This document shows, piece by piece, positions 1-38,390 of a stretch of 38,390 bases of DNA. The first letter of the stretch is position 1, and every line of letters starts with the position of its first letter. The notes beneath the pieces are model-generated. The model saw only the letters and a list, made by a program, of their open reading frames with translations. It ran no database searches and had not been told where the DNA came from. The DNA is from a virus: the IMG/VR virus record IMGVR_UViG_3300027797_000003. One strand, written 5' to 3'. Both the position numbers and the translations under genes were made by a program.

Positions 1-127
1 CTATCAACAGCATCATCTGTTAATCCCCGCAGAAAGTCATTAATCATACCATTAGCAACATTGTCACTATTATCAATAGAGTACTCTGCTGCAATTTGTT
101 GGAAGTTATTTTGTAACCAACCAAAGA
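1..127. repeat. Exact 127-bp duplicate of 38264-38390 (circular-closure overlap or terminal redundancy)
   Basis: Direct comparison: bases 1-127 (ctatcaacagcatcatctg...gtaaccaaccaaaga) are identical to the last 127 bases of the window. Unique length is 38263 bp. Confidence 0.95.
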
Positions 128-2945
128 AACTTTCAATCTCAAAACTAGTAAGGTCGGCACCTTGTTCAACAGCGTCATCAACCATTCTGGTAAAATCTAA
201 GAAGCCTTCAAGTAAGTCAGCCTTGGCTGGACTTACGATACGCAAAGTTTCTGAAACCTCACCAGTGTTAAATACTTCGTCAACAACACTACCCCAAGTT
301 GGGTCCTCAATACCGACTTCACGAAACACTTTTGCTACAGTATCCGAAACGGTTTCTGGCGAAACAACTTGTTGCATCATTTCCGCATTACGGAAATCAA
401 CCAACTCCTCTTCAGGAATAGCATGACCCATCAAACTATCTGGAACACGACTGAAAGTACCAAACTCATCATCAACAGGCTTAGTGGTCCACACCTGAAA
501 AGGTGCCTCAACATCTGTAGCATCAGGAACAGAACCCCAAATTACACCATCATTAGCGTAACTAGCACTTTCACGGACATCGCTGAGAACACGAACACCT
601 TCAAGTTCAATATCAACCTTATCCAATTCGGCAACAATACGGTTACGACTAACATCAAACTCTGCTCCAGCAGGCATCTCATCCAAGGTTGCCCGCAACT
701 GCTTCTGTTTAGTCAACAATCGTGCTTGCTCTCTGGGTTTTGACTTGCCACCATTACGCATACGATTAATACGCTCAGCAAACCATTCAAGATTCTTGTT
801 ATCTAACGCTTCAGCACCAGAATCAACACCACCCAAACGAACATATTCTTTACGGAAATCCTGCAACAAAGCATAACGGTCATAAGTATTGTTCGTTATA
901 GCATCACGCAACCCTTCAGCGTAACGCAAATACCCACCCCAAATATCATCAAACTCACCCTTAGCATCCTGAGAAACACGAATACTTTTAAGACGAGCAG
1001 ATTCAATAACATCCCAAACCTGATTTAACTCTGTTAAAATAGAATCAATTTCTGCATCACGCAACTGACGACCAACATAACGACCCTCAAGAACATCATC
1101 CAAAATGTTAGCAAACTCATCCGCACCCTTGGCAACACCCTCTCTCGTCCTTGCCAAACCTATATGCGCCCGCAATCTTTTTTGTGTATTAACCAAAGTG
1201 GAACGAATACTAATCAACTCATCAACCAAAGCGGGGTCTTTAACAATTTCTTTAATTACCAAAGGTTTAATAGCATCAGGACCGTAACCCATAGCACGGT
1301 CAACATAAGCAATACGGCTCTTAGCCCGTGCAATACTTTCAGCATAACCTTGCGCAATATTGCCCAAGTCATCTTCAAACCATTTGAAACCAAGTTCCTC
1401 ATTGGAAATTTTATTTAAACCATCAATAGTAGCATCGTCAACCTTGCGACCAAGAAACTCTGCTTGCTCAACAATGTTTCCTGCATCATCATAAATAGGT
1501 GCACGCAACTTACGGAACATTAAAGTTCCATTAGGTTCCAACAAATCTTTTTCAGTCAAATTAGTTGCACGATAACCAGACTTAGTTACACCACCCTCAC
1601 CTAAAGTCCAAGCCTTAGCCTCAGGAGTAATCTTGTGAAACAAGTGATTCTCCAAATAACCCATTTTACTAACTTCTAAACCATATGCGTCACCAAGGTT
1701 GCGTTGAAGTTCAACAACTTCATTACGCAACTTATCTGCCCAAGCCTTATAATCAGCATAAACTTGTTTAGCCGCATCACCAAGACCATCATCCGAACCA
1801 CGCTCTATAGCCTTATAAACCTGTCCAACAGTCTCATCCGTCAACCCAGCAGCCCGAGCGTTCTCCATAGTTTGAGCAATGTCACCAATAGCAATTCTAA
1901 GAGAAGTAGTAAAAGTTCCCTTAGCCCAATCACTAGCAGACATCTCCATCAAACCCTGAACAAACTCGGGCTTATAAATGTTTTGTGTCGCCTTGCGACC
2001 AAAACCCTTCAAAGTTAAATCCTTCAAAGACTCAACAGTGGTTTTTTGCAACAACGCTTTACCAGCAACCGTGCTACCAACAACATCGCCAAGACCAGCA
2101 CGGACAGGAGCAACAGTATATCTCCATGCCTTAGCAAGACCACTGGAATAAGGTATTTGTTTACCCATATACTTTACACCAGAAACAATACCTTCAGCCT
2201 CACGAATATTTTTTGGTATAACAGAAGCACCATAACGAGCAATATTGGACAACAAAGGTTTTAACTCAGGATACTTTGTTGACAACAATGCAGCCTTATT
2301 AGCCAAAGCAAACCGTGTAGCCTTAGATGCAGCACTAGCACCCAAAGTCAAATATGTTGTAGGGTCAAACACTGTATCCAAAGCAAAATTGGTTATACCC
2401 AAAACAAACTTGTTTTGCACCCCAGAAGCCTCGGCGGCACTGAACCCTTTTGTCCGTGCTTGTTTAACAAAGTCATCTAAACTTGGACCTTCACCCCTCA
2501 TGGTGTCAGCAAGTTCTTTTACAAGACTTTGACCTACCTGCTGGAATGGTGAAACAACAGTATCATACACTTCAAAGGCTGCTTTACCAGCAGCCAAAGG
2601 TATAGAGGAAATTCCTTTAAGCAAACTACCAATAGGACCTTTATCGGACACAGATGCATTACCGCCTGACGCAATGGTCATTGCGGCAGCACGAGCCTTA
2701 GCGGATTCAGCAAAACTTAACTTAGGGTTTTGAGAAAGACCCATAACAACTTGTTTTGTTTTTTGTTCTAAAACATTTTTTTCTTCAGAAAAAGTAGTCT
2801 TAGGTTTCCCACCCTTGGTATTGACGGACAATGGCACAAGTGTTCCATCTCCTTTAACATATACAGGGTTTCCATCAGAATCAAATCCATACCCTGATGC
2901 TTTTGGAACAGATTTTTTTGAAAAAGGTGAACGCTCTACAGCCAC
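1..2945 (-). CDS. N-terminal ~981 codons of a ~1730-aa ORF that wraps across the window junction and ends at 36016; giant internal virion/ejection protein candidate (T7 gp16-like position)
   Basis: Absent from the ORF track because it runs off the left edge. A hand scan of the minus-strand frame (codon low positions divisible by 3) found no tta/cta/tca triplet from 2954 down to 1. The frame matches 36016..38310 through the overlap (ATG at 47 = ATG at 38310). Probable GTG start at 2945 overlaps the upstream TAG (TAGTGGCT, the same junction as at 9854). N-terminus reads VAVERSPFSKKSVPKASGYGFDSDGNPVYVKGDGTLVPLSVNTKGGKPKTTFSEEKNVLEQK. Confidence 0.8.
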   Translation of the reverse strand, partial: MAVERSPFSKKSVPKASGYGFDSDGNPVYVKGDGTLVPLSVNTKGGKPKTTFSEEKNVLEQKTKQVVMGLSQNPKLSFAESAKARAAAMTIASGGNASVSDKGPIGSLLKGISSIPLAAGKAAFEVYDTVVSPFQQVGQSLVKELADTMRGEGPSLDDFVKQARTKGFSAAEASGVQNKFVLGITNFALDTVFDPTTYLTLGASAASKATRFALANKAALLSTKYPELKPLLSNIARYGASVIPKNIREAEGIVSGVKYMGKQIPYSSGLAKAWRYTVAPVRAGLGDVVGSTVAGKALLQKTTVESLKDLTLKGFGRKATQNIYKPEFVQGLMEMSASDWAKGTFTTSLRIAIGDIAQTMENARAAGLTDETVGQVYKAIERGSDDGLGDAAKQVYADYKAWADKLRNEVVELQRNLGDAYGLEVSKMGYLENHLFHKITPEAKAWTLGEGGVTKSGYRATNLTEKDLLEPNGTLMFRKLRAPIYDDAGNIVEQAEFLGRKVDDATIDGLNKISNEELGFKWFEDDLGNIAQGYAESIARAKSRIAYVDRAMGYGPDAIKPLVIKEIVKDPALVDELISIRSTLVNTQKRLRAHIGLARTREGVAKGADEFANILDDVLEGRYVGRQLRDAEIDSILTELNQVWDVIESARLKSIRVSQDAKGEFDDIWGGYLRYAEGLRDAITNNTYDRYALLQDFRKEYVRLGGVDSGAEALDNKNLEWFAERINRMRNGGKSKPREQARLLTKQKQLRATLDEMPAGAEFDVSRNRIVAELDKVDIELEGVRVLSDVRESASYANDGVIWGSVPDATDVEAPFQVWTTKPVDDEFGTFSRVPDSLMGHAIPEEELVDFRNAEMMQQVVSPETVSDTVAKVFREVGIEDPTWGSVVDEVFNTGEVSETLRIVSPAKADLLEGFLDFTRMVDDAVEQGADLTSFEIESFFGWLQNNFQQIAAEYSIDNSDNVANGMINDFLRGLTDDAVD

Positions 2946-4342
2946 TATCTGCGCCTAATTGGAAATTTTGGTTGAGTTGTTTTCTTTGGAGGAACTACAG
3001 GGGGTTCTTCAACAGGTGGTTTGGTAACTGGCGGTTTAACAACTGGTTTAGGTTTAACAGCAGGTGCAACTGGAGCAACAGGAGTTACAGGAGCAACAAC
3101 TGGTGCCTTGCCTTCATCCACTTTAGTGTTAGCAGCCATCTCATCAGCCTTAGAAATAATATCGTTAATCACACTATCAACATCCGACATTGCACCAGTA
3201 CGCTCTTTGCCCAATGCTGCCAACTGCTCGGCAAACTGTGTATTAATACCAGATTGAACTTCAGCCCTACGACCACCCAACTGTTGCAACGCAGCCATAG
3301 TACCCATCTGTGCAGCGTTTTGCTGTGCAGAACCATAATTCATTTGACCAGTGTTTAATTGGGCTAATGCATATTTTTCCAAATCAGAAGTTTGTTGACC
3401 AGTTTGTCTAGCCAAATCTGTAGCAGCCTGAACCTCACCAGTGCCAGCACCCTGAGAACGCAAAGCAGCCAACAACGGATTATCCGCAACACTATAAGTG
3501 CTAATAGGAACACCCTCGTATGCTGTGCTACCTTTAAAGTTTTTGGTGTACTGCTCTTGAGCGGTACCAACTTGTTTCTCTGCTAAGTCAAAAGCAGCAC
3601 TAGCATTTTTTAGAACTTCAGCAAGTTGGTCTTTGGTAGCCTGTTGTTGTGGGTCGTACAATTCTGCTACACGCTTTAACATATCTGTTTTGCGAGTCTT
3701 AGCCTGACCACGCAAATATGTTTCGGCAGCCTTACCACCTTCAATTTTTCCTAGTCTGTCTGCTTCTTCTTTTGCTAACTTTGCAGCATCCTGACCTTTT
3801 TCATATTTAAATTTATCTCGTGCCAAAGTATCTGCATAACTAGGACCAGATTTATTTCCCGAAGTACCTTTAACAACAAGGTCATAACGCTTTTGAGCGT
3901 TCTCAATAGGTGTTGTTCTAGATGTCCACCAACTACTAGGAGGTTGTTCACCATATATTTGTTGGTATGCTTGAGCCTCATCATAAACTGATTGCCACAT
4001 GCCATCAATTTCATCTTGAGGAGTCATAGGAACATCTTCTGGTGGTGGGGCATCAGCAGATGGGTCACGACCAATCCACACACGACCAGTATCTTCAGAT
4101 GGTTTAGGCAAAGACACTTCACCATAACTACCTTTTCCAACACCATAAGGATTTGAACTAGTAGCAGTTACCTTCTCATACTGTTTTCGTGCAGCAACTT
4201 CCTGCTTACCAGTACCATACAACACTTGTTGCAAAGACAAACCAGAAGCAGAAGCAATGCGCCTCAAATCAGAATCACCCTTTTGGGATTCTGATATAGG
4301 TTCCCACTTATTGGTGGTAGGATTTAATTTAAACGATGCCAT
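2945..4342 (-). CDS. Internal virion protein candidate (gp15-like position), 465 aa
   Basis: Long ORF in the late arm directly upstream of the giant ORF. Q/A-rich body and a Pro/Val/Lys-rich C-terminal tail (VAPVTPVAPVAPAVKPKPVVKPPVTKPP). Function inferred from position only. Confidence 0.55.
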   Translation of the reverse strand: MASFKLNPTTNKWEPISESQKGDSDLRRIASASGLSLQQVLYGTGKQEVAARKQYEKVTATSSNPYGVGKGSYGEVSLPKPSEDTGRVWIGRDPSADAPPPEDVPMTPQDEIDGMWQSVYDEAQAYQQIYGEQPPSSWWTSRTTPIENAQKRYDLVVKGTSGNKSGPSYADTLARDKFKYEKGQDAAKLAKEEADRLGKIEGGKAAETYLRGQAKTRKTDMLKRVAELYDPQQQATKDQLAEVLKNASAAFDLAEKQVGTAQEQYTKNFKGSTAYEGVPISTYSVADNPLLAALRSQGAGTGEVQAATDLARQTGQQTSDLEKYALAQLNTGQMNYGSAQQNAAQMGTMAALQQLGGRRAEVQSGINTQFAEQLAALGKERTGAMSDVDSVINDIISKADEMAANTKVDEGKAPVVAPVTPVAPVAPAVKPKPVVKPPVTKPPVEEPPVVPPKKTTQPKFPIRRR

Positions 4343-4350
4343 AATAACTC

Positions 4351-4791
4351 CTAGTAAGCCGAATACTGCTTCAAAGCAGTAGCCGCATCAATAACATTCT
4401 GTTTCTTCTGTAACGCTAACTGTGCCAAATAGTCATCTAACTCAGCCTGAGCATTAGCCTCCTGAGTAGCAGCCAAATTAGCCTCATCCTGCAACTGTTG
4501 AGTACCCTCACCTAACTGTGTTTGCATATCAGCAGCATACCTAGACAAACCTGCACGCTGAATACCAGACTTAACATTAGCACCAGCCAAACCACGCTGA
4601 CCATAAGAAGCCATCTTGGGACGAAACCCCTCAGTAAGTTGCTGTGTCAATTTAGACAGTGACCTTTGTCCACGCATCTGCCCCAAAGAAGCAGCCTGAC
4701 GGTTGGCAATAGACTGTGTTGCACGCCTTTTGCGTGCTGTAGCCTCAGCCATACCATAATCCCCGTAATATGCGTCTGTCATACTCATCAC
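4351..4791 (-). CDS. Hypothetical virion protein, 146 aa (gp14-like position)
   Basis: ORF track; Q/A/L-rich and helical-looking. Its stop TAG is fused to the downstream SD (TAGGAGTTATTATG). Confidence 0.55.
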   Translation of the reverse strand: MMSMTDAYYGDYGMAEATARKRRATQSIANRQAASLGQMRGQRSLSKLTQQLTEGFRPKMASYGQRGLAGANVKSGIQRAGLSRYAADMQTQLGEGTQQLQDEANLAATQEANAQAELDDYLAQLALQKKQNVIDAATALKQYSAY

Positions 4792-4793
4792 TA

Positions 4794-4940
4794 TTACCTG
4801 TTTTGTTCCTTCATCCTAGACTTCAAATCTTCCATTTCCCTAGCCATCTTATCCAACTCATTTTGCAACGACCTAAAGATGCTTTGCAAAGCATCTTTAT
4901 CTGTACCACTTAGCACGGACAAAAAGGGTGGTTGCCACAT
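4794..4940 (-). CDS. Small coiled-coil-like protein, 48 aa
   Basis: In-frame ATG at 4940 lies immediately after the upstream stop at 4942-4944, so the tracked 4988 start would overlap the upstream gene. Sequence MWQPPFLSVLSGTDKDALQSIFRSLQNELDKMAREMEDLKSRMKEQNR. Confidence 0.4.
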   Translation of the reverse strand: MWQPPFLSVLSGTDKDALQSIFRSLQNELDKMAREMEDLKSRMKEQNR

Positions 4941-4941
4941 A

Positions 4942-5172
4942 TTAACCGAAAATCTGTCCACCAAGAACAATATCGTTATTGTCCCCACTAGTTGTTAAAG
5001 CGGTTACGGCAGCAGCCGCTAACTTGGCATAAGTTATAGCCCCGTCATCAATGTTTGTTCCAGCGGCTAATGCTTCAGCAAAAACTTTAACATTGTTAAA
5101 GTTTTCTACAACCTCGGTTGCAACAGCAGGAGTTCCGTTTGTAAATGTATTTGGTATGGTCAATGTAGCCAT
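4942..5172 (-). CDS. Small tail-fibre-like / fibre-adaptor protein, 76 aa
   Basis: The N-terminal TIPNTFTNGTPA..VVENFNN pattern resembles conserved N-termini of many phage fibre proteins. It follows the tail tubular B-like gene. Confidence 0.45.
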   Translation of the reverse strand: MATLTIPNTFTNGTPAVATEVVENFNNVKVFAEALAAGTNIDDGAITYAKLAAAAVTALTTSGDNNDIVLGGQIFG

Positions 5173-5173
5173 G

Positions 5174-6784
5174 TTATCCCTTTACTCGTCTTGAATTATA
5201 TTTATATCCGATACTATTAATACCCCATTTTTGGCTGCTAGGACCAATGAACTCTAGTTGTACTGTCCTTGCCAATCCTAAGTTTCGTCCAGTTTTTACG
5301 ATAGAACTAACAGCACCACTGGACCAGTTTTCACCCCACAAACCAGAACCCCAAATCAACGAAGTTGTTGGGGGTGTTTGTGTAATGGTAAAAATTTTTC
5401 TTTGATTATTATTACCTTCAGTAAAGTCGTGATAAACTTTTACTGTAATGTTTTGTGCAATATCAGATTCTTTTACAACAAAGTCTGGACGGCGAAACAT
5501 TTTCTTTTGCATATAAGAACCACCATCAAACCAACGAGTTTTGTAATATGATGTGAACGCTGTAGCAGTACCAGTAATGTTATCTGTTTCCTCAGAATAC
5601 AAATCAACCTTCATCACATATGCTTGTATAGGATGAATCATTAAACGGTAATCATTATTAGATGAATCAGTCCAGTTACAACCACCAATCAAACCATAAC
5701 CATCAGAAGTCTGAAACTGTGTGTAAACACCACCACGAATACTAGGGTCCAAAACAAAATTGACACTAGGATAAGCAACACTGGTTTCTGTGGAATATGG
5801 TACAGAAATCCAAACACGCCGACCAACCCACGAAACACTAATAGATTCATGTTCGGCAGGATTAATTTGATTCAAGTCAATAGCAGTACGCAAGTTGCTA
5901 AACATGTCTTGAACAGATGAACCGTTATAATAAAACAAGCCTTGGTTATGGCTAAAGAAATATACGCCATCTTCTGACTGTGCAATAGCATGATGGCTGA
6001 GACAACCCAAACGGGTTGTCAATTCAACAACCTGAAAAGTTGCGCTATCATAACCCAAAATAGTATAAATAGCATTAGGTTTAAAAACCACCAACTGTCC
6101 AGCAACAACAGCCATACCAGTAATACCGTTACCACCACCAGTAAGTTCAAAATAGTCATCCGAATCCCAGTTTTCAGGAGAGTTTTCCAAAGACCAATAA
6201 ATACGATTAGGATATTTGGTTGCAGCAATATCAACATTAGCAGCCCACATCTTGTTAGCATGAACAATCAAATGTTCTGCTGTAGGCATCTTGCGTTGCG
6301 TGGCATCAGGTGTAGTTTGCCAGTCATGAGGATTAGTGCCAGATGCTGTCAACGCTATAGCATAAGTGTCAGTTGTTTTCCAAACATACCCACCGCTACC
6401 AGCAATACCAGTAGAAAGATACATGCTGTCACCCCACTGTGCCATACACACACCATGAGTGCTAGAGGAAACAATATCATTACCGCTAGAGTACTGTAAA
6501 GTAGTAAAGTTACCACCAGTTGAACGATATACTTTGGTGCTGTTAGCCAGCATTATAGTGGAAGTAGCACCACTAAAATTATACAATTTTTGTGGTGCCC
6601 AAGTACCAGAAACAGCAGTGGTATTCAACCGTTGTTGACCACCACGACTAAACACTCCACCTCGTGGGTCAATTTCAACATTCAACATATCAGGAGACTC
6701 ATAACTAGCCAACTGAAACTGGTCTGCACGAAAGTTTAAACCACCAGTAAAGTCCGATACTTCACTAATTTGTATCTGTGTCAT
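5174..6784 (-). CDS. Tail tubular protein B / nozzle candidate, 536 aa
   Basis: Large beta-rich (W/Y/G/S/T-rich) ORF coupled by ATGA overlap to the preceding 238-aa gene. Its position matches T7 gp12. Confidence 0.5.
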   Translation of the reverse strand: MTQIQISEVSDFTGGLNFRADQFQLASYESPDMLNVEIDPRGGVFSRGGQQRLNTTAVSGTWAPQKLYNFSGATSTIMLANSTKVYRSTGGNFTTLQYSSGNDIVSSSTHGVCMAQWGDSMYLSTGIAGSGGYVWKTTDTYAIALTASGTNPHDWQTTPDATQRKMPTAEHLIVHANKMWAANVDIAATKYPNRIYWSLENSPENWDSDDYFELTGGGNGITGMAVVAGQLVVFKPNAIYTILGYDSATFQVVELTTRLGCLSHHAIAQSEDGVYFFSHNQGLFYYNGSSVQDMFSNLRTAIDLNQINPAEHESISVSWVGRRVWISVPYSTETSVAYPSVNFVLDPSIRGGVYTQFQTSDGYGLIGGCNWTDSSNNDYRLMIHPIQAYVMKVDLYSEETDNITGTATAFTSYYKTRWFDGGSYMQKKMFRRPDFVVKESDIAQNITVKVYHDFTEGNNNQRKIFTITQTPPTTSLIWGSGLWGENWSSGAVSSIVKTGRNLGLARTVQLEFIGPSSQKWGINSIGYKYNSRRVKG

Positions 6785-7500
6785 TACTGATTTACTTTAA
6801 GATTTTTAGCCATAGTCTGCAACCAACCATTATAGGTAGGACGACCAGAAGTTTGACCTGCGTTCAAACGCAAATTAGCATGACTAGTAGGCTTACTAAT
6901 ATTAGCAGCAGCCAAAGTAACACCCTCATCAAAAGAACGCTTATATTCGCCAGCCATCAAAGTATCTTCAAGACGCTGATACACACGACTGCAAGCATAA
7001 TACACTAAAGGGAAATGCAAGTTTGCACTTGCATCAACATTGCCCTCAGAAGTAATCCAATCAATAGGTTCACGATAAGCACGGACAACAAGAGTACGCA
7101 CATTGTTTGGTTTAGGAAACAAATGAACTTTACCCTCCCAAATAGAATAAAACAATGGGTCACCACTAGTGTCATACGAACCAACATATGTTTGCTCAGC
7201 CATATCGTGACCAACCATATCTAAACGGAACCCAATATTGTTGTTATCTACAATGGAAACAACCTGACTAATAGGGTCAGCAGTAAAACTTGATATAGTG
7301 TATGCTCGTTGTTCGGCTACAGTATTGAAAGTAAAACTTTTTTCCAGAAAAGACCAACGCTTCTCAAGGTCCAAAATACGGTAATATCCGTCACGCAAAT
7401 AAACATTCAACAAAGAATCTGGCAAATCCTCAGAATCAAGGTCAGTAATACTACGAACAGTATCCCTAAGGGCGGTAGCGGTCATTTGAACATAAGCCAT
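6784..7500 (-). CDS. Tail tubular protein A / adaptor candidate, 238 aa
   Basis: ORF track; TAATG and ATGA coupling to its neighbours; gp11-like position. Confidence 0.45.
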   Translation of the reverse strand: MAYVQMTATALRDTVRSITDLDSEDLPDSLLNVYLRDGYYRILDLEKRWSFLEKSFTFNTVAEQRAYTISSFTADPISQVVSIVDNNNIGFRLDMVGHDMAEQTYVGSYDTSGDPLFYSIWEGKVHLFPKPNNVRTLVVRAYREPIDWITSEGNVDASANLHFPLVYYACSRVYQRLEDTLMAGEYKRSFDEGVTLAAANISKPTSHANLRLNAGQTSGRPTYNGWLQTMAKNLKVNQ

Positions 7501-7751
7501 TAGATACCTTCTTCAATCTTCTCGGCAACCTGAGCCAACGCTTTAGCCTGCTTTAAATGACCTGCACAGAACAGTTGTCCACGCACCTTGTTTGCACCAC
7601 ACGAATCATCGTTACCAGTACATTTGTCGCCCCGACCAATATAAGGTCCACTAGGGGCAGCAATACGGGAATTGGCTACTGCTGACAGGCTGTAGCCATC
7701 CACAGGTTTACCGTAAAGAGTATGGGCGTGAACAGTGTTGTTACTCATCAT
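7500..7751 (-). CDS. Hypothetical protein, 83 aa
   Basis: ORF track. Preceded 12 nt upstream by the TAGGGAAC junction motif. Confidence 0.6.
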   Translation of the reverse strand: MMSNNTVHAHTLYGKPVDGYSLSAVANSRIAAPSGPYIGRGDKCTGNDDSCGANKVRGQLFCAGHLKQAKALAQVAEKIEEGI

Positions 7752-7763
7752 ATAAGCCTGTAG

Positions 7764-7771
7764 GTTCCCTA
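7764..7771 (-). promoter_or_regulatory. TAGGGAAC junction octamer (copy d)
   Basis: Plus strand reads gttcccta. The TAG is the stop of 7769..8365, and the next start (7751) is 12 nt downstream. Confidence 0.5.
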
Positions 7772-8365
7772 CGGCTTAGATAGACGGCTAAGGACATTTA
7801 TATAAGCCTTTTTGGAACCAGTGTTTAAAGCAGCCTTACCAGCCTTAGCACCTTTACTTACAGGTCCCAAACCGTAAGTGGCAGCCAACCATGCAAGGTC
7901 GGCTGGTTTACCTTTACCAGATATAATGTTTTGTAGTTCAGGCAAAGCAGCCATACCACCTGCACCAGAATTAATTATTGCACCAGAATAATCGCCTTGT
8001 TTAAAACGGTCCCGTGCTTCCTGTCCAACAGTCCACGAATCACCAGTAGCCTTAAGACTACCAATAGGGTCAGATTTCAGCATGTTAACATCTTGTTTCA
8101 ACATTCCACCCAAACCAGACAAAACAGCCCACAACTTTGCGCTACCTTTATCCAACATGCCCATCTTAGGTTGTGGCTTCTGGCTGGCTTTGTAATTAGT
8201 CATTTGGTCGGTGGACAAATCTTTAGCATAGTTTTGCAAAGCCTTCATACCACTATCTTCACCATATGTAGCCAAACCACTAGGCAAAATCTGTTGAATA
8301 CTCCAAGGGTCAACAGGCTTAGGGGGTGTTGTTTGTGGCTTAGATTTCTTGAATCGTGCAGCCAT
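7769..8365 (-). CDS. Hypothetical virion protein, 198 aa
   Basis: ORF track; late-arm coding strand. Confidence 0.6.
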   Translation of the reverse strand: MAARFKKSKPQTTPPKPVDPWSIQQILPSGLATYGEDSGMKALQNYAKDLSTDQMTNYKASQKPQPKMGMLDKGSAKLWAVLSGLGGMLKQDVNMLKSDPIGSLKATGDSWTVGQEARDRFKQGDYSGAIINSGAGGMAALPELQNIISGKGKPADLAWLAATYGLGPVSKGAKAGKAALNTGSKKAYINVLSRLSKP

Positions 8366-8367
8366 AA

Positions 8368-9381
8368 CTACTTCTTTGTTGGTGGGTTGCCGTAACGCTG
8401 AACAGGCTTACTGGACTTAGGTCTTACTGTTTCCTTCTTCAATTTTGCTAGACGAGCATCTTTTTGCTTGTCGGTCAAAACTTTACGGGTACGATTCTTA
8501 TTTGCTATTGCAGCATTTTTATCTTGTGCAGCCCGCAAACGCATAGATGACTGTGTTTCCACAACAGGCTTATATGCTTTCTTTTTAGCACCAGTAGAAG
8601 AACCCATCTTTGAATCAGCCTTCTTAATTAGCCGTTCCTGCTGTTTACGCTGTTCTAAGTTAGCCAAACGGCGTTGAGTAGCCTTTTCGTCAGCAGTCAT
8701 ATAATCAGGTTTCTTACCTTCAAGACGCTTACCACGCTTTTCATAAGCCATAGCCTTACGGGCACCAGTATCAACCAACTCTTTACGGTTCATGGTACCA
8801 TACTTTTCCATAAGATACTTTAAGTTACCTTTGGCACGAGTATTAGTCCGAGAAGCACTCTTCAAAGAATCTTTAGTGATGGCAGCAATGTCGGAAACAG
8901 AAAGGTCATACCCTTCTTTTTTAGCGTAATCTTTTACTTTAGTAATTTGCCTTGTCAACGAATCTCTTCGTCCTTGCGAACCCTTGGTTAGAATACGGTC
9001 TGTTGCATCAATGACTTTGTTAAACTTTTCTGTTTCTTGACCAAAGTATGATTTAGCCTTGTCAAGTTTCATTGAGCCGCCACCCCAGCGTTCATTAACT
9101 TCAACCATTTTTTTGTCAATATATTTTGTGCGGTTAGCAGATTTGCGAGCCGCCTTTTCGGCGGGTCGTTCAGCAGCAAGTTTAGCATCATATTTAGCAC
9201 GGTCAGCAGCAGACTTAGCCCTATTGGCAGCAGACCTTTCAGCCTTAGTCATTGCTTTAGCGGGGACAGAAGCAGCCTTACGACCAACACTCTTAGTTGT
9301 TTTAGCAGTAGCCTTAGGTGCGTTAGCACTAAGGCGTTCTAATACCTTGCGAACAATGTCGTCGTAAGGACCCTTAGGCAT
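8368..9381 (-). CDS. Highly basic Lys/Ala/Arg-rich protein, 337 aa (virion-internal or DNA-binding candidate)
   Basis: K/A/R-rich composition throughout. Shares TKSVGRKA and a following MT(K/R)-E(K/R) segment with the 157-aa neighbour. Confidence 0.65.
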   Translation of the reverse strand: MPKGPYDDIVRKVLERLSANAPKATAKTTKSVGRKAASVPAKAMTKAERSAANRAKSAADRAKYDAKLAAERPAEKAARKSANRTKYIDKKMVEVNERWGGGSMKLDKAKSYFGQETEKFNKVIDATDRILTKGSQGRRDSLTRQITKVKDYAKKEGYDLSVSDIAAITKDSLKSASRTNTRAKGNLKYLMEKYGTMNRKELVDTGARKAMAYEKRGKRLEGKKPDYMTADEKATQRRLANLEQRKQQERLIKKADSKMGSSTGAKKKAYKPVVETQSSMRLRAAQDKNAAIANKNRTRKVLTDKQKDARLAKLKKETVRPKSSKPVQRYGNPPTKK

Positions 9382-9854
9382 TACTTGTTTCCCTTTTTCT
9401 TATTATACTTTTCACGCCCAGCCATACGGCGGGCTTCCATTTCATCTTGACGCTTAGCCCAAGCAGCCTGATTTTGTGCACGAGTTTCAGCCTTGCGTGC
9501 CTTAGCGGCAGCACTACTATCAGCCAAATATTTTTCACGACCAGCCCAATGCGCAGCAACATTCTTTTCACGCTTTTCCATACGAGTCATTTTGCTTGCA
9601 GCACCACTAGGCTTCTTAGGCTTAGGTGACGGCTTAGGGGCTGCTACACCACTCTTAGGTGGCTTAGGTGGCTTACGACCTGCACCACCAGTAGCGGTCT
9701 TAGCAGTAATCTTAGGTGCTTTACGACCAACAGATTTGGTTACAGAACCCATAGCGGCACGAACCTGTTTTTGTCCAACAGACATTCCCGAAGCAGCAAG
9801 TGCATCGGTGATGGCTTTTAGTAAAGCATTTTCGTCAATAGGTGGCTTAGCCAC
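9381..9854 (-). CDS. Highly basic Lys/Ala/Pro-rich protein, 157 aa
   Basis: GTG start overlapping the upstream TAG (TAGTGGCT). Contains KPPKPPKSGVAAPKPSPKPKKP; paralogous N-terminal segment to 8368..9381. Confidence 0.65.
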   Translation of the reverse strand: MAKPPIDENALLKAITDALAASGMSVGQKQVRAAMGSVTKSVGRKAPKITAKTATGGAGRKPPKPPKSGVAAPKPSPKPKKPSGAASKMTRMEKREKNVAAHWAGREKYLADSSAAAKARKAETRAQNQAAWAKRQDEMEARRMAGREKYNKKKGNK

Positions 9855-9991
9855 TAGTACATTGCTTTCTTAGACATCTTAGATGACTTAGCACCCTTAG
9901 ACTTTTTGCCCTTAGGATAGTTAGAGGTTTTTGTCCCCGCCTTAGGTTTAGCATCGGCATGGCTGGACAGAATCTTATATTTGACTGGCAT
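9854..9991 (-). CDS. Small Lys-rich basic protein, 45 aa
   Basis: ATG at 9991 has an AGGAG 5 nt upstream. The tracked longer start (10162) would overlap the upstream gene and a hairpin. Sequence MPVKYKILSSHADAKPKAGTKTSNYPKGKKSKGAKSSKMSKKAMY. Confidence 0.5.
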   Translation of the reverse strand: MPVKYKILSSHADAKPKAGTKTSNYPKGKKSKGAKSSKMSKKAMY

Positions 9992-10010
9992 AATACTCCT
10001 ATATACAGAA

Positions 10011-10036
10011 ATGGTGGGAGATTGCTCTCCCACCAT
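10011..10036 (-). terminator. Perfect 11-bp stem hairpin with GCAA loop in minus-sense RNA (attenuator/terminator candidate)
   Basis: atggtgggaga-ttgc-tctcccaccat. On the minus-sense transcript it is followed by UUCUGUAUAU. Confidence 0.55.
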
Positions 10037-10045
10037 TATCGGTTT

Positions 10046-10053
10046 GTTCCCTG
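10046..10053 (-). promoter_or_regulatory. CAGGGAAC junction motif (copy f)
   Basis: Plus strand reads gttccctg, between the stop of 10062..10481 and the 10011-10036 hairpin. Confidence 0.4.
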
Positions 10054-10061
10054 AATGGGGG

Positions 10062-10481
10062 TTATGCTCGGTAAATTGATACCGTGTTTGCGGCAGTGAA
10101 AACTGCAACATACGATGCCGATGATGCTGCTGCAACCGAAAAGGTTGCTGCTGCACCAACAAGTGTTACACCTGAAGCACCAGCGGTAACCACGATTGGG
10201 TGGGTTGCTGCGGCGACATTGACTACGGTGAATTGGAAACTTGAACCAACACCTTCGTCTGTGAACGCTGCACCAAGTTCCGCACCAGTTGGTGTGGTCA
10301 AGGTACGGGATGCTGTTGGGGTCATTGTGTACAGTGTTTTTGCTGCACCAGCAAGAGTTGCTGCTGTTTGCACGGTTGCTGCGTCAGTTGCTGCAACTAC
10401 CGTTACCAACTCTTCTTTGAGTGCCCAAGCGGCGAGTCGTGTACGGTCAATTGCACCATCAGTGTTTGATTTTAGTGGCAT
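10062..10481 (-). CDS. Ala/Thr/Val/Gly-rich protein, 139 aa (capsid decoration/head fibre candidate)
   Basis: First gene after the capsid gene, bracketed by two hairpins. The composition leaves both strands open; the antisense ORF 10084..10494 is rejected. Confidence 0.55.
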   Translation of the reverse strand: MPLKSNTDGAIDRTRLAAWALKEELVTVVAATDAATVQTAATLAGAAKTLYTMTPTASRTLTTPTGAELGAAFTDEGVGSSFQFTVVNVAAATHPIVVTAGASGVTLVGAAATFSVAAASSASYVAVFTAANTVSIYRA

Positions 10482-10530
10482 TTTTTATCCTTAAGTTTAG
10501 TTTTGTTTTTATTGTTGTTATTATAATAAT

Positions 10531-10546
10531 GGGGGCTTGCGCCCCC
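10531..10546 (-). terminator. GC hairpin gggggc-ttgc-gccccc after the capsid gene (GCAA loop in minus sense)
   Basis: Located 18 nt after the capsid stop inside an AT-rich spacer. No canonical U-run follows directly on the minus strand. Confidence 0.5.
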
Positions 10547-10563
10547 ACTATAGGATTTTTTGA

Positions 10564-11502
10564 CTAAGCAGTCTTAGCAGTCAACTTGCCTTGCTTTGCA
10601 GCATTGCGACAAGTGAGGTTACCATAACACATGATGAGTGCGTAACGAGCATCCAAGTCCTCTGGACGAACAAACTGTGTTTGTGCGAACCATTTGGACG
10701 AGTGACCAACCAAAGTTAGGTACTTGCTGTTCAAGAAGTACACTACACCAGCGGTGCAATGCTCATCGTAAACAACTGGAGCAGCCTTGAACAACAGGTT
10801 TTGGAAACCAGCATCTGCTGTCTTGGTGTCCGTGTAACGGAGTTGTGGTTGGAGCAATGCTTCGTACTTCTCAAACAAAGTCTGAGTTGTGAGAACCATG
10901 TCTGGGTGGTCGTTACCAACAGAAACGCTGTTGTAACCAGTTGAAAGTTGTGCAAGAGTCAACGCTGTTGCGGTGTTCTCTTCGTATGACTTCCAGTAGT
11001 CGTTACCAGTTGTTGCACGGTTGATACCGCCAACAGTTCCTGATGCTTCAACGATATTTCCAAGACCGTTCCAGTCTTTTCCATCGTTTCCAGTTCCATC
11101 ACCGTAGAACATTTGGTTGAAGCCTTCACGCATTGACTCTTCAGCCTGCATGATTTTGGCTTCCAACAAGTTAATGATTTCTTGTTCGCCGTTGTTCTTG
11201 GCTTCTTCAATACCGCTGATTGCGATAGAAGCAGCGTACTGCTTCCAATCGTATTCTGCGGCAGTGATTCCACCTTGTGAAGTCAACGAAATTGAATCGT
11301 AACCTGAGTACGACTTAACTGTTGAACTTGTTCCATAAATGAGTGGCTCAACAATTTTGGTTCCACCATTAAGCATACGGATGCGACCCTTGTCCTGAAG
11401 GAAGTAGGTCAACGGGCGTGCCGTGAAGATGTTGTCCGTGAGTTGGTCACGATAGTTTGCGAGCGTTGTACTTAACAGCGCATCAAAGTTTGGGTTTGAC
11501 AT
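10564..11502 (-). CDS. Major capsid protein candidate, 312 aa
   Basis: About 34 kDa ORF directly after the scaffold-like gene and followed by a hairpin. Portal-scaffold-capsid order as in T7 gp8-gp9-gp10. Confidence 0.7.
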   Translation of the reverse strand: MSNPNFDALLSTTLANYRDQLTDNIFTARPLTYFLQDKGRIRMLNGGTKIVEPLIYGTSSTVKSYSGYDSISLTSQGGITAAEYDWKQYAASIAISGIEEAKNNGEQEIINLLEAKIMQAEESMREGFNQMFYGDGTGNDGKDWNGLGNIVEASGTVGGINRATTGNDYWKSYEENTATALTLAQLSTGYNSVSVGNDHPDMVLTTQTLFEKYEALLQPQLRYTDTKTADAGFQNLLFKAAPVVYDEHCTAGVVYFLNSKYLTLVGHSSKWFAQTQFVRPEDLDARYALIMCYGNLTCRNAAKQGKLTAKTA

Positions 11503-11533
11503 TATAGTATCTTTCTAAAGTTTGGTTGATAGT

Positions 11534-12325
11534 TTAACTTGCACCCATTTGACGCTTAGCCGCTTCCCAAGCCTCTGCTACCGATGTAATAGGAACAAAA
11601 GTTTCATTGGTTGTACTAGCGGTAGCCGAGGCTCCACCAGATACAACCGCTGCTGCACGCTTCGCTTCCAACACACCATCTTCAACCTTCTGTTGAACCT
11701 GCTGTGCTGACTGCTCTGTCCGTGCTTTTGCAACCATTTTATCGTAAGCAATTTGCTTGTAAACGCCCTCAAGGTCCTCGGTGTTCATCCGCAAAGCGGA
11801 TGTCACAACTTCCTTGACATCAAAATCAGGATACTTGTTTTGCAATCCCTGAATCTCACGCTCAATAGCCTGTTGACTCTGGTAATCCTCAAACTGTGCT
11901 ATACGCTGGTCAAGTTCACGATACTTTGCATCCTCAGGACTGTAATCTTCGGGTTCAGAACCCTGAACCATCTGTTGTGCCTGTGAACGGGTAATACCGT
12001 AATGTTGACTTAATAGGTCAATCGTTGCCTTAGGGTCATTTTCCAAAGCCGCACTAAGCGCACTAGCAAACTGGAACTGGTCCCGTTGCTGAGATAACTC
12101 TTGTGTTTTTCTGGTATAATCCGCTTGACGCTGATAACCTGCGATAGCCTCTGAAAAAGGAACTTGCAATTCCTCACCATCAACCTTAATTGGAACTCTA
12201 TAATTAGAATATTCCTCAACGGATAATGTTGGTGTATCGGGTGCTTCTGTAATTACACTAGTTTCAGTTGACCCAGTACTTTCTAATACAGGTTCCGTTG
12301 CAGGTGTTGCGATTTCATCGCTCAT
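11534..12325 (-). CDS. Scaffolding protein candidate, 263 aa
   Basis: Acidic, E/Q/A-rich, helical-looking ORF between portal and capsid. Confidence 0.6.
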   Translation of the reverse strand: MSDEIATPATEPVLESTGSTETSVITEAPDTPTLSVEEYSNYRVPIKVDGEELQVPFSEAIAGYQRQADYTRKTQELSQQRDQFQFASALSAALENDPKATIDLLSQHYGITRSQAQQMVQGSEPEDYSPEDAKYRELDQRIAQFEDYQSQQAIEREIQGLQNKYPDFDVKEVVTSALRMNTEDLEGVYKQIAYDKMVAKARTEQSAQQVQQKVEDGVLEAKRAAAVVSGGASATASTTNETFVPITSVAEAWEAAKRQMGAS

Positions 12326-12378
12326 TAAATATGTTCTCCTATAGAGTCCTGAATGGTTGCTCTATATATCCACAAGGC

Positions 12379-12386
12379 GTTCCCTA
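12379..12386 (-). promoter_or_regulatory. TAGGGAAC junction octamer (copy b)
   Basis: Plus strand reads gttcccta. The TAG is the portal stop; the scaffold start is 53 nt downstream. Confidence 0.5.
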
Positions 12387-14120
12387 TTGGGCTGGAGGTT
12401 GTCCTTGCTGAAGCATAGCCATCATATCTGGGGCAGGTTCACCAGCAGGGGCAGGGGCACCAGAAGGTGCCGCAGCCCCAGCAGGAGCGGGGACAGGAGG
12501 GGTGCCACCTACTTGCTGCTGAGGCTGGGCTAGAAAATCATCAGGGTTCTTAACACCAAAACCGAACTGTAGCACATGTGCCGCAAGTTTAGACATGTCA
12601 ATAATACCTGCACCAGCAAACGGTGCCATAGCATCAACCAGTTGTAATGCCATTTGACGCTTAAAGGATTCGTTATGTGGTTGTGTTGAACCTGCTGCTA
12701 CTTCAAAGTCAAAATCACCTTGCAAATAGTCACGGTCATAGTTCACCCAAATTGGTTCACCGTCACGACCCATAACACGGGCAACTTGCTCACCTTGCAT
12801 AAACTGTTGTGCCAATTGTAACATGCGGCGTGCAACCTCGGCAATAGCCTGTTCTACAACAGCCAACTTGTCGCTGGTGCGTGCGTTTGCAGCATCTTGC
12901 ATCAAGGATGATTCTGTTGCTGTGCGGCGGATTTCGGAGACAGCACCACGCTGAAACTCTGATACACCAGAAATACGGTCAATATCACCAATAATCATGT
13001 TAGACTGGTTATAGAACTCTGGTGGGTTAATTACCGCTGGGAAGGCTGTAACAACACCACCCAAAGGTTCATCACTAGTAACTGGAACCATAACATTATC
13101 TTCATCAGATTCTAATGCTGAACGACCCAATTGGTCAAACGCTGATTCCTTATACAGATATTTGCGGCTAAACTTTTTGCGATGATTCATCATCTGTGAA
13201 CGAGTTTCGTTTAGTTCTCGTTGCAAAGGTTCAATAGATTCCAAATCGCCAATAGGATAGAAATGGTCTGGAACATCATAGTTCCTAATCATAACAAATG
13301 GTTGCCCAAACGCATAAGGCATTTTCATTGGCTTAACCAAAAACATGTCTGAACCTTCAGCAAAAACGCTCATACTATTTGAAGCAATATCGTAGTATTC
13401 CCAAATCTCTGCGTAACCCTCATTTTTGTCGTACACCTTACGGCGACTAGGGTCGTCCGTGTAACGGCTAACAGCCATAGGGGACACATCAATGCGGGCA
13501 GCCTTATTATAACGCTTATCGTTACGGACATCAGCAATAGGGCGGCGGATACGCTGCGCTATCCACTTAATGTCTTTCATTGATGTCGCATCTGGGTCCA
13601 CAAAAATATCGTTAACAGAAACACGCTCAGCAAACGGACTGTCCTCACGAACAATAGTGTTCGGATGTCCGATGCCATCAGGGTTTGCTTCCGAAATCTC
13701 TGCTTCACCTTCAACTTCCTCCTCAACAAAACGGTAACCTACTTTAATCCAACCATGACCGAACGCCAGCATGTCTTTGACAGTGCGGCGAAACTCTGTG
13801 CGAATATCTTTATGTTTCCACCAATAGTTTACAACAGCCTCAGCAACAACACCCTGTGGAGCAAACTCTGCACTGGTAGCATTGACAGTAATCTTAGGGT
13901 AGTTAACAGAAATACTAGGTGAGATAACATTGATTGTGGAAAAGGCAACATTGACCAACATTTGGTCCTCGTTTTTGTAGTCATCAAAATGTTTTCCACG
14001 ATACAGGTCATTCATGCGCTTCCAAAGCCCATCGTAACCGTCTTGTTTGCGCCATTTCTTTGATGCTTCAAGACGCATTTTAGCATGTTTTAGATGGTCT
14101 GCACTAGTTTTCTTAGCCAT
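12384..14120 (-). CDS. Portal protein candidate, 578 aa
   Basis: Size and position (between TerL and scaffold). Low-complexity P/A/G/Q C-terminal tail. Confidence 0.7.
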   Translation of the reverse strand: MAKKTSADHLKHAKMRLEASKKWRKQDGYDGLWKRMNDLYRGKHFDDYKNEDQMLVNVAFSTINVISPSISVNYPKITVNATSAEFAPQGVVAEAVVNYWWKHKDIRTEFRRTVKDMLAFGHGWIKVGYRFVEEEVEGEAEISEANPDGIGHPNTIVREDSPFAERVSVNDIFVDPDATSMKDIKWIAQRIRRPIADVRNDKRYNKAARIDVSPMAVSRYTDDPSRRKVYDKNEGYAEIWEYYDIASNSMSVFAEGSDMFLVKPMKMPYAFGQPFVMIRNYDVPDHFYPIGDLESIEPLQRELNETRSQMMNHRKKFSRKYLYKESAFDQLGRSALESDEDNVMVPVTSDEPLGGVVTAFPAVINPPEFYNQSNMIIGDIDRISGVSEFQRGAVSEIRRTATESSLMQDAANARTSDKLAVVEQAIAEVARRMLQLAQQFMQGEQVARVMGRDGEPIWVNYDRDYLQGDFDFEVAAGSTQPHNESFKRQMALQLVDAMAPFAGAGIIDMSKLAAHVLQFGFGVKNPDDFLAQPQQQVGGTPPVPAPAGAAAPSGAPAPAGEPAPDMMAMLQQGQPPAQ

Positions 14121-14323
14121 TACTCTGCATCCTTAATACCGTCATGCCAACCAATATGGTTGTCAATTTTACTACCAATTTTATCTACTTTATTTCCTAT
14201 TACTCGTAGAAGAATCCTGCCTTCGGCGTGTTGGGCGGTGTTTTCTTTACGAAGTTTTTGTAATACGACAACTGTTGGTCCCGTGATAATGGCGACAATA
14301 ATTGGAACCCAGATTTGCGACAT
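14120..14323 (-). CDS. Small membrane-anchored protein, 67 aa
   Basis: N-terminal hydrophobic helix IWVPIIVAIITGPTVVVL; TAATG coupling to the portal gene. Confidence 0.5.
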   Translation of the reverse strand: MSQIWVPIIVAIITGPTVVVLQKLRKENTAQHAEGRILLRVIGNKVDKIGSKIDNHIGWHDGIKDAE

Positions 14324-14326
14324 TTG

Positions 14327-14551
14327 TTACATCCAGTTCGTGACTGGTTCAGCATTGTACCCGTTAATTGCAGCCTGTTCAACAGTTTGACGCTGACGCT
14401 CACGAATAGTAGGACCATGAAAATCTTCTTGACCGTAAGTAAACCCAAGACGCACCCCTTTAATATGGCATTTAAAACATGTAAACCCACGACGAGGAAC
14501 CTCATCAACATAAAACGCTTTATTGCAATTTTCGCACATTAATTCCATCAT
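14327..14551 (-). CDS. Zinc-ribbon protein, 74 aa
   Basis: CENC...x18...CFKC, two CxxC pairs. Confidence 0.55.
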   Translation of the reverse strand: MMELMCENCNKAFYVDEVPRRGFTCFKCHIKGVRLGFTYGQEDFHGPTIRERQRQTVEQAAINGYNAEPVTNWM

Positions 14552-14564
14552 AAAAGCACAATCT

Positions 14565-14572
14565 GTTCCCTA
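14565..14572 (-). promoter_or_regulatory. TAGGGAAC junction octamer (copy e)
   Basis: Plus strand reads gttcccta. The TAG is the TerL stop; the next start (14551) is 13 nt downstream. Confidence 0.5.
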
Positions 14573-16201
14573 ATTACCAAAAGGAGTGCGCTGACGCACA
14601 TTATGGGCACCCAAAAAGGTTTTTTCTGGACCATTAGGACCAAACATATGTTGTTCCCACCACAAAAGACTATTAGTAGGAGGAGCCATATCTTGACGAT
14701 ACTCTGGAAGCCACACATATTTAACCATCTGTGCAGCAATAGCCAAAGAAATAACCCTGTCATCATGCGGTGACCCAGCCATCTTACCATTCTCCTTACG
14801 CACGAAGGTGCGTAACTCGGCAATAGTTAAACGGTCATACACTTCAATACTGGAATCACGCAAAACAGCACTAAGTTCATCAATCATCAAAGGCTTAGAT
14901 GTAGCAGTTGTACGCCAACCCAAAATGTCTGTAGCCTCAGGACGAACCCTAGCCAACTTACGCTGCCTATAAAGATTCTTATAACCATATTTCTGTGCTG
15001 CTTTAAGAGTTGTTAAACCATGATTATTGTTTTCAATACCCAACAACGCATTATTATACCACCAACCCAACTCAGCCAACAACTCACCAAATAGGTCTGG
15101 TTCAATTCGTCCATGCCAATGAGCGCAAACAATCCCTGTAGTGGCATCAATTATGTGCGCTGAACTGTAGTCTCCGTGAGATAAACCTTCAGCAACATCG
15201 GCACCAACCACATAAACGCCTTCACTGCGTGGAAAATCCCAGATAGACAACTCACCAGAATCAACATAACGGAACTCACCATTACCGCTAGAGTACAAAT
15301 GATAATACCCGTTATCTGGGTCAATAGTAACCATGTCGTCCAACATTTGTATATCAAAAACAGGGTTACCTGATTTAATAAAGGCTTCCTCGGGGAAAGA
15401 TGGGTACTCTTGATGCAATTGCCAAGGGTGCATGTTAGATACTTTACTAGCATACCAATCTTCGTTTCGTTCACCGTCAGCAGACCAAGGGAAAAAGATT
15501 CCTTTAAACTTGTTGGTTCCAGTTTGGGAACCAACCCATAATTGATGATAAAAGTTTCCTGAACCGTTAGCAGTGGACAAACCGATAACACGACCACCGA
15601 CATCGGCTACAGGTTCAATAGAAGCCCACGCTTCCTCAGCGTTAGGCAAAAACGCCCACTCATCCACAATAACCAAATACACCGACTCACCACGAGCAGG
15701 GTCATTACTAGAAGGTAATGATTCTATGCTGGATTCGTTACTGAAAACCATTTTAAGTTGGTGTTCAGTTGTTTGTGAAGGTCCACGCTCTTTCATCCAC
15801 TGAGGCATAAAGCGGTAACCATATTTAGCCTTGGCTAACAGTTTGACAGATTCACGCTCCGTGCGTGACAACATAACAACAAAACGGTCTTGCCAAAAAA
15901 ATGTTAACCAAAACGCATAAGCAGAAACCAAAGTAGAAAACCCAATCTGACGGGCTTTTAACACAATACTATAGCGTTCCTCCAACCAAACAGACACAGT
16001 TTCCAACTGTGCGGGACGCAACTCAAACTTTGTTCTACCCTTTTCAGGATGTTTAATAAACCAAAAATTAGAACAAAAATATGAAAACGCTTCCAACAGT
16101 TCCTCAGGTGTAGCACCTTCGGGACCACGACATTTACGAAACTCTTGTTCGTTAAGTAGTTGCCTTAATTCCATTTCGGTTCTCCGCCCCAAGGACCCCA
16201 T
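14570..16201 (-). CDS. terL: Terminase large subunit
   Basis: 543 aa with a Walker A-like VLKARQIGFSTL and Walker B-like YLVIVDEWAF, plus a C-terminal nuclease-like half (VGADVAEG...DYS...HDDRV). The true start may be the in-frame ATG at 16174 (MELRQLL). Confidence 0.85.
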   Translation of the reverse strand: MGSLGRRTEMELRQLLNEQEFRKCRGPEGATPEELLEAFSYFCSNFWFIKHPEKGRTKFELRPAQLETVSVWLEERYSIVLKARQIGFSTLVSAYAFWLTFFWQDRFVVMLSRTERESVKLLAKAKYGYRFMPQWMKERGPSQTTEHQLKMVFSNESSIESLPSSNDPARGESVYLVIVDEWAFLPNAEEAWASIEPVADVGGRVIGLSTANGSGNFYHQLWVGSQTGTNKFKGIFFPWSADGERNEDWYASKVSNMHPWQLHQEYPSFPEEAFIKSGNPVFDIQMLDDMVTIDPDNGYYHLYSSGNGEFRYVDSGELSIWDFPRSEGVYVVGADVAEGLSHGDYSSAHIIDATTGIVCAHWHGRIEPDLFGELLAELGWWYNNALLGIENNNHGLTTLKAAQKYGYKNLYRQRKLARVRPEATDILGWRTTATSKPLMIDELSAVLRDSSIEVYDRLTIAELRTFVRKENGKMAGSPHDDRVISLAIAAQMVKYVWLPEYRQDMAPPTNSLLWWEQHMFGPNGPEKTFLGAHNVRQRTPFGN

Positions 16202-16596
16202 CCATCACCGTAGCGGTTATCACCATAATCATATATAGCCATCATAGCCTTACCGCTAATGATAGGATTATATAACTCAGCACATTTGGTTAACACACCA
16301 GCCTCTTGCAAAAAACCCTTCTTAGAGTATCTATTAGGTTTGCACCAAAACTTGTTAATTTGAAACAACCCAAGAGAACCACCATTAGGGTCATTTTTGT
16401 TTATCGCCGATGCGTTGCATCGGGATTCACGCCACATAATATAATCCACAGCATACATCATGTCCTTGCTATCAGAAACCATCTCTATAATATCATAGTG
16501 TTCAACACATTTAATACTAGGATACTTCTTTGCGTGGACAACAGTAGGTGAAGCCAACGAACATATGGCAATAGCCAGTATAATTATTTTCTTCAT
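16165..16596 (-). CDS. Secreted lytic transglycosylase / lysozyme-like muralytic enzyme, 143 aa
   Basis: N-terminal signal-like MKKIIILAIAICSLASPTVVHA. GH23/SLT-type catalytic pattern WRESRCN...GSLGLFQIN. Confidence 0.7.
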   Translation of the reverse strand: MKKIIILAIAICSLASPTVVHAKKYPSIKCVEHYDIIEMVSDSKDMMYAVDYIMWRESRCNASAINKNDPNGGSLGLFQINKFWCKPNRYSKKGFLQEAGVLTKCAELYNPIISGKAMMAIYDYGDNRYGDGWGPWGGEPKWN

Positions 16597-16635
16597 AAAA
16601 CCATCCTAAATGACCGTAGTCATTGATTGGGAATA

Positions 16636-17181
16636 TTACTTAACTGATTCTTTCCAAGCCAACACGGCTTGTGGAGTATCATCTCCAGCGACATAACGGA
16701 TATGCCAAGGTTCATCGGGAACAACTTCCCAAGACCAACCAAACTTTGCAATGTTATTAAACATCCATTCTAAACGCTTACCATTAGAACTGGCAACATC
16801 AACTGCTACACCCAACATGTGTTTTGAACATGTTTTGGCATCATCGTTTGGTGCAGCCAATGGCGCATTTTTGGGTTTCAAAAACCATTTCTTACCATTG
16901 TAGGTGCGTGTTGACGCACCAACAATAGGTTCTTGTTGATAGCGTTGCAGAAAACCCTTTTTTTGTTGCGCTATACTGCGAAACATATCACCGCTACTAG
17001 TCGGAGTTAGCAATATGCCATCCGCTTTAGCAGCAGCAACCAATGCCTCCCAAGCATCAGCCACACACAACTCTAAAGAACCACCACCAATAGACTTACG
17101 CAACATAGCAGGGGTCACCTCACTAGGTTTCTTGCCCTTAAGATGTGAGCAAGGCTTAAATGGTGTTACAAATAGTTTCAA
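16636..17181 (-). CDS. Peptidase M15 (VanY / D-Ala-D-Ala carboxypeptidase-like) endolysin
   Basis: Zn-ligand pattern SKHMLGVAVDV plus EPWHIRY. The tracked start is TTG directly after the upstream TAG, so the true start is uncertain. Confidence 0.7.
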   Translation of the reverse strand: MKLFVTPFKPCSHLKGKKPSEVTPAMLRKSIGGGSLELCVADAWEALVAAAKADGILLTPTSSGDMFRSIAQQKKGFLQRYQQEPIVGASTRTYNGKKWFLKPKNAPLAAPNDDAKTCSKHMLGVAVDVASSNGKRLEWMFNNIAKFGWSWEVVPDEPWHIRYVAGDDTPQAVLAWKESVK

Positions 17182-17430
17182 CTATTTGGCTGCTTTCTTA
17201 GCAGCCTTCTTAACAGTCAACGGCTTACCCTGAGAAGCCTTAGAACCAATAAAAGATGCGACTGTTGGGTCACCAATCTTTGTTGATGCCCACGACAAAC
17301 CAGCAGCCACCAACGGCATAGCCATAGCAGTCAAAGCAGGGTCAACATTATACTTTACACACAAATAAACAACAATACCCAAAACACCACCCTTAGCGGT
17401 TTGGTCAACTGACTGATTACGATTATTCAT
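17182..17430 (-). CDS. Holin-like membrane protein, 82 aa
   Basis: Two hydrophobic segments (GVLGIVVYLCV, ALTAMAMPLVAAGLSWA) and a Lys-rich C-terminus. Lies immediately upstream of the endolysin. Confidence 0.55.
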   Translation of the reverse strand: MNNRNQSVDQTAKGGVLGIVVYLCVKYNVDPALTAMAMPLVAAGLSWASTKIGDPTVASFIGSKASQGKPLTVKKAAKKAAK

Positions 17431-17590
17431 TTTTATCTCCTAAGAGTGCACCAAGCATGTGAACCATGATGGCTACCAATGTGATTTGTATTCCCAATGT
17501 TCTAGTTGAACCAGACAAAGTGATTAGAACCATACCAGTTCCAGCCAATGTCCATGTCAAACTATGAATCTCGGATACAATTTTCTTCAT
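17423..17590 (-). CDS. Small two-helix membrane protein, 55 aa (holin/antiholin partner candidate)
   Basis: Below the track size cut-off. ATG at 17590; sequence MKKIVSEIHSLTWTLAGTGMVLITLSGSTRTLGIQITLVAIMVHMLGALLGDKNE. 8-nt overlap with the next start. Confidence 0.45.
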   Translation of the reverse strand: MKKIVSEIHSLTWTLAGTGMVLITLSGSTRTLGIQITLVAIMVHMLGALLGDKNE

Positions 17591-17598
17591 ATAGTAGT

Positions 17599-19092
17599 CT
17601 ATTTGTTCCTTCTTGTACCAGCCGCAACAGTGGCTGCCCCAGCAGCAACTGCTATAAGGGTTCTACGAGTATCCACAGGAACAGTAGACCCCAACGGAAC
17701 ATAATCACCTAAACCATCATCAAACACATTTATCGTTTCCTCAAACGCATTTCTTACCTGCGTAGGAGCATCCTGAACTGCATCAACCAAAGCATCCAAC
17801 TGGGTGTTATCTAATACGGTTACATCCAAGGTTTCAAAAATTTCTGTTGCCTGTTCAGCAGTTACTACAGCCAGAACTTCAGTGTTAGATGCTAATGATA
17901 CTGCTTGGTCGGCTGTTACAGCCGTACCAAGAATCTGTTCAATCAAAGCAACCGCCTCAACCTCGGTCAAATCTTCTATAGAATCAACCACAGTGTCAAA
18001 CTGTTCATCAGTTAAAGATATATCACCATCACCAGCGTCCTCCAAGGCTTGGACAAGTTCAAGTGGCAATTCCTCAAAGATTGCTGGCGGAAGCAACACA
18101 GGCAGTTCTGGTGCGTCTGGGAAGATATCTGGAGGTAGTGGCATCATGTCGGGGGGTTCTGGCATAGTGTCAGGTGGCTCAAGTAACTGACCAACAAATG
18201 GTAGTGTATCAAATGTCTCAATAGTAGGGTAAGTGTCAGGAGGTAGTTCTAATGTTTCTGGTGGATATGTTTCAATCTCTGGTAGTACGAGGGGTGGTAC
18301 CTCTGGCATGGTTGGTGGCTCTATTTGTGGTAGAGGAACCGTTGCTGGCGGGTCTGGTATTGTCGGCTCTGGTTGGGGTATGTAAATTATTTGAGGTATC
18401 GTAATAGTTGGTGGGTTTGTTACAGTCACAGTCCCATAGGGTGCAATAGTAGTAGTGGTTGTCGTTGATGTCGTGGTAGTCGTGGATGTTGTGGTAGATT
18501 CCCATGATGTTGTTGTTTCCTGAACTGTAGTTGTGGTGGATGGCAAAGTTGTTGTAGTAGTAGTTGTGGGACTAGCAGTTGTTGTAAACGCCTCATCAGG
18601 AACCATAGTCCATCCCTGATTGTTGATATTCCAAGCAAGCATTACGCATGTTGACCCGCCATCTTCGTACATCCAAACATCCAAAGGATGGCTGTCTGCA
18701 CTAATGTCTATCGGACCTGATGACATCCATGTGCAATGCTGATAATTCCAGTTACCCCACTCATTACCATTAATATTGATTATGCCACCGTCATCTGTTG
18801 CATACATAAACTCAATCGTATTATGTTCAGGGATTTCTATAAACCCCGTCATATGCACCATAAAATAGTCAACAGTGCAGTCCTCAAACGGTTCACCGTT
18901 GTAAGAACGGTTAATGTTGTTTTCTACTTCACTACCGCACTCGGTATAGATGTCATCTGACCGTGTAGGAGGTACTTCGTCAATTGTGTAGTAAGTAGTT
19001 TGTAGCCCTGCTATTGGTTCAGCGTGGACAGTTGGGGTAAACAGTGCAAGTATTGCTACTGGCGCAAATATCAGCCAACGGGAATAACGCAT
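17599..19092 (-). CDS. Secreted, C-terminally anchored PA14-domain protein with Thr-rich and Pro-rich linkers, 497 aa
   Basis: Signal-like N-terminus MRYSRWLIFAPVAILALFTPTVHA|EP. PA14-like pattern GLQTTYY...DYFMVHMTGFIEIPEHNTIEFMYATDDGGIININGNEW. Poly-Thr tract, P/E-rich repeats, an acidic region, and a terminal hydrophobic helix plus TRRNK. Confidence 0.65.
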   Translation of the reverse strand: MRYSRWLIFAPVAILALFTPTVHAEPIAGLQTTYYTIDEVPPTRSDDIYTECGSEVENNINRSYNGEPFEDCTVDYFMVHMTGFIEIPEHNTIEFMYATDDGGIININGNEWGNWNYQHCTWMSSGPIDISADSHPLDVWMYEDGGSTCVMLAWNINNQGWTMVPDEAFTTTASPTTTTTTTLPSTTTTVQETTTSWESTTTSTTTTTSTTTTTTIAPYGTVTVTNPPTITIPQIIYIPQPEPTIPDPPATVPLPQIEPPTMPEVPPLVLPEIETYPPETLELPPDTYPTIETFDTLPFVGQLLEPPDTMPEPPDMMPLPPDIFPDAPELPVLLPPAIFEELPLELVQALEDAGDGDISLTDEQFDTVVDSIEDLTEVEAVALIEQILGTAVTADQAVSLASNTEVLAVVTAEQATEIFETLDVTVLDNTQLDALVDAVQDAPTQVRNAFEETINVFDDGLGDYVPLGSTVPVDTRRTLIAVAAGAATVAAGTRRNK

Positions 19093-20004
19093 CTAAAATG
19101 TTATTGTGCCAGAACCAGTAAAAGTATAAACATGATACCCTGCACGACTTGATGAACTGTATGTTGGCGAACCTGTAGTAGCCAACGCTTCATCAAAAGC
19201 ATTTGTGTAAGCAATAATAACTACGCCTGAACCACCACTACCCGAAGTGGCTGCGTTGTCGGATGAGGCACCACCACCCGAACCTGTGTTGGCTGTAGCG
19301 TCAGTACTAGACCCACCAGCAGTTGCACCGCCACCGCCACCTGCGCCGTTGCCGACTCCAGAAAAACCACCGCCACCACCGCCACCTGCTCTAGATGTAT
19401 TCGTGCCGTTAATGCTGCTATTAGTGCTTGTTCCTCCAGCAGCACCTACACCTGTTTGAGCATTTGTTCCAACACTTGACGAACCACCACCACCTGAAGC
19501 CACATTGGTTGCATTGGCGGCAGGTGTGGAACCACCATCAAAACCTTGTCCACTTGTAGCAGCACCACCAGCACGCAACACACCTGACGAAGCACCTGCG
19601 CCACCACCCGAACCGCCTGCACCACCGTTTGTGTTGTTGTTGGCACCAAATCCGCCACCATTTGAGGTTATGGAACTGAACACAGAGTTACTGCCAACGG
19701 TACCGTCAGAACCTAAGCCTGTGCTTTTTGCACCGCCAGCACCAACGGTAACAGTTAATGCTGTTCCAGATGCAACAGCAAAAGATGCACTAGTAAGATA
19801 TCCACCCGCTCCACCACCACCGCCACAGCCACCTCCACCGCCTCCACCGCCAGCAATAACTAGATATTCAACAGTTGGTGTTGGATTACTTGCAGCAGCA
19901 GACCAGTATGTTGCAACCTGACCAGTGTTATTGCGTTGACGCTTCGGTTGTTTCCAAGAAGCAACCGAAGTACCACCAGAAACGTTTCTTAAAAAAGAAG
20001 GCAT
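19093..20004 (-). CDS. Glycine-rich fibre-like protein, 303 aa (paralog of 20364..21299)
   Basis: Shares the MPSF..N.SGG N-terminus, the YLV(I/V)AGGGGGG core and the C-terminal ATTGSP(T/S)Y...GYH(V/I)YT..G(S/T)G(T/S)IT with the other copy. Confidence 0.6.
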   Translation of the reverse strand: MPSFLRNVSGGTSVASWKQPKRQRNNTGQVATYWSAAASNPTPTVEYLVIAGGGGGGGGCGGGGGAGGYLTSASFAVASGTALTVTVGAGGAKSTGLGSDGTVGSNSVFSSITSNGGGFGANNNTNGGAGGSGGGAGASSGVLRAGGAATSGQGFDGGSTPAANATNVASGGGGSSSVGTNAQTGVGAAGGTSTNSSINGTNTSRAGGGGGGGFSGVGNGAGGGGGATAGGSSTDATANTGSGGGASSDNAATSGSGGSGVVIIAYTNAFDEALATTGSPTYSSSSRAGYHVYTFTGSGTITF

Positions 20005-20007
20005 GAT

Positions 20008-20364
20008 TTAACCTTCCAAAGTGGGAAAAGCAATCCAAGACAATGATTCTTCATCCCAAACAAAATTGCCTTCAGGTTTCGGTGTTGGTGGCTGCCAATC
20101 ATTATTGGCATCCAGCAACCAAGAAGGATAAGGTTGCAATGCCACAAACTGGTCTTTTACAGAATCGTAAGCAAAACCTACACCTGCATACTGTTTGCGA
20201 AAATTGTTGTTGTAAGAAGTTTGTACCCATTCGCCACCCAACAAACCATGACAAAAATCTTTACCCTTCTGTTCGCTTTCTACACCATCAATCAAAAGTT
20301 CATTGTTGTGAACAACAATAACATTAGTGACAATTCCATCTGTAATTTTTGCAAAGTGTGCCAT
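20008..20364 (-). CDS. Hypothetical protein, 118 aa
   Basis: Start moved to the ATG at 20364 (TAATG overlap with the upstream stop). Sequence begins MAHFAKITDGIVTNVIVVHNN. Confidence 0.6.
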   Translation of the reverse strand: MAHFAKITDGIVTNVIVVHNNELLIDGVESEQKGKDFCHGLLGGEWVQTSYNNNFRKQYAGVGFAYDSVKDQFVALQPYPSWLLDANNDWQPPTPKPEGNFVWDEESLSWIAFPTLEG

Positions 20365-21299
20365 TAGACCGTAATACTCCCTGTTCCTATCCAAGTATAA
20401 ATATGATAACCACCAGTTTTGTTATAACTAGGTGAACCTGTTGTTGCTGTAGCAACATCAAACGAATCAGCATAACGGACAATAACTATGCCTTGATAAC
20501 CTGCTTGACCTGTTCCATATAAACCACCACCACCACCGCCACCGTAGTAGGTTGATACGCCACCGTTGTTAACTGTTCCACCGTTTCCACCCCCACCGAC
20601 TCCACCAGATGCGTCACCAACGGAGTTATTGCCACCGCCACCACCACCAGAATATGCGGTTGATGAACCAGTTATAGACGAATAATGTCCTGTGCCACCA
20701 GTTGAGTTAGAAGTACTATCTGTTGCTGCTGCTCCTGCACCTCCACCACCACAAGCCTTTGCACTTCCACCACCATAATTGCCACCTCTAAAACCCTGAG
20801 TCGGTGAAGATAATGTTCCACCGTTTCCACCACGATTACCACCACCAGATGAACCACCAACAGAGCCATCCCTAGCAGTCGCATCGCCATAAGCACCACC
20901 ACCGCCACCAGTAGCAGTTATGGAACCAAGAACAGAGGCAAGACCATTACCACCATTTACTGTGCCACCTCCGCCAACGGTTACGGTGACAGCAACACCA
21001 GCGGTCACAGTTAAAACAGATTCTGCTGCTCCATTACCACCAGTAGTTTCACCAATAACAGAAGAACGGTAGCCACCACCGCCACCGCCGCCAGCAGGAT
21101 AACTAGCGTTTACTGCGCCTTGACCCCCGCCGCCACCACCAGCAACAACAAGATACTGAAAGTTCGGTGTAGGTGCAGAAGAAACCCCACCAGCCCAATA
21201 ATCGTTAACTTGATTAGTGTTGCCACGCCGTGAGCGTGGCGCAAGTGCGCCACCGCCAATGACCTTTCCTCCAGATGTATTTTTAACAAAAGAAGGCAC
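20364..21299 (-). CDS. Glycine-rich fibre-like protein, 311 aa
   Basis: GTG start; long poly-Gly/Gly-Ser/Thr body; paralog of 19093..20004. Confidence 0.6.
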   Translation of the reverse strand: MPSFVKNTSGGKVIGGGALAPRSRRGNTNQVNDYWAGGVSSAPTPNFQYLVVAGGGGGGQGAVNASYPAGGGGGGGYRSSVIGETTGGNGAAESVLTVTAGVAVTVTVGGGGTVNGGNGLASVLGSITATGGGGGAYGDATARDGSVGGSSGGGNRGGNGGTLSSPTQGFRGGNYGGGSAKACGGGGAGAAATDSTSNSTGGTGHYSSITGSSTAYSGGGGGGNNSVGDASGGVGGGGNGGTVNNGGVSTYYGGGGGGGLYGTGQAGYQGIVIVRYADSFDVATATTGSPSYNKTGGYHIYTWIGTGSITV

Positions 21300-21309
21300 T
21301 TAGCCAACC

Positions 21310-21678
21310 TTACGCAGTAATGCGGTTAACGTACCCGTAAACAACAATACTAGTGTTAGTTGCGGCATAAGCCGTAATAACCTTAGGGGTAGCATTACCC
21401 TGAAGAATAAGACCTGGAACTACTAGATACAAACCGTTTTCAGCCTTAACAGTATATTCAATTTCGTTTGTACCAGCAGTTACACCACCATACTGAATGG
21501 TAAGTTTGCGGTCAGTCGTATCATAGTTGACTGCATACAACCAAACTTCATCAATTGTTGCAGGAGTACTAGAACCTGTGTGAATAGTTGGACCAGCGAC
21601 ACCAGACGAACCAGAGTTAATCAATAACCCCAAACCGTTTGCTGTACCGCTTAATGCTAGTTTAGTAAAAGTTGCCAT
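21310..21678 (-). CDS. Hypothetical beta-rich protein, 122 aa
   Basis: ORF track. Preceded by TAGGGAAC and a GAAGGAAC SD-like element. Confidence 0.6.
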   Translation of the reverse strand: MATFTKLALSGTANGLGLLINSGSSGVAGPTIHTGSSTPATIDEVWLYAVNYDTTDRKLTIQYGGVTAGTNEIEYTVKAENGLYLVVPGLILQGNATPKVITAYAATNTSIVVYGYVNRITA

Positions 21679-21693
21679 ATACTATGTTCCTTC

Positions 21694-21701
21694 GTTCCCT
21701 A
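21694..21701 (-). promoter_or_regulatory. TAGGGAAC junction octamer (copy a)
   Basis: Plus strand reads gttcccta. The TAG is the stop of 21699..22016; the next start (21678) is 15 nt downstream. Confidence 0.5.
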
Positions 21702-22016
21702 ATTAATAAAAATCTGTTGCTCAACCGTATCTGTACGGTTAAATACTTCCAACTCCAACCACTCATCAGGGTCATTGTAATCAAAGTTTAATGTGTCAAA
21801 CTCCAACGGATAAACCCGTACAAAGTAATCGTTTGCCAAATCGCCACGAGTTGCACCTGTAGCACCTGCTGCTACATAAAAATCATACTCTAGAGTCCCA
21901 CGATACTGCAAACCCTTTTCAGACCAAAACGCATACAACAAGTCACCCAAAGTTTGACCCGTTGACGGATACGCCACGGATAGAGCCTCATACATGGCAT
22001 CATTAGTTGTAGTCAT
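21699..22016 (-). CDS. Hypothetical acidic protein, 105 aa
   Basis: ORF track; TAATG coupling to the upstream gene. Confidence 0.6.
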   Translation of the reverse strand: MTTTNDAMYEALSVAYPSTGQTLGDLLYAFWSEKGLQYRGTLEYDFYVAAGATGATRGDLANDYFVRVYPLEFDTLNFDYNDPDEWLELEVFNRTDTVEQQIFIN

Positions 22017-22453
22017 TATCTGTCCTTGCTAACCTTAGTATCCAAACGAAACCTCTGCTCTGATGCTGCGCTAGCGGCAATCAACTCAGTCAACTCACTA
22101 TCAGACAACTCACTGGCTTTGCCGCTATGTTCAACCTGAAGTTGAACGGGAGCCAAACGACCAGTAGCCTGCAAATACAACTTAGCCGAATTGTTATCCC
22201 CCTCAAGAGCACGCTGGAACAGGTTGTCCAGCAACTGTTGTGTTCTTTCGGGTGATTGCTGTTGTTCTGTTACTCTTCGTTCCCACTCGGATTTAAATAT
22301 AGGTTTCTTTTTCCAACGCCTGAGCGTTGTTTCGTCTATAGATTCTTGTTTGGCATACTGGTTTTGACTGGATGGTATCCGACCTACTGATGGGGTACAC
22401 AACCAGTTTAAAAACTTTTCTTGCCGTTCATCCAAGTTAGAGTTTTCTGACAT
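22016..22453 (-). CDS. Terminase small subunit-like / HTH DNA-binding protein, 145 aa
   Basis: First gene of the leftward arm. N-terminal HTH-like segment (SQNQYAKQESIDETTLRRWKKK) and a helical C-terminus. The call rests on position and architecture only. Confidence 0.45.
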   Translation of the reverse strand: MSENSNLDERQEKFLNWLCTPSVGRIPSSQNQYAKQESIDETTLRRWKKKPIFKSEWERRVTEQQQSPERTQQLLDNLFQRALEGDNNSAKLYLQATGRLAPVQLQVEHSGKASELSDSELTELIAASAASEQRFRLDTKVSKDR

Positions 22454-22470
22454 TCTATAGAAGCGGTACT

Positions 22471-22478
22471 GTTCCCTA
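22471..22478 (-). promoter_or_regulatory. TAGGGAAC octamer (copy c), 17 nt upstream of the first leftward gene
   Basis: Plus strand reads gttcccta. No upstream gene here, so the TAG is not a stop codon. Confidence 0.5.
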
Positions 22479-22493
22479 GGGGGACTAGGGGGA
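22476..22493. repeat. Perfect tandem duplication CTAGGGGGA x2
   Basis: ctaggggga at 22476-22484 and again at 22485-22493. Confidence 0.9.
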
Positions 22494-22494
22494 A

Positions 22495-22534
22495 TGTTAC
22501 AGTTGTGTTAATTCTTTGTTACATTTGTGTTACA
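22495..22534. promoter_or_regulatory. Three TGTTACA sites (near-palindromic TGT-N-ACA) at 22495, 22517 and 22528; operator candidates
   Basis: Start-to-start spacing of 22 and 11 bp (helical phasing) inside the divergent intergenic region. Confidence 0.5.
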
Positions 22535-22552
22535 GTTTGAGTGTTTTGTTGT

Positions 22553-22576
22553 GGGTGTTGGGTTTCACAAAAATGG
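22553..22576 (+). promoter_or_regulatory. Degenerate relative of the 22-bp rightward motif
   Basis: GGGTGTTGGGTTTCACAAAAATGG compared with GGGTGTGAGCGTCAAAGATAGG. Only a partial match with an apparent 2-nt insertion. Confidence 0.2.
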
Positions 22577-22579
22577 TCG

Positions 22580-22587
22580 TAGGGAAC
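22580..22587 (+). promoter_or_regulatory. TAGGGAAC octamer (copy g), plus-strand orientation
   Basis: gtcgTAGGGAACaggg in the divergent region, facing the early genes. Confidence 0.4.
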
Positions 22588-22641
22588 AGGGTGTTTTGAG
22601 TATGGGGGGTCAGGGGGGACTCAACCTGTTGGTTTCGTCCC

Positions 22642-22669
22642 GTTAACGCCAGTGCAACGGGGCGTTAAC
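22642..22669 (+). promoter_or_regulatory. 9-bp inverted repeat gttaacgcc / ggcgttaac with 10-nt loop (operator or hairpin)
   Basis: Read directly. Each arm contains the palindrome GTTAAC. It sits just upstream of the AT-rich -10-like region. Confidence 0.45.
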
Positions 22670-22689
22670 CGAGATATTCTATTATACAA

Positions 22690-22695
22690 TATAAT
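22690..22695 (+). promoter_or_regulatory. Consensus -10 hexamer TATAAT (rightward early promoter candidate)
   Basis: tataat within AT-rich gagatattctattatacaatataatac. Only weak -35 candidates (TTAACC at a 19-nt spacing). Confidence 0.35.
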
Positions 22696-22731
22696 ACACT
22701 GGAATGTGTTTAGCGTGGACAAGGATGGGTT

Positions 22732-22857
22732 ATGGAAGTGTTGAGAACAACCGTTGTAGTAGTAGGGTCAGTTTCTTTGACCTTGACAGTACTTGGTCTA
22801 CTTATCAGGATACTGTTTAACGCTGTTGATGATTGGACACATAATGAGTTTGACTGA
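22732..22857 (+). CDS. Possible 41-aa single-pass membrane peptide
   Basis: ATG after AAGGA. Sequence MEVLRTTVVVVGSVSLTLTVLGLLIRILFNAVDDWTHNEFD. Overlaps the next small ORF by ATGAGTTTGACTGA. Confidence 0.35.
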   Translation: MEVLRTTVVVVGSVSLTLTVLGLLIRILFNAVDDWTHNEFD

Positions 22858-22909
22858 TGAAGAGATGGTTTTGTTAAAACTGTTGAAGAAACCGAAACCA
22901 AAGAAGTAA
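22844..22909 (+). CDS. Possible 21-aa peptide
   Basis: MSLTDEEMVLLKLLKKPKPKK. Its stop TAA overlaps the ATG of 22909 (TAATG). Confidence 0.25.
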   Translation: MSLTDEEMVLLKLLKKPKPKK

Positions 22910-23304
22910 TGGGTTACACTAAGCCAGAGTTGCGTGCAAGGATTGTGTCAGCCGTTAAGGCTGGCACTGCTGGTGGTAACGCTGGGCAGTGGTCTGCCCG
23001 TAAAGCCCAAATAGTAGCGCAACGCTACAAGAAGGCTGGAGGTGGGTACAGTGGACCCAAGACCAGTAAACAGCAATCGTTAAGTAAGTGGACATCTGAG
23101 AAGTGGACTACCAAATCTGGTAAACCATCCACACAGGGACCTAAGGCTACAGGTGAACGATATTTGCCTAAGAAGGCTGTGGCGGCTTTGTCTCCTAAGG
23201 AGTATGCTAAGACTAGTGCTGCTAAGCGTAAGGGTACTAAGGCTGGTAAACAGTTTGTTAAGCAACCTAAAGATATTGCTAAGAAAACTAAAGGTTATAG
23301 ATAA
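22909..23304 (+). CDS. Small Lys-rich basic protein, 131 aa
   Basis: ORF track; K/A/G/T-rich with a GERYLPKKAVAALSPKEY core. Confidence 0.7.
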   Translation: MGYTKPELRARIVSAVKAGTAGGNAGQWSARKAQIVAQRYKKAGGGYSGPKTSKQQSLSKWTSEKWTTKSGKPSTQGPKATGERYLPKKAVAALSPKEYAKTSAAKRKGTKAGKQFVKQPKDIAKKTKGYR

Positions 23305-23567
23305 TGGCTAAGACGGCAGCGTGGACAAGAAAAGAAGGCAAGAACCCTAAGGGCGGTTTAAACGCTAAGGGTCGTGCATCTTACAAGGCTCAAACAGGTG
23401 GTACATTGAAACCACCTGTCTCTGCTAAGGCTGCAAAGAAATCACCTAAGAAAGCGGCACGGCGTAAATCGTTCTGTGCAAGAATGGGCGGCATGAAAGG
23501 ACCTATGAAGGACTCCAAAGGTCGCCCAACTCGCAAAGCATTGGCTTTGCGTAAATGGGACTGTTAG
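23304..23567 (+). CDS. Small Lys/Arg-rich basic protein, 87 aa
   Basis: TAATG coupling. Motifs KEGKNPKGGLNAKGR and SFCARMGGMKGPM...LRKWDC. Confidence 0.7.
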   Translation: MAKTAAWTRKEGKNPKGGLNAKGRASYKAQTGGTLKPPVSAKAAKKSPKKAARRKSFCARMGGMKGPMKDSKGRPTRKALALRKWDC

Positions 23568-23589
23568 TTATATAAAAGATTATATAAAA
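23568..23589. repeat. Direct repeat TTATATAAAA x2 (12-bp period)
   Basis: ttatataaaa at 23568-23577 and 23580-23589, immediately after the 23567 stop. Confidence 0.85.
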
Positions 23590-23895
23590 TAAGGGTCCCC
23601 CACAATTAGACCCCCACCCCATGTGACCAAGGTCATAGCATGGACAAGTCGTATAACCCCCCAAAACTAGTACCCCTCTCTGGCTCTAATGCAATAGAGT
23701 ACCAGACGGAGCGTGCCGTAGCCCCCCCCATGCCCCCCCACCCGCATTAGGGTCGTGAATAGTGTCACAATCGTGCGGGAACACGGGCATCCGTGCGCCC
23801 ACATGACCTTCCCAACCAAAAACGGTGCGCTAATCGCAGGCAGGCGGACCCGTGCGAAGCAGACCATTTTTCCAGTGTTCTATATGTGCGGGGGC

Positions 23896-23917
23896 GGGTG
23901 TGAGCGTCAAAGATAGG
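23896..23917 (+). promoter_or_regulatory. 22-bp rightward motif, copy 1
   Basis: GGGTGTGAGCGTCAAAGATAGG. Confidence 0.6.
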
Positions 23918-23971
23918 AGGCAACTGTTCGGCAATGCCACACAGTCACTAACGCTTACGGTGTGTGTGGCT

Positions 23972-23993
23972 GGGTGTGCATGTCAAAGAGTTG
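23972..23993 (+). promoter_or_regulatory. 22-bp rightward motif, copy 2
   Basis: GGGTGTGCATGTCAAAGAGTTG; 76 bp after copy 1. Followed by a 12-bp stem hairpin at 23996-24022 with two G-U pairs. Confidence 0.6.
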
Positions 23994-24043
23994 TTGTGTC
24001 GTTCGGCGTTGCCGAGTGACACGGTGTTCATGCCTGCGTTGGT

Positions 24044-24065
24044 GGGTGTGAGCGTCAAAGAGGTA
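24044..24065 (+). promoter_or_regulatory. 22-bp rightward motif, copy 3
   Basis: GGGTGTGAGCGTCAAAGAGGTA; 72 bp after copy 2 and 81 nt before the ATG at 24147. Confidence 0.6.
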
Positions 24066-24146
24066 GAGTGGTGGTTGCAACATGGTGTTGTGACATTAGG
24101 TGTTCGTGAACGAACAGCCACGCAAGTGATAGTCTGGGAGGACATC

Positions 24147-24392
24147 ATGGCACGCAAAGCAAAAGCAGTAGTATCCGTGTTTGGTCGTTATGCCAAGTGC
24201 GACAAGTGGTGGACGGTTGCGTTTGATAACGCTACCGAGGTGTTGGAAACTGGTACGGTGGTGGATGTCCGTAAGGTGGACGGAAGCGAGAACAAGGTTA
24301 TCATCCAGTCGTTGATTGCTTCGTCAATCGTGGAGTCGGATGAGCAGAACCCAACCTTGTTTTACACTTACACGAAGGTGTCCAGCAAGTAA
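24147..24392 (+). CDS. Hypothetical protein, 81 aa
   Basis: In-frame ATG at 24147 preceded by GGGAGG. The tracked 23964 start would read through the motif copies. Sequence begins MARKAKAVVSVFGRYAKCDKWW. Confidence 0.65.
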   Translation: MARKAKAVVSVFGRYAKCDKWWTVAFDNATEVLETGTVVDVRKVDGSENKVIIQSLIASSIVESDEQNPTLFYTYTKVSSK

Positions 24393-24407
24393 TCACGGTT
24401 GGTTGAG

Positions 24408-24440
24408 GGTACACGAGCAGTTTCCCCCTGTTCGTGTGCC
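24408..24440 (+). terminator. 13-bp stem hairpin with two G-U pairs (plus-sense RNA only)
   Basis: ggtacacgagcag-tttcccc-ctgttcgtgtgcc, 16 nt after the 24392 stop. A second small hairpin (tgcaca-ccg-tgtgca) and a TATAAT at 24462-24467 follow. Confidence 0.5.
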
Positions 24441-24484
24441 TGATTGCACACCGTGTGCAGATATAATGTGACTGGGAGGTCATT

Positions 24485-24631
24485 GTGAGTAATGCAGTTA
24501 TTGAGCGTAAGTTGTTACCTAAGGGCGTGTACTGTTGTCCACGCTGTGATAAGCAGGCTGAGGTGTTTGTGCGTGTTGTTGAGGTGGCTTGTAATCAGCA
24601 TGGACAGATGACTCGCAAAGGGAGGAAGTAA
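24485..24631 (+). CDS. Small Cys-containing protein, 48 aa
   Basis: GTG 5 nt after GGGAGG. Sequence VSNAVIERKLLPKGVYCCPRCDKQAEVFVRVVEVACNQHGQMTRKGRK. TAATG coupling to the next ORF. Below the track cut-off. Confidence 0.5.
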   Translation: MSNAVIERKLLPKGVYCCPRCDKQAEVFVRVVEVACNQHGQMTRKGRK

Positions 24632-24798
24632 TGGAAGCAGTTAGGGTTGGTAGTTTCGTTGTGTATAAGGGTATGCCTAGTAGTCCTATGTTTAGGGTTG
24701 CTGAGGTGGATGGTTGGGGTCAGGCAGTGATTTATGAGTTATCGGGTCGTAGCAAGTACGCTAGGACTGTGGAAATTAGACAACTGGAGGTGGTGTGA
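24631..24798 (+). CDS. Hypothetical protein, 55 aa
   Basis: MEAVRVGSFVVYKGMPSSPMFRVAEVDGWGQAVIYELSGRSKYARTVEIRQLEVV. TGATG coupling on its 3' side. Below the track cut-off. Confidence 0.5.
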   Translation: MEAVRVGSFVVYKGMPSSPMFRVAEVDGWGQAVIYELSGRSKYARTVEIRQLEVV

Positions 24799-25001
24799 TG
24801 TTTAAGCAGGGTGATGAGGTTGCGATTGCCCATAAGGAGGGCATTTGGATTGTTAAGGACGCTGATGAACGCTTTGATAATGCTATGATGTTGGTGTGTC
24901 CTTGGGATGCAAGTGGGTTTGTGTTGTTGGCTGTTCGTGGTAAGGATTGCCAACTGTTAGACCCGAAGCATTGTAAAATCTACAAGAAAGTGAGTGAGTA
25001 A
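24798..25001 (+). CDS. Hypothetical protein, 67 aa
   Basis: ORF track, with the start moved from GTG 24795 to ATG 24798. Confidence 0.6.
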   Translation: MFKQGDEVAIAHKEGIWIVKDADERFDNAMMLVCPWDASGFVLLAVRGKDCQLLDPKHCKIYKKVSE

Positions 25002-25093
25002 TGGATGAATATAATCTAATGCTAATGATTATGGGGTTTGGTGCGTTTTGTGTTCTTATTGGCTACAGCATGGGTAAAGGAGCAGGGAAATGA
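25001..25093 (+). CDS. Possible 30-aa membrane peptide
   Basis: MDEYNLMLMIMGFGAFCVLIGYSMGKGAGK; TAATG and ATGATG couplings. Confidence 0.35.
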   Translation: MDEYNLMLMIMGFGAFCVLIGYSMGKGAGK

Positions 25094-25290
25094 TGTCACG
25101 CAGAGATTATCAGGTGTTAGCAAGGTGCATAGAGTTGGTTGGTGATAATCATAGAGGTAGGGAGGGTGAGGTTGCGTTGGGTGAGTTGGTGGAGGATTTG
25201 TGTAAGCGATTGCACCTAGAAAATCCTCGGTTTGATGTGGAGAAGTTTGTTGCTAAGTGTAATGTGTCGTTGCCACCGAAGGAGGCGTAA
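25090..25290 (+). CDS. Hypothetical protein, 66 aa
   Basis: ORF track. Confidence 0.6.
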   Translation: MMSRRDYQVLARCIELVGDNHRGREGEVALGELVEDLCKRLHLENPRFDVEKFVAKCNVSLPPKEA

Positions 25291-25529
25291 TGTTGCTTTG
25301 GGTTAAGACTGGTTATGGTTGGGAGGCTGATGCACCGTATATTGAGGGTAGTTATATTGTGCAAGGTGCAGTAGGTGAGGGGTTTGTTTTGACAAAGTTT
25401 TGGGATTGTGCTCGTAATGGTGGACAAAATCAGTCGGAGTATGAACATCCGAGGGTGTTTAAGTCATTGCGCAGTGCAAAGGATTGGTGTCAAATAGATT
25501 ATGATGGTCAGTGTGGTTTAACACAATAA
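25290..25529 (+). CDS. Hypothetical protein, 79 aa
   Basis: ORF track; TAATG coupling. Confidence 0.6.
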   Translation: MLLWVKTGYGWEADAPYIEGSYIVQGAVGEGFVLTKFWDCARNGGQNQSEYEHPRVFKSLRSAKDWCQIDYDGQCGLTQ

Positions 25530-25535
25530 TAGGTT

Positions 25536-25559
25536 TCCGTTGGCAATCCTGCCAACGGA
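25536..25559 (+). terminator. Perfect 10-bp stem hairpin tccgttggca-atcc-tgccaacgga
   Basis: Read directly, 7 nt after the 25529 stop. No U-run follows. Confidence 0.45.
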
Positions 25560-25583
25560 TTAGTATGAACTGGGAGGTTCATT

Positions 25584-25994
25584 ATGAGTAAGCAAATATC
25601 GGTTAAGGTTAGTCGGGTTAAGTTGTTGGAGCAGTTGTCGGAGGCATTTCGTAAGGCGAAAGCACTTAGAGATGAATATGATAAGGCTTTGGTTGAATAT
25701 AACAAGAAAATTGAGGGTGTTGAGAAAAAGGTGCTAAACAATTTAGGTAAGGGTAAAGTCACTGAGTTTCGTGATACTACGGGACATTATGACCGTGTGA
25801 ACAAAGTGATTGAGTATCGGTTCACGGTGACTTTTCCTGATACCTTTTTCGTTAAGCCTGAAGCACCTGATTATCCTACAATGTTGAGTCAATATGACTT
25901 GAACGAGTTGGAGCAAATCATTAAAATGCTTGAGTTGTGTGATAGTGATACTGTTTCTACTGGCGTTTATGGTAATGTAGCCCGATACTTGTAA
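25584..25994 (+). CDS. Hypothetical protein, 136 aa
   Basis: ORF track; GGGAGG SD. Confidence 0.65.
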   Translation: MSKQISVKVSRVKLLEQLSEAFRKAKALRDEYDKALVEYNKKIEGVEKKVLNNLGKGKVTEFRDTTGHYDRVNKVIEYRFTVTFPDTFFVKPEAPDYPTMLSQYDLNELEQIIKMLELCDSDTVSTGVYGNVARYL

Positions 25995-26002
25995 TCGGGT
26001 CA

Positions 26003-26031
26003 CCGTGTGGGGGTTCGTAGCCCTCACATGG
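26003..26031 (+). terminator. 11-bp stem hairpin (two G-U pairs) with 7-nt loop TTCGTAG
   Basis: ccgtgtggggg-ttcgtag-ccctcacatgg, 9 nt after the 25994 stop. Followed by tacaatttg and then motif copy 4. Confidence 0.5.
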
Positions 26032-26053
26032 TACAATTTGCACATACACAGAT

Positions 26054-26075
26054 GGGTGTGCGTGTCAAAGATAGG
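26054..26075 (+). promoter_or_regulatory. 22-bp rightward motif, copy 4
   Basis: GGGTGTGCGTGTCAAAGATAGG. Followed by a 10-bp hairpin at 26081-26106 (two G-U pairs); 65 nt before the ATG at 26141. Confidence 0.6.
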
Positions 26076-26140
26076 GAAGTCGGCAACAGCAATTCCGTTG
26101 TTGTCGTATTATCGCCCATTAGGGCAGGAGGAAATACATT

Positions 26141-27466
26141 ATGGCTGGGAAAGCGTTAATTGTTTTATCTGTGAACTGTGCAGATAAATCAGCGAAAGTC
26201 AAATATCAGGTAGAGTCGGAACGGGAGTACGATTATGCTCTGGTACGACTTGACCGCAACACACTCATTAAGGTTGTTGGGTTGTTAGGTCACAAGTTTG
26301 TTGGCAAGTCACCATTATCGTACACACAGTACGAGTTGAAGAACTTGGCTGATAAGTTGATGACAGACCGAACAGACATCGTAATGGGCAAAGGTGTTTC
26401 ACCAACTCCTAGTCCTAGACCAGTTCCGACTGTGCCAGCACCTACGGTGACTGTCACACCTACTGTCCATGCTAAACCAGCAGGGATTGAGGATGCGTTG
26501 CGTAATGTTATCACTGAGGCTATGTCGGCTTACACAGAGAATGGCGTGGACAAGGATGTGGTCACTCAGATAGTGAATGAGGCTATCGGTGCTCATGTTG
26601 CTGAAACACAGAAATCCATTGACGCTTTGACACGGATTATCGCCGAGTCTAAACCTGAGGTGAAACACATTACGCTTACTGGTGGTGTTGTCCGTAAGAT
26701 TGAGGGTCGGACACACTTCCTGTTTGATAAGGTGTTGCGTGTCGTTGATGCAGGGTTATCGCCTTGGATTACGGGGTCGGCTGGTGTAGGCAAAACCATG
26801 CTTGCCGAACAGATTGCTACAGCCTTAGGATTAGAGTATAGTCCTGAGTCGTTCTGTTCGCAGTCATCCAAAGCCGAGGTTAAAGGCTACAAGGACGGTC
26901 ATGGATTGTACCAGTCAGTGGACTTTCGTAAGCGTTTTGAAGAGGGTGGTGTCTACTTGTTGGATGAGATTGACGCTGCGAACCCGAACATTCTGCTTAC
27001 GCTTAACAGTGCACTCAGTAATGGTTGGATGATGTTTCCTGATGGCAAGGTTAAACGCCACGAAAAGTTCGTGGCTATAGCATCAGCGAACACTTACGGT
27101 AACGGTGCTACAGCCGAGTATGTTGGTAGGCAGGTGATTGACGGCTCTACACTTAATAGGTTCGTCAAGTTTGATATGCCTATTGACGAGATTATGGAGG
27201 CTGGTATCGTGAACGACCTATCGGTAGACGCTACTAGTGGTCGTACATGGTTGGACATTGTTCGTAAAGCACGAGCCAATGTTGTTTCCAGTGGACTCAA
27301 AGTTATTATCTCGCCCCGTGACTCGTATCATGGTGCGAAGTTACTTAATGCAGGGTTCACCTTTCAGGAGTGTGTGCCTATGACATTCGGTTCAGGTATG
27401 AAATCTGAACAGTATGCTAAGGTCATGGCAGGTATTACTATGCCTGCTGGTGGTGCTAGAGTTTAA
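26141..27466 (+). CDS. MoxR/CobS-like AAA+ ATPase with N-terminal extension and Pro-rich linker, 441 aa
   Basis: Walker A GSAGVGKT and Walker B VYLLDEIDAA. The following NPNILLTLNSALSNGWMMFPDG...FVAIASANT...STLNRF is typical of AAA_5/MoxR-type ATPases. Confidence 0.75.
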   Translation: MAGKALIVLSVNCADKSAKVKYQVESEREYDYALVRLDRNTLIKVVGLLGHKFVGKSPLSYTQYELKNLADKLMTDRTDIVMGKGVSPTPSPRPVPTVPAPTVTVTPTVHAKPAGIEDALRNVITEAMSAYTENGVDKDVVTQIVNEAIGAHVAETQKSIDALTRIIAESKPEVKHITLTGGVVRKIEGRTHFLFDKVLRVVDAGLSPWITGSAGVGKTMLAEQIATALGLEYSPESFCSQSSKAEVKGYKDGHGLYQSVDFRKRFEEGGVYLLDEIDAANPNILLTLNSALSNGWMMFPDGKVKRHEKFVAIASANTYGNGATAEYVGRQVIDGSTLNRFVKFDMPIDEIMEAGIVNDLSVDATSGRTWLDIVRKARANVVSSGLKVIISPRDSYHGAKLLNAGFTFQECVPMTFGSGMKSEQYAKVMAGITMPAGGARV

Positions 27467-27471
27467 TGCTT

Positions 27472-27498
27472 GGATGTGGGTACACTCACCTACATTCC
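27472..27498 (+). terminator. 10-bp stem hairpin (one bulge, one G-U)
   Basis: ggatgtgggt-acactc-acctacattcc, 6 nt after the 27466 stop and 10 nt before motif copy 5. Confidence 0.4.
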
Positions 27499-27508
27499 CA
27501 GCGTGGGT

Positions 27509-27530
27509 GGGTGTACCTGTCAAAGATAGC
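27509..27530 (+). promoter_or_regulatory. 22-bp rightward motif, copy 5
   Basis: GGGTGTACCTGTCAAAGATAGC; 22 nt before the ATG at 27553 (the spacer contains TAGGAGG). Confidence 0.6.
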
Positions 27531-27552
27531 CGACAACAACTAGGAGGTAGTT

Positions 27553-28383
27553 ATGATTACAGAAGTTATAGACAAGGTTCACATTGACGAGTTTGAGTCG
27601 TTAGGTGAGGCGTTACATTACGCTAAGGCTAATGACAATAGGCGTTCATCGGACGCTCAGCGTGATACAGATTGGGCTGGTTCACGGGACTTAAACACTG
27701 CTGTCCAACTGGGGTTGGATGGTTGGCATGATATTCGTCCTGATGTTGATGCAATGTTTAGTCGTATGGAGGAGCAAATAAATATGTCGCTTGGTGATGT
27801 GTTTGAGATGCGTTACGATTACAGTGGTGATAGTGTGGACATTGACCGTTTCCTTGTGGGTGACCCTGAACACATGATGGATTATGAGACTGTTCCTTCA
27901 GGTAGAATGGGGCGTGTCGTTCGTGTTTTGGTTAATGGTTCTGCTAGTGCGTTTGTTTCTCCCGAACTTATTAGACAGCGTGGTGTTTTAGCAGTAGCGT
28001 TGATTGATGTGTTATCTAAGTTGGGTGTTGGTGTAGAGTTGTGGTTGGAGTCTGCTACAGAGTATAATGACAAATTGCACTCACAACTTATCAAAATACA
28101 TTCATCGGAGGAGCGTTTAGATATTGACAACCTGATGTTTAGCATGGCTCATCCGTCCATGCTTAGACGAGTCGGGTTCAGTATTCTGGAGCGTACTAGT
28201 TGGGCACCTGCTAAGCAGTGCGCTCAACTTGGTGCAGGTTATGGTCGTCCTCACAATTTAACTCAAGGTAAGCGCATTGGTGCTGATGTTGAGATTGACA
28301 AGTTACAGAACGCAACAGGTGACCCTGTTGTGGACGGTGTTGCTTACATTATGTCCACCATTAAAGGATTGGATTTATTGTAA
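27553..28383 (+). CDS. Partner of the AAA+ ATPase, 276 aa; possible VWA-like fold with degenerate MIDAS
   Basis: GRVVRVLVNGSASAFVSPELIRQRGVLAVALIDVLSKLGVGVELWL has the beta-strand / loop / helix / beta-strand layout of a VWA N-terminus. NGSAS sits where DxSxS would be. This is inference only. Confidence 0.35.
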   Translation: MITEVIDKVHIDEFESLGEALHYAKANDNRRSSDAQRDTDWAGSRDLNTAVQLGLDGWHDIRPDVDAMFSRMEEQINMSLGDVFEMRYDYSGDSVDIDRFLVGDPEHMMDYETVPSGRMGRVVRVLVNGSASAFVSPELIRQRGVLAVALIDVLSKLGVGVELWLESATEYNDKLHSQLIKIHSSEERLDIDNLMFSMAHPSMLRRVGFSILERTSWAPAKQCAQLGAGYGRPHNLTQGKRIGADVEIDKLQNATGDPVVDGVAYIMSTIKGLDLL

Positions 28384-28414
28384 GCACAAACAGTGCCTAC
28401 GCTGCGATAGTAGG

Positions 28415-28447
28415 ACGGGGGTTGGACAATGAAACTCCAACCCCCGT
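28415..28447 (+). terminator. Perfect 12-bp stem hairpin acgggggttgga-caatgaaac-tccaacccccgt
   Basis: Read directly; lies between 28383 and the 28483 start. No U-run follows. Confidence 0.5.
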
Positions 28448-28482
28448 TAAATGATAACCCAAACAACAATATGGAGGTAGTT

Positions 28483-29091
28483 ATGAGTAACAAAGTGACA
28501 GGATTATTGTTAAACGCTGGTGTTGGTGGTAGTATAGATACGATTACGGTTGATGGTTTAGAGTCAATTCAGAGTTATGTAGGTGGTACGATTGATGCCG
28601 TCAGGGCTGATGTTTCTGATGATATTTGTGCTGTCGGTTATGTTCATGATGAGGGATTGATACTAGATTTGGAGATGAACTGGTTGGCTAGTGCATTGTT
28701 TTCACAAGAAATTCGTGGTAATGTTGTGTTGGTAAATGGATACAACAAAAACAATTATTATGATGGTGATAATCATGAGTTTCCAGATGTTTTTGTTAGA
28801 TACATGAAAACCTCTTTTCTGAAAAGAGTTGCTGATTGTTACAATGAATCACAAATGATTTCTGCTATGCTACAGTATTCTTTGGATACAGGATTGATTA
28901 CTAAAGAAGCGATTGATAATCTTATGGAGGATTTAGGCGAGGCTATACAGTATGATGATGAAATAGGTTTAGCCGATTTGTCCGTAAAGATTGAAGAGAT
29001 TATGTCCAAACTTGACAACACTATGGGTGAGGAAGCGTCCAATAAACTGATAGATGAAATCTACGAGTTCTTAGACAAAGAGGGCAAATGA
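28483..29091 (+). CDS. DUF3846-like protein with acidic C-terminal half, 202 aa
   Basis: Start moved to the ATG at 28483 (GGAGGTAGTTATG, the same SD context as 27553). The N-terminal pattern TITVDGLESIQSYVGGTIDAV...VGYVHDEGLILDLEMN...GNVVLVNG resembles DUF3846 as I recall it. Confidence 0.5.
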   Translation: MSNKVTGLLLNAGVGGSIDTITVDGLESIQSYVGGTIDAVRADVSDDICAVGYVHDEGLILDLEMNWLASALFSQEIRGNVVLVNGYNKNNYYDGDNHEFPDVFVRYMKTSFLKRVADCYNESQMISAMLQYSLDTGLITKEAIDNLMEDLGEAIQYDDEIGLADLSVKIEEIMSKLDNTMGEEASNKLIDEIYEFLDKEGK

Positions 29092-29648
29092 GTGACACAC
29101 TGATAAAAGTTGATGCCGTTTATGGTATGTGGCAAGGTGAAAGAATATGTGAAATCATGCAATATACCCATGAAATGGGGCATATTTGGACTACTGACAC
29201 CATGCTAAATTATTTTGACAAATTACTGGAATGTTACGACTTGTATCGCAGCACTAACGGTTATGTGTCAGAATCGTTTGACGATATACAGCCATTAAGT
29301 ATGAGTACTACAACTGGTTTTAATCTTGTGAACTGGAAAGCCATAAGGGACTCTGTAATGGATTACTGCATACAGTTCCCTGAGCGGGAACCGTATAGCA
29401 TTATAGAAAAACTTGGTATAACTGTAGAACAATTCCAATGTGCTGTATCAGTGAACAAAAACAAAACTGTAATGAACTCACAGCAGTTTCGTTCATTCAG
29501 TTATGCTTGTTTGGAAGATAACCCAAACTTTGCCAAGATTGGTAGAGACTACGGTACTGGAGTAAATACTATGGTTTTTTACAAGAAACTATTTAGGGCA
29601 ATAAAATTGGCGAGGACAGAAAAGATGATTGATAGTGGTAAGGTATAA
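29088..29648 (+). CDS. Hypothetical protein, 186 aa, possible C-terminal HTH
   Basis: ATGA coupling. The C-terminal FAKIGRDYGTGVNTMVFYKKLF looks HTH-like. Confidence 0.5.
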   Translation: MSDTLIKVDAVYGMWQGERICEIMQYTHEMGHIWTTDTMLNYFDKLLECYDLYRSTNGYVSESFDDIQPLSMSTTTGFNLVNWKAIRDSVMDYCIQFPEREPYSIIEKLGITVEQFQCAVSVNKNKTVMNSQQFRSFSYACLEDNPNFAKIGRDYGTGVNTMVFYKKLFRAIKLARTEKMIDSGKV

Positions 29649-29723
29649 TGAAACTATCGGTTTCGGTACCTAGTACCTCAACCTTACTGTCCATGCTATC
29701 TAGTCTATTAGAAAAGAGAATAA

Positions 29724-30530
29724 ATGAAAATAGATAATGTGAATAAGATAGTTTATGTTAGACAGTCTTGGTTAAATGATATGGTTATCTGTCCTGAAAG
29801 AGCCAGACTTGGTATTATTAGACCAGAGTTCCGTACTGGTAGTGATGCAACTATTATTGGTACCGCTATTCATGCTGGTATTGAGTCGGTGCTGGATGGT
29901 AGGTCATCGGAGTTCGGTCAAATGGTAAATGTCGTTGGTGATAACTACGACATTCTTAAGCAAACCAACTACAAAAAAACCAACATTGACGAGGACATGA
30001 TTCCAGAGTATTTGGAGGCTATGTCATTAGCGTTTTACGACGACATTCTACCGAAAGTAGAATTAGGAGGCAAGGTTGAACATTATTTTAAGGTTCCTTT
30101 GGGTGTTACTATTCAGGACTATGCTGTGTGGCTTGAGGGCACGATGGACTACATCGCACCCAGCGGTCTTATATGGGACTGGAAAACATCATCCCGTGCT
30201 TATTACATCAAGGACAAACAGAAATCCGCTATCCAGCCTACGGTCTATGGTTATGCGGCGAAGTATGAGGGGTTAGCAAATGGTGATATTACCGATTTTA
30301 ATTATGGGATTATGGTTCGTAGTAATCCAAGTAAGTCTCAAATTGGACATATCACCCGAACAGAAGGTCATTATAATTGGCTCAAGTACTTTGTTCGTGG
30401 TGCTGTCGGCTCTTGCCTTAAGGTGGGTACCGATAGCGAGTGGTTTATGAATGACAGCAGTACGCTATGCTCGTCATCATGGTGTTCGTATTGGAGTATC
30501 TGTAAAGGTGCTTTCAATACGAATGATTGA
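29724..30530 (+). CDS. PD-(D/E)XK Cas4/RecB-like exonuclease with Cys cluster, 268 aa
   Basis: N-terminal Cys (VICPERA), GTAIHAGIE, MDYIAPSGLIWDWKTS (D...DxK), QPTVYGY (QxxxY), and a C-terminal CSSSWCSYWSIC. Confidence 0.7.
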   Translation: MKIDNVNKIVYVRQSWLNDMVICPERARLGIIRPEFRTGSDATIIGTAIHAGIESVLDGRSSEFGQMVNVVGDNYDILKQTNYKKTNIDEDMIPEYLEAMSLAFYDDILPKVELGGKVEHYFKVPLGVTIQDYAVWLEGTMDYIAPSGLIWDWKTSSRAYYIKDKQKSAIQPTVYGYAAKYEGLANGDITDFNYGIMVRSNPSKSQIGHITRTEGHYNWLKYFVRGAVGSCLKVGTDSEWFMNDSSTLCSSSWCSYWSICKGAFNTND

Positions 30531-30578
30531 CAGATGAATGTTAATCTAGTTATATCAACAACAAATAGGAGGAAAGAT

Positions 30579-31025
30579 ATGAGTGCCGTATCCAAAGACC
30601 AAAGCATTATTTTGCAGGTCGCAGGTAAGATTGCTGCCGATTTGACAACTAAGCATGAGGACATTAACCAAACTATCACAAATTGGTCTATTGCCTTTGA
30701 TGCTGTATCAGACGCTCTGCTCACCACAATGGGCATGAATATTCTTACACCAGCACAAGGTGAGGCTATGGTTGTAGAAGCGTTTGGTGGTACTGTGGTA
30801 ACACAACCAACACCTGCTTATCAGCCAGCACCTAGTGGCAATGGATTCCAAGTCCGTATCAAAGGACAGCAACACGGACCGATTCCCGAATGGCTACACA
30901 GTGAGTGTGCCAAAGTAGGAGTTACCGAAGTATGGGACAACCGTGATGGTTTGTCTGCCAACCCGAAACGCCCTTGGTTCAAGGCTGTTTCAGGTGATAA
31001 AGCCTTCTGGGCACCACGCAAGTAA
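30579..31025 (+). CDS. Hypothetical protein, 148 aa
   Basis: Start moved to the ATG at 30579, preceded by AGGAGG. Confidence 0.6.
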   Translation: MSAVSKDQSIILQVAGKIAADLTTKHEDINQTITNWSIAFDAVSDALLTTMGMNILTPAQGEAMVVEAFGGTVVTQPTPAYQPAPSGNGFQVRIKGQQHGPIPEWLHSECAKVGVTEVWDNRDGLSANPKRPWFKAVSGDKAFWAPRK

Positions 31026-31037
31026 CGATAGGATACT

Positions 31038-32123
31038 ATGGCTCCTGATTATTCGGAGCGTTGGGCTAAGGCGGGGCGGGGCGAACTTATCGCTCCGCCC
31101 TCCTCGTCTAAGGCTTCATACAACTATTATGTTCCGTTAGTAAAAGCAGCAGACGATTATGTTCACTGGGCGCAAACACCACACGAACGCATCTACCTAG
31201 GGTTCCCTGAGATTGATGCACAAATGCGTGGTATTGCACCATCAGAAATGTGTTTAATTAACGGTTACAGTCACAGTGGTAAAACATTGGTGCTGTTACA
31301 AATCTTGGTTGCTAATCGTGACAAGCGTGTAATTTACTTTTGTCCTGACGAACCACGAACCTTAACACTAATTAAACTGGCTTGCATAACACACGGTATT
31401 GATGCGAATGTCCTTGAGACTAATGTGTCATTGGGTGAACCCAGCAGTATTGCTTTGCTTCGTGAAACAGCGCAAGAGTTCTTTCCGAACCTTGCAGTGT
31501 TTGACCAGACCGTATCCCTTATAGATATGGAACGAGCATTATCTGAGTACACTGATGTTATCGGTGACCCACAACTAATCGTTGTGGATTACCTAGATTT
31601 GATTACAGGTGGTGGCGAGGACATTCCATCTAAGGCAAACAGTATCAAAGCGTTTGGTAAGCGACATAATGTTCCACTTATGGTGTTGCATCAGTCGTCC
31701 CGTACTGCTGGTGCTGACGGCAAAAAGATGACGATTAGTTCGGGTGCTTTCGGTGGTGAACAACAAGCAACACACATTGTTGGTGTACGCCGTAAACGAT
31801 TTGAGATTGAGGGATATGTTCGTGACCTGCAAGAGAAACTTGACAGGGCTACAAACACGGAGCGTATTATAGAGAAAATAGAATCATTGCAATATGACCT
31901 GCGTATCCATCAGGATACGGTTACTGTGAACTTGGTTAAGTGTAAGCGTCCAGCATCAAAACTGTTGGATGACATGGACTTCACTATAGAAGCAGGGACA
32001 GGCAGATTGAACCGTCTTGACAACGGTGTACTACCGTACAAAGAGGACAGACCACTACCACCCACTATAGCAGAAATGGTTGATGCACAGTCAGAAGTAA
32101 TAGACGCACTAGCAGATTGGTGA
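31038..32123 (+). CDS. DnaB-like (RecA-fold) replicative helicase, 361 aa
   Basis: Walker A GYSHSGKT, Walker B LIVVDYLDL, and HQSSR following. Confidence 0.7.
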   Translation: MAPDYSERWAKAGRGELIAPPSSSKASYNYYVPLVKAADDYVHWAQTPHERIYLGFPEIDAQMRGIAPSEMCLINGYSHSGKTLVLLQILVANRDKRVIYFCPDEPRTLTLIKLACITHGIDANVLETNVSLGEPSSIALLRETAQEFFPNLAVFDQTVSLIDMERALSEYTDVIGDPQLIVVDYLDLITGGGEDIPSKANSIKAFGKRHNVPLMVLHQSSRTAGADGKKMTISSGAFGGEQQATHIVGVRRKRFEIEGYVRDLQEKLDRATNTERIIEKIESLQYDLRIHQDTVTVNLVKCKRPASKLLDDMDFTIEAGTGRLNRLDNGVLPYKEDRPLPPTIAEMVDAQSEVIDALADW

Positions 32124-32126
32124 CAT

Positions 32127-33053
32127 ATGATACCTGATTACCTACTCAAAGACTTCATAACTTTATTCAGAGGTCGTGGAGATGTTTACGGACATGACGA
32201 AGGTCGTTGTGTCAAAGCACCACTAACAGACGAAGTGTTCCAAAAACATTTCAAAGACGAACCTATTGGCGTGTATCCTATGGTGCCACATCACGGCGAG
32301 TATTATGTTGCATGGGGTTGCGTGGACTACGATACAACAGATGCCAAAGAAAATGCTATCAAACTTTATGACGCATTACAGGAAGCAGGTATTACATCGT
32401 GGATAGAGAAGTCCAGAAGTAAGGGTTATCATGTTTGGGTATTTGCCGAACACGCTGTCCACGCTACCGATATGCGTAATATGTTGCTTATGGCATCACA
32501 GGTAGCAGAAACACCAACAACAGAAGTCAATCCCAAGCAAACCACACTTAAGCAAGGTCAGTACGGTAACTATGTTCGCTTACCTTGGGCACACATTGAC
32601 GACAAGTACACAGATAAACAGCGTATGATTTATCGTGAGCGTATCAACGACTGGCAACAGCCGTTGATACCAATGTTGTTCATTGACTTTGTTCGTAACG
32701 CTATGGAGAAGCGTGTATCCAGTGCCGACATTAAGCGCATTGCCGACATGTATGTTCCACCAGTCACAATCACACCAGATATTACACCAGACTACGAGTA
32801 TGATGCCACGCTAAGCGAGGCTATGGAGTCCCTAAGCCCCCTAGGTAAGGTTATCTGGCGTGACGGTCCACTGAGCGGTAAGGACCGTTCCACTACATTA
32901 GCCAAACTTGGACATGAGTCAGTTCGCTCAGGTCTTAATCCGTCACAAACCAAAACGATTCTGCGTACAGCCGACAAGCGTTGGGGTAAGTATCACATTC
33001 GCCCTAACGGCGAATTAGAAATAGACAAACTAGTAGTCAGGGTACATTCATGA
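32127..33053 (+). CDS. Archaeo-eukaryotic-type primase-polymerase, 308 aa
   Basis: AEP motifs: WGCVDYD (acidic motif I) and SKGYHVWVF (motif II histidine). Confidence 0.65.
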   Translation: MIPDYLLKDFITLFRGRGDVYGHDEGRCVKAPLTDEVFQKHFKDEPIGVYPMVPHHGEYYVAWGCVDYDTTDAKENAIKLYDALQEAGITSWIEKSRSKGYHVWVFAEHAVHATDMRNMLLMASQVAETPTTEVNPKQTTLKQGQYGNYVRLPWAHIDDKYTDKQRMIYRERINDWQQPLIPMLFIDFVRNAMEKRVSSADIKRIADMYVPPVTITPDITPDYEYDATLSEAMESLSPLGKVIWRDGPLSGKDRSTTLAKLGHESVRSGLNPSQTKTILRTADKRWGKYHIRPNGELEIDKLVVRVHS

Positions 33054-33223
33054 GCATAGAACAATCAAAGAAACGCAATGCACGACATGGAGCATACAAG
33101 TTCTGGACTTCAATTCCTAAAGCATCCGACATCAAAATTACTAAGGCTGATGGAACTGTTACATATCAGAAGGTTGACAACAAGGCTTATGCGGCTAAAG
33201 TTATTCGTAAGGCAAAATCATGA
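33050..33223 (+). CDS. Small basic protein, 57 aa
   Basis: ATGA overlap with the 33053 stop. Sequence MSIEQSKKRNARHGAYKFWTSIPKASDIKITKADGTVTYQKVDNKAYAAKVIRKAKS. Preferred over the tracked alternate-frame ORF 33078..33284. Confidence 0.45.
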   Translation: MSIEQSKKRNARHGAYKFWTSIPKASDIKITKADGTVTYQKVDNKAYAAKVIRKAKS

Positions 33224-33390
33224 TAGTACAAATTCGTTGCAGACAATGCGGTGTAAAAGTGAGTCACGACCCATTCAGTCTTAGGAGTTGTAACTGTGAC
33301 CCAGATTCATCATCGTGGGTTGCTTTGGATAAAAACTGTAAACTTATAAAAGGTTCGGGTTCTAATGTTGAAATACTGGAAGAAAAATGA
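33220..33390 (+). CDS. Small zinc-ribbon-like protein, 56 aa
   Basis: ATGA overlaps at both ends. Sequence MIVQIRCRQCGVKVSHDPFSLRSCNCDPDSSSWVALDKNCKLIKGSGSNVEILEEK. Confidence 0.45.
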   Translation: MIVQIRCRQCGVKVSHDPFSLRSCNCDPDSSSWVALDKNCKLIKGSGSNVEILEEK

Positions 33391-33968
33391 CAACCATCCT
33401 AGCAATCCAAGGTGACGGTTACGCTGCCATAGGTTCAGACTCCCAGTGGACCGATGATTATGGGCGTGTCGGGAAAATGGCGCAATCAAAAGTTGTGACA
33501 TTGGGCAGATACCTAGTTGGTATCGCTGGAGACACGAGGGGGGCAAACATTGTGCAACACATGTTTGTTCCCCCAGCGTTACCTGTCAAGTTGTCGGGTA
33601 ACAAACTAACAAACCTTATGGTAACACAGTTTGTTCCCACATTAAGAGAGTGCCTAGAAAAAAATGGTGCAGGTCGTCCACAATATGATGACCAGCCAGC
33701 ACAATCAGCCAACGACATCCTAGTGTGCGCCAACGGTGTTATCTACCAAATTGATACAGACTATGGCACTGAGATAGATTCATGTAATCTTTACGCTATA
33801 GGTTCTGGTGCGCATTATGGGTTGGGTGCGCTGCAAGCATTAATCGGAACCAAGAAACCGTCTATTAATACTGCTAAGCAAATCATTCTCAAGTCGTTAA
33901 ACATATCAGCGAAGTTTGATAGTGGTAGTGGTGCACCGTTTTACACATTTTTGCAAGTTGCTAAGTAG
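33387..33968 (+). CDS. HslV / proteasome beta-like Ntn-hydrolase (threonine protease) homolog, 193 aa
   Basis: The MTTILAIQGDG..IGSDSQ...SKVVTLG..LVGIAGDT...LYAIGSGAHYGLGALQAL pattern parallels E. coli HslV (MTTIVSV..GDGQ..KKVRRL..AGFAGGT..IAIGSGG). The nucleophile Thr directly follows Met1. Confidence 0.7.
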   Translation: MTTILAIQGDGYAAIGSDSQWTDDYGRVGKMAQSKVVTLGRYLVGIAGDTRGANIVQHMFVPPALPVKLSGNKLTNLMVTQFVPTLRECLEKNGAGRPQYDDQPAQSANDILVCANGVIYQIDTDYGTEIDSCNLYAIGSGAHYGLGALQALIGTKKPSINTAKQIILKSLNISAKFDSGSGAPFYTFLQVAK

Positions 33969-34312
33969 TGAAACCACATTCCATATCCATTGAGATGAAA
34001 CCCATACCGAAGGGTCGTCCAAGGATGACACGCCGAGGGCGTGTCTTTACACCACAAACAACCATAGATGCTGAAACAATTGTGCGTGAGGCGTGGACAG
34101 GACCTTGTTATGAAGGTGATGTAAGTTTGGTGTGCCAGTTCACTAAAGAAAGCGTAACTTTAACTGTCAGCGAAATATCAGAAGGAACATTAACAAAATC
34201 CACATTACGAGGAGACATAGATAACTATGTCAAGTTGTTGATGGACGGACTGAATGGAGTAGCATGGCAGGACGACAAGCAAGTCAAACTATTGATAGCA
34301 ACAAAAGAGTGA
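33968..34312 (+). CDS. rusA: RusA-family Holliday junction resolvase
   Basis: PKGRPR...GRVFTP...GDIDNYVKLLMDGLNGVAWQDDKQV signature; GTG start. Confidence 0.75.
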   Translation: MKPHSISIEMKPIPKGRPRMTRRGRVFTPQTTIDAETIVREAWTGPCYEGDVSLVCQFTKESVTLTVSEISEGTLTKSTLRGDIDNYVKLLMDGLNGVAWQDDKQVKLLIATKE

Positions 34313-34779
34313 ACCAATCTGATTATGATATTGCACCAAAACAATATGACTTCCACACAGATTTACGGTACGGTAAGAAAGGTGAGAAACTTGTTGAAGA
34401 GTTTCTTGAAACCCTTAGTGGTGGTGCGTTTGAAGTTAAAACAGACCGTTACCGTAATGGTCGTATGGTATTGGAAATGGAACACAATCCCCGTAGGCAA
34501 ACTGATGCAGAGGGTAAACCGTTATGGAAACCGTCAGGTTTGGCAATCACTAAAGCACGCTGGTGGGTCTATGTTTACACGCTTGACGGTTCGTTTGTTA
34601 TTGTGGATGTACCACGCATTAAAAGGTATCTTAAAATTAACAAAGATAGATTCAACTCCAAGAGATACCACGATTTTGCTCACCGAAGCAGTAACCCCTC
34701 CAAAGGATATCTATTACAACCAGAAGATGTAATGGACATGATGATTAACCCAGCATATGACACAGTATCCAAGTTATAA
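34309..34779 (+). CDS. Hypothetical protein, 156 aa (possible nuclease fold)
   Basis: GTG at 34309 overlaps the RusA stop (GTGA). The alternate-frame ORF 34325..34732 is rejected. Confidence 0.55.
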   Translation: MNQSDYDIAPKQYDFHTDLRYGKKGEKLVEEFLETLSGGAFEVKTDRYRNGRMVLEMEHNPRRQTDAEGKPLWKPSGLAITKARWWVYVYTLDGSFVIVDVPRIKRYLKINKDRFNSKRYHDFAHRSSNPSKGYLLQPEDVMDMMINPAYDTVSKL

Positions 34780-35131
34780 CAACCCGCTATCAGACGGCAA
34801 GGACATCCCTGATGTAAGGGAATACGACCCCGATAGCACAGAGTGGCTTATGATGCCACACCAAGTTGTCGTACCCTTGGTTGACAACGATGAACTCATT
34901 GAACTTGTGCGTGAACTTTTGTCCACGCTAGATGACATTGACCAACAGATGATACAATTAATTTATTACGAAAGAAAAACATTTCAAGAAGCAGCACAAA
35001 TCATAGGCATACGAGCCAAGTCTCACGCTTGGCGTAAAACTAAAGCAGCAATGAAAAAACTGGAAGCCACATTACGAAGTGATGTGGGATTAATGGAACT
35101 ACTGGAGAAAAAATATGACATCCATAACTAG
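34757..35131 (+). CDS. Sigma-70 region-4-like HTH protein, 124 aa
   Basis: LSTLDDIDQQMIQLIYYERKTFQEAAQIIGIRAKSHAWRKTKAAMKKL matches the region 4.2 layout (L..E..v..L.y.e..s..EiA..lg.s...v......A...L). No region 2 is visible. Confidence 0.55.
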   Translation: MTQYPSYNNPLSDGKDIPDVREYDPDSTEWLMMPHQVVVPLVDNDELIELVRELLSTLDDIDQQMIQLIYYERKTFQEAAQIIGIRAKSHAWRKTKAAMKKLEATLRSDVGLMELLEKKYDIHN

Positions 35132-35624
35132 AAAACATAACCACAAAAACTTTAACCAAGCGGCACAGGCAGCATATAACACTATAATCTCTGAAGCAAA
35201 AACAACCTTATCAGACCCACAAAAGTTTAGCCCAGTACAAACCTTTATCTCACGATGGGTTAAAGAATTATCTGAAGGCGAATACAATTCAGATGACACA
35301 GAGTTGGTTATAATGGTTTCCAAACGAGCAGGTGTAGAAGCAATGTACTGGCTAACAGAAAACTTAGGAACAACGATGCCTGACATCGTTGAAATTGTAT
35401 GCAAAAAACAGCATGACTACGGTCATCAAAACATCAACAACTTTGGTATTATCGGTGTCGGTATAAGACTGTGCGACAAAATCGCACGAATCAAAAACCT
35501 AGAAAAAACTGCTACCCCACAAAACGAATCACTCATTGACTCATACATAGACATAGTAGGATACTCTATCATTGCTATAATGTTAGGAGAAGATTCATTC
35601 CAACTACAACTCAAAGCAGTATGA
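35115..35624 (+). CDS. DUF1599-like (nucleotide-modification-associated domain) protein, 169 aa
   Basis: CKKQHDYGHQNINNFGIIGVGIRLCDKIARIKNL matches the K..DYG...I..FG..G...R..DK..R...L core as I recall it. Confidence 0.5.
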   Translation: MTSITRKHNHKNFNQAAQAAYNTIISEAKTTLSDPQKFSPVQTFISRWVKELSEGEYNSDDTELVIMVSKRAGVEAMYWLTENLGTTMPDIVEIVCKKQHDYGHQNINNFGIIGVGIRLCDKIARIKNLEKTATPQNESLIDSYIDIVGYSIIAIMLGEDSFQLQLKAV

Positions 35625-35625
35625 T

Positions 35626-35784
35626 ATGAGCAAATCAAAAAAGTTAAACCTAGAAATATTGAACGAACAACTAACACATTTGCATGCAGAACTAACCAAG
35701 GCTGGCGCACCCAAGGCTGCGATGCGCCGTGTAGAAGATATAACTGTGTCTGTTAAATGGATAGAAAATAAGTTCCATGACTGA
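35626..35784 (+). CDS. Hypothetical protein, 52 aa
   Basis: The ATG lies 1 nt after the 35624 stop. Sequence MSKSKKLNLEILNEQLTHLHAELTKAGAPKAAMRRVEDITVSVKWIENKFHD. ATGACTGA overlap with 35777. Below the track cut-off. Confidence 0.5.
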   Translation: MSKSKKLNLEILNEQLTHLHAELTKAGAPKAAMRRVEDITVSVKWIENKFHD

Positions 35785-36025
35785 GTTCAACTTTGACCCT
35801 GATGACATGACAGAACTGTCAGGAATATTTGCTGAAATGATAGCCGACAATGAGGATGGATTCATTATGGAGTTTGGTATAAGCCGTCTTGCCGCTAAAG
35901 AAGTTGTTGAAATGTGGACTCAAGCATCCAAAGGAAACAAACTTGCTCAAGCAGCATCATGGTTAGAGTACTCTAAAATTGTTGGACAACTTGCTAAAGC
36001 GTTAGAACAAGGAAACTACGGCTGA
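35777..36025 (+). CDS. Acidic hypothetical protein, 82 aa
   Basis: ORF track. It is the last rightward gene, and its 3' end overlaps the 3' end of the giant leftward ORF by 10 bp. Confidence 0.6.
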   Translation: MTEFNFDPDDMTELSGIFAEMIADNEDGFIMEFGISRLAAKEVVEMWTQASKGNKLAQAASWLEYSKIVGQLAKALEQGNYG

Positions 36026-38390
36026 ATAGGTTCTTCGGTTTGAGTCATCTGTCTAGACTTTATAACACCTTTAAGTTCTTTTTCAAGGTCTTGTAAGTTA
36101 AACTTACGCCTGATGGCTTCGCCACGCTGTTGCTGTTCACCAATTTGACGATACGGTACACCAAACCAGTTCAACACATTACCCAACCAACGCTCCTCAA
36201 GCGACTCCTTGCCACCCAACTTGCCACCAGTTACACGGAACGCTTGTGCCAGAGTAGGTAAAGCCTGCTCAATAATATAAGTAGCCCTAGGGTCAATCAT
36301 CATCTTACCGCTCTCAGGGTCAATGTCAGCCCACTGAGTGCCACTAAGGTTATACAACAACTTAGCAACAGCAGACTCAACACCATTAGCAGTGCGCTTG
36401 TCACCAAACGGAATGTCCAACGCTACTTGCTTACCAAGCCATAGTTCTGCTGGAACCCGCAATAGCGGGTTTGCCATACCAATTAAACCACTAGGAGTAC
36501 CAATGTCTTTGAGGTTCTGTGCCAAACGAACCATAGGTAAATCTGGTGTTAAGACAGCATTAAGACCCGCACCTAAAGGACCAGCCTTCTGAATCCAACT
36601 AGGAACCAATAACTCGCTATTAACAGGAAACTCACGCTTAATGCGTTCGTACTGAATGTAAGCCTTAGGACGAGTAACCATTTGCGAAACCTGCAAAGGA
36701 ATGTTACGGCTAGTCCACAACCAAAACGGAACATACTTTTTGGCTCTTGCGTCCAACGCAGACAAGTCAGTGTAATCAAAGTGCACACGGCGAATACGGG
36801 CAACAGCCTCATCAAAGTCCATGCCACGCCGAACCGAATCCAACGCCATAGGAATACGCAAAGCGTTCTCCACAAAATCATTCTTACGACTATAGAAACC
36901 TAGGTACTTGTTACTATAACGAGTAACCACATTACCTTTAGCACCTTCAAGACTGAACGATGGCAAAGCCATATCATCGCTTTGCCCACGACCAGTAGCA
37001 GCAACAATCTTTTGAACCAACTCTGCTTCAGCCATCTCGGCATCGGTTAATAACCCAGCCCTAGCCATCCAGTTAGCATATGTTTCGCCAACAGCACGCT
37101 TACCTTTAGATTCCGCTTGTGCTCGTGCCCACTTCAAACCGATGTTCATTTCGTCCACGCCAACACCATCAGCGTAGTTCATGAATGCACCAGAAAAACC
37201 GTTACGCATAAAAAAGCCAACAGAAGCGGTAACATACCGCTTCCAATAGTTGTTTAAATTATTAGCGTACTTAAACATTTTTTCTGCTTCAGCAGTGTCA
37301 CGCAACTTCCTAAGATTAGGTGCCCATTTAGCGGCAACCTCATCAGGAACCTGAACACCTAAACCTTTAAGTTCTTCCCAACCACGCTCAGTATCCTCAA
37401 AAATTGCTTTACCGATTTCACCAGCCCTAGCACGAGAAAGTTTTAAAGCATTATCAGCAATCTCATTATCAATTTTACCCAACTCAATTTCACCGAAATG
37501 AATCAAACCCACAACACGGTCGTAAGCATCCTTTAAGGCTGGGTCAAAATCCATTAAAGCACTATTCTCTAAAGCCCGTTCCATATCACGAACCCAAGCA
37601 GCATTAGAAGCACCAGTAGAACCCTTAGCAGGCTTACGATTCAACAACAATTTAACACCCTGACGCTCGTTATCAATCCTGCTGGCTACAGCACCATCCC
37701 AAAATTGCATAGCAGTAGCATTATCTAACAGAACTGGCAGTCGCTCTTCAAGCGACAGACGCATAGAAACAGCCTCTTCAGTTAAACCAAACTCATTAGC
37801 CAAAACTCTTTCAATCTGACGGTCAACATTATTTGTTTCTCTAGCAAGGACAGAATCCATTTGAGCAAGTTGTTTTCTTGCTTTCTTTATAGGAATATCT
37901 TTGCCTTCAAACTTTACGGTTTCGTTAGCACGCATCCGCTCAACAAGATTATCGGCAGGATTATTTAAACTATCCAACTCTTTAGCAAGGCTATCTCGTG
38001 CTTCTTGCACTGCTTGTAAGTCAATTCCTTCTGTGCGCAAAGAATCGCCTCTGGAAATTAAATCAAGTTCATAAGATTCTTTTGACCCACGCAAAATGTT
38101 TTCTGCCAAAGGATTGTCCATGACAGTTTGCCACTCATCAGTAACACCAAAACCAACCTTTGGGGTTGGTGTATCCTTGGGAAGTAATATAGCCCATTCC
38201 GAACCAATATCTTCCATGTCGGGGAAAATGGTACGCATAGGAACAAGAGTTCCCTTAAAGCCGCTATCAACAGCATCATCTGTTAATCCCCGCAGAAAGT
38301 CATTAATCATACCATTAGCAACATTGTCACTATTATCAATAGAGTACTCTGCTGCAATTTGTTGGAAGTTATTTTGTAACCAACCAAAGA
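36016..38390 (-). CDS. C-terminal ~749 codons (unique part 36016-38263) of the ~1730-aa wrap-around ORF
   Basis: The tracked ORF 36016..38310 starts at the first in-window Met, but the frame stays open to the window end and continues at 1..2945 through the 127-bp overlap. Confidence 0.8.
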   Translation of the reverse strand, partial: FGWLQNNFQQIAAEYSIDNSDNVANGMINDFLRGLTDDAVDSGFKGTLVPMRTIFPDMEDIGSEWAILLPKDTPTPKVGFGVTDEWQTVMDNPLAENILRGSKESYELDLISRGDSLRTEGIDLQAVQEARDSLAKELDSLNNPADNLVERMRANETVKFEGKDIPIKKARKQLAQMDSVLARETNNVDRQIERVLANEFGLTEEAVSMRLSLEERLPVLLDNATAMQFWDGAVASRIDNERQGVKLLLNRKPAKGSTGASNAAWVRDMERALENSALMDFDPALKDAYDRVVGLIHFGEIELGKIDNEIADNALKLSRARAGEIGKAIFEDTERGWEELKGLGVQVPDEVAAKWAPNLRKLRDTAEAEKMFKYANNLNNYWKRYVTASVGFFMRNGFSGAFMNYADGVGVDEMNIGLKWARAQAESKGKRAVGETYANWMARAGLLTDAEMAEAELVQKIVAATGRGQSDDMALPSFSLEGAKGNVVTRYSNKYLGFYSRKNDFVENALRIPMALDSVRRGMDFDEAVARIRRVHFDYTDLSALDARAKKYVPFWLWTSRNIPLQVSQMVTRPKAYIQYERIKREFPVNSELLVPSWIQKAGPLGAGLNAVLTPDLPMVRLAQNLKDIGTPSGLIGMANPLLRVPAELWLGKQVALDIPFGDKRTANGVESAVAKLLYNLSGTQWADIDPESGKMMIDPRATYIIEQALPTLAQAFRVTGGKLGGKESLEERWLGNVLNWFGVPYRQIGEQQQRGEAIRRKFNLQDLEKELKGVIKSRQMTQTEEPIQP
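38264..38390. repeat. Exact 127-bp duplicate of 1-127
   Basis: See the first feature. Confidence 0.95.

Follow-up and report, generated by a model that had tools for sequence, protein, structure and literature searches.

The window analysed here, the whole 38,390-nt stretch of viral DNA in IMG/VR virus record IMGVR_UViG_3300027797_000003, carries a short, oriented box, TAGGGAAC, that stands at the head of each gene block and at several junctions between genes (Table 1). On balance, and with moderate confidence, we regard this box as a phage-specific middle/late promoter element, possibly read through a 124-aa sigma region-4-like protein encoded by the same phage.

Across both strands of the genome, TAGGGAAC occurs 6 times against 0.80 copies expected, and none of 100 dinucleotide shuffles reached 6, bearing out an earlier note on this DNA that had called the octamer over-represented and had also correctly placed a single minus-strand variant, CAGGGAAC. 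All six exact copies lie within the non-coding 8.0% of the circular genome, an outcome that random placement would produce with a chance of about 0.08^6 by simple arithmetic, and the octamer copies are all co-oriented with transcription. The shorter word AGGGAAC is present 11 times and, contrary to the claim that every copy occupies a junction, four of these (1915, 29375, 31202 and 38249) are inside coding sequence; the base following the four coding copies is T or C, and a purine follows nearly all junction copies. ORF coordinates agree with the earlier assignment of the octamer's TAG as the upstream stop codon in four cases. The reported start distances also stand, with an ATG 12-17 nt downstream of five copies and 53-54 nt downstream of two, except that no gene begins at the ATG downstream of the plus-strand copy, where relatives have ATA or AGG.

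Table 1. Coordinates of the box copies, their downstream elements and the candidate regulatory features in the window.
Feature	Position	Strand	Description
Copy A TAGGGAAC	22471..22478	-	heads structural (late) block; 17 nt before TerS-like ATG (22453)
Copy A second box TTCTATAG	22455-22462	-	
Hexamer array	22495..22533	-	four box-like hexamers, GTAACA, GTAACA, TTAACA, GTAACA (late strand); exact 11-bp period; just upstream of copy A
Copy B TAGGGAAC	22580..22587	+	points into early/replication block; no gene starts there
Copy B downstream, GAGTAT	22598-22603	+	
Copy B downstream, G-runs GGGGGGTCAGGGGGG	22604-22618	+	follow GAGTAT
Copy C TAGGGAAC	21694..21701	-	TAG is stop of 105-aa gene (21699)
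Copy C second box TAGTAT	21679-21684	-	abuts ATG (21678) of 122-aa gene
Copy E TAGGGAAC	14565..14572	-	TAG is TerL stop (14570)
Copy E second box TTTTATGA	14548-14555	-	overlaps tandem ATGATG start (14551) of 74-aa zinc-ribbon-like gene
Copy F TAGGGAAC	12379..12386	-	TAG is portal stop (12384)
Copy F downstream, TATATA	12363-12368	-	then conserved leader GAGCAACC..., TAGGAG Shine-Dalgarno and scaffold-gene ATG (12325)
Copy G CAGGGAAC	10046..10053	-	after 139-aa gene; TAGGGAAC in relatives
Copy G downstream, TAATGG	10033-10038	-	
Copy G hairpin GGTGGGAG/CTCCCACC	10013-10034	-	then TAGGAG and ATG at about 9991
Copy H TAGGGAAC	7764..7771	-	TAG is stop of 198-aa gene (7769)
Copy H second box TTATATGA	7748-7755	-	overlaps ATGATG start (7751) of 83-aa gene
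124-aa protein	34757..35131	+	candidate trans-acting factor; sigma region-4 (-35-binding) HTH only; near end of early block

The element is bipartite, consisting of (TA)GGGAAC, a purine, about nine variable bases and then a TAGTAT-like box. Of 117 unique contexts, 96% have a purine directly after the octamer, and 8-15 nt beyond it comes a box rich in A/T and depleted of C; the earlier view that the flanks are not conserved holds only in part. This second box reads T-W-N-T-A-K-R, mostly 8-11 nt past the octamer. Immediately next to it is an ATG, a G-run or a hairpin, and the hairpins at copies F and G start directly 3' of it. Spacing between the two boxes is loose (5-14 nt across the unique contexts, mostly 7-11; only 5-7 nt at copy G), and no conserved -10 element was found 16-17 bp downstream of GGAAC in these contexts. 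The distance to the start codons had been judged too long for a Shine-Dalgarno element, which is right for the box itself; in some lineages Shine-Dalgarno-like AAGGA, GAGGA or AGGAG words lie inside the spacer. These words suggest that the spacer is transcribed, which speaks against placing the transcription start 3' of the second box.

About 80 related phage contigs (785 kb) were compared, and the box was found at the same junctions in these relatives. Late-sense copies number 141 vs about 9 expected, and of 20 antisense copies in the relatives' TerL loci, 19 belong to the early-pointing class of copy B. Conservation at orthologous junctions, which the earlier note had proposed as a check, is extensive: a GGGAAC, GGAAC or AGAAC box is present in 42 of 42 distinct TerL junctions and is kept in 16 of 19 unique portal junctions, with flanks, spacers and even the stop codon varying while the box stays. 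In distant clades the core is found in degenerate form, as GGAAC or AGAAC. Orthologous copy C junctions likewise retain the box, followed either by an ATG at +15-17 or by an AGGAG beginning about there and an ATG at +27-29, and the leader stem downstream of copy F changes from AGAG..CTCT to AGAA..TTCT in another clade. The octamer's TAG is used as the stop in 9 of 16 distinct TAGGGAAC junctions at TerL, the remaining ones having their own TAA, TGA or TAG a few bases upstream; the copy H junction in relatives similarly shows a separate stop and then TAGGGAAC. Since many relatives end the upstream gene at a stop of its own shortly before the box, the role of the TAG as a stop codon is incidental, and the suggestion of translational coupling or of a link to the stop codon finds no support, given also that two copies have no upstream gene. 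The source phage is uncultured and comes from freshwater, and the box is found in dozens of relatives as well.

The genome has a single divergent intergenic region, and in it copies A and B lie back to back with 101 bp between them. Upstream of copy A, the array of near-identical hexamers is in phase with the box in several relatives, which points to protein binding on DNA. In four relatives (L003, L007, L014 and L068) the array is continued by the GGAACA of copy A at 10-12 bp; in the window an inserted G-run segment widens the spacing between array and copy A to 25 bp. On the other side, divergent relatives keep the layout of copy B, namely the box, about 10 nt, TAGTAT or TAGTAG, a G-run, a spacer and a further G-run. 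No sigma-70-like promoter was found upstream of copy A. The TerS-like ORF that follows it has no alternative start codon, and its ATG lies 16-17 nt from the box in most of the relatives inspected, with N-terminal coding length and codons varying.

A candidate for the cognate factor is the 124-aa protein, whose gene lies near the end of the early block, the usual location of late activators in phage genomes. It scores 24.9 bits against Pfam Sigma70_r4 (cut-off 24.1) and matches the NCBIfam sigma70-ECF C-terminus with E = 4.9e-7, the PDB sequence search returns FliA region 4, and a weak RinA-family match (E = 0.0045) falls below the cut-off. Its AlphaFold model, with a mean pLDDT of 65 that rises to about 75 in the C-terminal half, retrieves almost only sigma-4 domains with Foldseek, at target TM-scores of 0.7-0.86, including SigL-4, FliA and SigE-4 bound to -35 DNA and also SigH region 4. 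Homologues are encoded in 76 related loci across the whole phage group, and the recognition-helix core AKSHAWRK is nearly invariant among them down to 29% identity. Region 2 is absent from the protein, and no sigma region-2 partner was found among the phage ORFs. In MW202803, the closest GenBank phage, the syntenic sigma-4-like ORF has a different recognition helix and the junction motif differs too (...GGAAACG-N11-ATG). By analogy, and from this one case of co-variation (n = 1), the 124-aa protein possibly reads the box. Against this link, a hand alignment indicates that the protein and SigE have different residues across the recognition helix of SigE.

We therefore propose, as a model, a bipartite transcription signal with the octamer as its upstream half. 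Copy A would start the structural block and copy B would face the early block, and the other copies would re-initiate transcription inside the long operon of structural genes, at the short non-coding gaps that separate them; the tight gene packing would explain why the box often overlaps a TAG stop. The 124-aa protein may bind the GAAC-containing box in the way that sigma region 4 contacts a -35 element and thereby direct host RNA polymerase to these sites, with the A/T-rich second box serving as the putative melting region and transcription predicted to start within about 17 nt of the box. Genes whose ATG adjoins the second box would yield mRNAs with no leader or a very short one; where the start codon is farther away, the mRNA would have a leader with a Shine-Dalgarno sequence. 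The spacing matches none of the sigma-70, ECF and T7 rules: with a -35-type box, transcription would begin about 29 nt further on, within the TerS-like ORF, and the second box is not a canonical -10 because it abuts the ATG without the 6-8 nt discriminator. Of the three roles suggested in the earlier note, that of promoter is the best supported, by orientation, the back-to-back copies, the TATA-like box and conservation at orthologous junctions, and an RNA processing role is less likely.

Two alternatives that dispense with initiation at the box seem unlikely to us. The sites might be stoperator- or operator-like, with a phage regulator, possibly the sigma-4-like protein itself, blocking or modulating elongating RNA polymerase at one-way sites in short gaps and with the divergent-region copies acting as true operators, much like the L5/Cluster A repressor sites. 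The boxes are asymmetric, short-intergenic and in one orientation to transcription, as stoperators are (PMC9283540). The 11-bp-phased array adjoining copy A and the encoded HTH protein with its conserved recognition helix also fit such a scheme, but the gene content includes no integrase or repressor that we could find and looks lytic, a roadblock leaves the TATA-like box, the conserved purine and the fixed 12-17 nt start distance unexplained, and the sigma-4-like gene has the position of a late activator. Little credence, too, is due to a signal acting at the RNA level, in which UAGGGAAC, as part of the polycistronic mRNA, would serve either for endonuclease processing or as a start-associated signal for translation, recognised by a factor of host or phage. 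It would set the 5' end or recruit ribosomes, allowing starts 12-17 nt downstream without a normal Shine-Dalgarno sequence. The strict sense orientation, the fixed distance to ATGs mostly lacking a strong Shine-Dalgarno sequence, the use of ATG at all such genes seen, and the spacer words that place the spacer at least sometimes in mRNA would all be accommodated, and the Cluster K Start-Associated Sequences offer a precedent of oriented repeats before ATGs (PMC3203893). Against this, 3 of the 7 copies have no start codon beside them (there is no gene at B, and at F and G the leaders are 53-54 nt long and carry Shine-Dalgarno sequences of their own), further promoters for A and B would be needed within their 101 bp, the phased array is a DNA-level feature, and there is no conserved RNA structure around the box and no Rfam match. 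Nor is the box complementary to the anti-Shine-Dalgarno sequence.

The other two alternatives keep a promoter and change its reader. We consider it very unlikely that the box serves a phage-encoded RNA polymerase of an unrecognised kind, even though the layout of specificity box, TATA-like box before the start and initiating purine or G-run resembles that of single-subunit promoters. T7-type promoters have TATA at -4 to -1, and such a geometry would account for leaderless starts as well as for second boxes abutting an ATG, a GGGGGG run or hairpins; several proteins, among them a 1730-aa virion protein, have no assigned function. However, searches with Pfam, PHROGs, NCBIfam and PDB sequences found no RNA polymerase domain in any ORF, none of the catalytic signatures sought (DxDxD, D[FY]DGD, R...K...YG, HD[SA]) occurs in the 1730-aa protein, and the spacer is unconserved and variable in length, unlike T7-type promoters, which are contiguous over 17-23 bp. 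A canonical ECF-sigma promoter, with GGAAC as the -35 of a host or phage ECF sigma factor and a -10 at 16-17 bp, is highly improbable. The GGAAC core does agree with the ECF -35 consensus, and the phage protein matches ECF-type sigma C-termini best, its model resembling region 4 of SigL, SigH and SigE, so that the earlier hint at ECF sigma factors was borne out as far as a region-4-like protein goes. It fails on the downstream half: 16-17 bp from the box lie the start codon or first codons of unrelated genes (for the TerS-like gene, the start itself at 16-17 nt) with no conserved element, the predicted transcription start would fall inside ORFs, including the TerS-like gene with its single possible start codon, and the phage protein has no region 2.

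Several known systems share features with the proposed promoter. Stoperators overlap stop codons, and they differ in being 13-mers for the immunity repressor of temperate phages, with no TATA-like box or fixed ATG distance. The likeness of the L5/Cluster A sites lies in their being asymmetric, short, strictly oriented, located in short intergenic gaps and many per genome (PMC9283540). Cluster K Start-Associated Sequences are likewise oriented, non-palindromic repeats just before starts with a strong ATG preference (PMC3203893). Their distance from the start is 3-7 bp and they include an AGGAG Shine-Dalgarno core, whereas the box described here is 12-17 nt away, is not Shine-Dalgarno-like and also occurs without an adjacent start. 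In Gram-positive siphoviruses, the small sigma-region-4-like proteins of the RinA/ArpU/Alt type, whose genes close the early region, activate the packaging/structural operon from terS, and the array of repeats upstream of the terS-side copy here is reminiscent of the Alt-type direct repeats; those systems have one late promoter, in contrast to the at least seven sites through the operon found here, one of which faces the early block. T4 middle promoters provide a further parallel, in that an activator box (MotA with AsiA, by sigma appropriation) replaces the -35 and stands nearer than usual to a TAnnnT -10, at 11-13 bp compared with about 9-11 bp between the boxes here. However, T4 middle transcripts start 6-8 nt after the -10, which is impossible here for the TerS-like gene, and no MotA or AsiA homologues were found among the phage ORFs. 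Phage phiEco32 gp36 and Salmonella phage 7-11 gp47 have experimentally defined short phage-sigma promoters, whose motifs are read by host RNA polymerase with a phage-encoded sigma-family protein (PMC8948821). These promoters (tAATGTAtA with a start 6-8 bp downstream, or GTAAtg-N16-aCTA) differ from the boxes about 10 bp apart and the second box abutting the start codon seen here, and their sigma proteins can form holoenzyme, whereas the window encodes a region-4 domain only. The likeness lies in short phage-specific motifs placed upstream of middle/late genes and at several places in the structural block (PMC8948821), and the window also encodes an adaptor domain of the SU10/phiEco32 type.

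The octamer (TA)GGGAAC, hereafter termed the box, recurs at gene junctions far beyond chance and is conserved across a large group of uncultured phages. An exhaustive count against a shuffled null, which the earlier note had proposed, finds TAGGGAAC six times where 0.80 copies are expected, a number reached in 0 of 100 shuffles; the seventh copy, at 10046, reads CAGGGAAC, and the positions originally assigned to the copies are correct. All six TAGGGAAC octamers fall within the non-coding fraction of the genome (8.0%, stop codons counted), and each is oriented with its local genes. The accompanying claim that every AGGGAAC lies at a junction is wrong, as 4 of the 11 copies reside within coding sequence; the coding copies are followed by T or C, whereas the base following the junction copies is nearly always a purine.

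The genome itself is that of a tailed phage with a G+C content of 43.8%, and because the terminal 127 nt of the window repeat its first 127 nt as a circular-assembly overlap, its true length is 38,263 bp. Scans for tRNAs and Rfam families returned neither, and no integrase or repressor family was matched among the scanned ORFs. One stretch within the early block reaches 58-61% G+C in this 44% genome, with no convincing ORF on either strand and no Rfam match. The nearest GenBank record is MW202803, an uncultured phage from Manatee Spring whose TerL is 52% identical; it was also the sole match in protein searches, which yielded no cultured relative and no host. At the nucleotide level the structural block matched none of 50,697 phage records, and a full-text literature search for the box 8-mer returned only unrelated primers. 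For comparison, we fetched 80 IMG/VR contigs with TerL identities of 67-99%, plus 79 around the helicase gene.

Coordinates of the genome features, signals and proteins discussed in the text
Feature	Position	Strand	Remarks
Terminal repeat	38264-38390		Repeats 1-127
Structural block	From 22453 downwards	-	TerS-like, TerL, portal, scaffold, major capsid, SU10-type adaptor, internal virion proteins
1730-aa gene	1-2945 and 36016-38310	-	Two ORFs joined over the circular junction; last of structural block
Early/replication block	22909-36025	+	AAA ATPase, exonuclease, DnaB-like helicase, primase, RusA, others
Divergent intergenic region	22454-22908		Only one in the genome
Hexamer array	22495-22533		Between copies A and B
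Repeat GGGGGnnnnGGGGG(A), two direct copies	22479-22493; 22604-22619
Candidate sigma-70 promoter	22665-22695		TTAACC, 19 nt, TATAAT
Candidate promoter with conserved AGCGTGGACA	22665-22721
G+C-rich stretch	23600-23950
Scaffold-gene leader	12325-12368	-	GAGCAACC...GGACTCTA
Hairpin 3' of the CAGGGAAC copy	10013-10034	-	8 bp, GGTGGGAG / CTCCCACC
186-aa protein	29088-29648	+	Early
124-aa protein	34757-35131	+	Near end of early block; C-terminal 70 residues form a sigma region-4 domain

Conservation at orthologous junctions, a further check suggested at the outset, is borne out in the relatives. Across their TerL loci (785 kb), the late-gene strand has 141 copies of TAGGGAAC where about 9 would be expected; the opposite strand has 20, of which 19 are the lone early-pointing copy found in the divergent region. 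Sorted by orthologous junction, the copies form about eight classes. Four lie ahead of a gene (the TerS-like gene, the 120-aa gene, a 76-aa gene and the 83-aa gene), one is the early-pointing copy, two fall between TerL and the 74-aa gene and between portal and scaffold, and one follows the 139-aa gene. A box is present in each of the 42 distinct TerL junction sequences (16 TAGGGAAC, 17 other GGGAAC, 5 GGAAC and 4 AGAAC), and one of these three cores is retained at all junction classes. The invariant portion is GAAC plus a purine, and the leading TA is frequent without being obligatory. A "concerted switch" of motif between clades was considered and downgraded, since distant genomes mix GGGAAC, GGAAC and AGAAC with the same recognition-helix core in the candidate reader described below. 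The earlier note had also stressed that the TAG of the box supplies the upstream stop codon. This is true at four copies of the window but is incidental, as relatives often use a separate stop: at the TerL junction, just 9 of the 16 TAGGGAAC copies supply the stop with their TAG, and the remainder have their own TAA, TGA or TAG a few bases upstream. The persistence of the box where the stop codon has separated from it argues that the box is selected for itself, and its overlap with stop codons reflects the minimal intergenic gaps of a tightly packed genome.

The box is accompanied by a second conserved element. Among 117 unique aligned contexts, the base 3' of the box is a purine in 96%, and positions 8-15 past it are A/T-rich and nearly free of C. 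EM alignment of 59 non-redundant sites resolves a second box, T-W-N-T-A-K-R-R (typically TAGTAT, TATATA or TAATAT), offset by 5 to 14 nt from the first, with 7-11 nt at 47 of the 59 sites and a mode of 10; a loose regular-expression scan for the bipartite motif was too noisy for quantitative use. The second box is rigidly tied to its 3' neighbor, and its offset from the first box shifts by a base or two within a class. In five gene classes that neighbor is an ATG within 0-3 nt; the early-pointing copy has a GGGGGG run in its place, and the portal and 139-aa junctions have a hairpin or a conserved leader. The hairpin downstream of the capsid and 139-aa genes has a weak U-tract and could serve as an attenuator for capsid transcripts or as a 5' stabilizer of the next transcript. 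The scaffold-gene leader is conserved, with orthologous leaders in related loci (L028, L035), and its AGAG/CTCT stem becomes AGAA/TTCT in another clade, a compensatory change that suggests a 5' hairpin just ahead of the Shine-Dalgarno sequence.

The divergent intergenic region carries two outward-pointing boxes back to back and 101 bp apart, copy A (22471, minus strand) heading the structural block and copy B (22580, plus strand) pointing toward the early genes. Between them lie four hexamers, GTAACA, GTAACA, TTAACA and GTAACA on the late strand (TGTTAC, TGTTAA, TGTTAC and TGTTAC read on the plus strand), which repeat with an exact 11 bp period, each with one or two bases changed relative to the box core. 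The box's own GGAACA extends the phase of the array at 10-12 bp in several relatives, and in another clade the array lies on the early strand. Helical phasing of this kind is a property of protein-DNA binding and not of an RNA signal, and the hexamers could be activator, operator or iteron sites. An arrangement with GTAACA boxes as -35 and TAGGGA as -10 elements was rejected because the spacing differs between the window and the related locus L003. About 100 nt downstream of copy B lies a candidate host-type early promoter, followed by the conserved AGCGTGGACA just ahead of the first small early ORFs; with such a promoter the host alone could start the early genes, and the box would act later. 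The second copy of GGGGGnnnnGGGGG(A), directly 3' of copy B and its TAGTAT, is kept in all relatives examined, with one or two hairpins between it and the first early gene; these elements could form a short structured RNA or an attenuator.

The candidate reader of the box is the 124-aa protein. Its score against Pfam PF04545 exceeds the gathering cut-off, the NCBIfam sigma-ECF C-terminus is matched at 4.9e-7, the RinA-family match is weak, and PDB sequence searches return FliA region 4. In an AlphaFold model built from 31 homologs (mean pLDDT 65, about 75 over the domain), nearly all top Foldseek matches are sigma-4 domains, among them FliA, SigL-4 and the complex of E. coli SigE-4 with its -35 DNA (target TM-scores 0.7-0.86, rmsd 1.3-2.2 A). 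By sequence signature and predicted fold, the protein thus has a region-4 helix-turn-helix. It is present in 76 related loci; its recognition helix keeps a nearly invariant AKSHAWRK core even in homologs of 29% identity, and an N-terminal EWLMxP (residues 29-34), which may be a polymerase- or sigma-contact motif, is invariant in 31 of 31 aligned homologs. Only about 64 clusters, all of metagenomic phage proteins, make up the family. No sigma-4-only protein was found in 185,579 species genomes, the single match being an irrelevant full-length cellular ECF sigma from a Planctomycetota MAG. In MW202803, a syntenic sigma-4-like ORF has a different recognition helix (TVAAWKQRAINKL), and the same junctions bear a different motif, CGTTTCYGAYGGAAACG, with the ATG 11 nt later; protein and motif change together in this one case. 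The 124-aa protein possibly reads the box. MW202803.1 also contains a palindrome, YGTTTC-N5-GAAACR, with 46 strand-matches (about 30 places) vs about 1 expected, found in both gene blocks and inside genes (e.g. 39216-39232, 41434-41450 and 30050-30066) and located 11 nt ahead of the ATG at the TerS-upstream and TerL-downstream junctions. It is a repeated signal of the nearest GenBank phage, analogous to the box yet different.

The position of the transcription start is constrained most tightly at the TerS-like gene. In most relatives shown, its ATG keeps a distance of 16-17 nt to the box while the count of N-terminal codons varies; the gene has no alternative start codon, and no other promoter, sigma-70-like ones included, was found ahead of it. 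Transcription would therefore have to begin within about 17 nt of the box, which excludes a canonical -35 role for the box (the start would lie about 29 nt downstream) and a canonical -10 role for the second box (a discriminator of 6-8 nt is needed). If initiation occurs immediately 3' of the second box, five mRNAs would be leaderless. Consistent with this, every box-proximal gene seen starts with ATG, hairpins start directly past the second box, and relatives show one of two arrangements at the 120-aa junction, an ATG at +15-17 or an AGGAG that begins near there and precedes an ATG at +27-29. Neither a phage RNA polymerase nor a region-2-like factor that could explain such a start was found. 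Alternatively, transcripts may begin at the conserved purine directly past the box and carry A/U-rich leaders of 12-17 nt, an arrangement favored by the Shine-Dalgarno-like AAGGA, GAGGA or AGGAG within the spacer of some lineages; a GGGAAC-based census of such sequences was too noisy for quantitative use. Metagenome contigs matching the conserved leader 3' of copy F, at the portal-scaffold junction, come from 54 loci and have ends scattered 60-270 nt upstream, a distribution uninformative on the start site.

A partner for the 124-aa protein was sought throughout the genome. The protein itself has no region 2, and no ORF matches that region. A gp55-type region-2-like sigma was not detected with PHROGs, Pfam, NCBIfam or PDB profiles, by which a very divergent one could escape. 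A split sigma was rejected: the 171-aa ORF that overlaps the 124-aa ORF upstream has no sigma match, the two ORFs are separate in all relatives, and the 136-, 163- and 186-aa proteins give nothing by Pfam, NCBIfam or PDB profile. The 171-aa ORF has an E-x-K segment suggestive of a PD-(D/E)XK nuclease. The 186-aa early protein, with no family or PDB match, has two helix-turn-helix-like segments conserved in relatives (IIEKLGITVEQF and NFAKIGRDYGTGVNTM) and is possibly another DNA-binding regulator. Searches for an RNA polymerase domain or its catalytic motifs turned up neither in any ORF; the 1730-aa protein, assembled across the 127-nt overlap and considered as a hidden polymerase, was rejected on the lack of Pfam, PHROG and PDB matches and of catalytic motifs.

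On balance, we lean toward the box being the upstream half of a phage-specific promoter. More speculatively, and in our estimation improbably, a free-standing region-4 domain lacking region 2 would re-target host RNA polymerase to a non-canonical promoter, with only about 10 bp separating its -35-type GGAAC from the melting box and about 15 bp separating it from the start codon, to produce leaderless late mRNAs. If true, this would constitute a new form of sigma appropriation among widespread uncultured freshwater phages. If the boxes are promoters, they supply a transcription map for a common group of uncultured freshwater phages of ~38 kb, with one head-of-operon site per gene block and internal sites that precede the modules for packaging, head and tail. 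They would also offer a testable mechanism, whereby a phage protein consisting of the -35-binding domain only might redirect the host polymerase to sites outside its usual -35/-10 spacing rules and might also yield leaderless mRNAs where the host normally relies on Shine-Dalgarno sequences. For recognizing and annotating this phage group in metagenomes, the bipartite motif and the near-invariant AKSHAWRK helix core serve as simple markers.

Several known systems share features with the box. The earlier note had pointed to ECF sigma factors, and a GGAAC-type -35 core is indeed present, but the class fails on the -10 element and on a sigma factor with regions 2 and 4: no CGT- or TC-type -10 lies 16-17 bp past GGAAC, profile and EM alignments show only the A/T-rich box, mostly at 8-11 nt, and positions +16 to +22 hold the start codon or opening codons of unrelated genes, or the G-run. 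The single-block T4 late promoter (TATAAATA, read by gp55) is an 8-bp block centered near -10 with the start 6-8 nt downstream. The phage has an 8-bp block, and a start 6-8 nt past it would be compatible with all start codons, but a second conserved box also exists, and this class fails on a phage-encoded gp55-type region-2-like sigma. T7-type promoters, rejected because no phage-encoded single-subunit RNA polymerase was found, are contiguous blocks of about 17-23 bp up to the start site, whereas the phage has two short boxes with an unconserved spacer of variable length.

Other likenesses are geographic. The box matches the distribution of the stoperators of mycobacteriophage L5 and Cluster A, which are also asymmetric sites in short intergenic spaces with one orientation relative to transcription (PMC9283540). 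Cluster A phages, however, are temperate and encode an immunity repressor, whereas no integrase or repressor family was matched among the scanned ORFs of the present phage. Start-Associated Sequences of Cluster K phages (PMC3203893) have a partly similar geography. They lie 3-7 bp from the start and contain the Shine-Dalgarno core, whereas the box is 12-17 nt or 27-55 nt away and lacks AGGAG.

Close parallels are provided by the T4 MotA-box promoters, in which an activator box lies nearer to -10 than a -35 element would, and by the small sigma-4-like late activators of the RinA/ArpU/Alt type. Functionally closest are the phage-specific middle or late promoters read via a phage-encoded sigma-family protein, exemplified by the phiEco32 gp36 promoter (tAATGTAtA, start 6-8 bp downstream) and the phage 7-11 gp47 promoter (GTAAtg-N16-aCTA) (PMC8948821). 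The kind of element is already known; what is new is the combination of a candidate region-4-only factor with a spacing outside any known holoenzyme rule.

Follow-up and report, generated by a model that had tools for sequence, protein, structure and literature searches.

The window, by which we mean the whole stretch of 38,390 nucleotides of viral DNA analysed here (IMG/VR record IMGVR_UViG_3300027797_000003), belongs to a tailed dsDNA phage, as judged from its terminase large subunit and its P22/SU10-type portal. One of its genes, designated here gene X (17599..19092, minus strand), had been noticed in a preliminary description as encoding a protein with a signal peptide, placed between the fibre genes and the lysis cassette. 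The gene order checks out, with Gly-rich proteins, X, small membrane proteins and a VanY peptidase following one another; the upstream Gly-rich, putative fibre proteins match PF21722 and phrog_2295, a family of unknown function. The question raised by this locus is what such a protein does for a phage that is assembled in the cytoplasm, and whether it belongs to the virion, to the envelope of the infected cell or to the control of lysis.

Layout, export signal and head domain of gene X

Gene X is an ORF of 497 aa with an ATG start, directly abutted by the stop codon of the upstream gene. The ORF, its homologues, their alignment and the structure models together point to a PA14 lectin that is exported, carried on a stalk and fitted with an anchor module at its C-terminus, and the parts are found in the order first proposed (all features given here lie on the minus strand). 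A Sec signal peptide of the signal peptidase I type (aa 1-24, 19021..19092), predicted from the sequence and the alignment, precedes a lectin-type PA14 beta-sandwich with four invariant Cys and the pair D100-D101 (aa 25-170, 18583..19020; Pfam, PDB profile and Foldseek). Then come a Thr tract predicted to be disordered (aa 171-216, 18445..18582; composition, model and TRF) and an extended Pro-rich linker (aa 217-340, 18073..18444; composition, alignment and model). The remainder is made up of an acidic module of helical repeats, which is the family's conserved core (aa 341-470, 17683..18072; model, Foldseek and clusters), and of a terminal segment with VPVDTRR, the Ala/Gly-rich helix TLIAVAAGAATVAAG and TRRNK (aa 471-497 and the stop codon, 17599..17682; sequence, alignment and model). 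The AlphaFold model of the full-length protein has low overall confidence (mean pLDDT 49). These features are not due to chance, as X has more than 2000 full-length or partial homologues and an alignment of 25 sequences keeps the signal peptide, the four Cys, D100-D101 and the C-terminal motif without exception.

The Thr-dominated run of roughly 40 residues noticed at first holds 30 Thr in 46 residues, and Pro accounts for 37 of the 124 residues of the linker, the length of which differs among relatives. This linker had been described as P/E/T/I-rich repeats; it is indeed Pro-rich, but it is low-complexity sequence without exact tandem repeats, since TRF returned for gene X only short repeats of 9, 15 and 18 bp, all inside the Thr tract. 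The acidic helical region was correctly recognised, with Asp or Glu at 30 of its 130 residues and eight short helices predicted.

The signal peptide, MRYSRWLIFAPVAILALFTPTVHA, consists of a basic n-region (MRYSR), a hydrophobic core (WLIFAPVAILALF) and the stretch TPTVHA, with the predicted cleavage between VHA and EP; there is no lipobox and no Cys after the site. The same n-h-c layout with a small-x-small site, mostly AxA, is present in all of the members longer than 300 aa that start with a hydrophobic stretch (69/69, among about 90 family members of this length), and the remaining ones look like N-terminally truncated gene calls. The sequences of the signal peptides differ among members, which suggests that the feature itself is under selection. 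Moreover, all 64 complete close homologues have exactly four Cys, every one of them within the ectodomain. The Sec signal proposed initially is thus well conserved, and these sequence comparisons support the export of the gene X product by the Sec route. A signal-peptide scan of the window found one other exported protein, the SLT/lysozyme-like protein described below.

The Pfam PA14 family (PF07691) matches X at aa 62-131 with E=2e-4 and 21.6 bits, just missing the gathering score of 24. Close homologues have precomputed PF07691 matches, and in a set of 80 diverse family members 15 were recognised at E<=1e-3, the best of them at 1.2e-13. The profile of the family matches the solved PA14 domains of RsgI, namely 6qe7 (E=8e-11) and 6qdi (E=8e-9). 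When the AlphaFold model of the head (pLDDT about 70-80) was compared with the PDB by Foldseek, the best match was 6xac (E=8e-6, probability 1.0) and the top 26 matches were all PA14 modules; about 100 residues were aligned with an rmsd of 2.3 Å. The modules matched are those of MpIBP, an RTX (Lap) adhesin, RsgI, anthrax protective antigen and Epa, with Flo further down. The profile searches and the predicted fold thus both recover the PA14-type domain of the preliminary description and support the view that the head of X is a PA14 lectin domain. In the alignment D100-D101 fall at the position of the calcium-binding DcisD motif and are invariant in 25 homologues. They align with TDD of RsgI3 PA14A, which has the DcisD motif, and with NG of RsgI3 PA14B, which lacks it (PMC6852018).

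PA14 is not the only head of the family, in which SUEL lectin, C-type lectin, GLEYA, LCCL and fn3 domains also occur. Within one phage lineage, 35 PA14 heads and 29 heads of one alternative domain are carried by the same signal peptide and stalk. Judged by these comparisons, the N-terminal head domain of the family is swappable. No second PA14 head was found elsewhere in the window.

C-terminal module, partner protein and cellular homologues

The model of aa 341-497 has a mean pLDDT of 84.8, and a Foldseek search of this C-terminal module against the PDB gave nothing significant (best E=0.5). The helical repeats weakly matched the Pfam families Glycos_trans_3N and GatB_Yqey, which was taken as generic helix-repeat similarity. 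An invariant DYVPxGS at aa 463-469 (fuller form DYVPxGSxVPVxxRRTLIA) stands before the terminal helix; the first account of this end had overlooked the conserved motif DYVPxGSxVPVxxRR, which became visible in the alignment. The terminal hydrophobic helix and TRRNK that it did report are present, and RR-TLIAVAAGAATVAAG-TRRNK is modelled as a helix, but this can hardly be a confident stand-alone anchor: its weakly hydrophobic stretch counts only 15-16 residues and no 19-residue segment reaches a Kyte-Doolittle mean of 1.4.

LPxTG and PEP-CTERM motifs had been reported absent, and they are. Sortase anchoring was rejected because the conserved motif is Y-V-P-x-G-S, followed by eight more residues and then the helix, and is neither LPXTG nor LAXTG. 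A PEP-CTERM, GlyGly-CTERM or similar sorting domain was rejected too, as NCBIfam, with its C-terminal sorting-signal models included, gave no family for X at E<=1.

The family formed by the helical module, the motif and the helix comprises 589 clusters at 50% identity in a representative search and is found in at least 482 IMG/VR contigs. The signature of the X-Y family, that is the helical module, DYVPxGSxVxVxxRRxLIA, the short helix and a two-helix partner with TLAG…TLSG…H, is present in the window. This anchor family has no Pfam, NCBIfam or PDB entry, and no description of it was found in literature searches.

The partner is encoded by gene Y (17423..17590), which starts 8 nt downstream of X; its product is a 55-aa membrane protein with a predicted two-helix hairpin (phrog_29041). 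Y adjoins X in 76/76 loci and is fused to it in phage DSL-LC01 and in P0212, P0228 and P0242. The sequences therefore indicate that Y is an obligate partner of X, and a membrane partner makes sense for a C-terminal helix as short and weakly hydrophobic as that of X. In many relatives this helix runs on into a predicted cytoplasmic linker and two further helices, which argues for its retention and not for cleavage. The 55-aa protein, with which the conserved C-terminal module of X would act, had earlier been counted as a member of the lysis cassette. Y was ruled out as one of two holins, since it is fused to X and also paired with it in cellular loci. Neither X nor Y matched holin families.

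Cellular loci were found by scanning genome contigs with the alignment of the C-terminal module, which gave X-Y pairs amid cellular genes in three contigs of Actinomycetota MAGs; the close-family alignment found none. A fused X-Y is located in a bacterial chromosome between groES-groEL and guaB-guaA, and none of the chromosomal pairs has a holin or lysin close by. The presence of the pair in Actinomycetota chromosomes without lysis genes indicates, as far as sequence can tell, that X-Y is a host-derived envelope anchor captured by the phage. The pair is also found in a phage contig that carries WhiB and in the predicted actinophage DSL-LC01, the sole match of X in a tblastn search of the phage collection.

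The host of the window phage is probably, from the sequence evidence, an actinobacterium with a single membrane. An atypical envelope-spanning lysis factor had been among the functions suggested for X; with such a host the term would here mean wall-spanning. X as a unimolecular spanin of the T1 gp11 type was rejected, given the lack of a lipobox and the evidence for a single-membrane actinobacterial host. A search of the window for the WhiB motif (G[VIL]WGG) and for tRNA genes found none. The best relative of the terminase large subunit is from an uncultured 42-kb phage (52% identity), and no DNA similarity to known phages was found by megablast of positions 14000-24000 or by blastn of the Y/holin region. 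The sources of the family are all aquatic metagenomes, freshwater being stated for several of them.

These results bear on the possibility that X is an accessory receptor-binding decoration of the virion or its tail, with hydrophobic ends that are not export and anchor signals. X does adjoin fibre-like genes in the window and in loci L008 and L092, and exchangeable lectin heads are also a trait of receptor-binding proteins. There is in addition a weak match to the PHROG 'major tail protein' (E=7e-4), which was rejected as an identity for X since it sits in the low-complexity Thr tract and is probably compositional. Canonical, cleavable signal peptides occur throughout the family, a membrane partner exists together with fusions to the two-helix hairpin, and the chromosomal homologues lie amid housekeeping genes, all of which is at odds with a virion assembled in the cytoplasm; we consider this possibility very improbable. 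The signal peptides, the four-Cys ectodomain, the partner Y, the chromosomal homologues and the PA14 fold agree with the original proposal, and X almost certainly decorates the envelope of the infected cell and not the virion.

Lysis neighbourhood and proposed role

Y is followed by the gene of an 82-aa probable holin (17182..17430), the first 8 nt of which overlap the end of Y. The assignment follows from its conserved slot; the protein has two hydrophobic segments and is rich in Lys at its C-terminus. The slot beside X-Y is occupied in 73/73 loci, either by this 82-aa type or by a non-homologous p89 type. The p89 type matches the phrog_443 holin and the 82-aa type of the window has no family match. 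Next is a VanY-family peptidase, the probable endolysin (16636..17181; PF02557, E=3e-11), and in 47 of 64 loci a VanY gene follows X at a distance of no more than 1.5 kb. A 143-aa SLT/lysozyme-like protein (16165..16596; Pfam SLT_3 and SLT) has its own signal peptide, ending in SPTVVHA before KK, and occupies the same position in few relatives only. In other phages the order is VanY, a 40-aa protein, fused XY and a holin-like gene, and in a WhiB-carrying phage contig it is X, Y, VanY and two small proteins; X-Y beside holin and endolysin recurs in several unrelated phage lineages. PADLOC models of anti-phage defence matched none of X, Y, the 82-aa protein and the SLT-like protein. A promoter and terminator scan of the region gave no signal above background. 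From the abutting and overlapping genes X-Y appears to be co-transcribed with the holin and the endolysin, which would imply late deployment, and the scan is in keeping with this.

By analogy, X-Y could be an antiholin-like or holin-gating complex in which Y would contact the holin and the lectin would sense an outside cue and shift hole formation. Such a cue might be the state of the wall glycan, a superinfecting phage or neighbouring cells, in the manner of lysis inhibition by T4 RI. We regard this as a possibility, though an unlikely one. It is favoured by the constant holin-type gene after X-Y (73/73 loci), the frequent VanY (47/64) and the recurrence of the lysis neighbourhood with different gene order in unrelated phages, and the two-helix hairpin of Y is a layout typical of class II holins and antiholins. 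Moreover, the closest solved relatives of the head come from RsgI proteins, which are membrane-bound extracytoplasmic polysaccharide sensors (PMC6852018), and T4 RI offers a precedent for a secreted antiholin whose signal peptide can be cleaved, as it works beyond the cytoplasm in connection with the holin (PMC8385771). However, the chromosomal X-Y pairs without holin or lysin nearby mean that the pair has a lysis-independent role. The holin-like gene of DSL-LC01 lies about 2.5 kb off and on the opposite strand, and in loci L092 and L096 no lysin or holin family is annotated beside X-Y among the genes other than the small neighbouring ORFs. A timing sensor is also not obviously in need of exchangeable heads or of a wall-length stalk. 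Besides, sites beside lysis cassettes are a classic insertion spot for unrelated cargo, as lambdoid phages show with stx and bor. Still, that X-Y stays with holin and endolysin in several lineages would agree with a role in lysis no less than with the explanation given next. In a rather unlikely form of the idea, X-Y would be an outward glycan sensor wired to the holin, an actinophage counterpart of T4 lysis inhibition, in which the wall-spanning, exchangeable lectin would read the cell surface or its surroundings and the Y hairpin would pass this on to set the moment of lysis.

The explanation that we prefer, tentatively and with somewhat less than even confidence in the whole of it, is that of a membrane-tethered stalked lectin, held by Y, that masks host-type glycans against superinfection and re-adsorption. 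In the form that we infer for its topology, X-Y helix packing, late co-transcription, glycan ligand and biological benefit, X would be exported by Sec and its signal peptide cleaved, leaving the N-terminus outside and the C-terminus inside. Packing against both helices of Y, which would be co-translated, would retain the weak Ala/Gly-rich helix in the cytoplasmic membrane. On the outer face of this membrane would lie the acidic helical module, the Thr/Pro-rich segment of roughly 170 residues would form an extended stalk across the cell wall, and the PA14 tip would bind a surface glycan through its DcisD calcium site. The phage would have taken a display device of its host, fitted it with exchangeable lectin heads and deployed it late, alongside the holin and the endolysin. 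Host-type surface glycans on the infected cell and on debris would then be occupied by the lectin, so that superinfection would be hampered and fewer progeny would be lost to re-adsorption. Neighbouring host cells could also be tethered by this binding shortly before the burst. A membrane-tethered lectin may, however, be too scarce to mask abundant wall glycan. In addition, head type showed no co-variation with the neighbouring fibre-like gene in 55 loci, where 21 upstream clusters were counted and the largest splits 8 to 8, and this removes one expected sign of receptor matching.

Tethering could also be the main purpose, X acting as a phage flocculin that sticks the infected cell to neighbours or particles before the burst, so that the progeny are set free close to new hosts in dilute plankton. 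The architecture is like that of cell-binding PA14 adhesins (yeast Flo/Epa and MpIBP), which are among the top structural matches, and the lectin is placed at the outer tip of a long stalk. Moreover, gene X belongs to the late gene block, and all the sequences come from aquatic metagenomes. But a flocculin is only partly separable from the masking lectin that we prefer, the binding event being the same, and the late phase before lysis may be short; we hold it to be improbable. What X is for, be it the masking of receptors or exclusion, the tethering of cells or the control of lysis, we can only infer.

The phage proteins known to remodel the surface of the infected cell are mainly small exclusion lipoproteins from a few model systems. 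The X-Y family differs from these in scale, being abundant in uncultured phages of aquatic and largely freshwater origin, where its clusters and its viral contigs both number in the hundreds. It differs in design as well, with a predicted stalked lectin whose heads are exchangeable and whose two-protein membrane anchor is shared with actinobacterial chromosomes. X-Y would define a new anchoring module for envelope proteins of Actinomycetota, and it marks a conserved, unexplained component of actinophage lysis cassettes. It leads to testable ideas on how phages handle superinfection, progeny loss or host finding in dilute plankton. In addition, the lectin heads may serve as glycan probes for otherwise uncultured hosts.

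Comparison with known systems

The C-terminus of X resembles the sortase (LPXTG) and other tripartite sorting signals in having a motif, a short helix and a basic tail, with a Pro/Thr-rich, putatively wall-spanning segment upstream. It differs from the sortase signals in that DYVPxGS takes the place of the motif and is followed by eight residues and then RR.

Exported, membrane-attached phage proteins that act against incoming phage are Llp of T5, Ltp of Streptococcus thermophilus phage TP-J34 and the lactococcal Sie2009. Each of these is either a small lipoprotein or anchored at its N-terminus, and they are expressed early or from a prophage, whereas X has no lipobox, carries a lectin head on a long stalk and is encoded in the late gene block. 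PblA and PblB are tail-fibre-like, have no signal peptides, reach the surface through holin/lysin lysis and bind the wall non-covalently. They are carbohydrate-specific surface adhesins encoded by Streptococcus phage SM1 and by pneumococcal prophages (PMC4508584). X would likewise be a surface adhesin of a phage, although one that uses Sec and a membrane anchor. T4 RI shares with X the cleavable signal peptide and the tie to a holin, but it is a small, soluble periplasmic protein that lacks a lectin, a stalk and an anchor, and it comes from a phage of a Gram-negative host; no sequence similarity between the two was found.

The closest solved sequence relatives of the head are the PA14 dyads of RsgI from Clostridium thermocellum and C. 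clariflavum (6qe7 and 6qdi). The N-terminus of RsgI is a cytoplasmic anti-sigma domain, and its signal is passed on through proteolysis. X, unlike RsgI, has a predicted cytoplasmic tail of five residues only and the reverse orientation, with an N-terminal signal peptide and a C-terminal anchor.

The PA14 adhesins, Flo/Epa of yeast and MpIBP of Marinomonas primoryensis, share with X a PA14 lectin at the distal end of an envelope-anchored stalk that is long and either of low complexity or repetitive. Their lectins are calcium-dependent, and X keeps the DcisD position in its sequence. However, these adhesins are cellular and have GPI or type I secretion retention anchors, whereas X is phage-borne, predicted to be exported by Sec, provided with a new helical module and a 55-aa partner and located in a lysis cassette.

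Export signal and exchangeable heads of X

The 497-aa open reading frame reported in the preliminary description, gene X, is present at 17599..19092 on the minus strand, with an ATG start that directly abuts the stop codon of the upstream gene. Its product consists of a signal-peptide-like N-terminus (residues 1-24, MRYSRWLIFAPVAILALFTPTVHA), a globular domain (25-170), a tract with Thr at 30 of its 46 residues (171-216), a stretch with 37 Pro in 124 residues (217-340), an acidic region rich in V, L, D, A and E (341-470) and a C-terminus (471-497) that reads RR-TLIAVAAGAATVAAG-TRRNK. The Pro-rich part is of low complexity and does not consist of true tandem repeats; the only repeats detected by TRF are short and lie entirely inside the Thr tract.

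More than 2000 proteins, all metagenomic, match X at E<=1e-3 among the candidates scored, and 589 clusters at 50% identity match its conserved C-terminal part (the C-module) in a library-wide profile search. A hydrophobic N-terminal segment was found in 69 of the approximately 90 listed members longer than 300 aa, and those devoid of it resemble truncated gene calls. All 69 align with a basic n-region, a hydrophobic core with a final Pro and a small-x-small (mostly AxA) site, which supports the Sec signal suggested earlier for X. The sequences of these signal peptides vary among subfamilies while their grammar is conserved, as expected under selection for export. Moreover, the cysteine count is exactly four in every one of the 64 complete close homologues; these residues all lie in the ectodomain and are invariant in a 25-sequence alignment.

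The head of X on its own scores 21.6 bits against Pfam PA14, just below the threshold of 24. Nevertheless the assignment to PA14 was borne out by a profile of 25 homologues, which matches solved structures of PA14 dyads from RsgI anti-sigma factors (6qe7, E=8e-11; 6qdi, E=8e-9), and by Foldseek searches with the predicted fold. The AlphaFold model has a mean pLDDT of 49, low because the linkers are disordered, and of about 70-80 across residues 78-170; PA14 modules head its list of PDB matches (MpIBP, RsgI, anthrax protective antigen, Epa and Flo), the best with E=8e-6 and probability 1.0. Residues D100-D101, invariant across the family alignment, align with TDD of RsgI3 PA14A and with NG of PA14B; PA14A has the DcisD calcium/sugar-binding motif, which PA14B has lost (PMC6852018). 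From the PA14 evidence and this alignment, the natural reading of the head is that of a predicted calcium-dependent lectin.

Pfam searches over 80 diverse family members gave PA14 heads in 15, SUEL lectin in 10, fn3 in 8, GLEYA, C-type lectin and LCCL in three each, and RCC1, DUF285, beta-helix and PPC as single cases. All of these are binding modules and no obvious enzymes were found among them. Within the phage lineage of the window, the complete genes divide into 35 with the PA14 head and 29 with an unrelated beta-rich one, the two sharing signal peptide and Thr linker (for example TTTIQETTTSWESTTT) in a clean domain swap. The gene just before X is hypervariable, falling into 21 clusters in 55 loci, and shows no correspondence with the head type; among its variants are sulfotransferase-like and other Gly-rich proteins. 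In a close relative, L004 (contig Ga0104986_1937), X is directly preceded by a 2OG-Fe(II) oxygenase and the portal by a ferritin/Dps-like gene; these auxiliary genes (5384-6004 and 9954-10406) are absent from the window.

The C-terminal module and its partner Y

The conserved core of the family is the C-terminal third, where helical repeats are followed by the motif DYVPxGSxVPVxxRRTLIAxAAG and a basic tail. Modelled alone, the C-module gave a mean pLDDT of 84.8 and a pTM of 0.72, with eight short helices, a motif-bearing loop and a long terminal helix, so that the acidic helical region recognised earlier is seen as helices in a confident model. It had no significant PDB match in Foldseek (best E=0.5) and matched no dedicated Pfam or NCBIfam model. 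The terminal hydrophobic stretch does exist, although it has just 15-16 weakly hydrophobic residues, and a Kyte-Doolittle mean of 1.4 is reached by no 19-residue window. As had been noted, LPxTG and PEP-CTERM are missing: X has no LPXTG and no lipobox, and matched no catalogued C-terminal sorting signal and no PADLOC entry.

A search of the phage collection with X returned a single match, a 944-aa protein of DSL-LC01, a metagenome-assembled, predicted actinophage assigned by its authors to Actinomycetia. Besides a signal peptide and Thr runs, this protein shares the C-module of X, after which a Gly/Ser/acidic linker leads to a sequence clearly homologous to Y, the 55-aa two-helix protein encoded just downstream of X (17423-17590, minus strand). 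The two Y sequences are 43% identical, with MKK, TLAG, TLSG and a His invariant. The same fusion occurs in P0212, P0228 and P0242, and the distance from the YxPxG[ST] motif to the C-terminus, measured in 106 members, is mostly 33-37 residues, with a distinct group at 150-178. As separate genes, Y lies 0-54 nt after X in all 76 loci that extend far enough, from 80 IMG/VR loci examined. Because of the fusions and this constant adjacency, X and Y are treated here as one unit. The fusion topology fits a helix of X that passes from out to in and a hairpin of Y that then goes in-out-in; plausibly, the weak, small-residue-rich helix of X would rely on both Y helices for retention in the membrane. In the fused proteins (P0212, P0228, P0242; L001:3898-6732) the presumed cytoplasmic linker holds a strongly acidic stretch, and immediately before the Y hairpin it has a conserved FTRNSI[FY]xY motif that is not found in separate Y proteins.

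Lysis genes and other neighbours

The order of transcription in the window is Gly-rich protein, X, Y, an 82-aa two-segment membrane protein with a Lys-rich tail (17182-17430), VanY peptidase, SLT-like protein and TerL, all abutting or overlapping. The position first given for X, between fibre and lysis genes, therefore holds downstream, whereas the upstream genes are Gly-rich and only putatively fibres: two paralogues of 303 and 311 aa (19093-21299, minus strand; PF21722; phrog_2295, of unknown function) flanking a 128-aa phrog_7759 protein. Divergent from about 22.5 kb, an early/replication block (22909-35624, plus strand) encodes an AAA_5 ATPase, DUF7192, DUF3846 and DUF1599 proteins, a PD-(D/E)XK nuclease, a DnaB-like helicase, an AEP primase, RusA, a small protein with sigma-70 region 4 and a 193-aa protein weakly matching a proteasome subunit. 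Neither integrase nor WhiB was seen among the window ORFs scanned.

In the 80 related loci the slot following Y is occupied in 73 of 73, by the 82-aa type in 11 and in 62 by a non-homologous 89-aa type matching the phrog_443 holin (L003:6763-7032 and L008:7663-7911, against 17182-17430 in the window). The phages are otherwise syntenic, and the exchange is a non-orthologous replacement. The family of the 89-aa type, phrog_26427, is labelled 'nuclease' by PHROGs, apparently a mis-annotation. VanY lies no more than 1.5 kb downstream of X in 47 of 64 loci, and in the other 17 terminase follows directly. L010, a phage with about 96% identity to the window in the aligned stretches, has an extra 112-aa, very basic ORF (908-1246) between the holin-type gene and VanY, a 350-bp indel relative to the window at ~17181-17187.

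The SLT/lysozyme-like protein (143 aa; 16165-16596, minus strand) is the only other window ORF with a signal peptide comparable to that of X (MKKIIILAIAICSLASPTVVHA before KK), and is predicted to add a second muralytic enzyme, this one exported, to the VanY peptidase, which is cytoplasmic. Its gene runs 37 nt into the start of the terminase large-subunit gene. The protein occupies this position in just a few close relatives (L009-L011, L038-L039); in others, SLT-like similarity lies about 5 kb further downstream.

The strongest rival explanation is that X-Y helps to control lysis, since its association with holin and endolysin is seen again and again in different lineages: unrelated phages have the order VanY, 40 aa, fused XY, holin-like gene and tail fibre, and another has X, Y, VanY and two small proteins. 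X-Y comes after tail or head genes in two further lineages, with no lysin or holin family among the annotated neighbours. Cellular X-Y loci without lysis genes weaken this explanation, and the flanks of lysis cassettes are also a known landing site of cargo genes.

Cellular relatives, function and known systems

A scan of one genome per prokaryotic species gave three cellular X-Y loci, all in Actinomycetota MAGs, with a 421-aa X-type protein (signal peptide, Pro/Thr/Gly low-complexity region and C-module) and, 2 nt later, a 66-aa Y homologue. Around these pairs lie ABC exporters, a two-component system, ApbE and a ferric-reductase-like gene, and homologues of holin or VanY are absent from the vicinity. 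In the MAG pairs (L006:154-1622, L007:443-1224) the ectodomain is only low-complexity, with (GT)n and GQSIP repeats, and two of the records are titled 'Ferrithrix thermotolerans DSM 19514', apparently a taxonomy placeholder and not the strain itself. Another bacterial contig, of 44 kb, carries a fused XY of 992 aa (L091:2399-5377) that has RCC1 and DUF285 heads and is flanked by groES-groEL and guaB-guaA, and X-Y was also found on an 83-kb phage contig carrying WhiB. At 48-49% GC, the cellular loci come close to the window (43.8%). The X-Y anchor derives from the host. The host is probably an actinobacterium, an indirect call because the window has no WhiB motif and no tRNA genes.

It is well supported that X is Sec-exported and membrane-tethered, a stalked, predicted lectin that the infected cell displays on a host-derived anchor of two proteins, and that its gene shares one tightly packed block with lysis genes. 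The signal peptides, the anchor and the cellular homologues uphold the earlier placement of X at the infected-cell surface, and make it unlikely that X is a virion component. As its purpose we favour glycan occupancy at that surface, because exchangeable lectin heads, a wall-length stalk and cellular surface-protein ancestry fit a protein that has to get to the cell surface and engage a ligand that varies. Such occupancy would yield superinfection exclusion and would cut re-adsorption of progeny; tethering of neighbouring cells could be a by-product or an alternative.

No paper describing the X family was found in the literature. X resembles the PA14 adhesins (Flo, Epa, MpIBP) in layout and the RsgI sensors in head sequence; like T4 RI it is a secreted phage protein linked to the lysis cassette, and like PblA/B, Llp and Ltp a phage product at the cell surface. 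Nevertheless it belongs to none of these. Phage-encoded envelope proteins are an already known kind, and what is new in X is its undescribed anchoring module.

Follow-up and report, generated by a model that had tools for sequence, protein, structure and literature searches.

In the T7 group (T7, T3, SP6 and K11), promoters are contiguous blocks of ~20-28 bp at gene heads, with an A-rich end followed by purines, a clade-specific variant common to all copies and tandem early copies. The block that we analysed shares this architecture. Unlike in that group, its genome holds no single-subunit polymerase gene, and its G-rich half is predicted to pair with upstream sequence in read-through RNA. The middle promoters of B. 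subtilis phage SPO1 (gp28), T4 (MotA/AsiA) and phiEco32 (gp36) are factor-dependent and bipartite, and transcription starts ~7 nt past the -10 element. The present locus resembles them in its non-host consensus, in a temporal cascade following immediate-early genes with a conserved TATAAT, and in the terminator ahead of the new unit in this phage's relatives, but its geometry excludes a bipartite -10 layout and no full sigma factor is encoded. In N4, the promoter hairpins are template-strand structures with stems of 5-7 bp and loops of 3 nt. Three early sites, hairpins beside a conserved sequence, a syntenic giant ejection gene and a distantly N4-like portal recall the N4 vRNAP promoters, whereas the stems here are 7-16 bp, the loops are larger, G·U pairs work only in the plus sense, and there is no homology to gp50.

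Other described systems act as operators or at the RNA level. The temperate phage L5 carries ~30 stoperators (GGTGGMTGTCAAG) genome-wide, with a known repressor. Its sites, like ours, are asymmetric, contain a similar word (TGTCAA), keep one orientation relative to transcription and lie in short intergenic gaps; in contrast, the present genome has five sites, in the early region only, and neither a repressor nor an integrase was found in it. RNase III sites, such as those of T7 early mRNA and SP82, depend on shape and need little specific sequence. Shared with them are repeated similar hairpins between early genes, of which one is left on the upstream mRNA, and a following tail that is rich in purines and resembles a ribosome-binding site; the block, in contrast, requires an invariant 8-mer as well as a conserved arm. 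The Bs-RNase III sites of SP82, which come with a polypurine 5′ stabiliser, are cited in PMC7509114. Type II hammerhead ribozymes and tRNA-like punctuation offer a further comparison (PMC3088659). Relatives of this phage have such elements at the junction ahead of the AAA gene where copy 4 sits, and in them as in the block a helix ending in GUC precedes the new 5′ end; unlike hammerheads, the element in the window (the whole 38,390-nt stretch analysed) lacks a CUGANGA/GAAA core and has only ~12 linear nt common to its copies.

Five copies of the block and their conservation

The source is an uncultivated ~38-kb freshwater podovirus with a circular map. A pattern search with GGGTGTRNNNGTCAAAGA gave exactly five matches, all on the plus strand (23896, 23972, 24044, 26054 and 27509), against a chance expectation of 0.00 in shuffled sequence, and the same five sites alone were found when two mismatches were tolerated. 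A weight matrix derived from 34 different instances gave scores of 33.7-45.2 at these sites; the next-best site on either strand scored -0.4, and because of this gap we consider that there are no hidden copies. The scan thus gave no sixth copy on either strand and none in coding DNA. The first-pass annotation had described five same-strand intergenic copies with 14 of 22 positions invariant. Pattern search, shuffles and matrix bore out the former and direct reading of the sequence the latter, and the equal frequency inside coding regions that it had named as a counter-argument was not seen. Its 22-bp block proved real in its copies but too short: the logo gave a consensus of ~28 nt, yGyGkGGgt-GGGyGTG-nGy-GTCAAAGA, beginning ~8 nt further upstream.

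Copies 1 (23888-23917, comprising an 8-nt G-rich lead and the 22-mer, and the top matrix match), 2 (23964-23993) and 3 (24036-24065) are in tandem, spaced 76 and 72 nt. Copies 4 (26046-26075) and 5 (27501-27530) lie ~2 and ~3.5 kb from this cluster, precisely at gene heads: copy 4 is 65 nt ahead of the ATG (26141) of a CobS-like AAA ATPase gene, and copy 5 is 22 nt ahead of that of a DUF7192 gene (27553). Two other conserved plus-strand elements flank the cluster. A C-rich non-coding domain upstream of copy 1 (23570-23760) is strongly conserved, and past copy 3 a conserved 5′ leader module (24066-24130) consists of TGGTGG, a hairpin and CATTAGGTGTTCGTGAACGAACAGCC; distant relatives have this module ahead of the AAA gene as well. 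C makes up only 16% of the early coding strand.

The same five positions hold the block in at least nine related genomes, and in relatives with 73-95% AAA-protein identity they are occupied although the flanks have diverged. The lack of conservation in related phages that the first-pass annotation had named as speaking against its proposal was therefore not what we found. In more distant clades, the block positions hold variant cores particular to each clade (GTCATAGA, GTCTTTGA and GTGAC-N2-AAAG). The L142 type has the core CGTCATAGA in an arrangement of three tandem copies plus two; the cores of L011 (GTCTTTGAT) and L143 (GTGTGAC-N2-AAAG) are each common to all copies in the respective genome. 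The only core element kept in all clades is G-(U/A)-C. The L005 core and its ATG are 12 nt apart, a gap that holds the ribosome-binding site (GTCAAAGAGGAGGATTTATG). In four relatives, a canonical terminator (CCACCCCTAGCGGGGTGGTTTTT) separates the preceding genes from copy 1, and no sigma-70-like promoter follows it. At the copy-5 position, distant relatives have TTGACA-17-TACGAT. Furthermore, a perfect, conserved TATAAT lies upstream of the immediate-early genes and canonical promoters are present in relatives; therefore, the hosts seem to use ordinary promoters.

Hairpins and RNA elements around the block

The block's G-rich half provides the 3′ arm of a predicted plus-sense hairpin in copies 2-5. 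At copy 5 (27479-27517, plus strand), the 5′ arm (27479-27491) and the 3′ arm (27505-27517; 4 nt followed by the block's first 9 nt) enclose a 13-nt loop that includes the conserved CCCAGCGT. The 12 inner pairs were formed in all 11 aligned sequences, with two-sided changes (CG to UA and GC to AU, in either direction) as well as G·U pairs, whereas shifted controls were paired in just 27-66% of cells. Covariation thus supports this plus-sense helix. It differs from the terminator-like hairpin previously drawn 10 nt before copy 5, a fold that relatives do not conserve.

When shuffling was limited to the upstream 50 nt, 36 of 50 distinct block contexts had z below -2, and the block was the 3′ arm in 48 of the 50. 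Copy 2 is on the 3′ side of a composite hairpin (23930-23984; z -4.6). Copy 3 provides the 3′ arm of a G·U-rich hairpin (24023-24037 with 24042-24056; z -2.9, and -6.5 in the upstream-shuffle analysis), whose consensus helix over relatives is merely 5-6 bp. At copy 4, 26056-26062 pairs with 26041-26047. No local hairpin was found at copy 1, either here (energy z-score +0.13) or in any relative (-0.65 to +1.73); a long-range pairing with the C-run 23718-23733 is predicted, and no pair in it is double-changed. Helices at the blocks did not reach significance in the clades of L142 and L143, yet the G-rich part was kept. Across copies, the logo showed conserved sequence in the block and a varying upstream pairing partner.

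Two further plus-sense hairpins flank copy 4. The one directly after it (26082-26106) has a conserved T-loop-like loop, GCAAUUC, and two compensatory pairs; such a loop recurs in tRNA-like elements of distant relatives. Hairpins directly following copies 2 and 4, as reported previously, are real. The other (26003-26031) is a tRNA-minihelix-like hairpin of ~11-12 bp with the T-loop-like loop UUCGUAG, which begins 9 nt past the upstream gene's stop and ends 22 nt before copy 4; direct reading showed compensatory changes preserving its helix in L141 and L153. It had been called terminator-like: the helix and its distance stand, but there is no U-tract terminator.

The same operon of relatives contains rule-perfect type II hammerheads of 57-68 nt, all of which fold to a three-way junction. 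In L144, L151, L154 and L156, one lies directly ahead of the AAA gene, at the copy-4 junction, and other relatives have tRNA-like elements with three-way junctions at that site. Because L006 and L142 carry blocks and hammerheads together, the two are not simple substitutes. Rfam gave no known RNA family at the block region, and a self-cleaving ribozyme of known class was excluded for the element, which has no CUGANGA and GAAA core and no Rfam match. An RNA-level reading, with hairpin arms and with ribozymes or tRNA-like elements in relatives, had not been considered in the first-pass annotation.

Candidate readers of the block

A Pfam scan of all called ORFs of at least 48 aa found no RNA polymerase and no sigma region 2, in agreement with the earlier statement that no recognisable polymerase is present. 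That statement had left room for a polymerase hidden in the giant ORF, and a virion-delivered enzyme inside this 1,730-aa ejection protein, with the blocks as its promoters as in the N4 strategy, is hardly credible. The ORF (minus strand; C-terminal part 36016-38263, continuing 2945-1 across the circular junction) encodes the largest ejection-type protein. The gene is syntenic with N4 gp50, the portal's most remote relatives are from N4-like phages, three early sites are in tandem, and larger homologues of 2,200-2,990 aa have both terminal parts in common but vary in the middle. However, the protein has no polymerase features: both predicted half-models are almost all-alpha, a Foldseek search with them returned nothing at E<0.5 and no polymerase fold, profile matches in PDB were weak, mostly coiled-coil or helical and in the middle region, and the hhalign probability with gp50 was 1%. 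In addition, the hairpins contain G·U pairs, which rules out the template-strand folding of N4 promoters.

A candidate trans factor is the 124-aa protein at 34757-35131 (plus strand). This proposal of the first-pass annotation fared poorly: the protein contains sigma-70 region 4 only and is encoded at the far end of the operon. Its recognition helix is nearly unchanged in a clade with a different core. The phage also encodes an AEP primase-polymerase.

A promoter or an RNA signal

The evidence supports a conserved, orientation-specific, non-sigma-70 signal heading rightward gene units; as the first-pass annotation had proposed, the layout is not that of sigma-70, and the block cannot be the -35 or the -10 element of such a promoter. 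We tentatively favour, at somewhat less than an even chance, a factor-dependent, phage-specific promoter whose upstream arms co-evolved to fold read-through RNA. Five intergenic sites, all in gene direction and all occupied in relatives with diverged flanks, count for this reading, and a clade's own core common to all copies is how phage promoters evolve with their reader. The conserved block with its free partner, together with the L142 and L143 clades, points to a block read as sequence, which fits poorly with a paired RNA arm. A lack of transcription upstream of copy 1 would account for its missing hairpin, and for the L005 gene only a start at the block end fits. The terminator before copy 1 without a subsequent sigma-70-like promoter also speaks for a promoter, as does TTGACA-17-TACGAT at the copy-5 position. 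Against it stand the absence of an RNA polymerase or sigma region 2 from the ORFs, and the compensatory copy-5 helix with G·U pairs and the significant hairpins at copies 2-4, which a promoter alone does not predict. Hairpins amid tandem promoters have no obvious use, and the RNA-level devices at the copy-4 position of other relatives weigh on the same side. The main rival is RNA processing or recognition, which we consider possible but doubtful: a nuclease or a sequence-specific RNA-binding protein would recognise each element (a helix, then GUC, then single-stranded AAAGAURG) on a long early transcript from an upstream promoter. Once cut, the upstream mRNA would end in a 3′ hairpin and the downstream one would gain its 5′ end, matching the job of the hammerheads and tRNA-like elements in sister clades. 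Such punctuation requires no polymerase, and it is favoured by copy-5 covariation and G·U pairs that exist in the plus sense only, by the frequency of stable contexts with the block as 3′ arm, by the ribozymes and three-way junctions in relatives, and by G-(U/A)-C as the sole all-clade core part in a C-poor strand. Mycobacterial RNase E cleaves immediately 5′ of cytidines (PMC10641625), which is only a lead here. On the other hand, the 3′ arm is conserved in sequence while the 5′ arm is free, helices in L142 and L143 are not significant, copy 1 has no local helix and its long-range partner is a predicted one, and it is not obvious what three tandem cleavage sites would do in a leader. The strong terminator with no promoter after it, the joint presence of blocks and hammerheads in L006 and L142, and the Rfam result also argue against punctuation.

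The remaining explanations fit less well. A DNA operator of the stoperator type, at which a phage protein (for example, one with sigma region 4 only) switches off or modulates early transcription, is unlikely. The block resembles the L5 site, is asymmetric and keeps one orientation in short intergenic gaps, the reverse complement of its core has TTGAC(A/G), with TCTTTGAC(R) on the bottom strand, and a region-4 helix-turn-helix protein is encoded at the operon end; however, the sites have no other promoter-like sequence to regulate, the recognition helix hardly follows the core, no repressor or integrase accompanies them, and the hairpins are left unexplained. An antitermination signal of the nut or rrn boxB-boxA type, in which hairpin and box load a phage or host factor onto elongating polymerase, is quite improbable. 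It would suit a hairpin with an invariant linear box after it, placed between genes and towards the promoter end, and the L011 variant GUCUUUGAU, which resembles boxA sequences. However, a single site per operon would be enough, whereas the phage has five with three in tandem; the core in the window complements a boxA-like word; the genome showed no recognisable N- or Q-like protein; and replacement by ribozymes is unexplained. It is very improbable that the repeats are replication iterons, primase sites or a CRISPR-repeat mimic (an RNA anti-CRISPR). The motif is repeated, a primase-polymerase is encoded, and a hairpin with an 8-nt tail recalls class 1 CRISPR repeats; solitary CRISPR repeats occur in phage intergenic DNA (PMC10651486). 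Yet the iteron-like use suggested earlier fits the layout poorly, with two copies exactly at gene heads far off the cluster, the arms differ among copies, so that no single repeat is mimicked, and collection scans found no CRISPR array with this repeat. We give least credence to an ordinary host promoter, whether for the primary sigma, an ECF-type sigma or sigma-54. GTCAAA resembles the -10 of E. coli sigma-E promoters, and the logo has GG and GC doublets at sigma-54-like spacing. However, a conserved -35 is absent, the most conserved part would fall between the -12 element and the start site, the core-to-ATG distance in L005 is only 12 nt, sigma-70 scan matches were no more numerous than in shuffled sequence, and the TATAAT of the immediate-early genes and the canonical promoters of relatives suggest that the hosts use ordinary promoters.

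If the block is a factor-dependent promoter, a contiguous ~22-28 bp would be read, the G-rich part and then GTCAAAGA, and transcription would start in or just past AAAGA. The reader would be a phage-supplied specificity factor, either an immediate-early product or virion-delivered, rather than the host primary sigma alone. Because upstream transcripts would read through them, the C/A-rich segments just upstream of copies 2-5 may have co-evolved to fold the G-rich RNA into a hairpin, which may serve as a cap for the upstream mRNA and may prevent the G-rich RNA from pairing with the C-rich template. With a tandem of three promoters heading the rightward operon and single ones ahead of the AAA ATPase and DUF7192 genes, the block would be a clade-specific, DNA-acting start signal for the delayed-early and middle genes of these phages.

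Copies, extent and conservation of the block

An 18-nt pattern search returned five occurrences of the block in the window, where none is expected by chance. All lie on the plus strand, starting at 23896, 23972, 24044, 26054, and 27509, and they correspond exactly to the five same-orientation copies claimed by the first-pass annotation. A logo built from 34 distinct instances in the window and nine relatives showed that the conserved block extends from ~8 nt 5′ of the reported start to just beyond GTCAAAGA, and that the 8 positions after GTCAAAGA are almost free of C. When both strands of the window were scanned with a matrix, the five sites scored 33.7–45.2 and everything else scored −0.4 or lower. 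The logo and the scan describe a contiguous ~20-bp block repeated at gene heads, as is typical of T7-like promoters.

In IMG/VR relatives whose AAA proteins are 73–95% identical, the block occurs at the same five places with diverged spacers; the motif is thus kept at equivalent positions in relatives, where the first-pass annotation had proposed looking for it. More distant clades retain the layout, with the core altered jointly in all copies of a clade. The variant core is CGTCATAGA in one such clade (three tandem copies and two dispersed), GTGCGTCTTTGAT(A/G)GG in another, and GTGTGAC-N2-AAAG in a third. Such changes in concert are the behavior of a cis signal co-evolving with a trans-acting reader. 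The block is a real, conserved cis signal.

The identical 127-nt ends of the window (1–127 and 38264–38390) indicate a circularly assembled phage genome with a true length of 38,263 nt. Owing to the arbitrary start point of this assembly, a giant ORF of 1,730 aa on the minus strand, which spans the circular junction, is split in the window (36016–38263 plus 1–2945). The virion and lysis genes run leftward (2945–22453) and include an SU10/P22-type portal, an SU10-type adaptor, a T4-type large terminase, glycine-rich fibers, a PA14 protein, and VanY and SLT lysis enzymes. The plus-strand, rightward genes (22909–36025) encode two small basic proteins (DUF5872 and DUF6321), seven small ORFs without a family match, a CobS-like AAA ATPase followed by DUF7192 and DUF3846 proteins, and a 124-aa protein with sigma-70 region 4 only (34757–35131). 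A PD-(D/E)XK nuclease, a DnaB-like helicase, an AEP primase-polymerase, and RusA, together with the CobS-like AAA ATPase/DUF7192 pair, form the replication set in 26141–33053, in which no DNA polymerase gene was recognized. Copies 1–3 stand in tandem at the head of the rightward operon, copy 4 before the AAA gene, and copy 5 before the DUF7192 gene. The early coding strand shows an extreme GC skew (+0.37 to +0.43 in 24000–26000), and the base composition of 24147–27466 is 16% C and 30% G.

The tRNA search detected no tRNAs in the window. Neither this search, nor a bacterial-genome scan with the AAA alignment, nor portal and terminase searches gave a lead to the host; an actinobacterial host, suggested by the glycine-rich fibers, Thr/Pro linkers, and strong ribosome-binding sites, is only a guess. 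The sole GenBank relative is a distant metagenomic podovirus from a Florida spring (MW202803.1). It has no block; repeated GTTTCC-N4-GGAAAC hairpins lie upstream of its early genes (1100–2300). The early leaders of six relatives (L145, L150, L154, L158, L161, and L166) contain the repeated words CATAATC / GATTATG and GCATTATGCGTAGGAAA, which may be these distant relatives' own equivalent of the block.

Two other non-coding regions of the window are conserved. A ~190-nt C-rich domain at 23570–23760 (TATATAAAATAAGGGTCCC...GACCCCCACCCCATGTGACC...GCCGTAGCCCCCCCCATGCCCCCCC) is better conserved than the adjacent genes, and its C-run motif is retained even in the most distant relatives. Its role could be that of a leader RNA, of a site for packaging or at a genome terminus, or of a site for Rho loading. 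The second is a divergent control region at 22454–22700, with G-runs, in which the inverted words TGTTCCCTA and TAGGGAACA flank three TGTTACA repeats. A small membrane-peptide ORF is probably located at ~22740–22860.

RNA structures at and near the blocks

We found the clearest structure at copy 5, where a 12–13-bp helix pairs 27479–27491 with 27505–27517, so that the block contributes its first 9 nt to the 3′ arm. Among 11 sequences, the 12 inner pairs were paired in all, two pairs switched between CG and UA and between GC and AU, and G·U pairs were common; shifted registers, used as a control, were paired in only 27–66% of cells. Copy 5 therefore shows the compensatory changes expected of a structured RNA. 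At copy 4, block positions 2–8 pair with an upstream CGCACAT in the RNAalifold prediction, with partial support from covariation, as most changes were one-sided. The consensus helix of copy 3 is only 5–6 bp long and weakly supported, and the long-range pairing predicted for copy 1 showed no covariation. In two clades with variant cores (L142 and L143), the helices were not significant, yet the G-rich block is still conserved. Using 50 distinct block contexts with shuffling confined to the upstream 50 nt, we obtained a median folding z of −3.75, with z < −2 in 36 of them. All contexts with z > −1 were copy 1, apart from one extra site in the relative L007. The G·U pairs restrict the block helices to the plus sense, so that they can function only as RNA.

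These structures differ from known classes. The N4 virion-RNAP promoter hairpin forms on the template strand with a 5–7 bp stem and a 3-nt loop, whereas the stems in the window are 7–16 bp with loops of 4–15 nt, and their G·U pairs would become C·A mismatches on the template strand, which argues against an N4-type hairpin. The block hairpins are followed by GUCAAAGA instead of a U tract, and the terminator scan lists no intrinsic terminator at the blocks. Rfam gave no match at E ≤ 1 across the whole window and, at E ≤ 10, a single chance-level S15-leader in 23550–27600. Known ribozyme classes were rejected, as there was no Rfam match and the copies have too little sequence in common. No hammerhead core (CUGANGA + GAAA) was present near any block in the window. 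Ahead of copy 4, the window has an ~11–12-bp hairpin with the 7-nt loop UUCGUAG (26003–26031), which resembles a tRNA acceptor/T-arm minihelix and begins 9 nt after a stop codon. Its helix is maintained in L141 and L153 by compensatory changes, and in L239 the same hairpin lies ahead of an additional block copy. A T-loop-like hairpin lies at 26082–26106.

The relatives contain rule-perfect type II hammerheads (GGAC-GAAA-stem III-GUC-stem I-CUGAUGAG-UCC), a type documented in phage-derived sequences (PMC3088659). We identified 14 such loci in their early operons, all with a complete catalytic core, compensatory stem changes, and a predicted three-way junction; they include L006:9055–9111, L141:2515–2580, and L142:3824–3881 and loci in L008, L144, L146, L151, L154, L156, L159, L165, and L181. 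Some lie immediately before the AAA gene, the place of copy 4 in the window, and others separate the first and second early genes in close relatives in which all five blocks are present as well. At the place matching the relatives' hammerheads, the window has two plain hairpins (24393–24484). Rfam cmscan reported none of the relatives' hammerheads, indicating that its sensitivity is limited here. Other relatives (L145, L147, L150, L155, L158, L166–L170, and L175) carry a three-way-junction tRNA-like element just upstream of the AAA gene, composed of a closing stem of 6 bp that shows compensatory changes, a variable hairpin, a T-arm-like hairpin (GCAG-UGCAAUU-CUGC), and then CUAUGGUGG.

Promoter classes and the search for a polymerase

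Sigma-70-like consensus matches were no commoner in the window than in shuffles, and none coincided with a block. The logo contained no second promoter element. In L005-type relatives, copy 5 is GTCAAAGAGGAGGATTTATG, with the core 12 nt from the start codon and the ribosome-binding site between them; the core therefore cannot be the −35 or −10 for that gene. The scan, this geometry, and the logo rule out a sigma-70-type promoter (−35/−10 hexamers 16–18 bp apart, start ~7 nt after the −10) and bear out the remark in the first-pass annotation that the layout is not bipartite. Geometry and the missing second element likewise ruled out ECF and sigma-54 readings. The block is not the −35 of a downstream −10 either: the sequence after it shows no conserved −10, and in L005 such an element would have to lie within the gene. 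For a leftward promoter via the bottom-strand TTGAC, only copy 1 has TATAT at the right distance, without the final T, and there is nothing to transcribe on that side. Elsewhere, a perfect, conserved TATAAT lies at 22690–22695, upstream of the first rightward genes, with TTAACC 19 nt further upstream. Canonical U-tract terminators follow the first rightward genes in four relatives, and distant relatives have TTGACA-17-TACGAT at the place of copy 5.

L5-type stoperators come with a cognate repressor and numerous sites throughout the genome; the window has only five sites, and the searches detected neither a repressor nor an integrase family. A CRISPR-repeat mimic (Racr) would be nearly identical to a host CRISPR repeat; no CRISPR arrays occurred among the collection-scan matches. 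Looking for co-variation between the core and the sigma-region-4 protein was uninformative.

In Pfam and PHROGs scans, no called ORF of at least 48 aa matched an RNAP family or sigma region 2, in agreement with the first-pass annotation, and thus the cognate single-subunit RNAP gene that T7-like promoters would call for was not found. The promoter idea put forward there survives only in part: the conserved signal at gene heads stands, and the RNAP was not found. Its suggestion that the giant ORF might be the factor or polymerase gained no support from sequence, profile, or fold searches. The giant ORF has 45 homologues; a precomputed Pfam domain (PF09397) is recorded for just one of them, the 2,987-aa P0040. 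Conserved N-terminal (~130–580) and C-terminal (~1220–1710) parts are common to proteins of 2,200–2,990 aa, and the middle region is variable and coiled-coil-like. AlphaFold models of the two halves were almost wholly helical at moderate confidence (pLDDT 64–66), and Foldseek against the PDB returned nothing at E < 0.5 and no polymerase. The family profile gave only weak PDB matches in the middle region, most of them to coiled-coil or helical proteins, and comparison by hhalign with N4 gp50, the virion RNAP, gave a probability of 1%. On these results, combined with the Pfam, PHROGs, and PDB sequence searches, we rejected a polymerase role of the giant ORF as unsupported and treat the protein as the largest ejection protein. 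Modeling in halves splits any domain spanning residues 580–1220, and a cryptic domain may have escaped the models.

Readings of the block and their meaning

The block is a previously undescribed variant of phage-specific transcription punctuation. Our tentatively preferred reading is that it may be a factor-dependent promoter with co-evolved RNA-folding arms. Several features argue for a start signal at the DNA level. The sequence of the block itself is conserved, whereas its pairing partner varies freely; the G-rich part is kept even where the helices are not; and copy 1, which comes first, lacks a local hairpin. Terminators lie ahead of the unit in relatives, the first three copies are in tandem, and other clades have a canonical promoter at the copy-5 position. 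The hairpins might cap the upstream mRNA and hold the G-rich RNA off the C-rich template. We give less credence to the block being a site at which RNA is processed or recognized. This rival is favored by the helix that covaries, by the ribozymes and tRNA-like elements that relatives carry at the corresponding junction, and by the failure to find a DNA-reading factor; the start-signal features weigh against it. Mycobacterial RNase E cuts just 5′ of cytidines (PMC10641625), and an enzyme of this kind might be linked to the blocks.

Smaller shares fall to an operator, a nut-like site, a host promoter, iterons or a repeat mimic, and a hidden virion polymerase. In the last case, the blocks would be early promoters for an RNA-synthesizing activity that enters with the DNA, its polymerase being hidden in the family of 1,700–3,000-aa ejection proteins. 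The portal has its most distant relatives among N4-like phages, and the position of the giant gene corresponds to that of N4 gp50, with no detected sequence similarity between the two; we consider this reading highly improbable. If it were true, a 38-kb podovirus would follow a strategy like that of N4, with a polymerase of a kind that current sequence and fold searches miss.

If the block acts at the RNA level, these phages would be able to cut an operon transcript at a single junction in three interchangeable ways, by means of a site read by a protein, a hammerhead ribozyme, or a tRNA-like element. As a natural experiment, the group would bear on the question of why self-cleaving ribozymes are found in phages. 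If the blocks are instead factor-dependent promoters, a widespread group of freshwater podoviruses would redirect transcription via a compact, portable ~28-bp signal and a putative factor, a takeover achieved without a phage polymerase or a full sigma factor. Finding that factor would then add a new way to seize host transcription, as well as orthogonal parts for synthetic biology.
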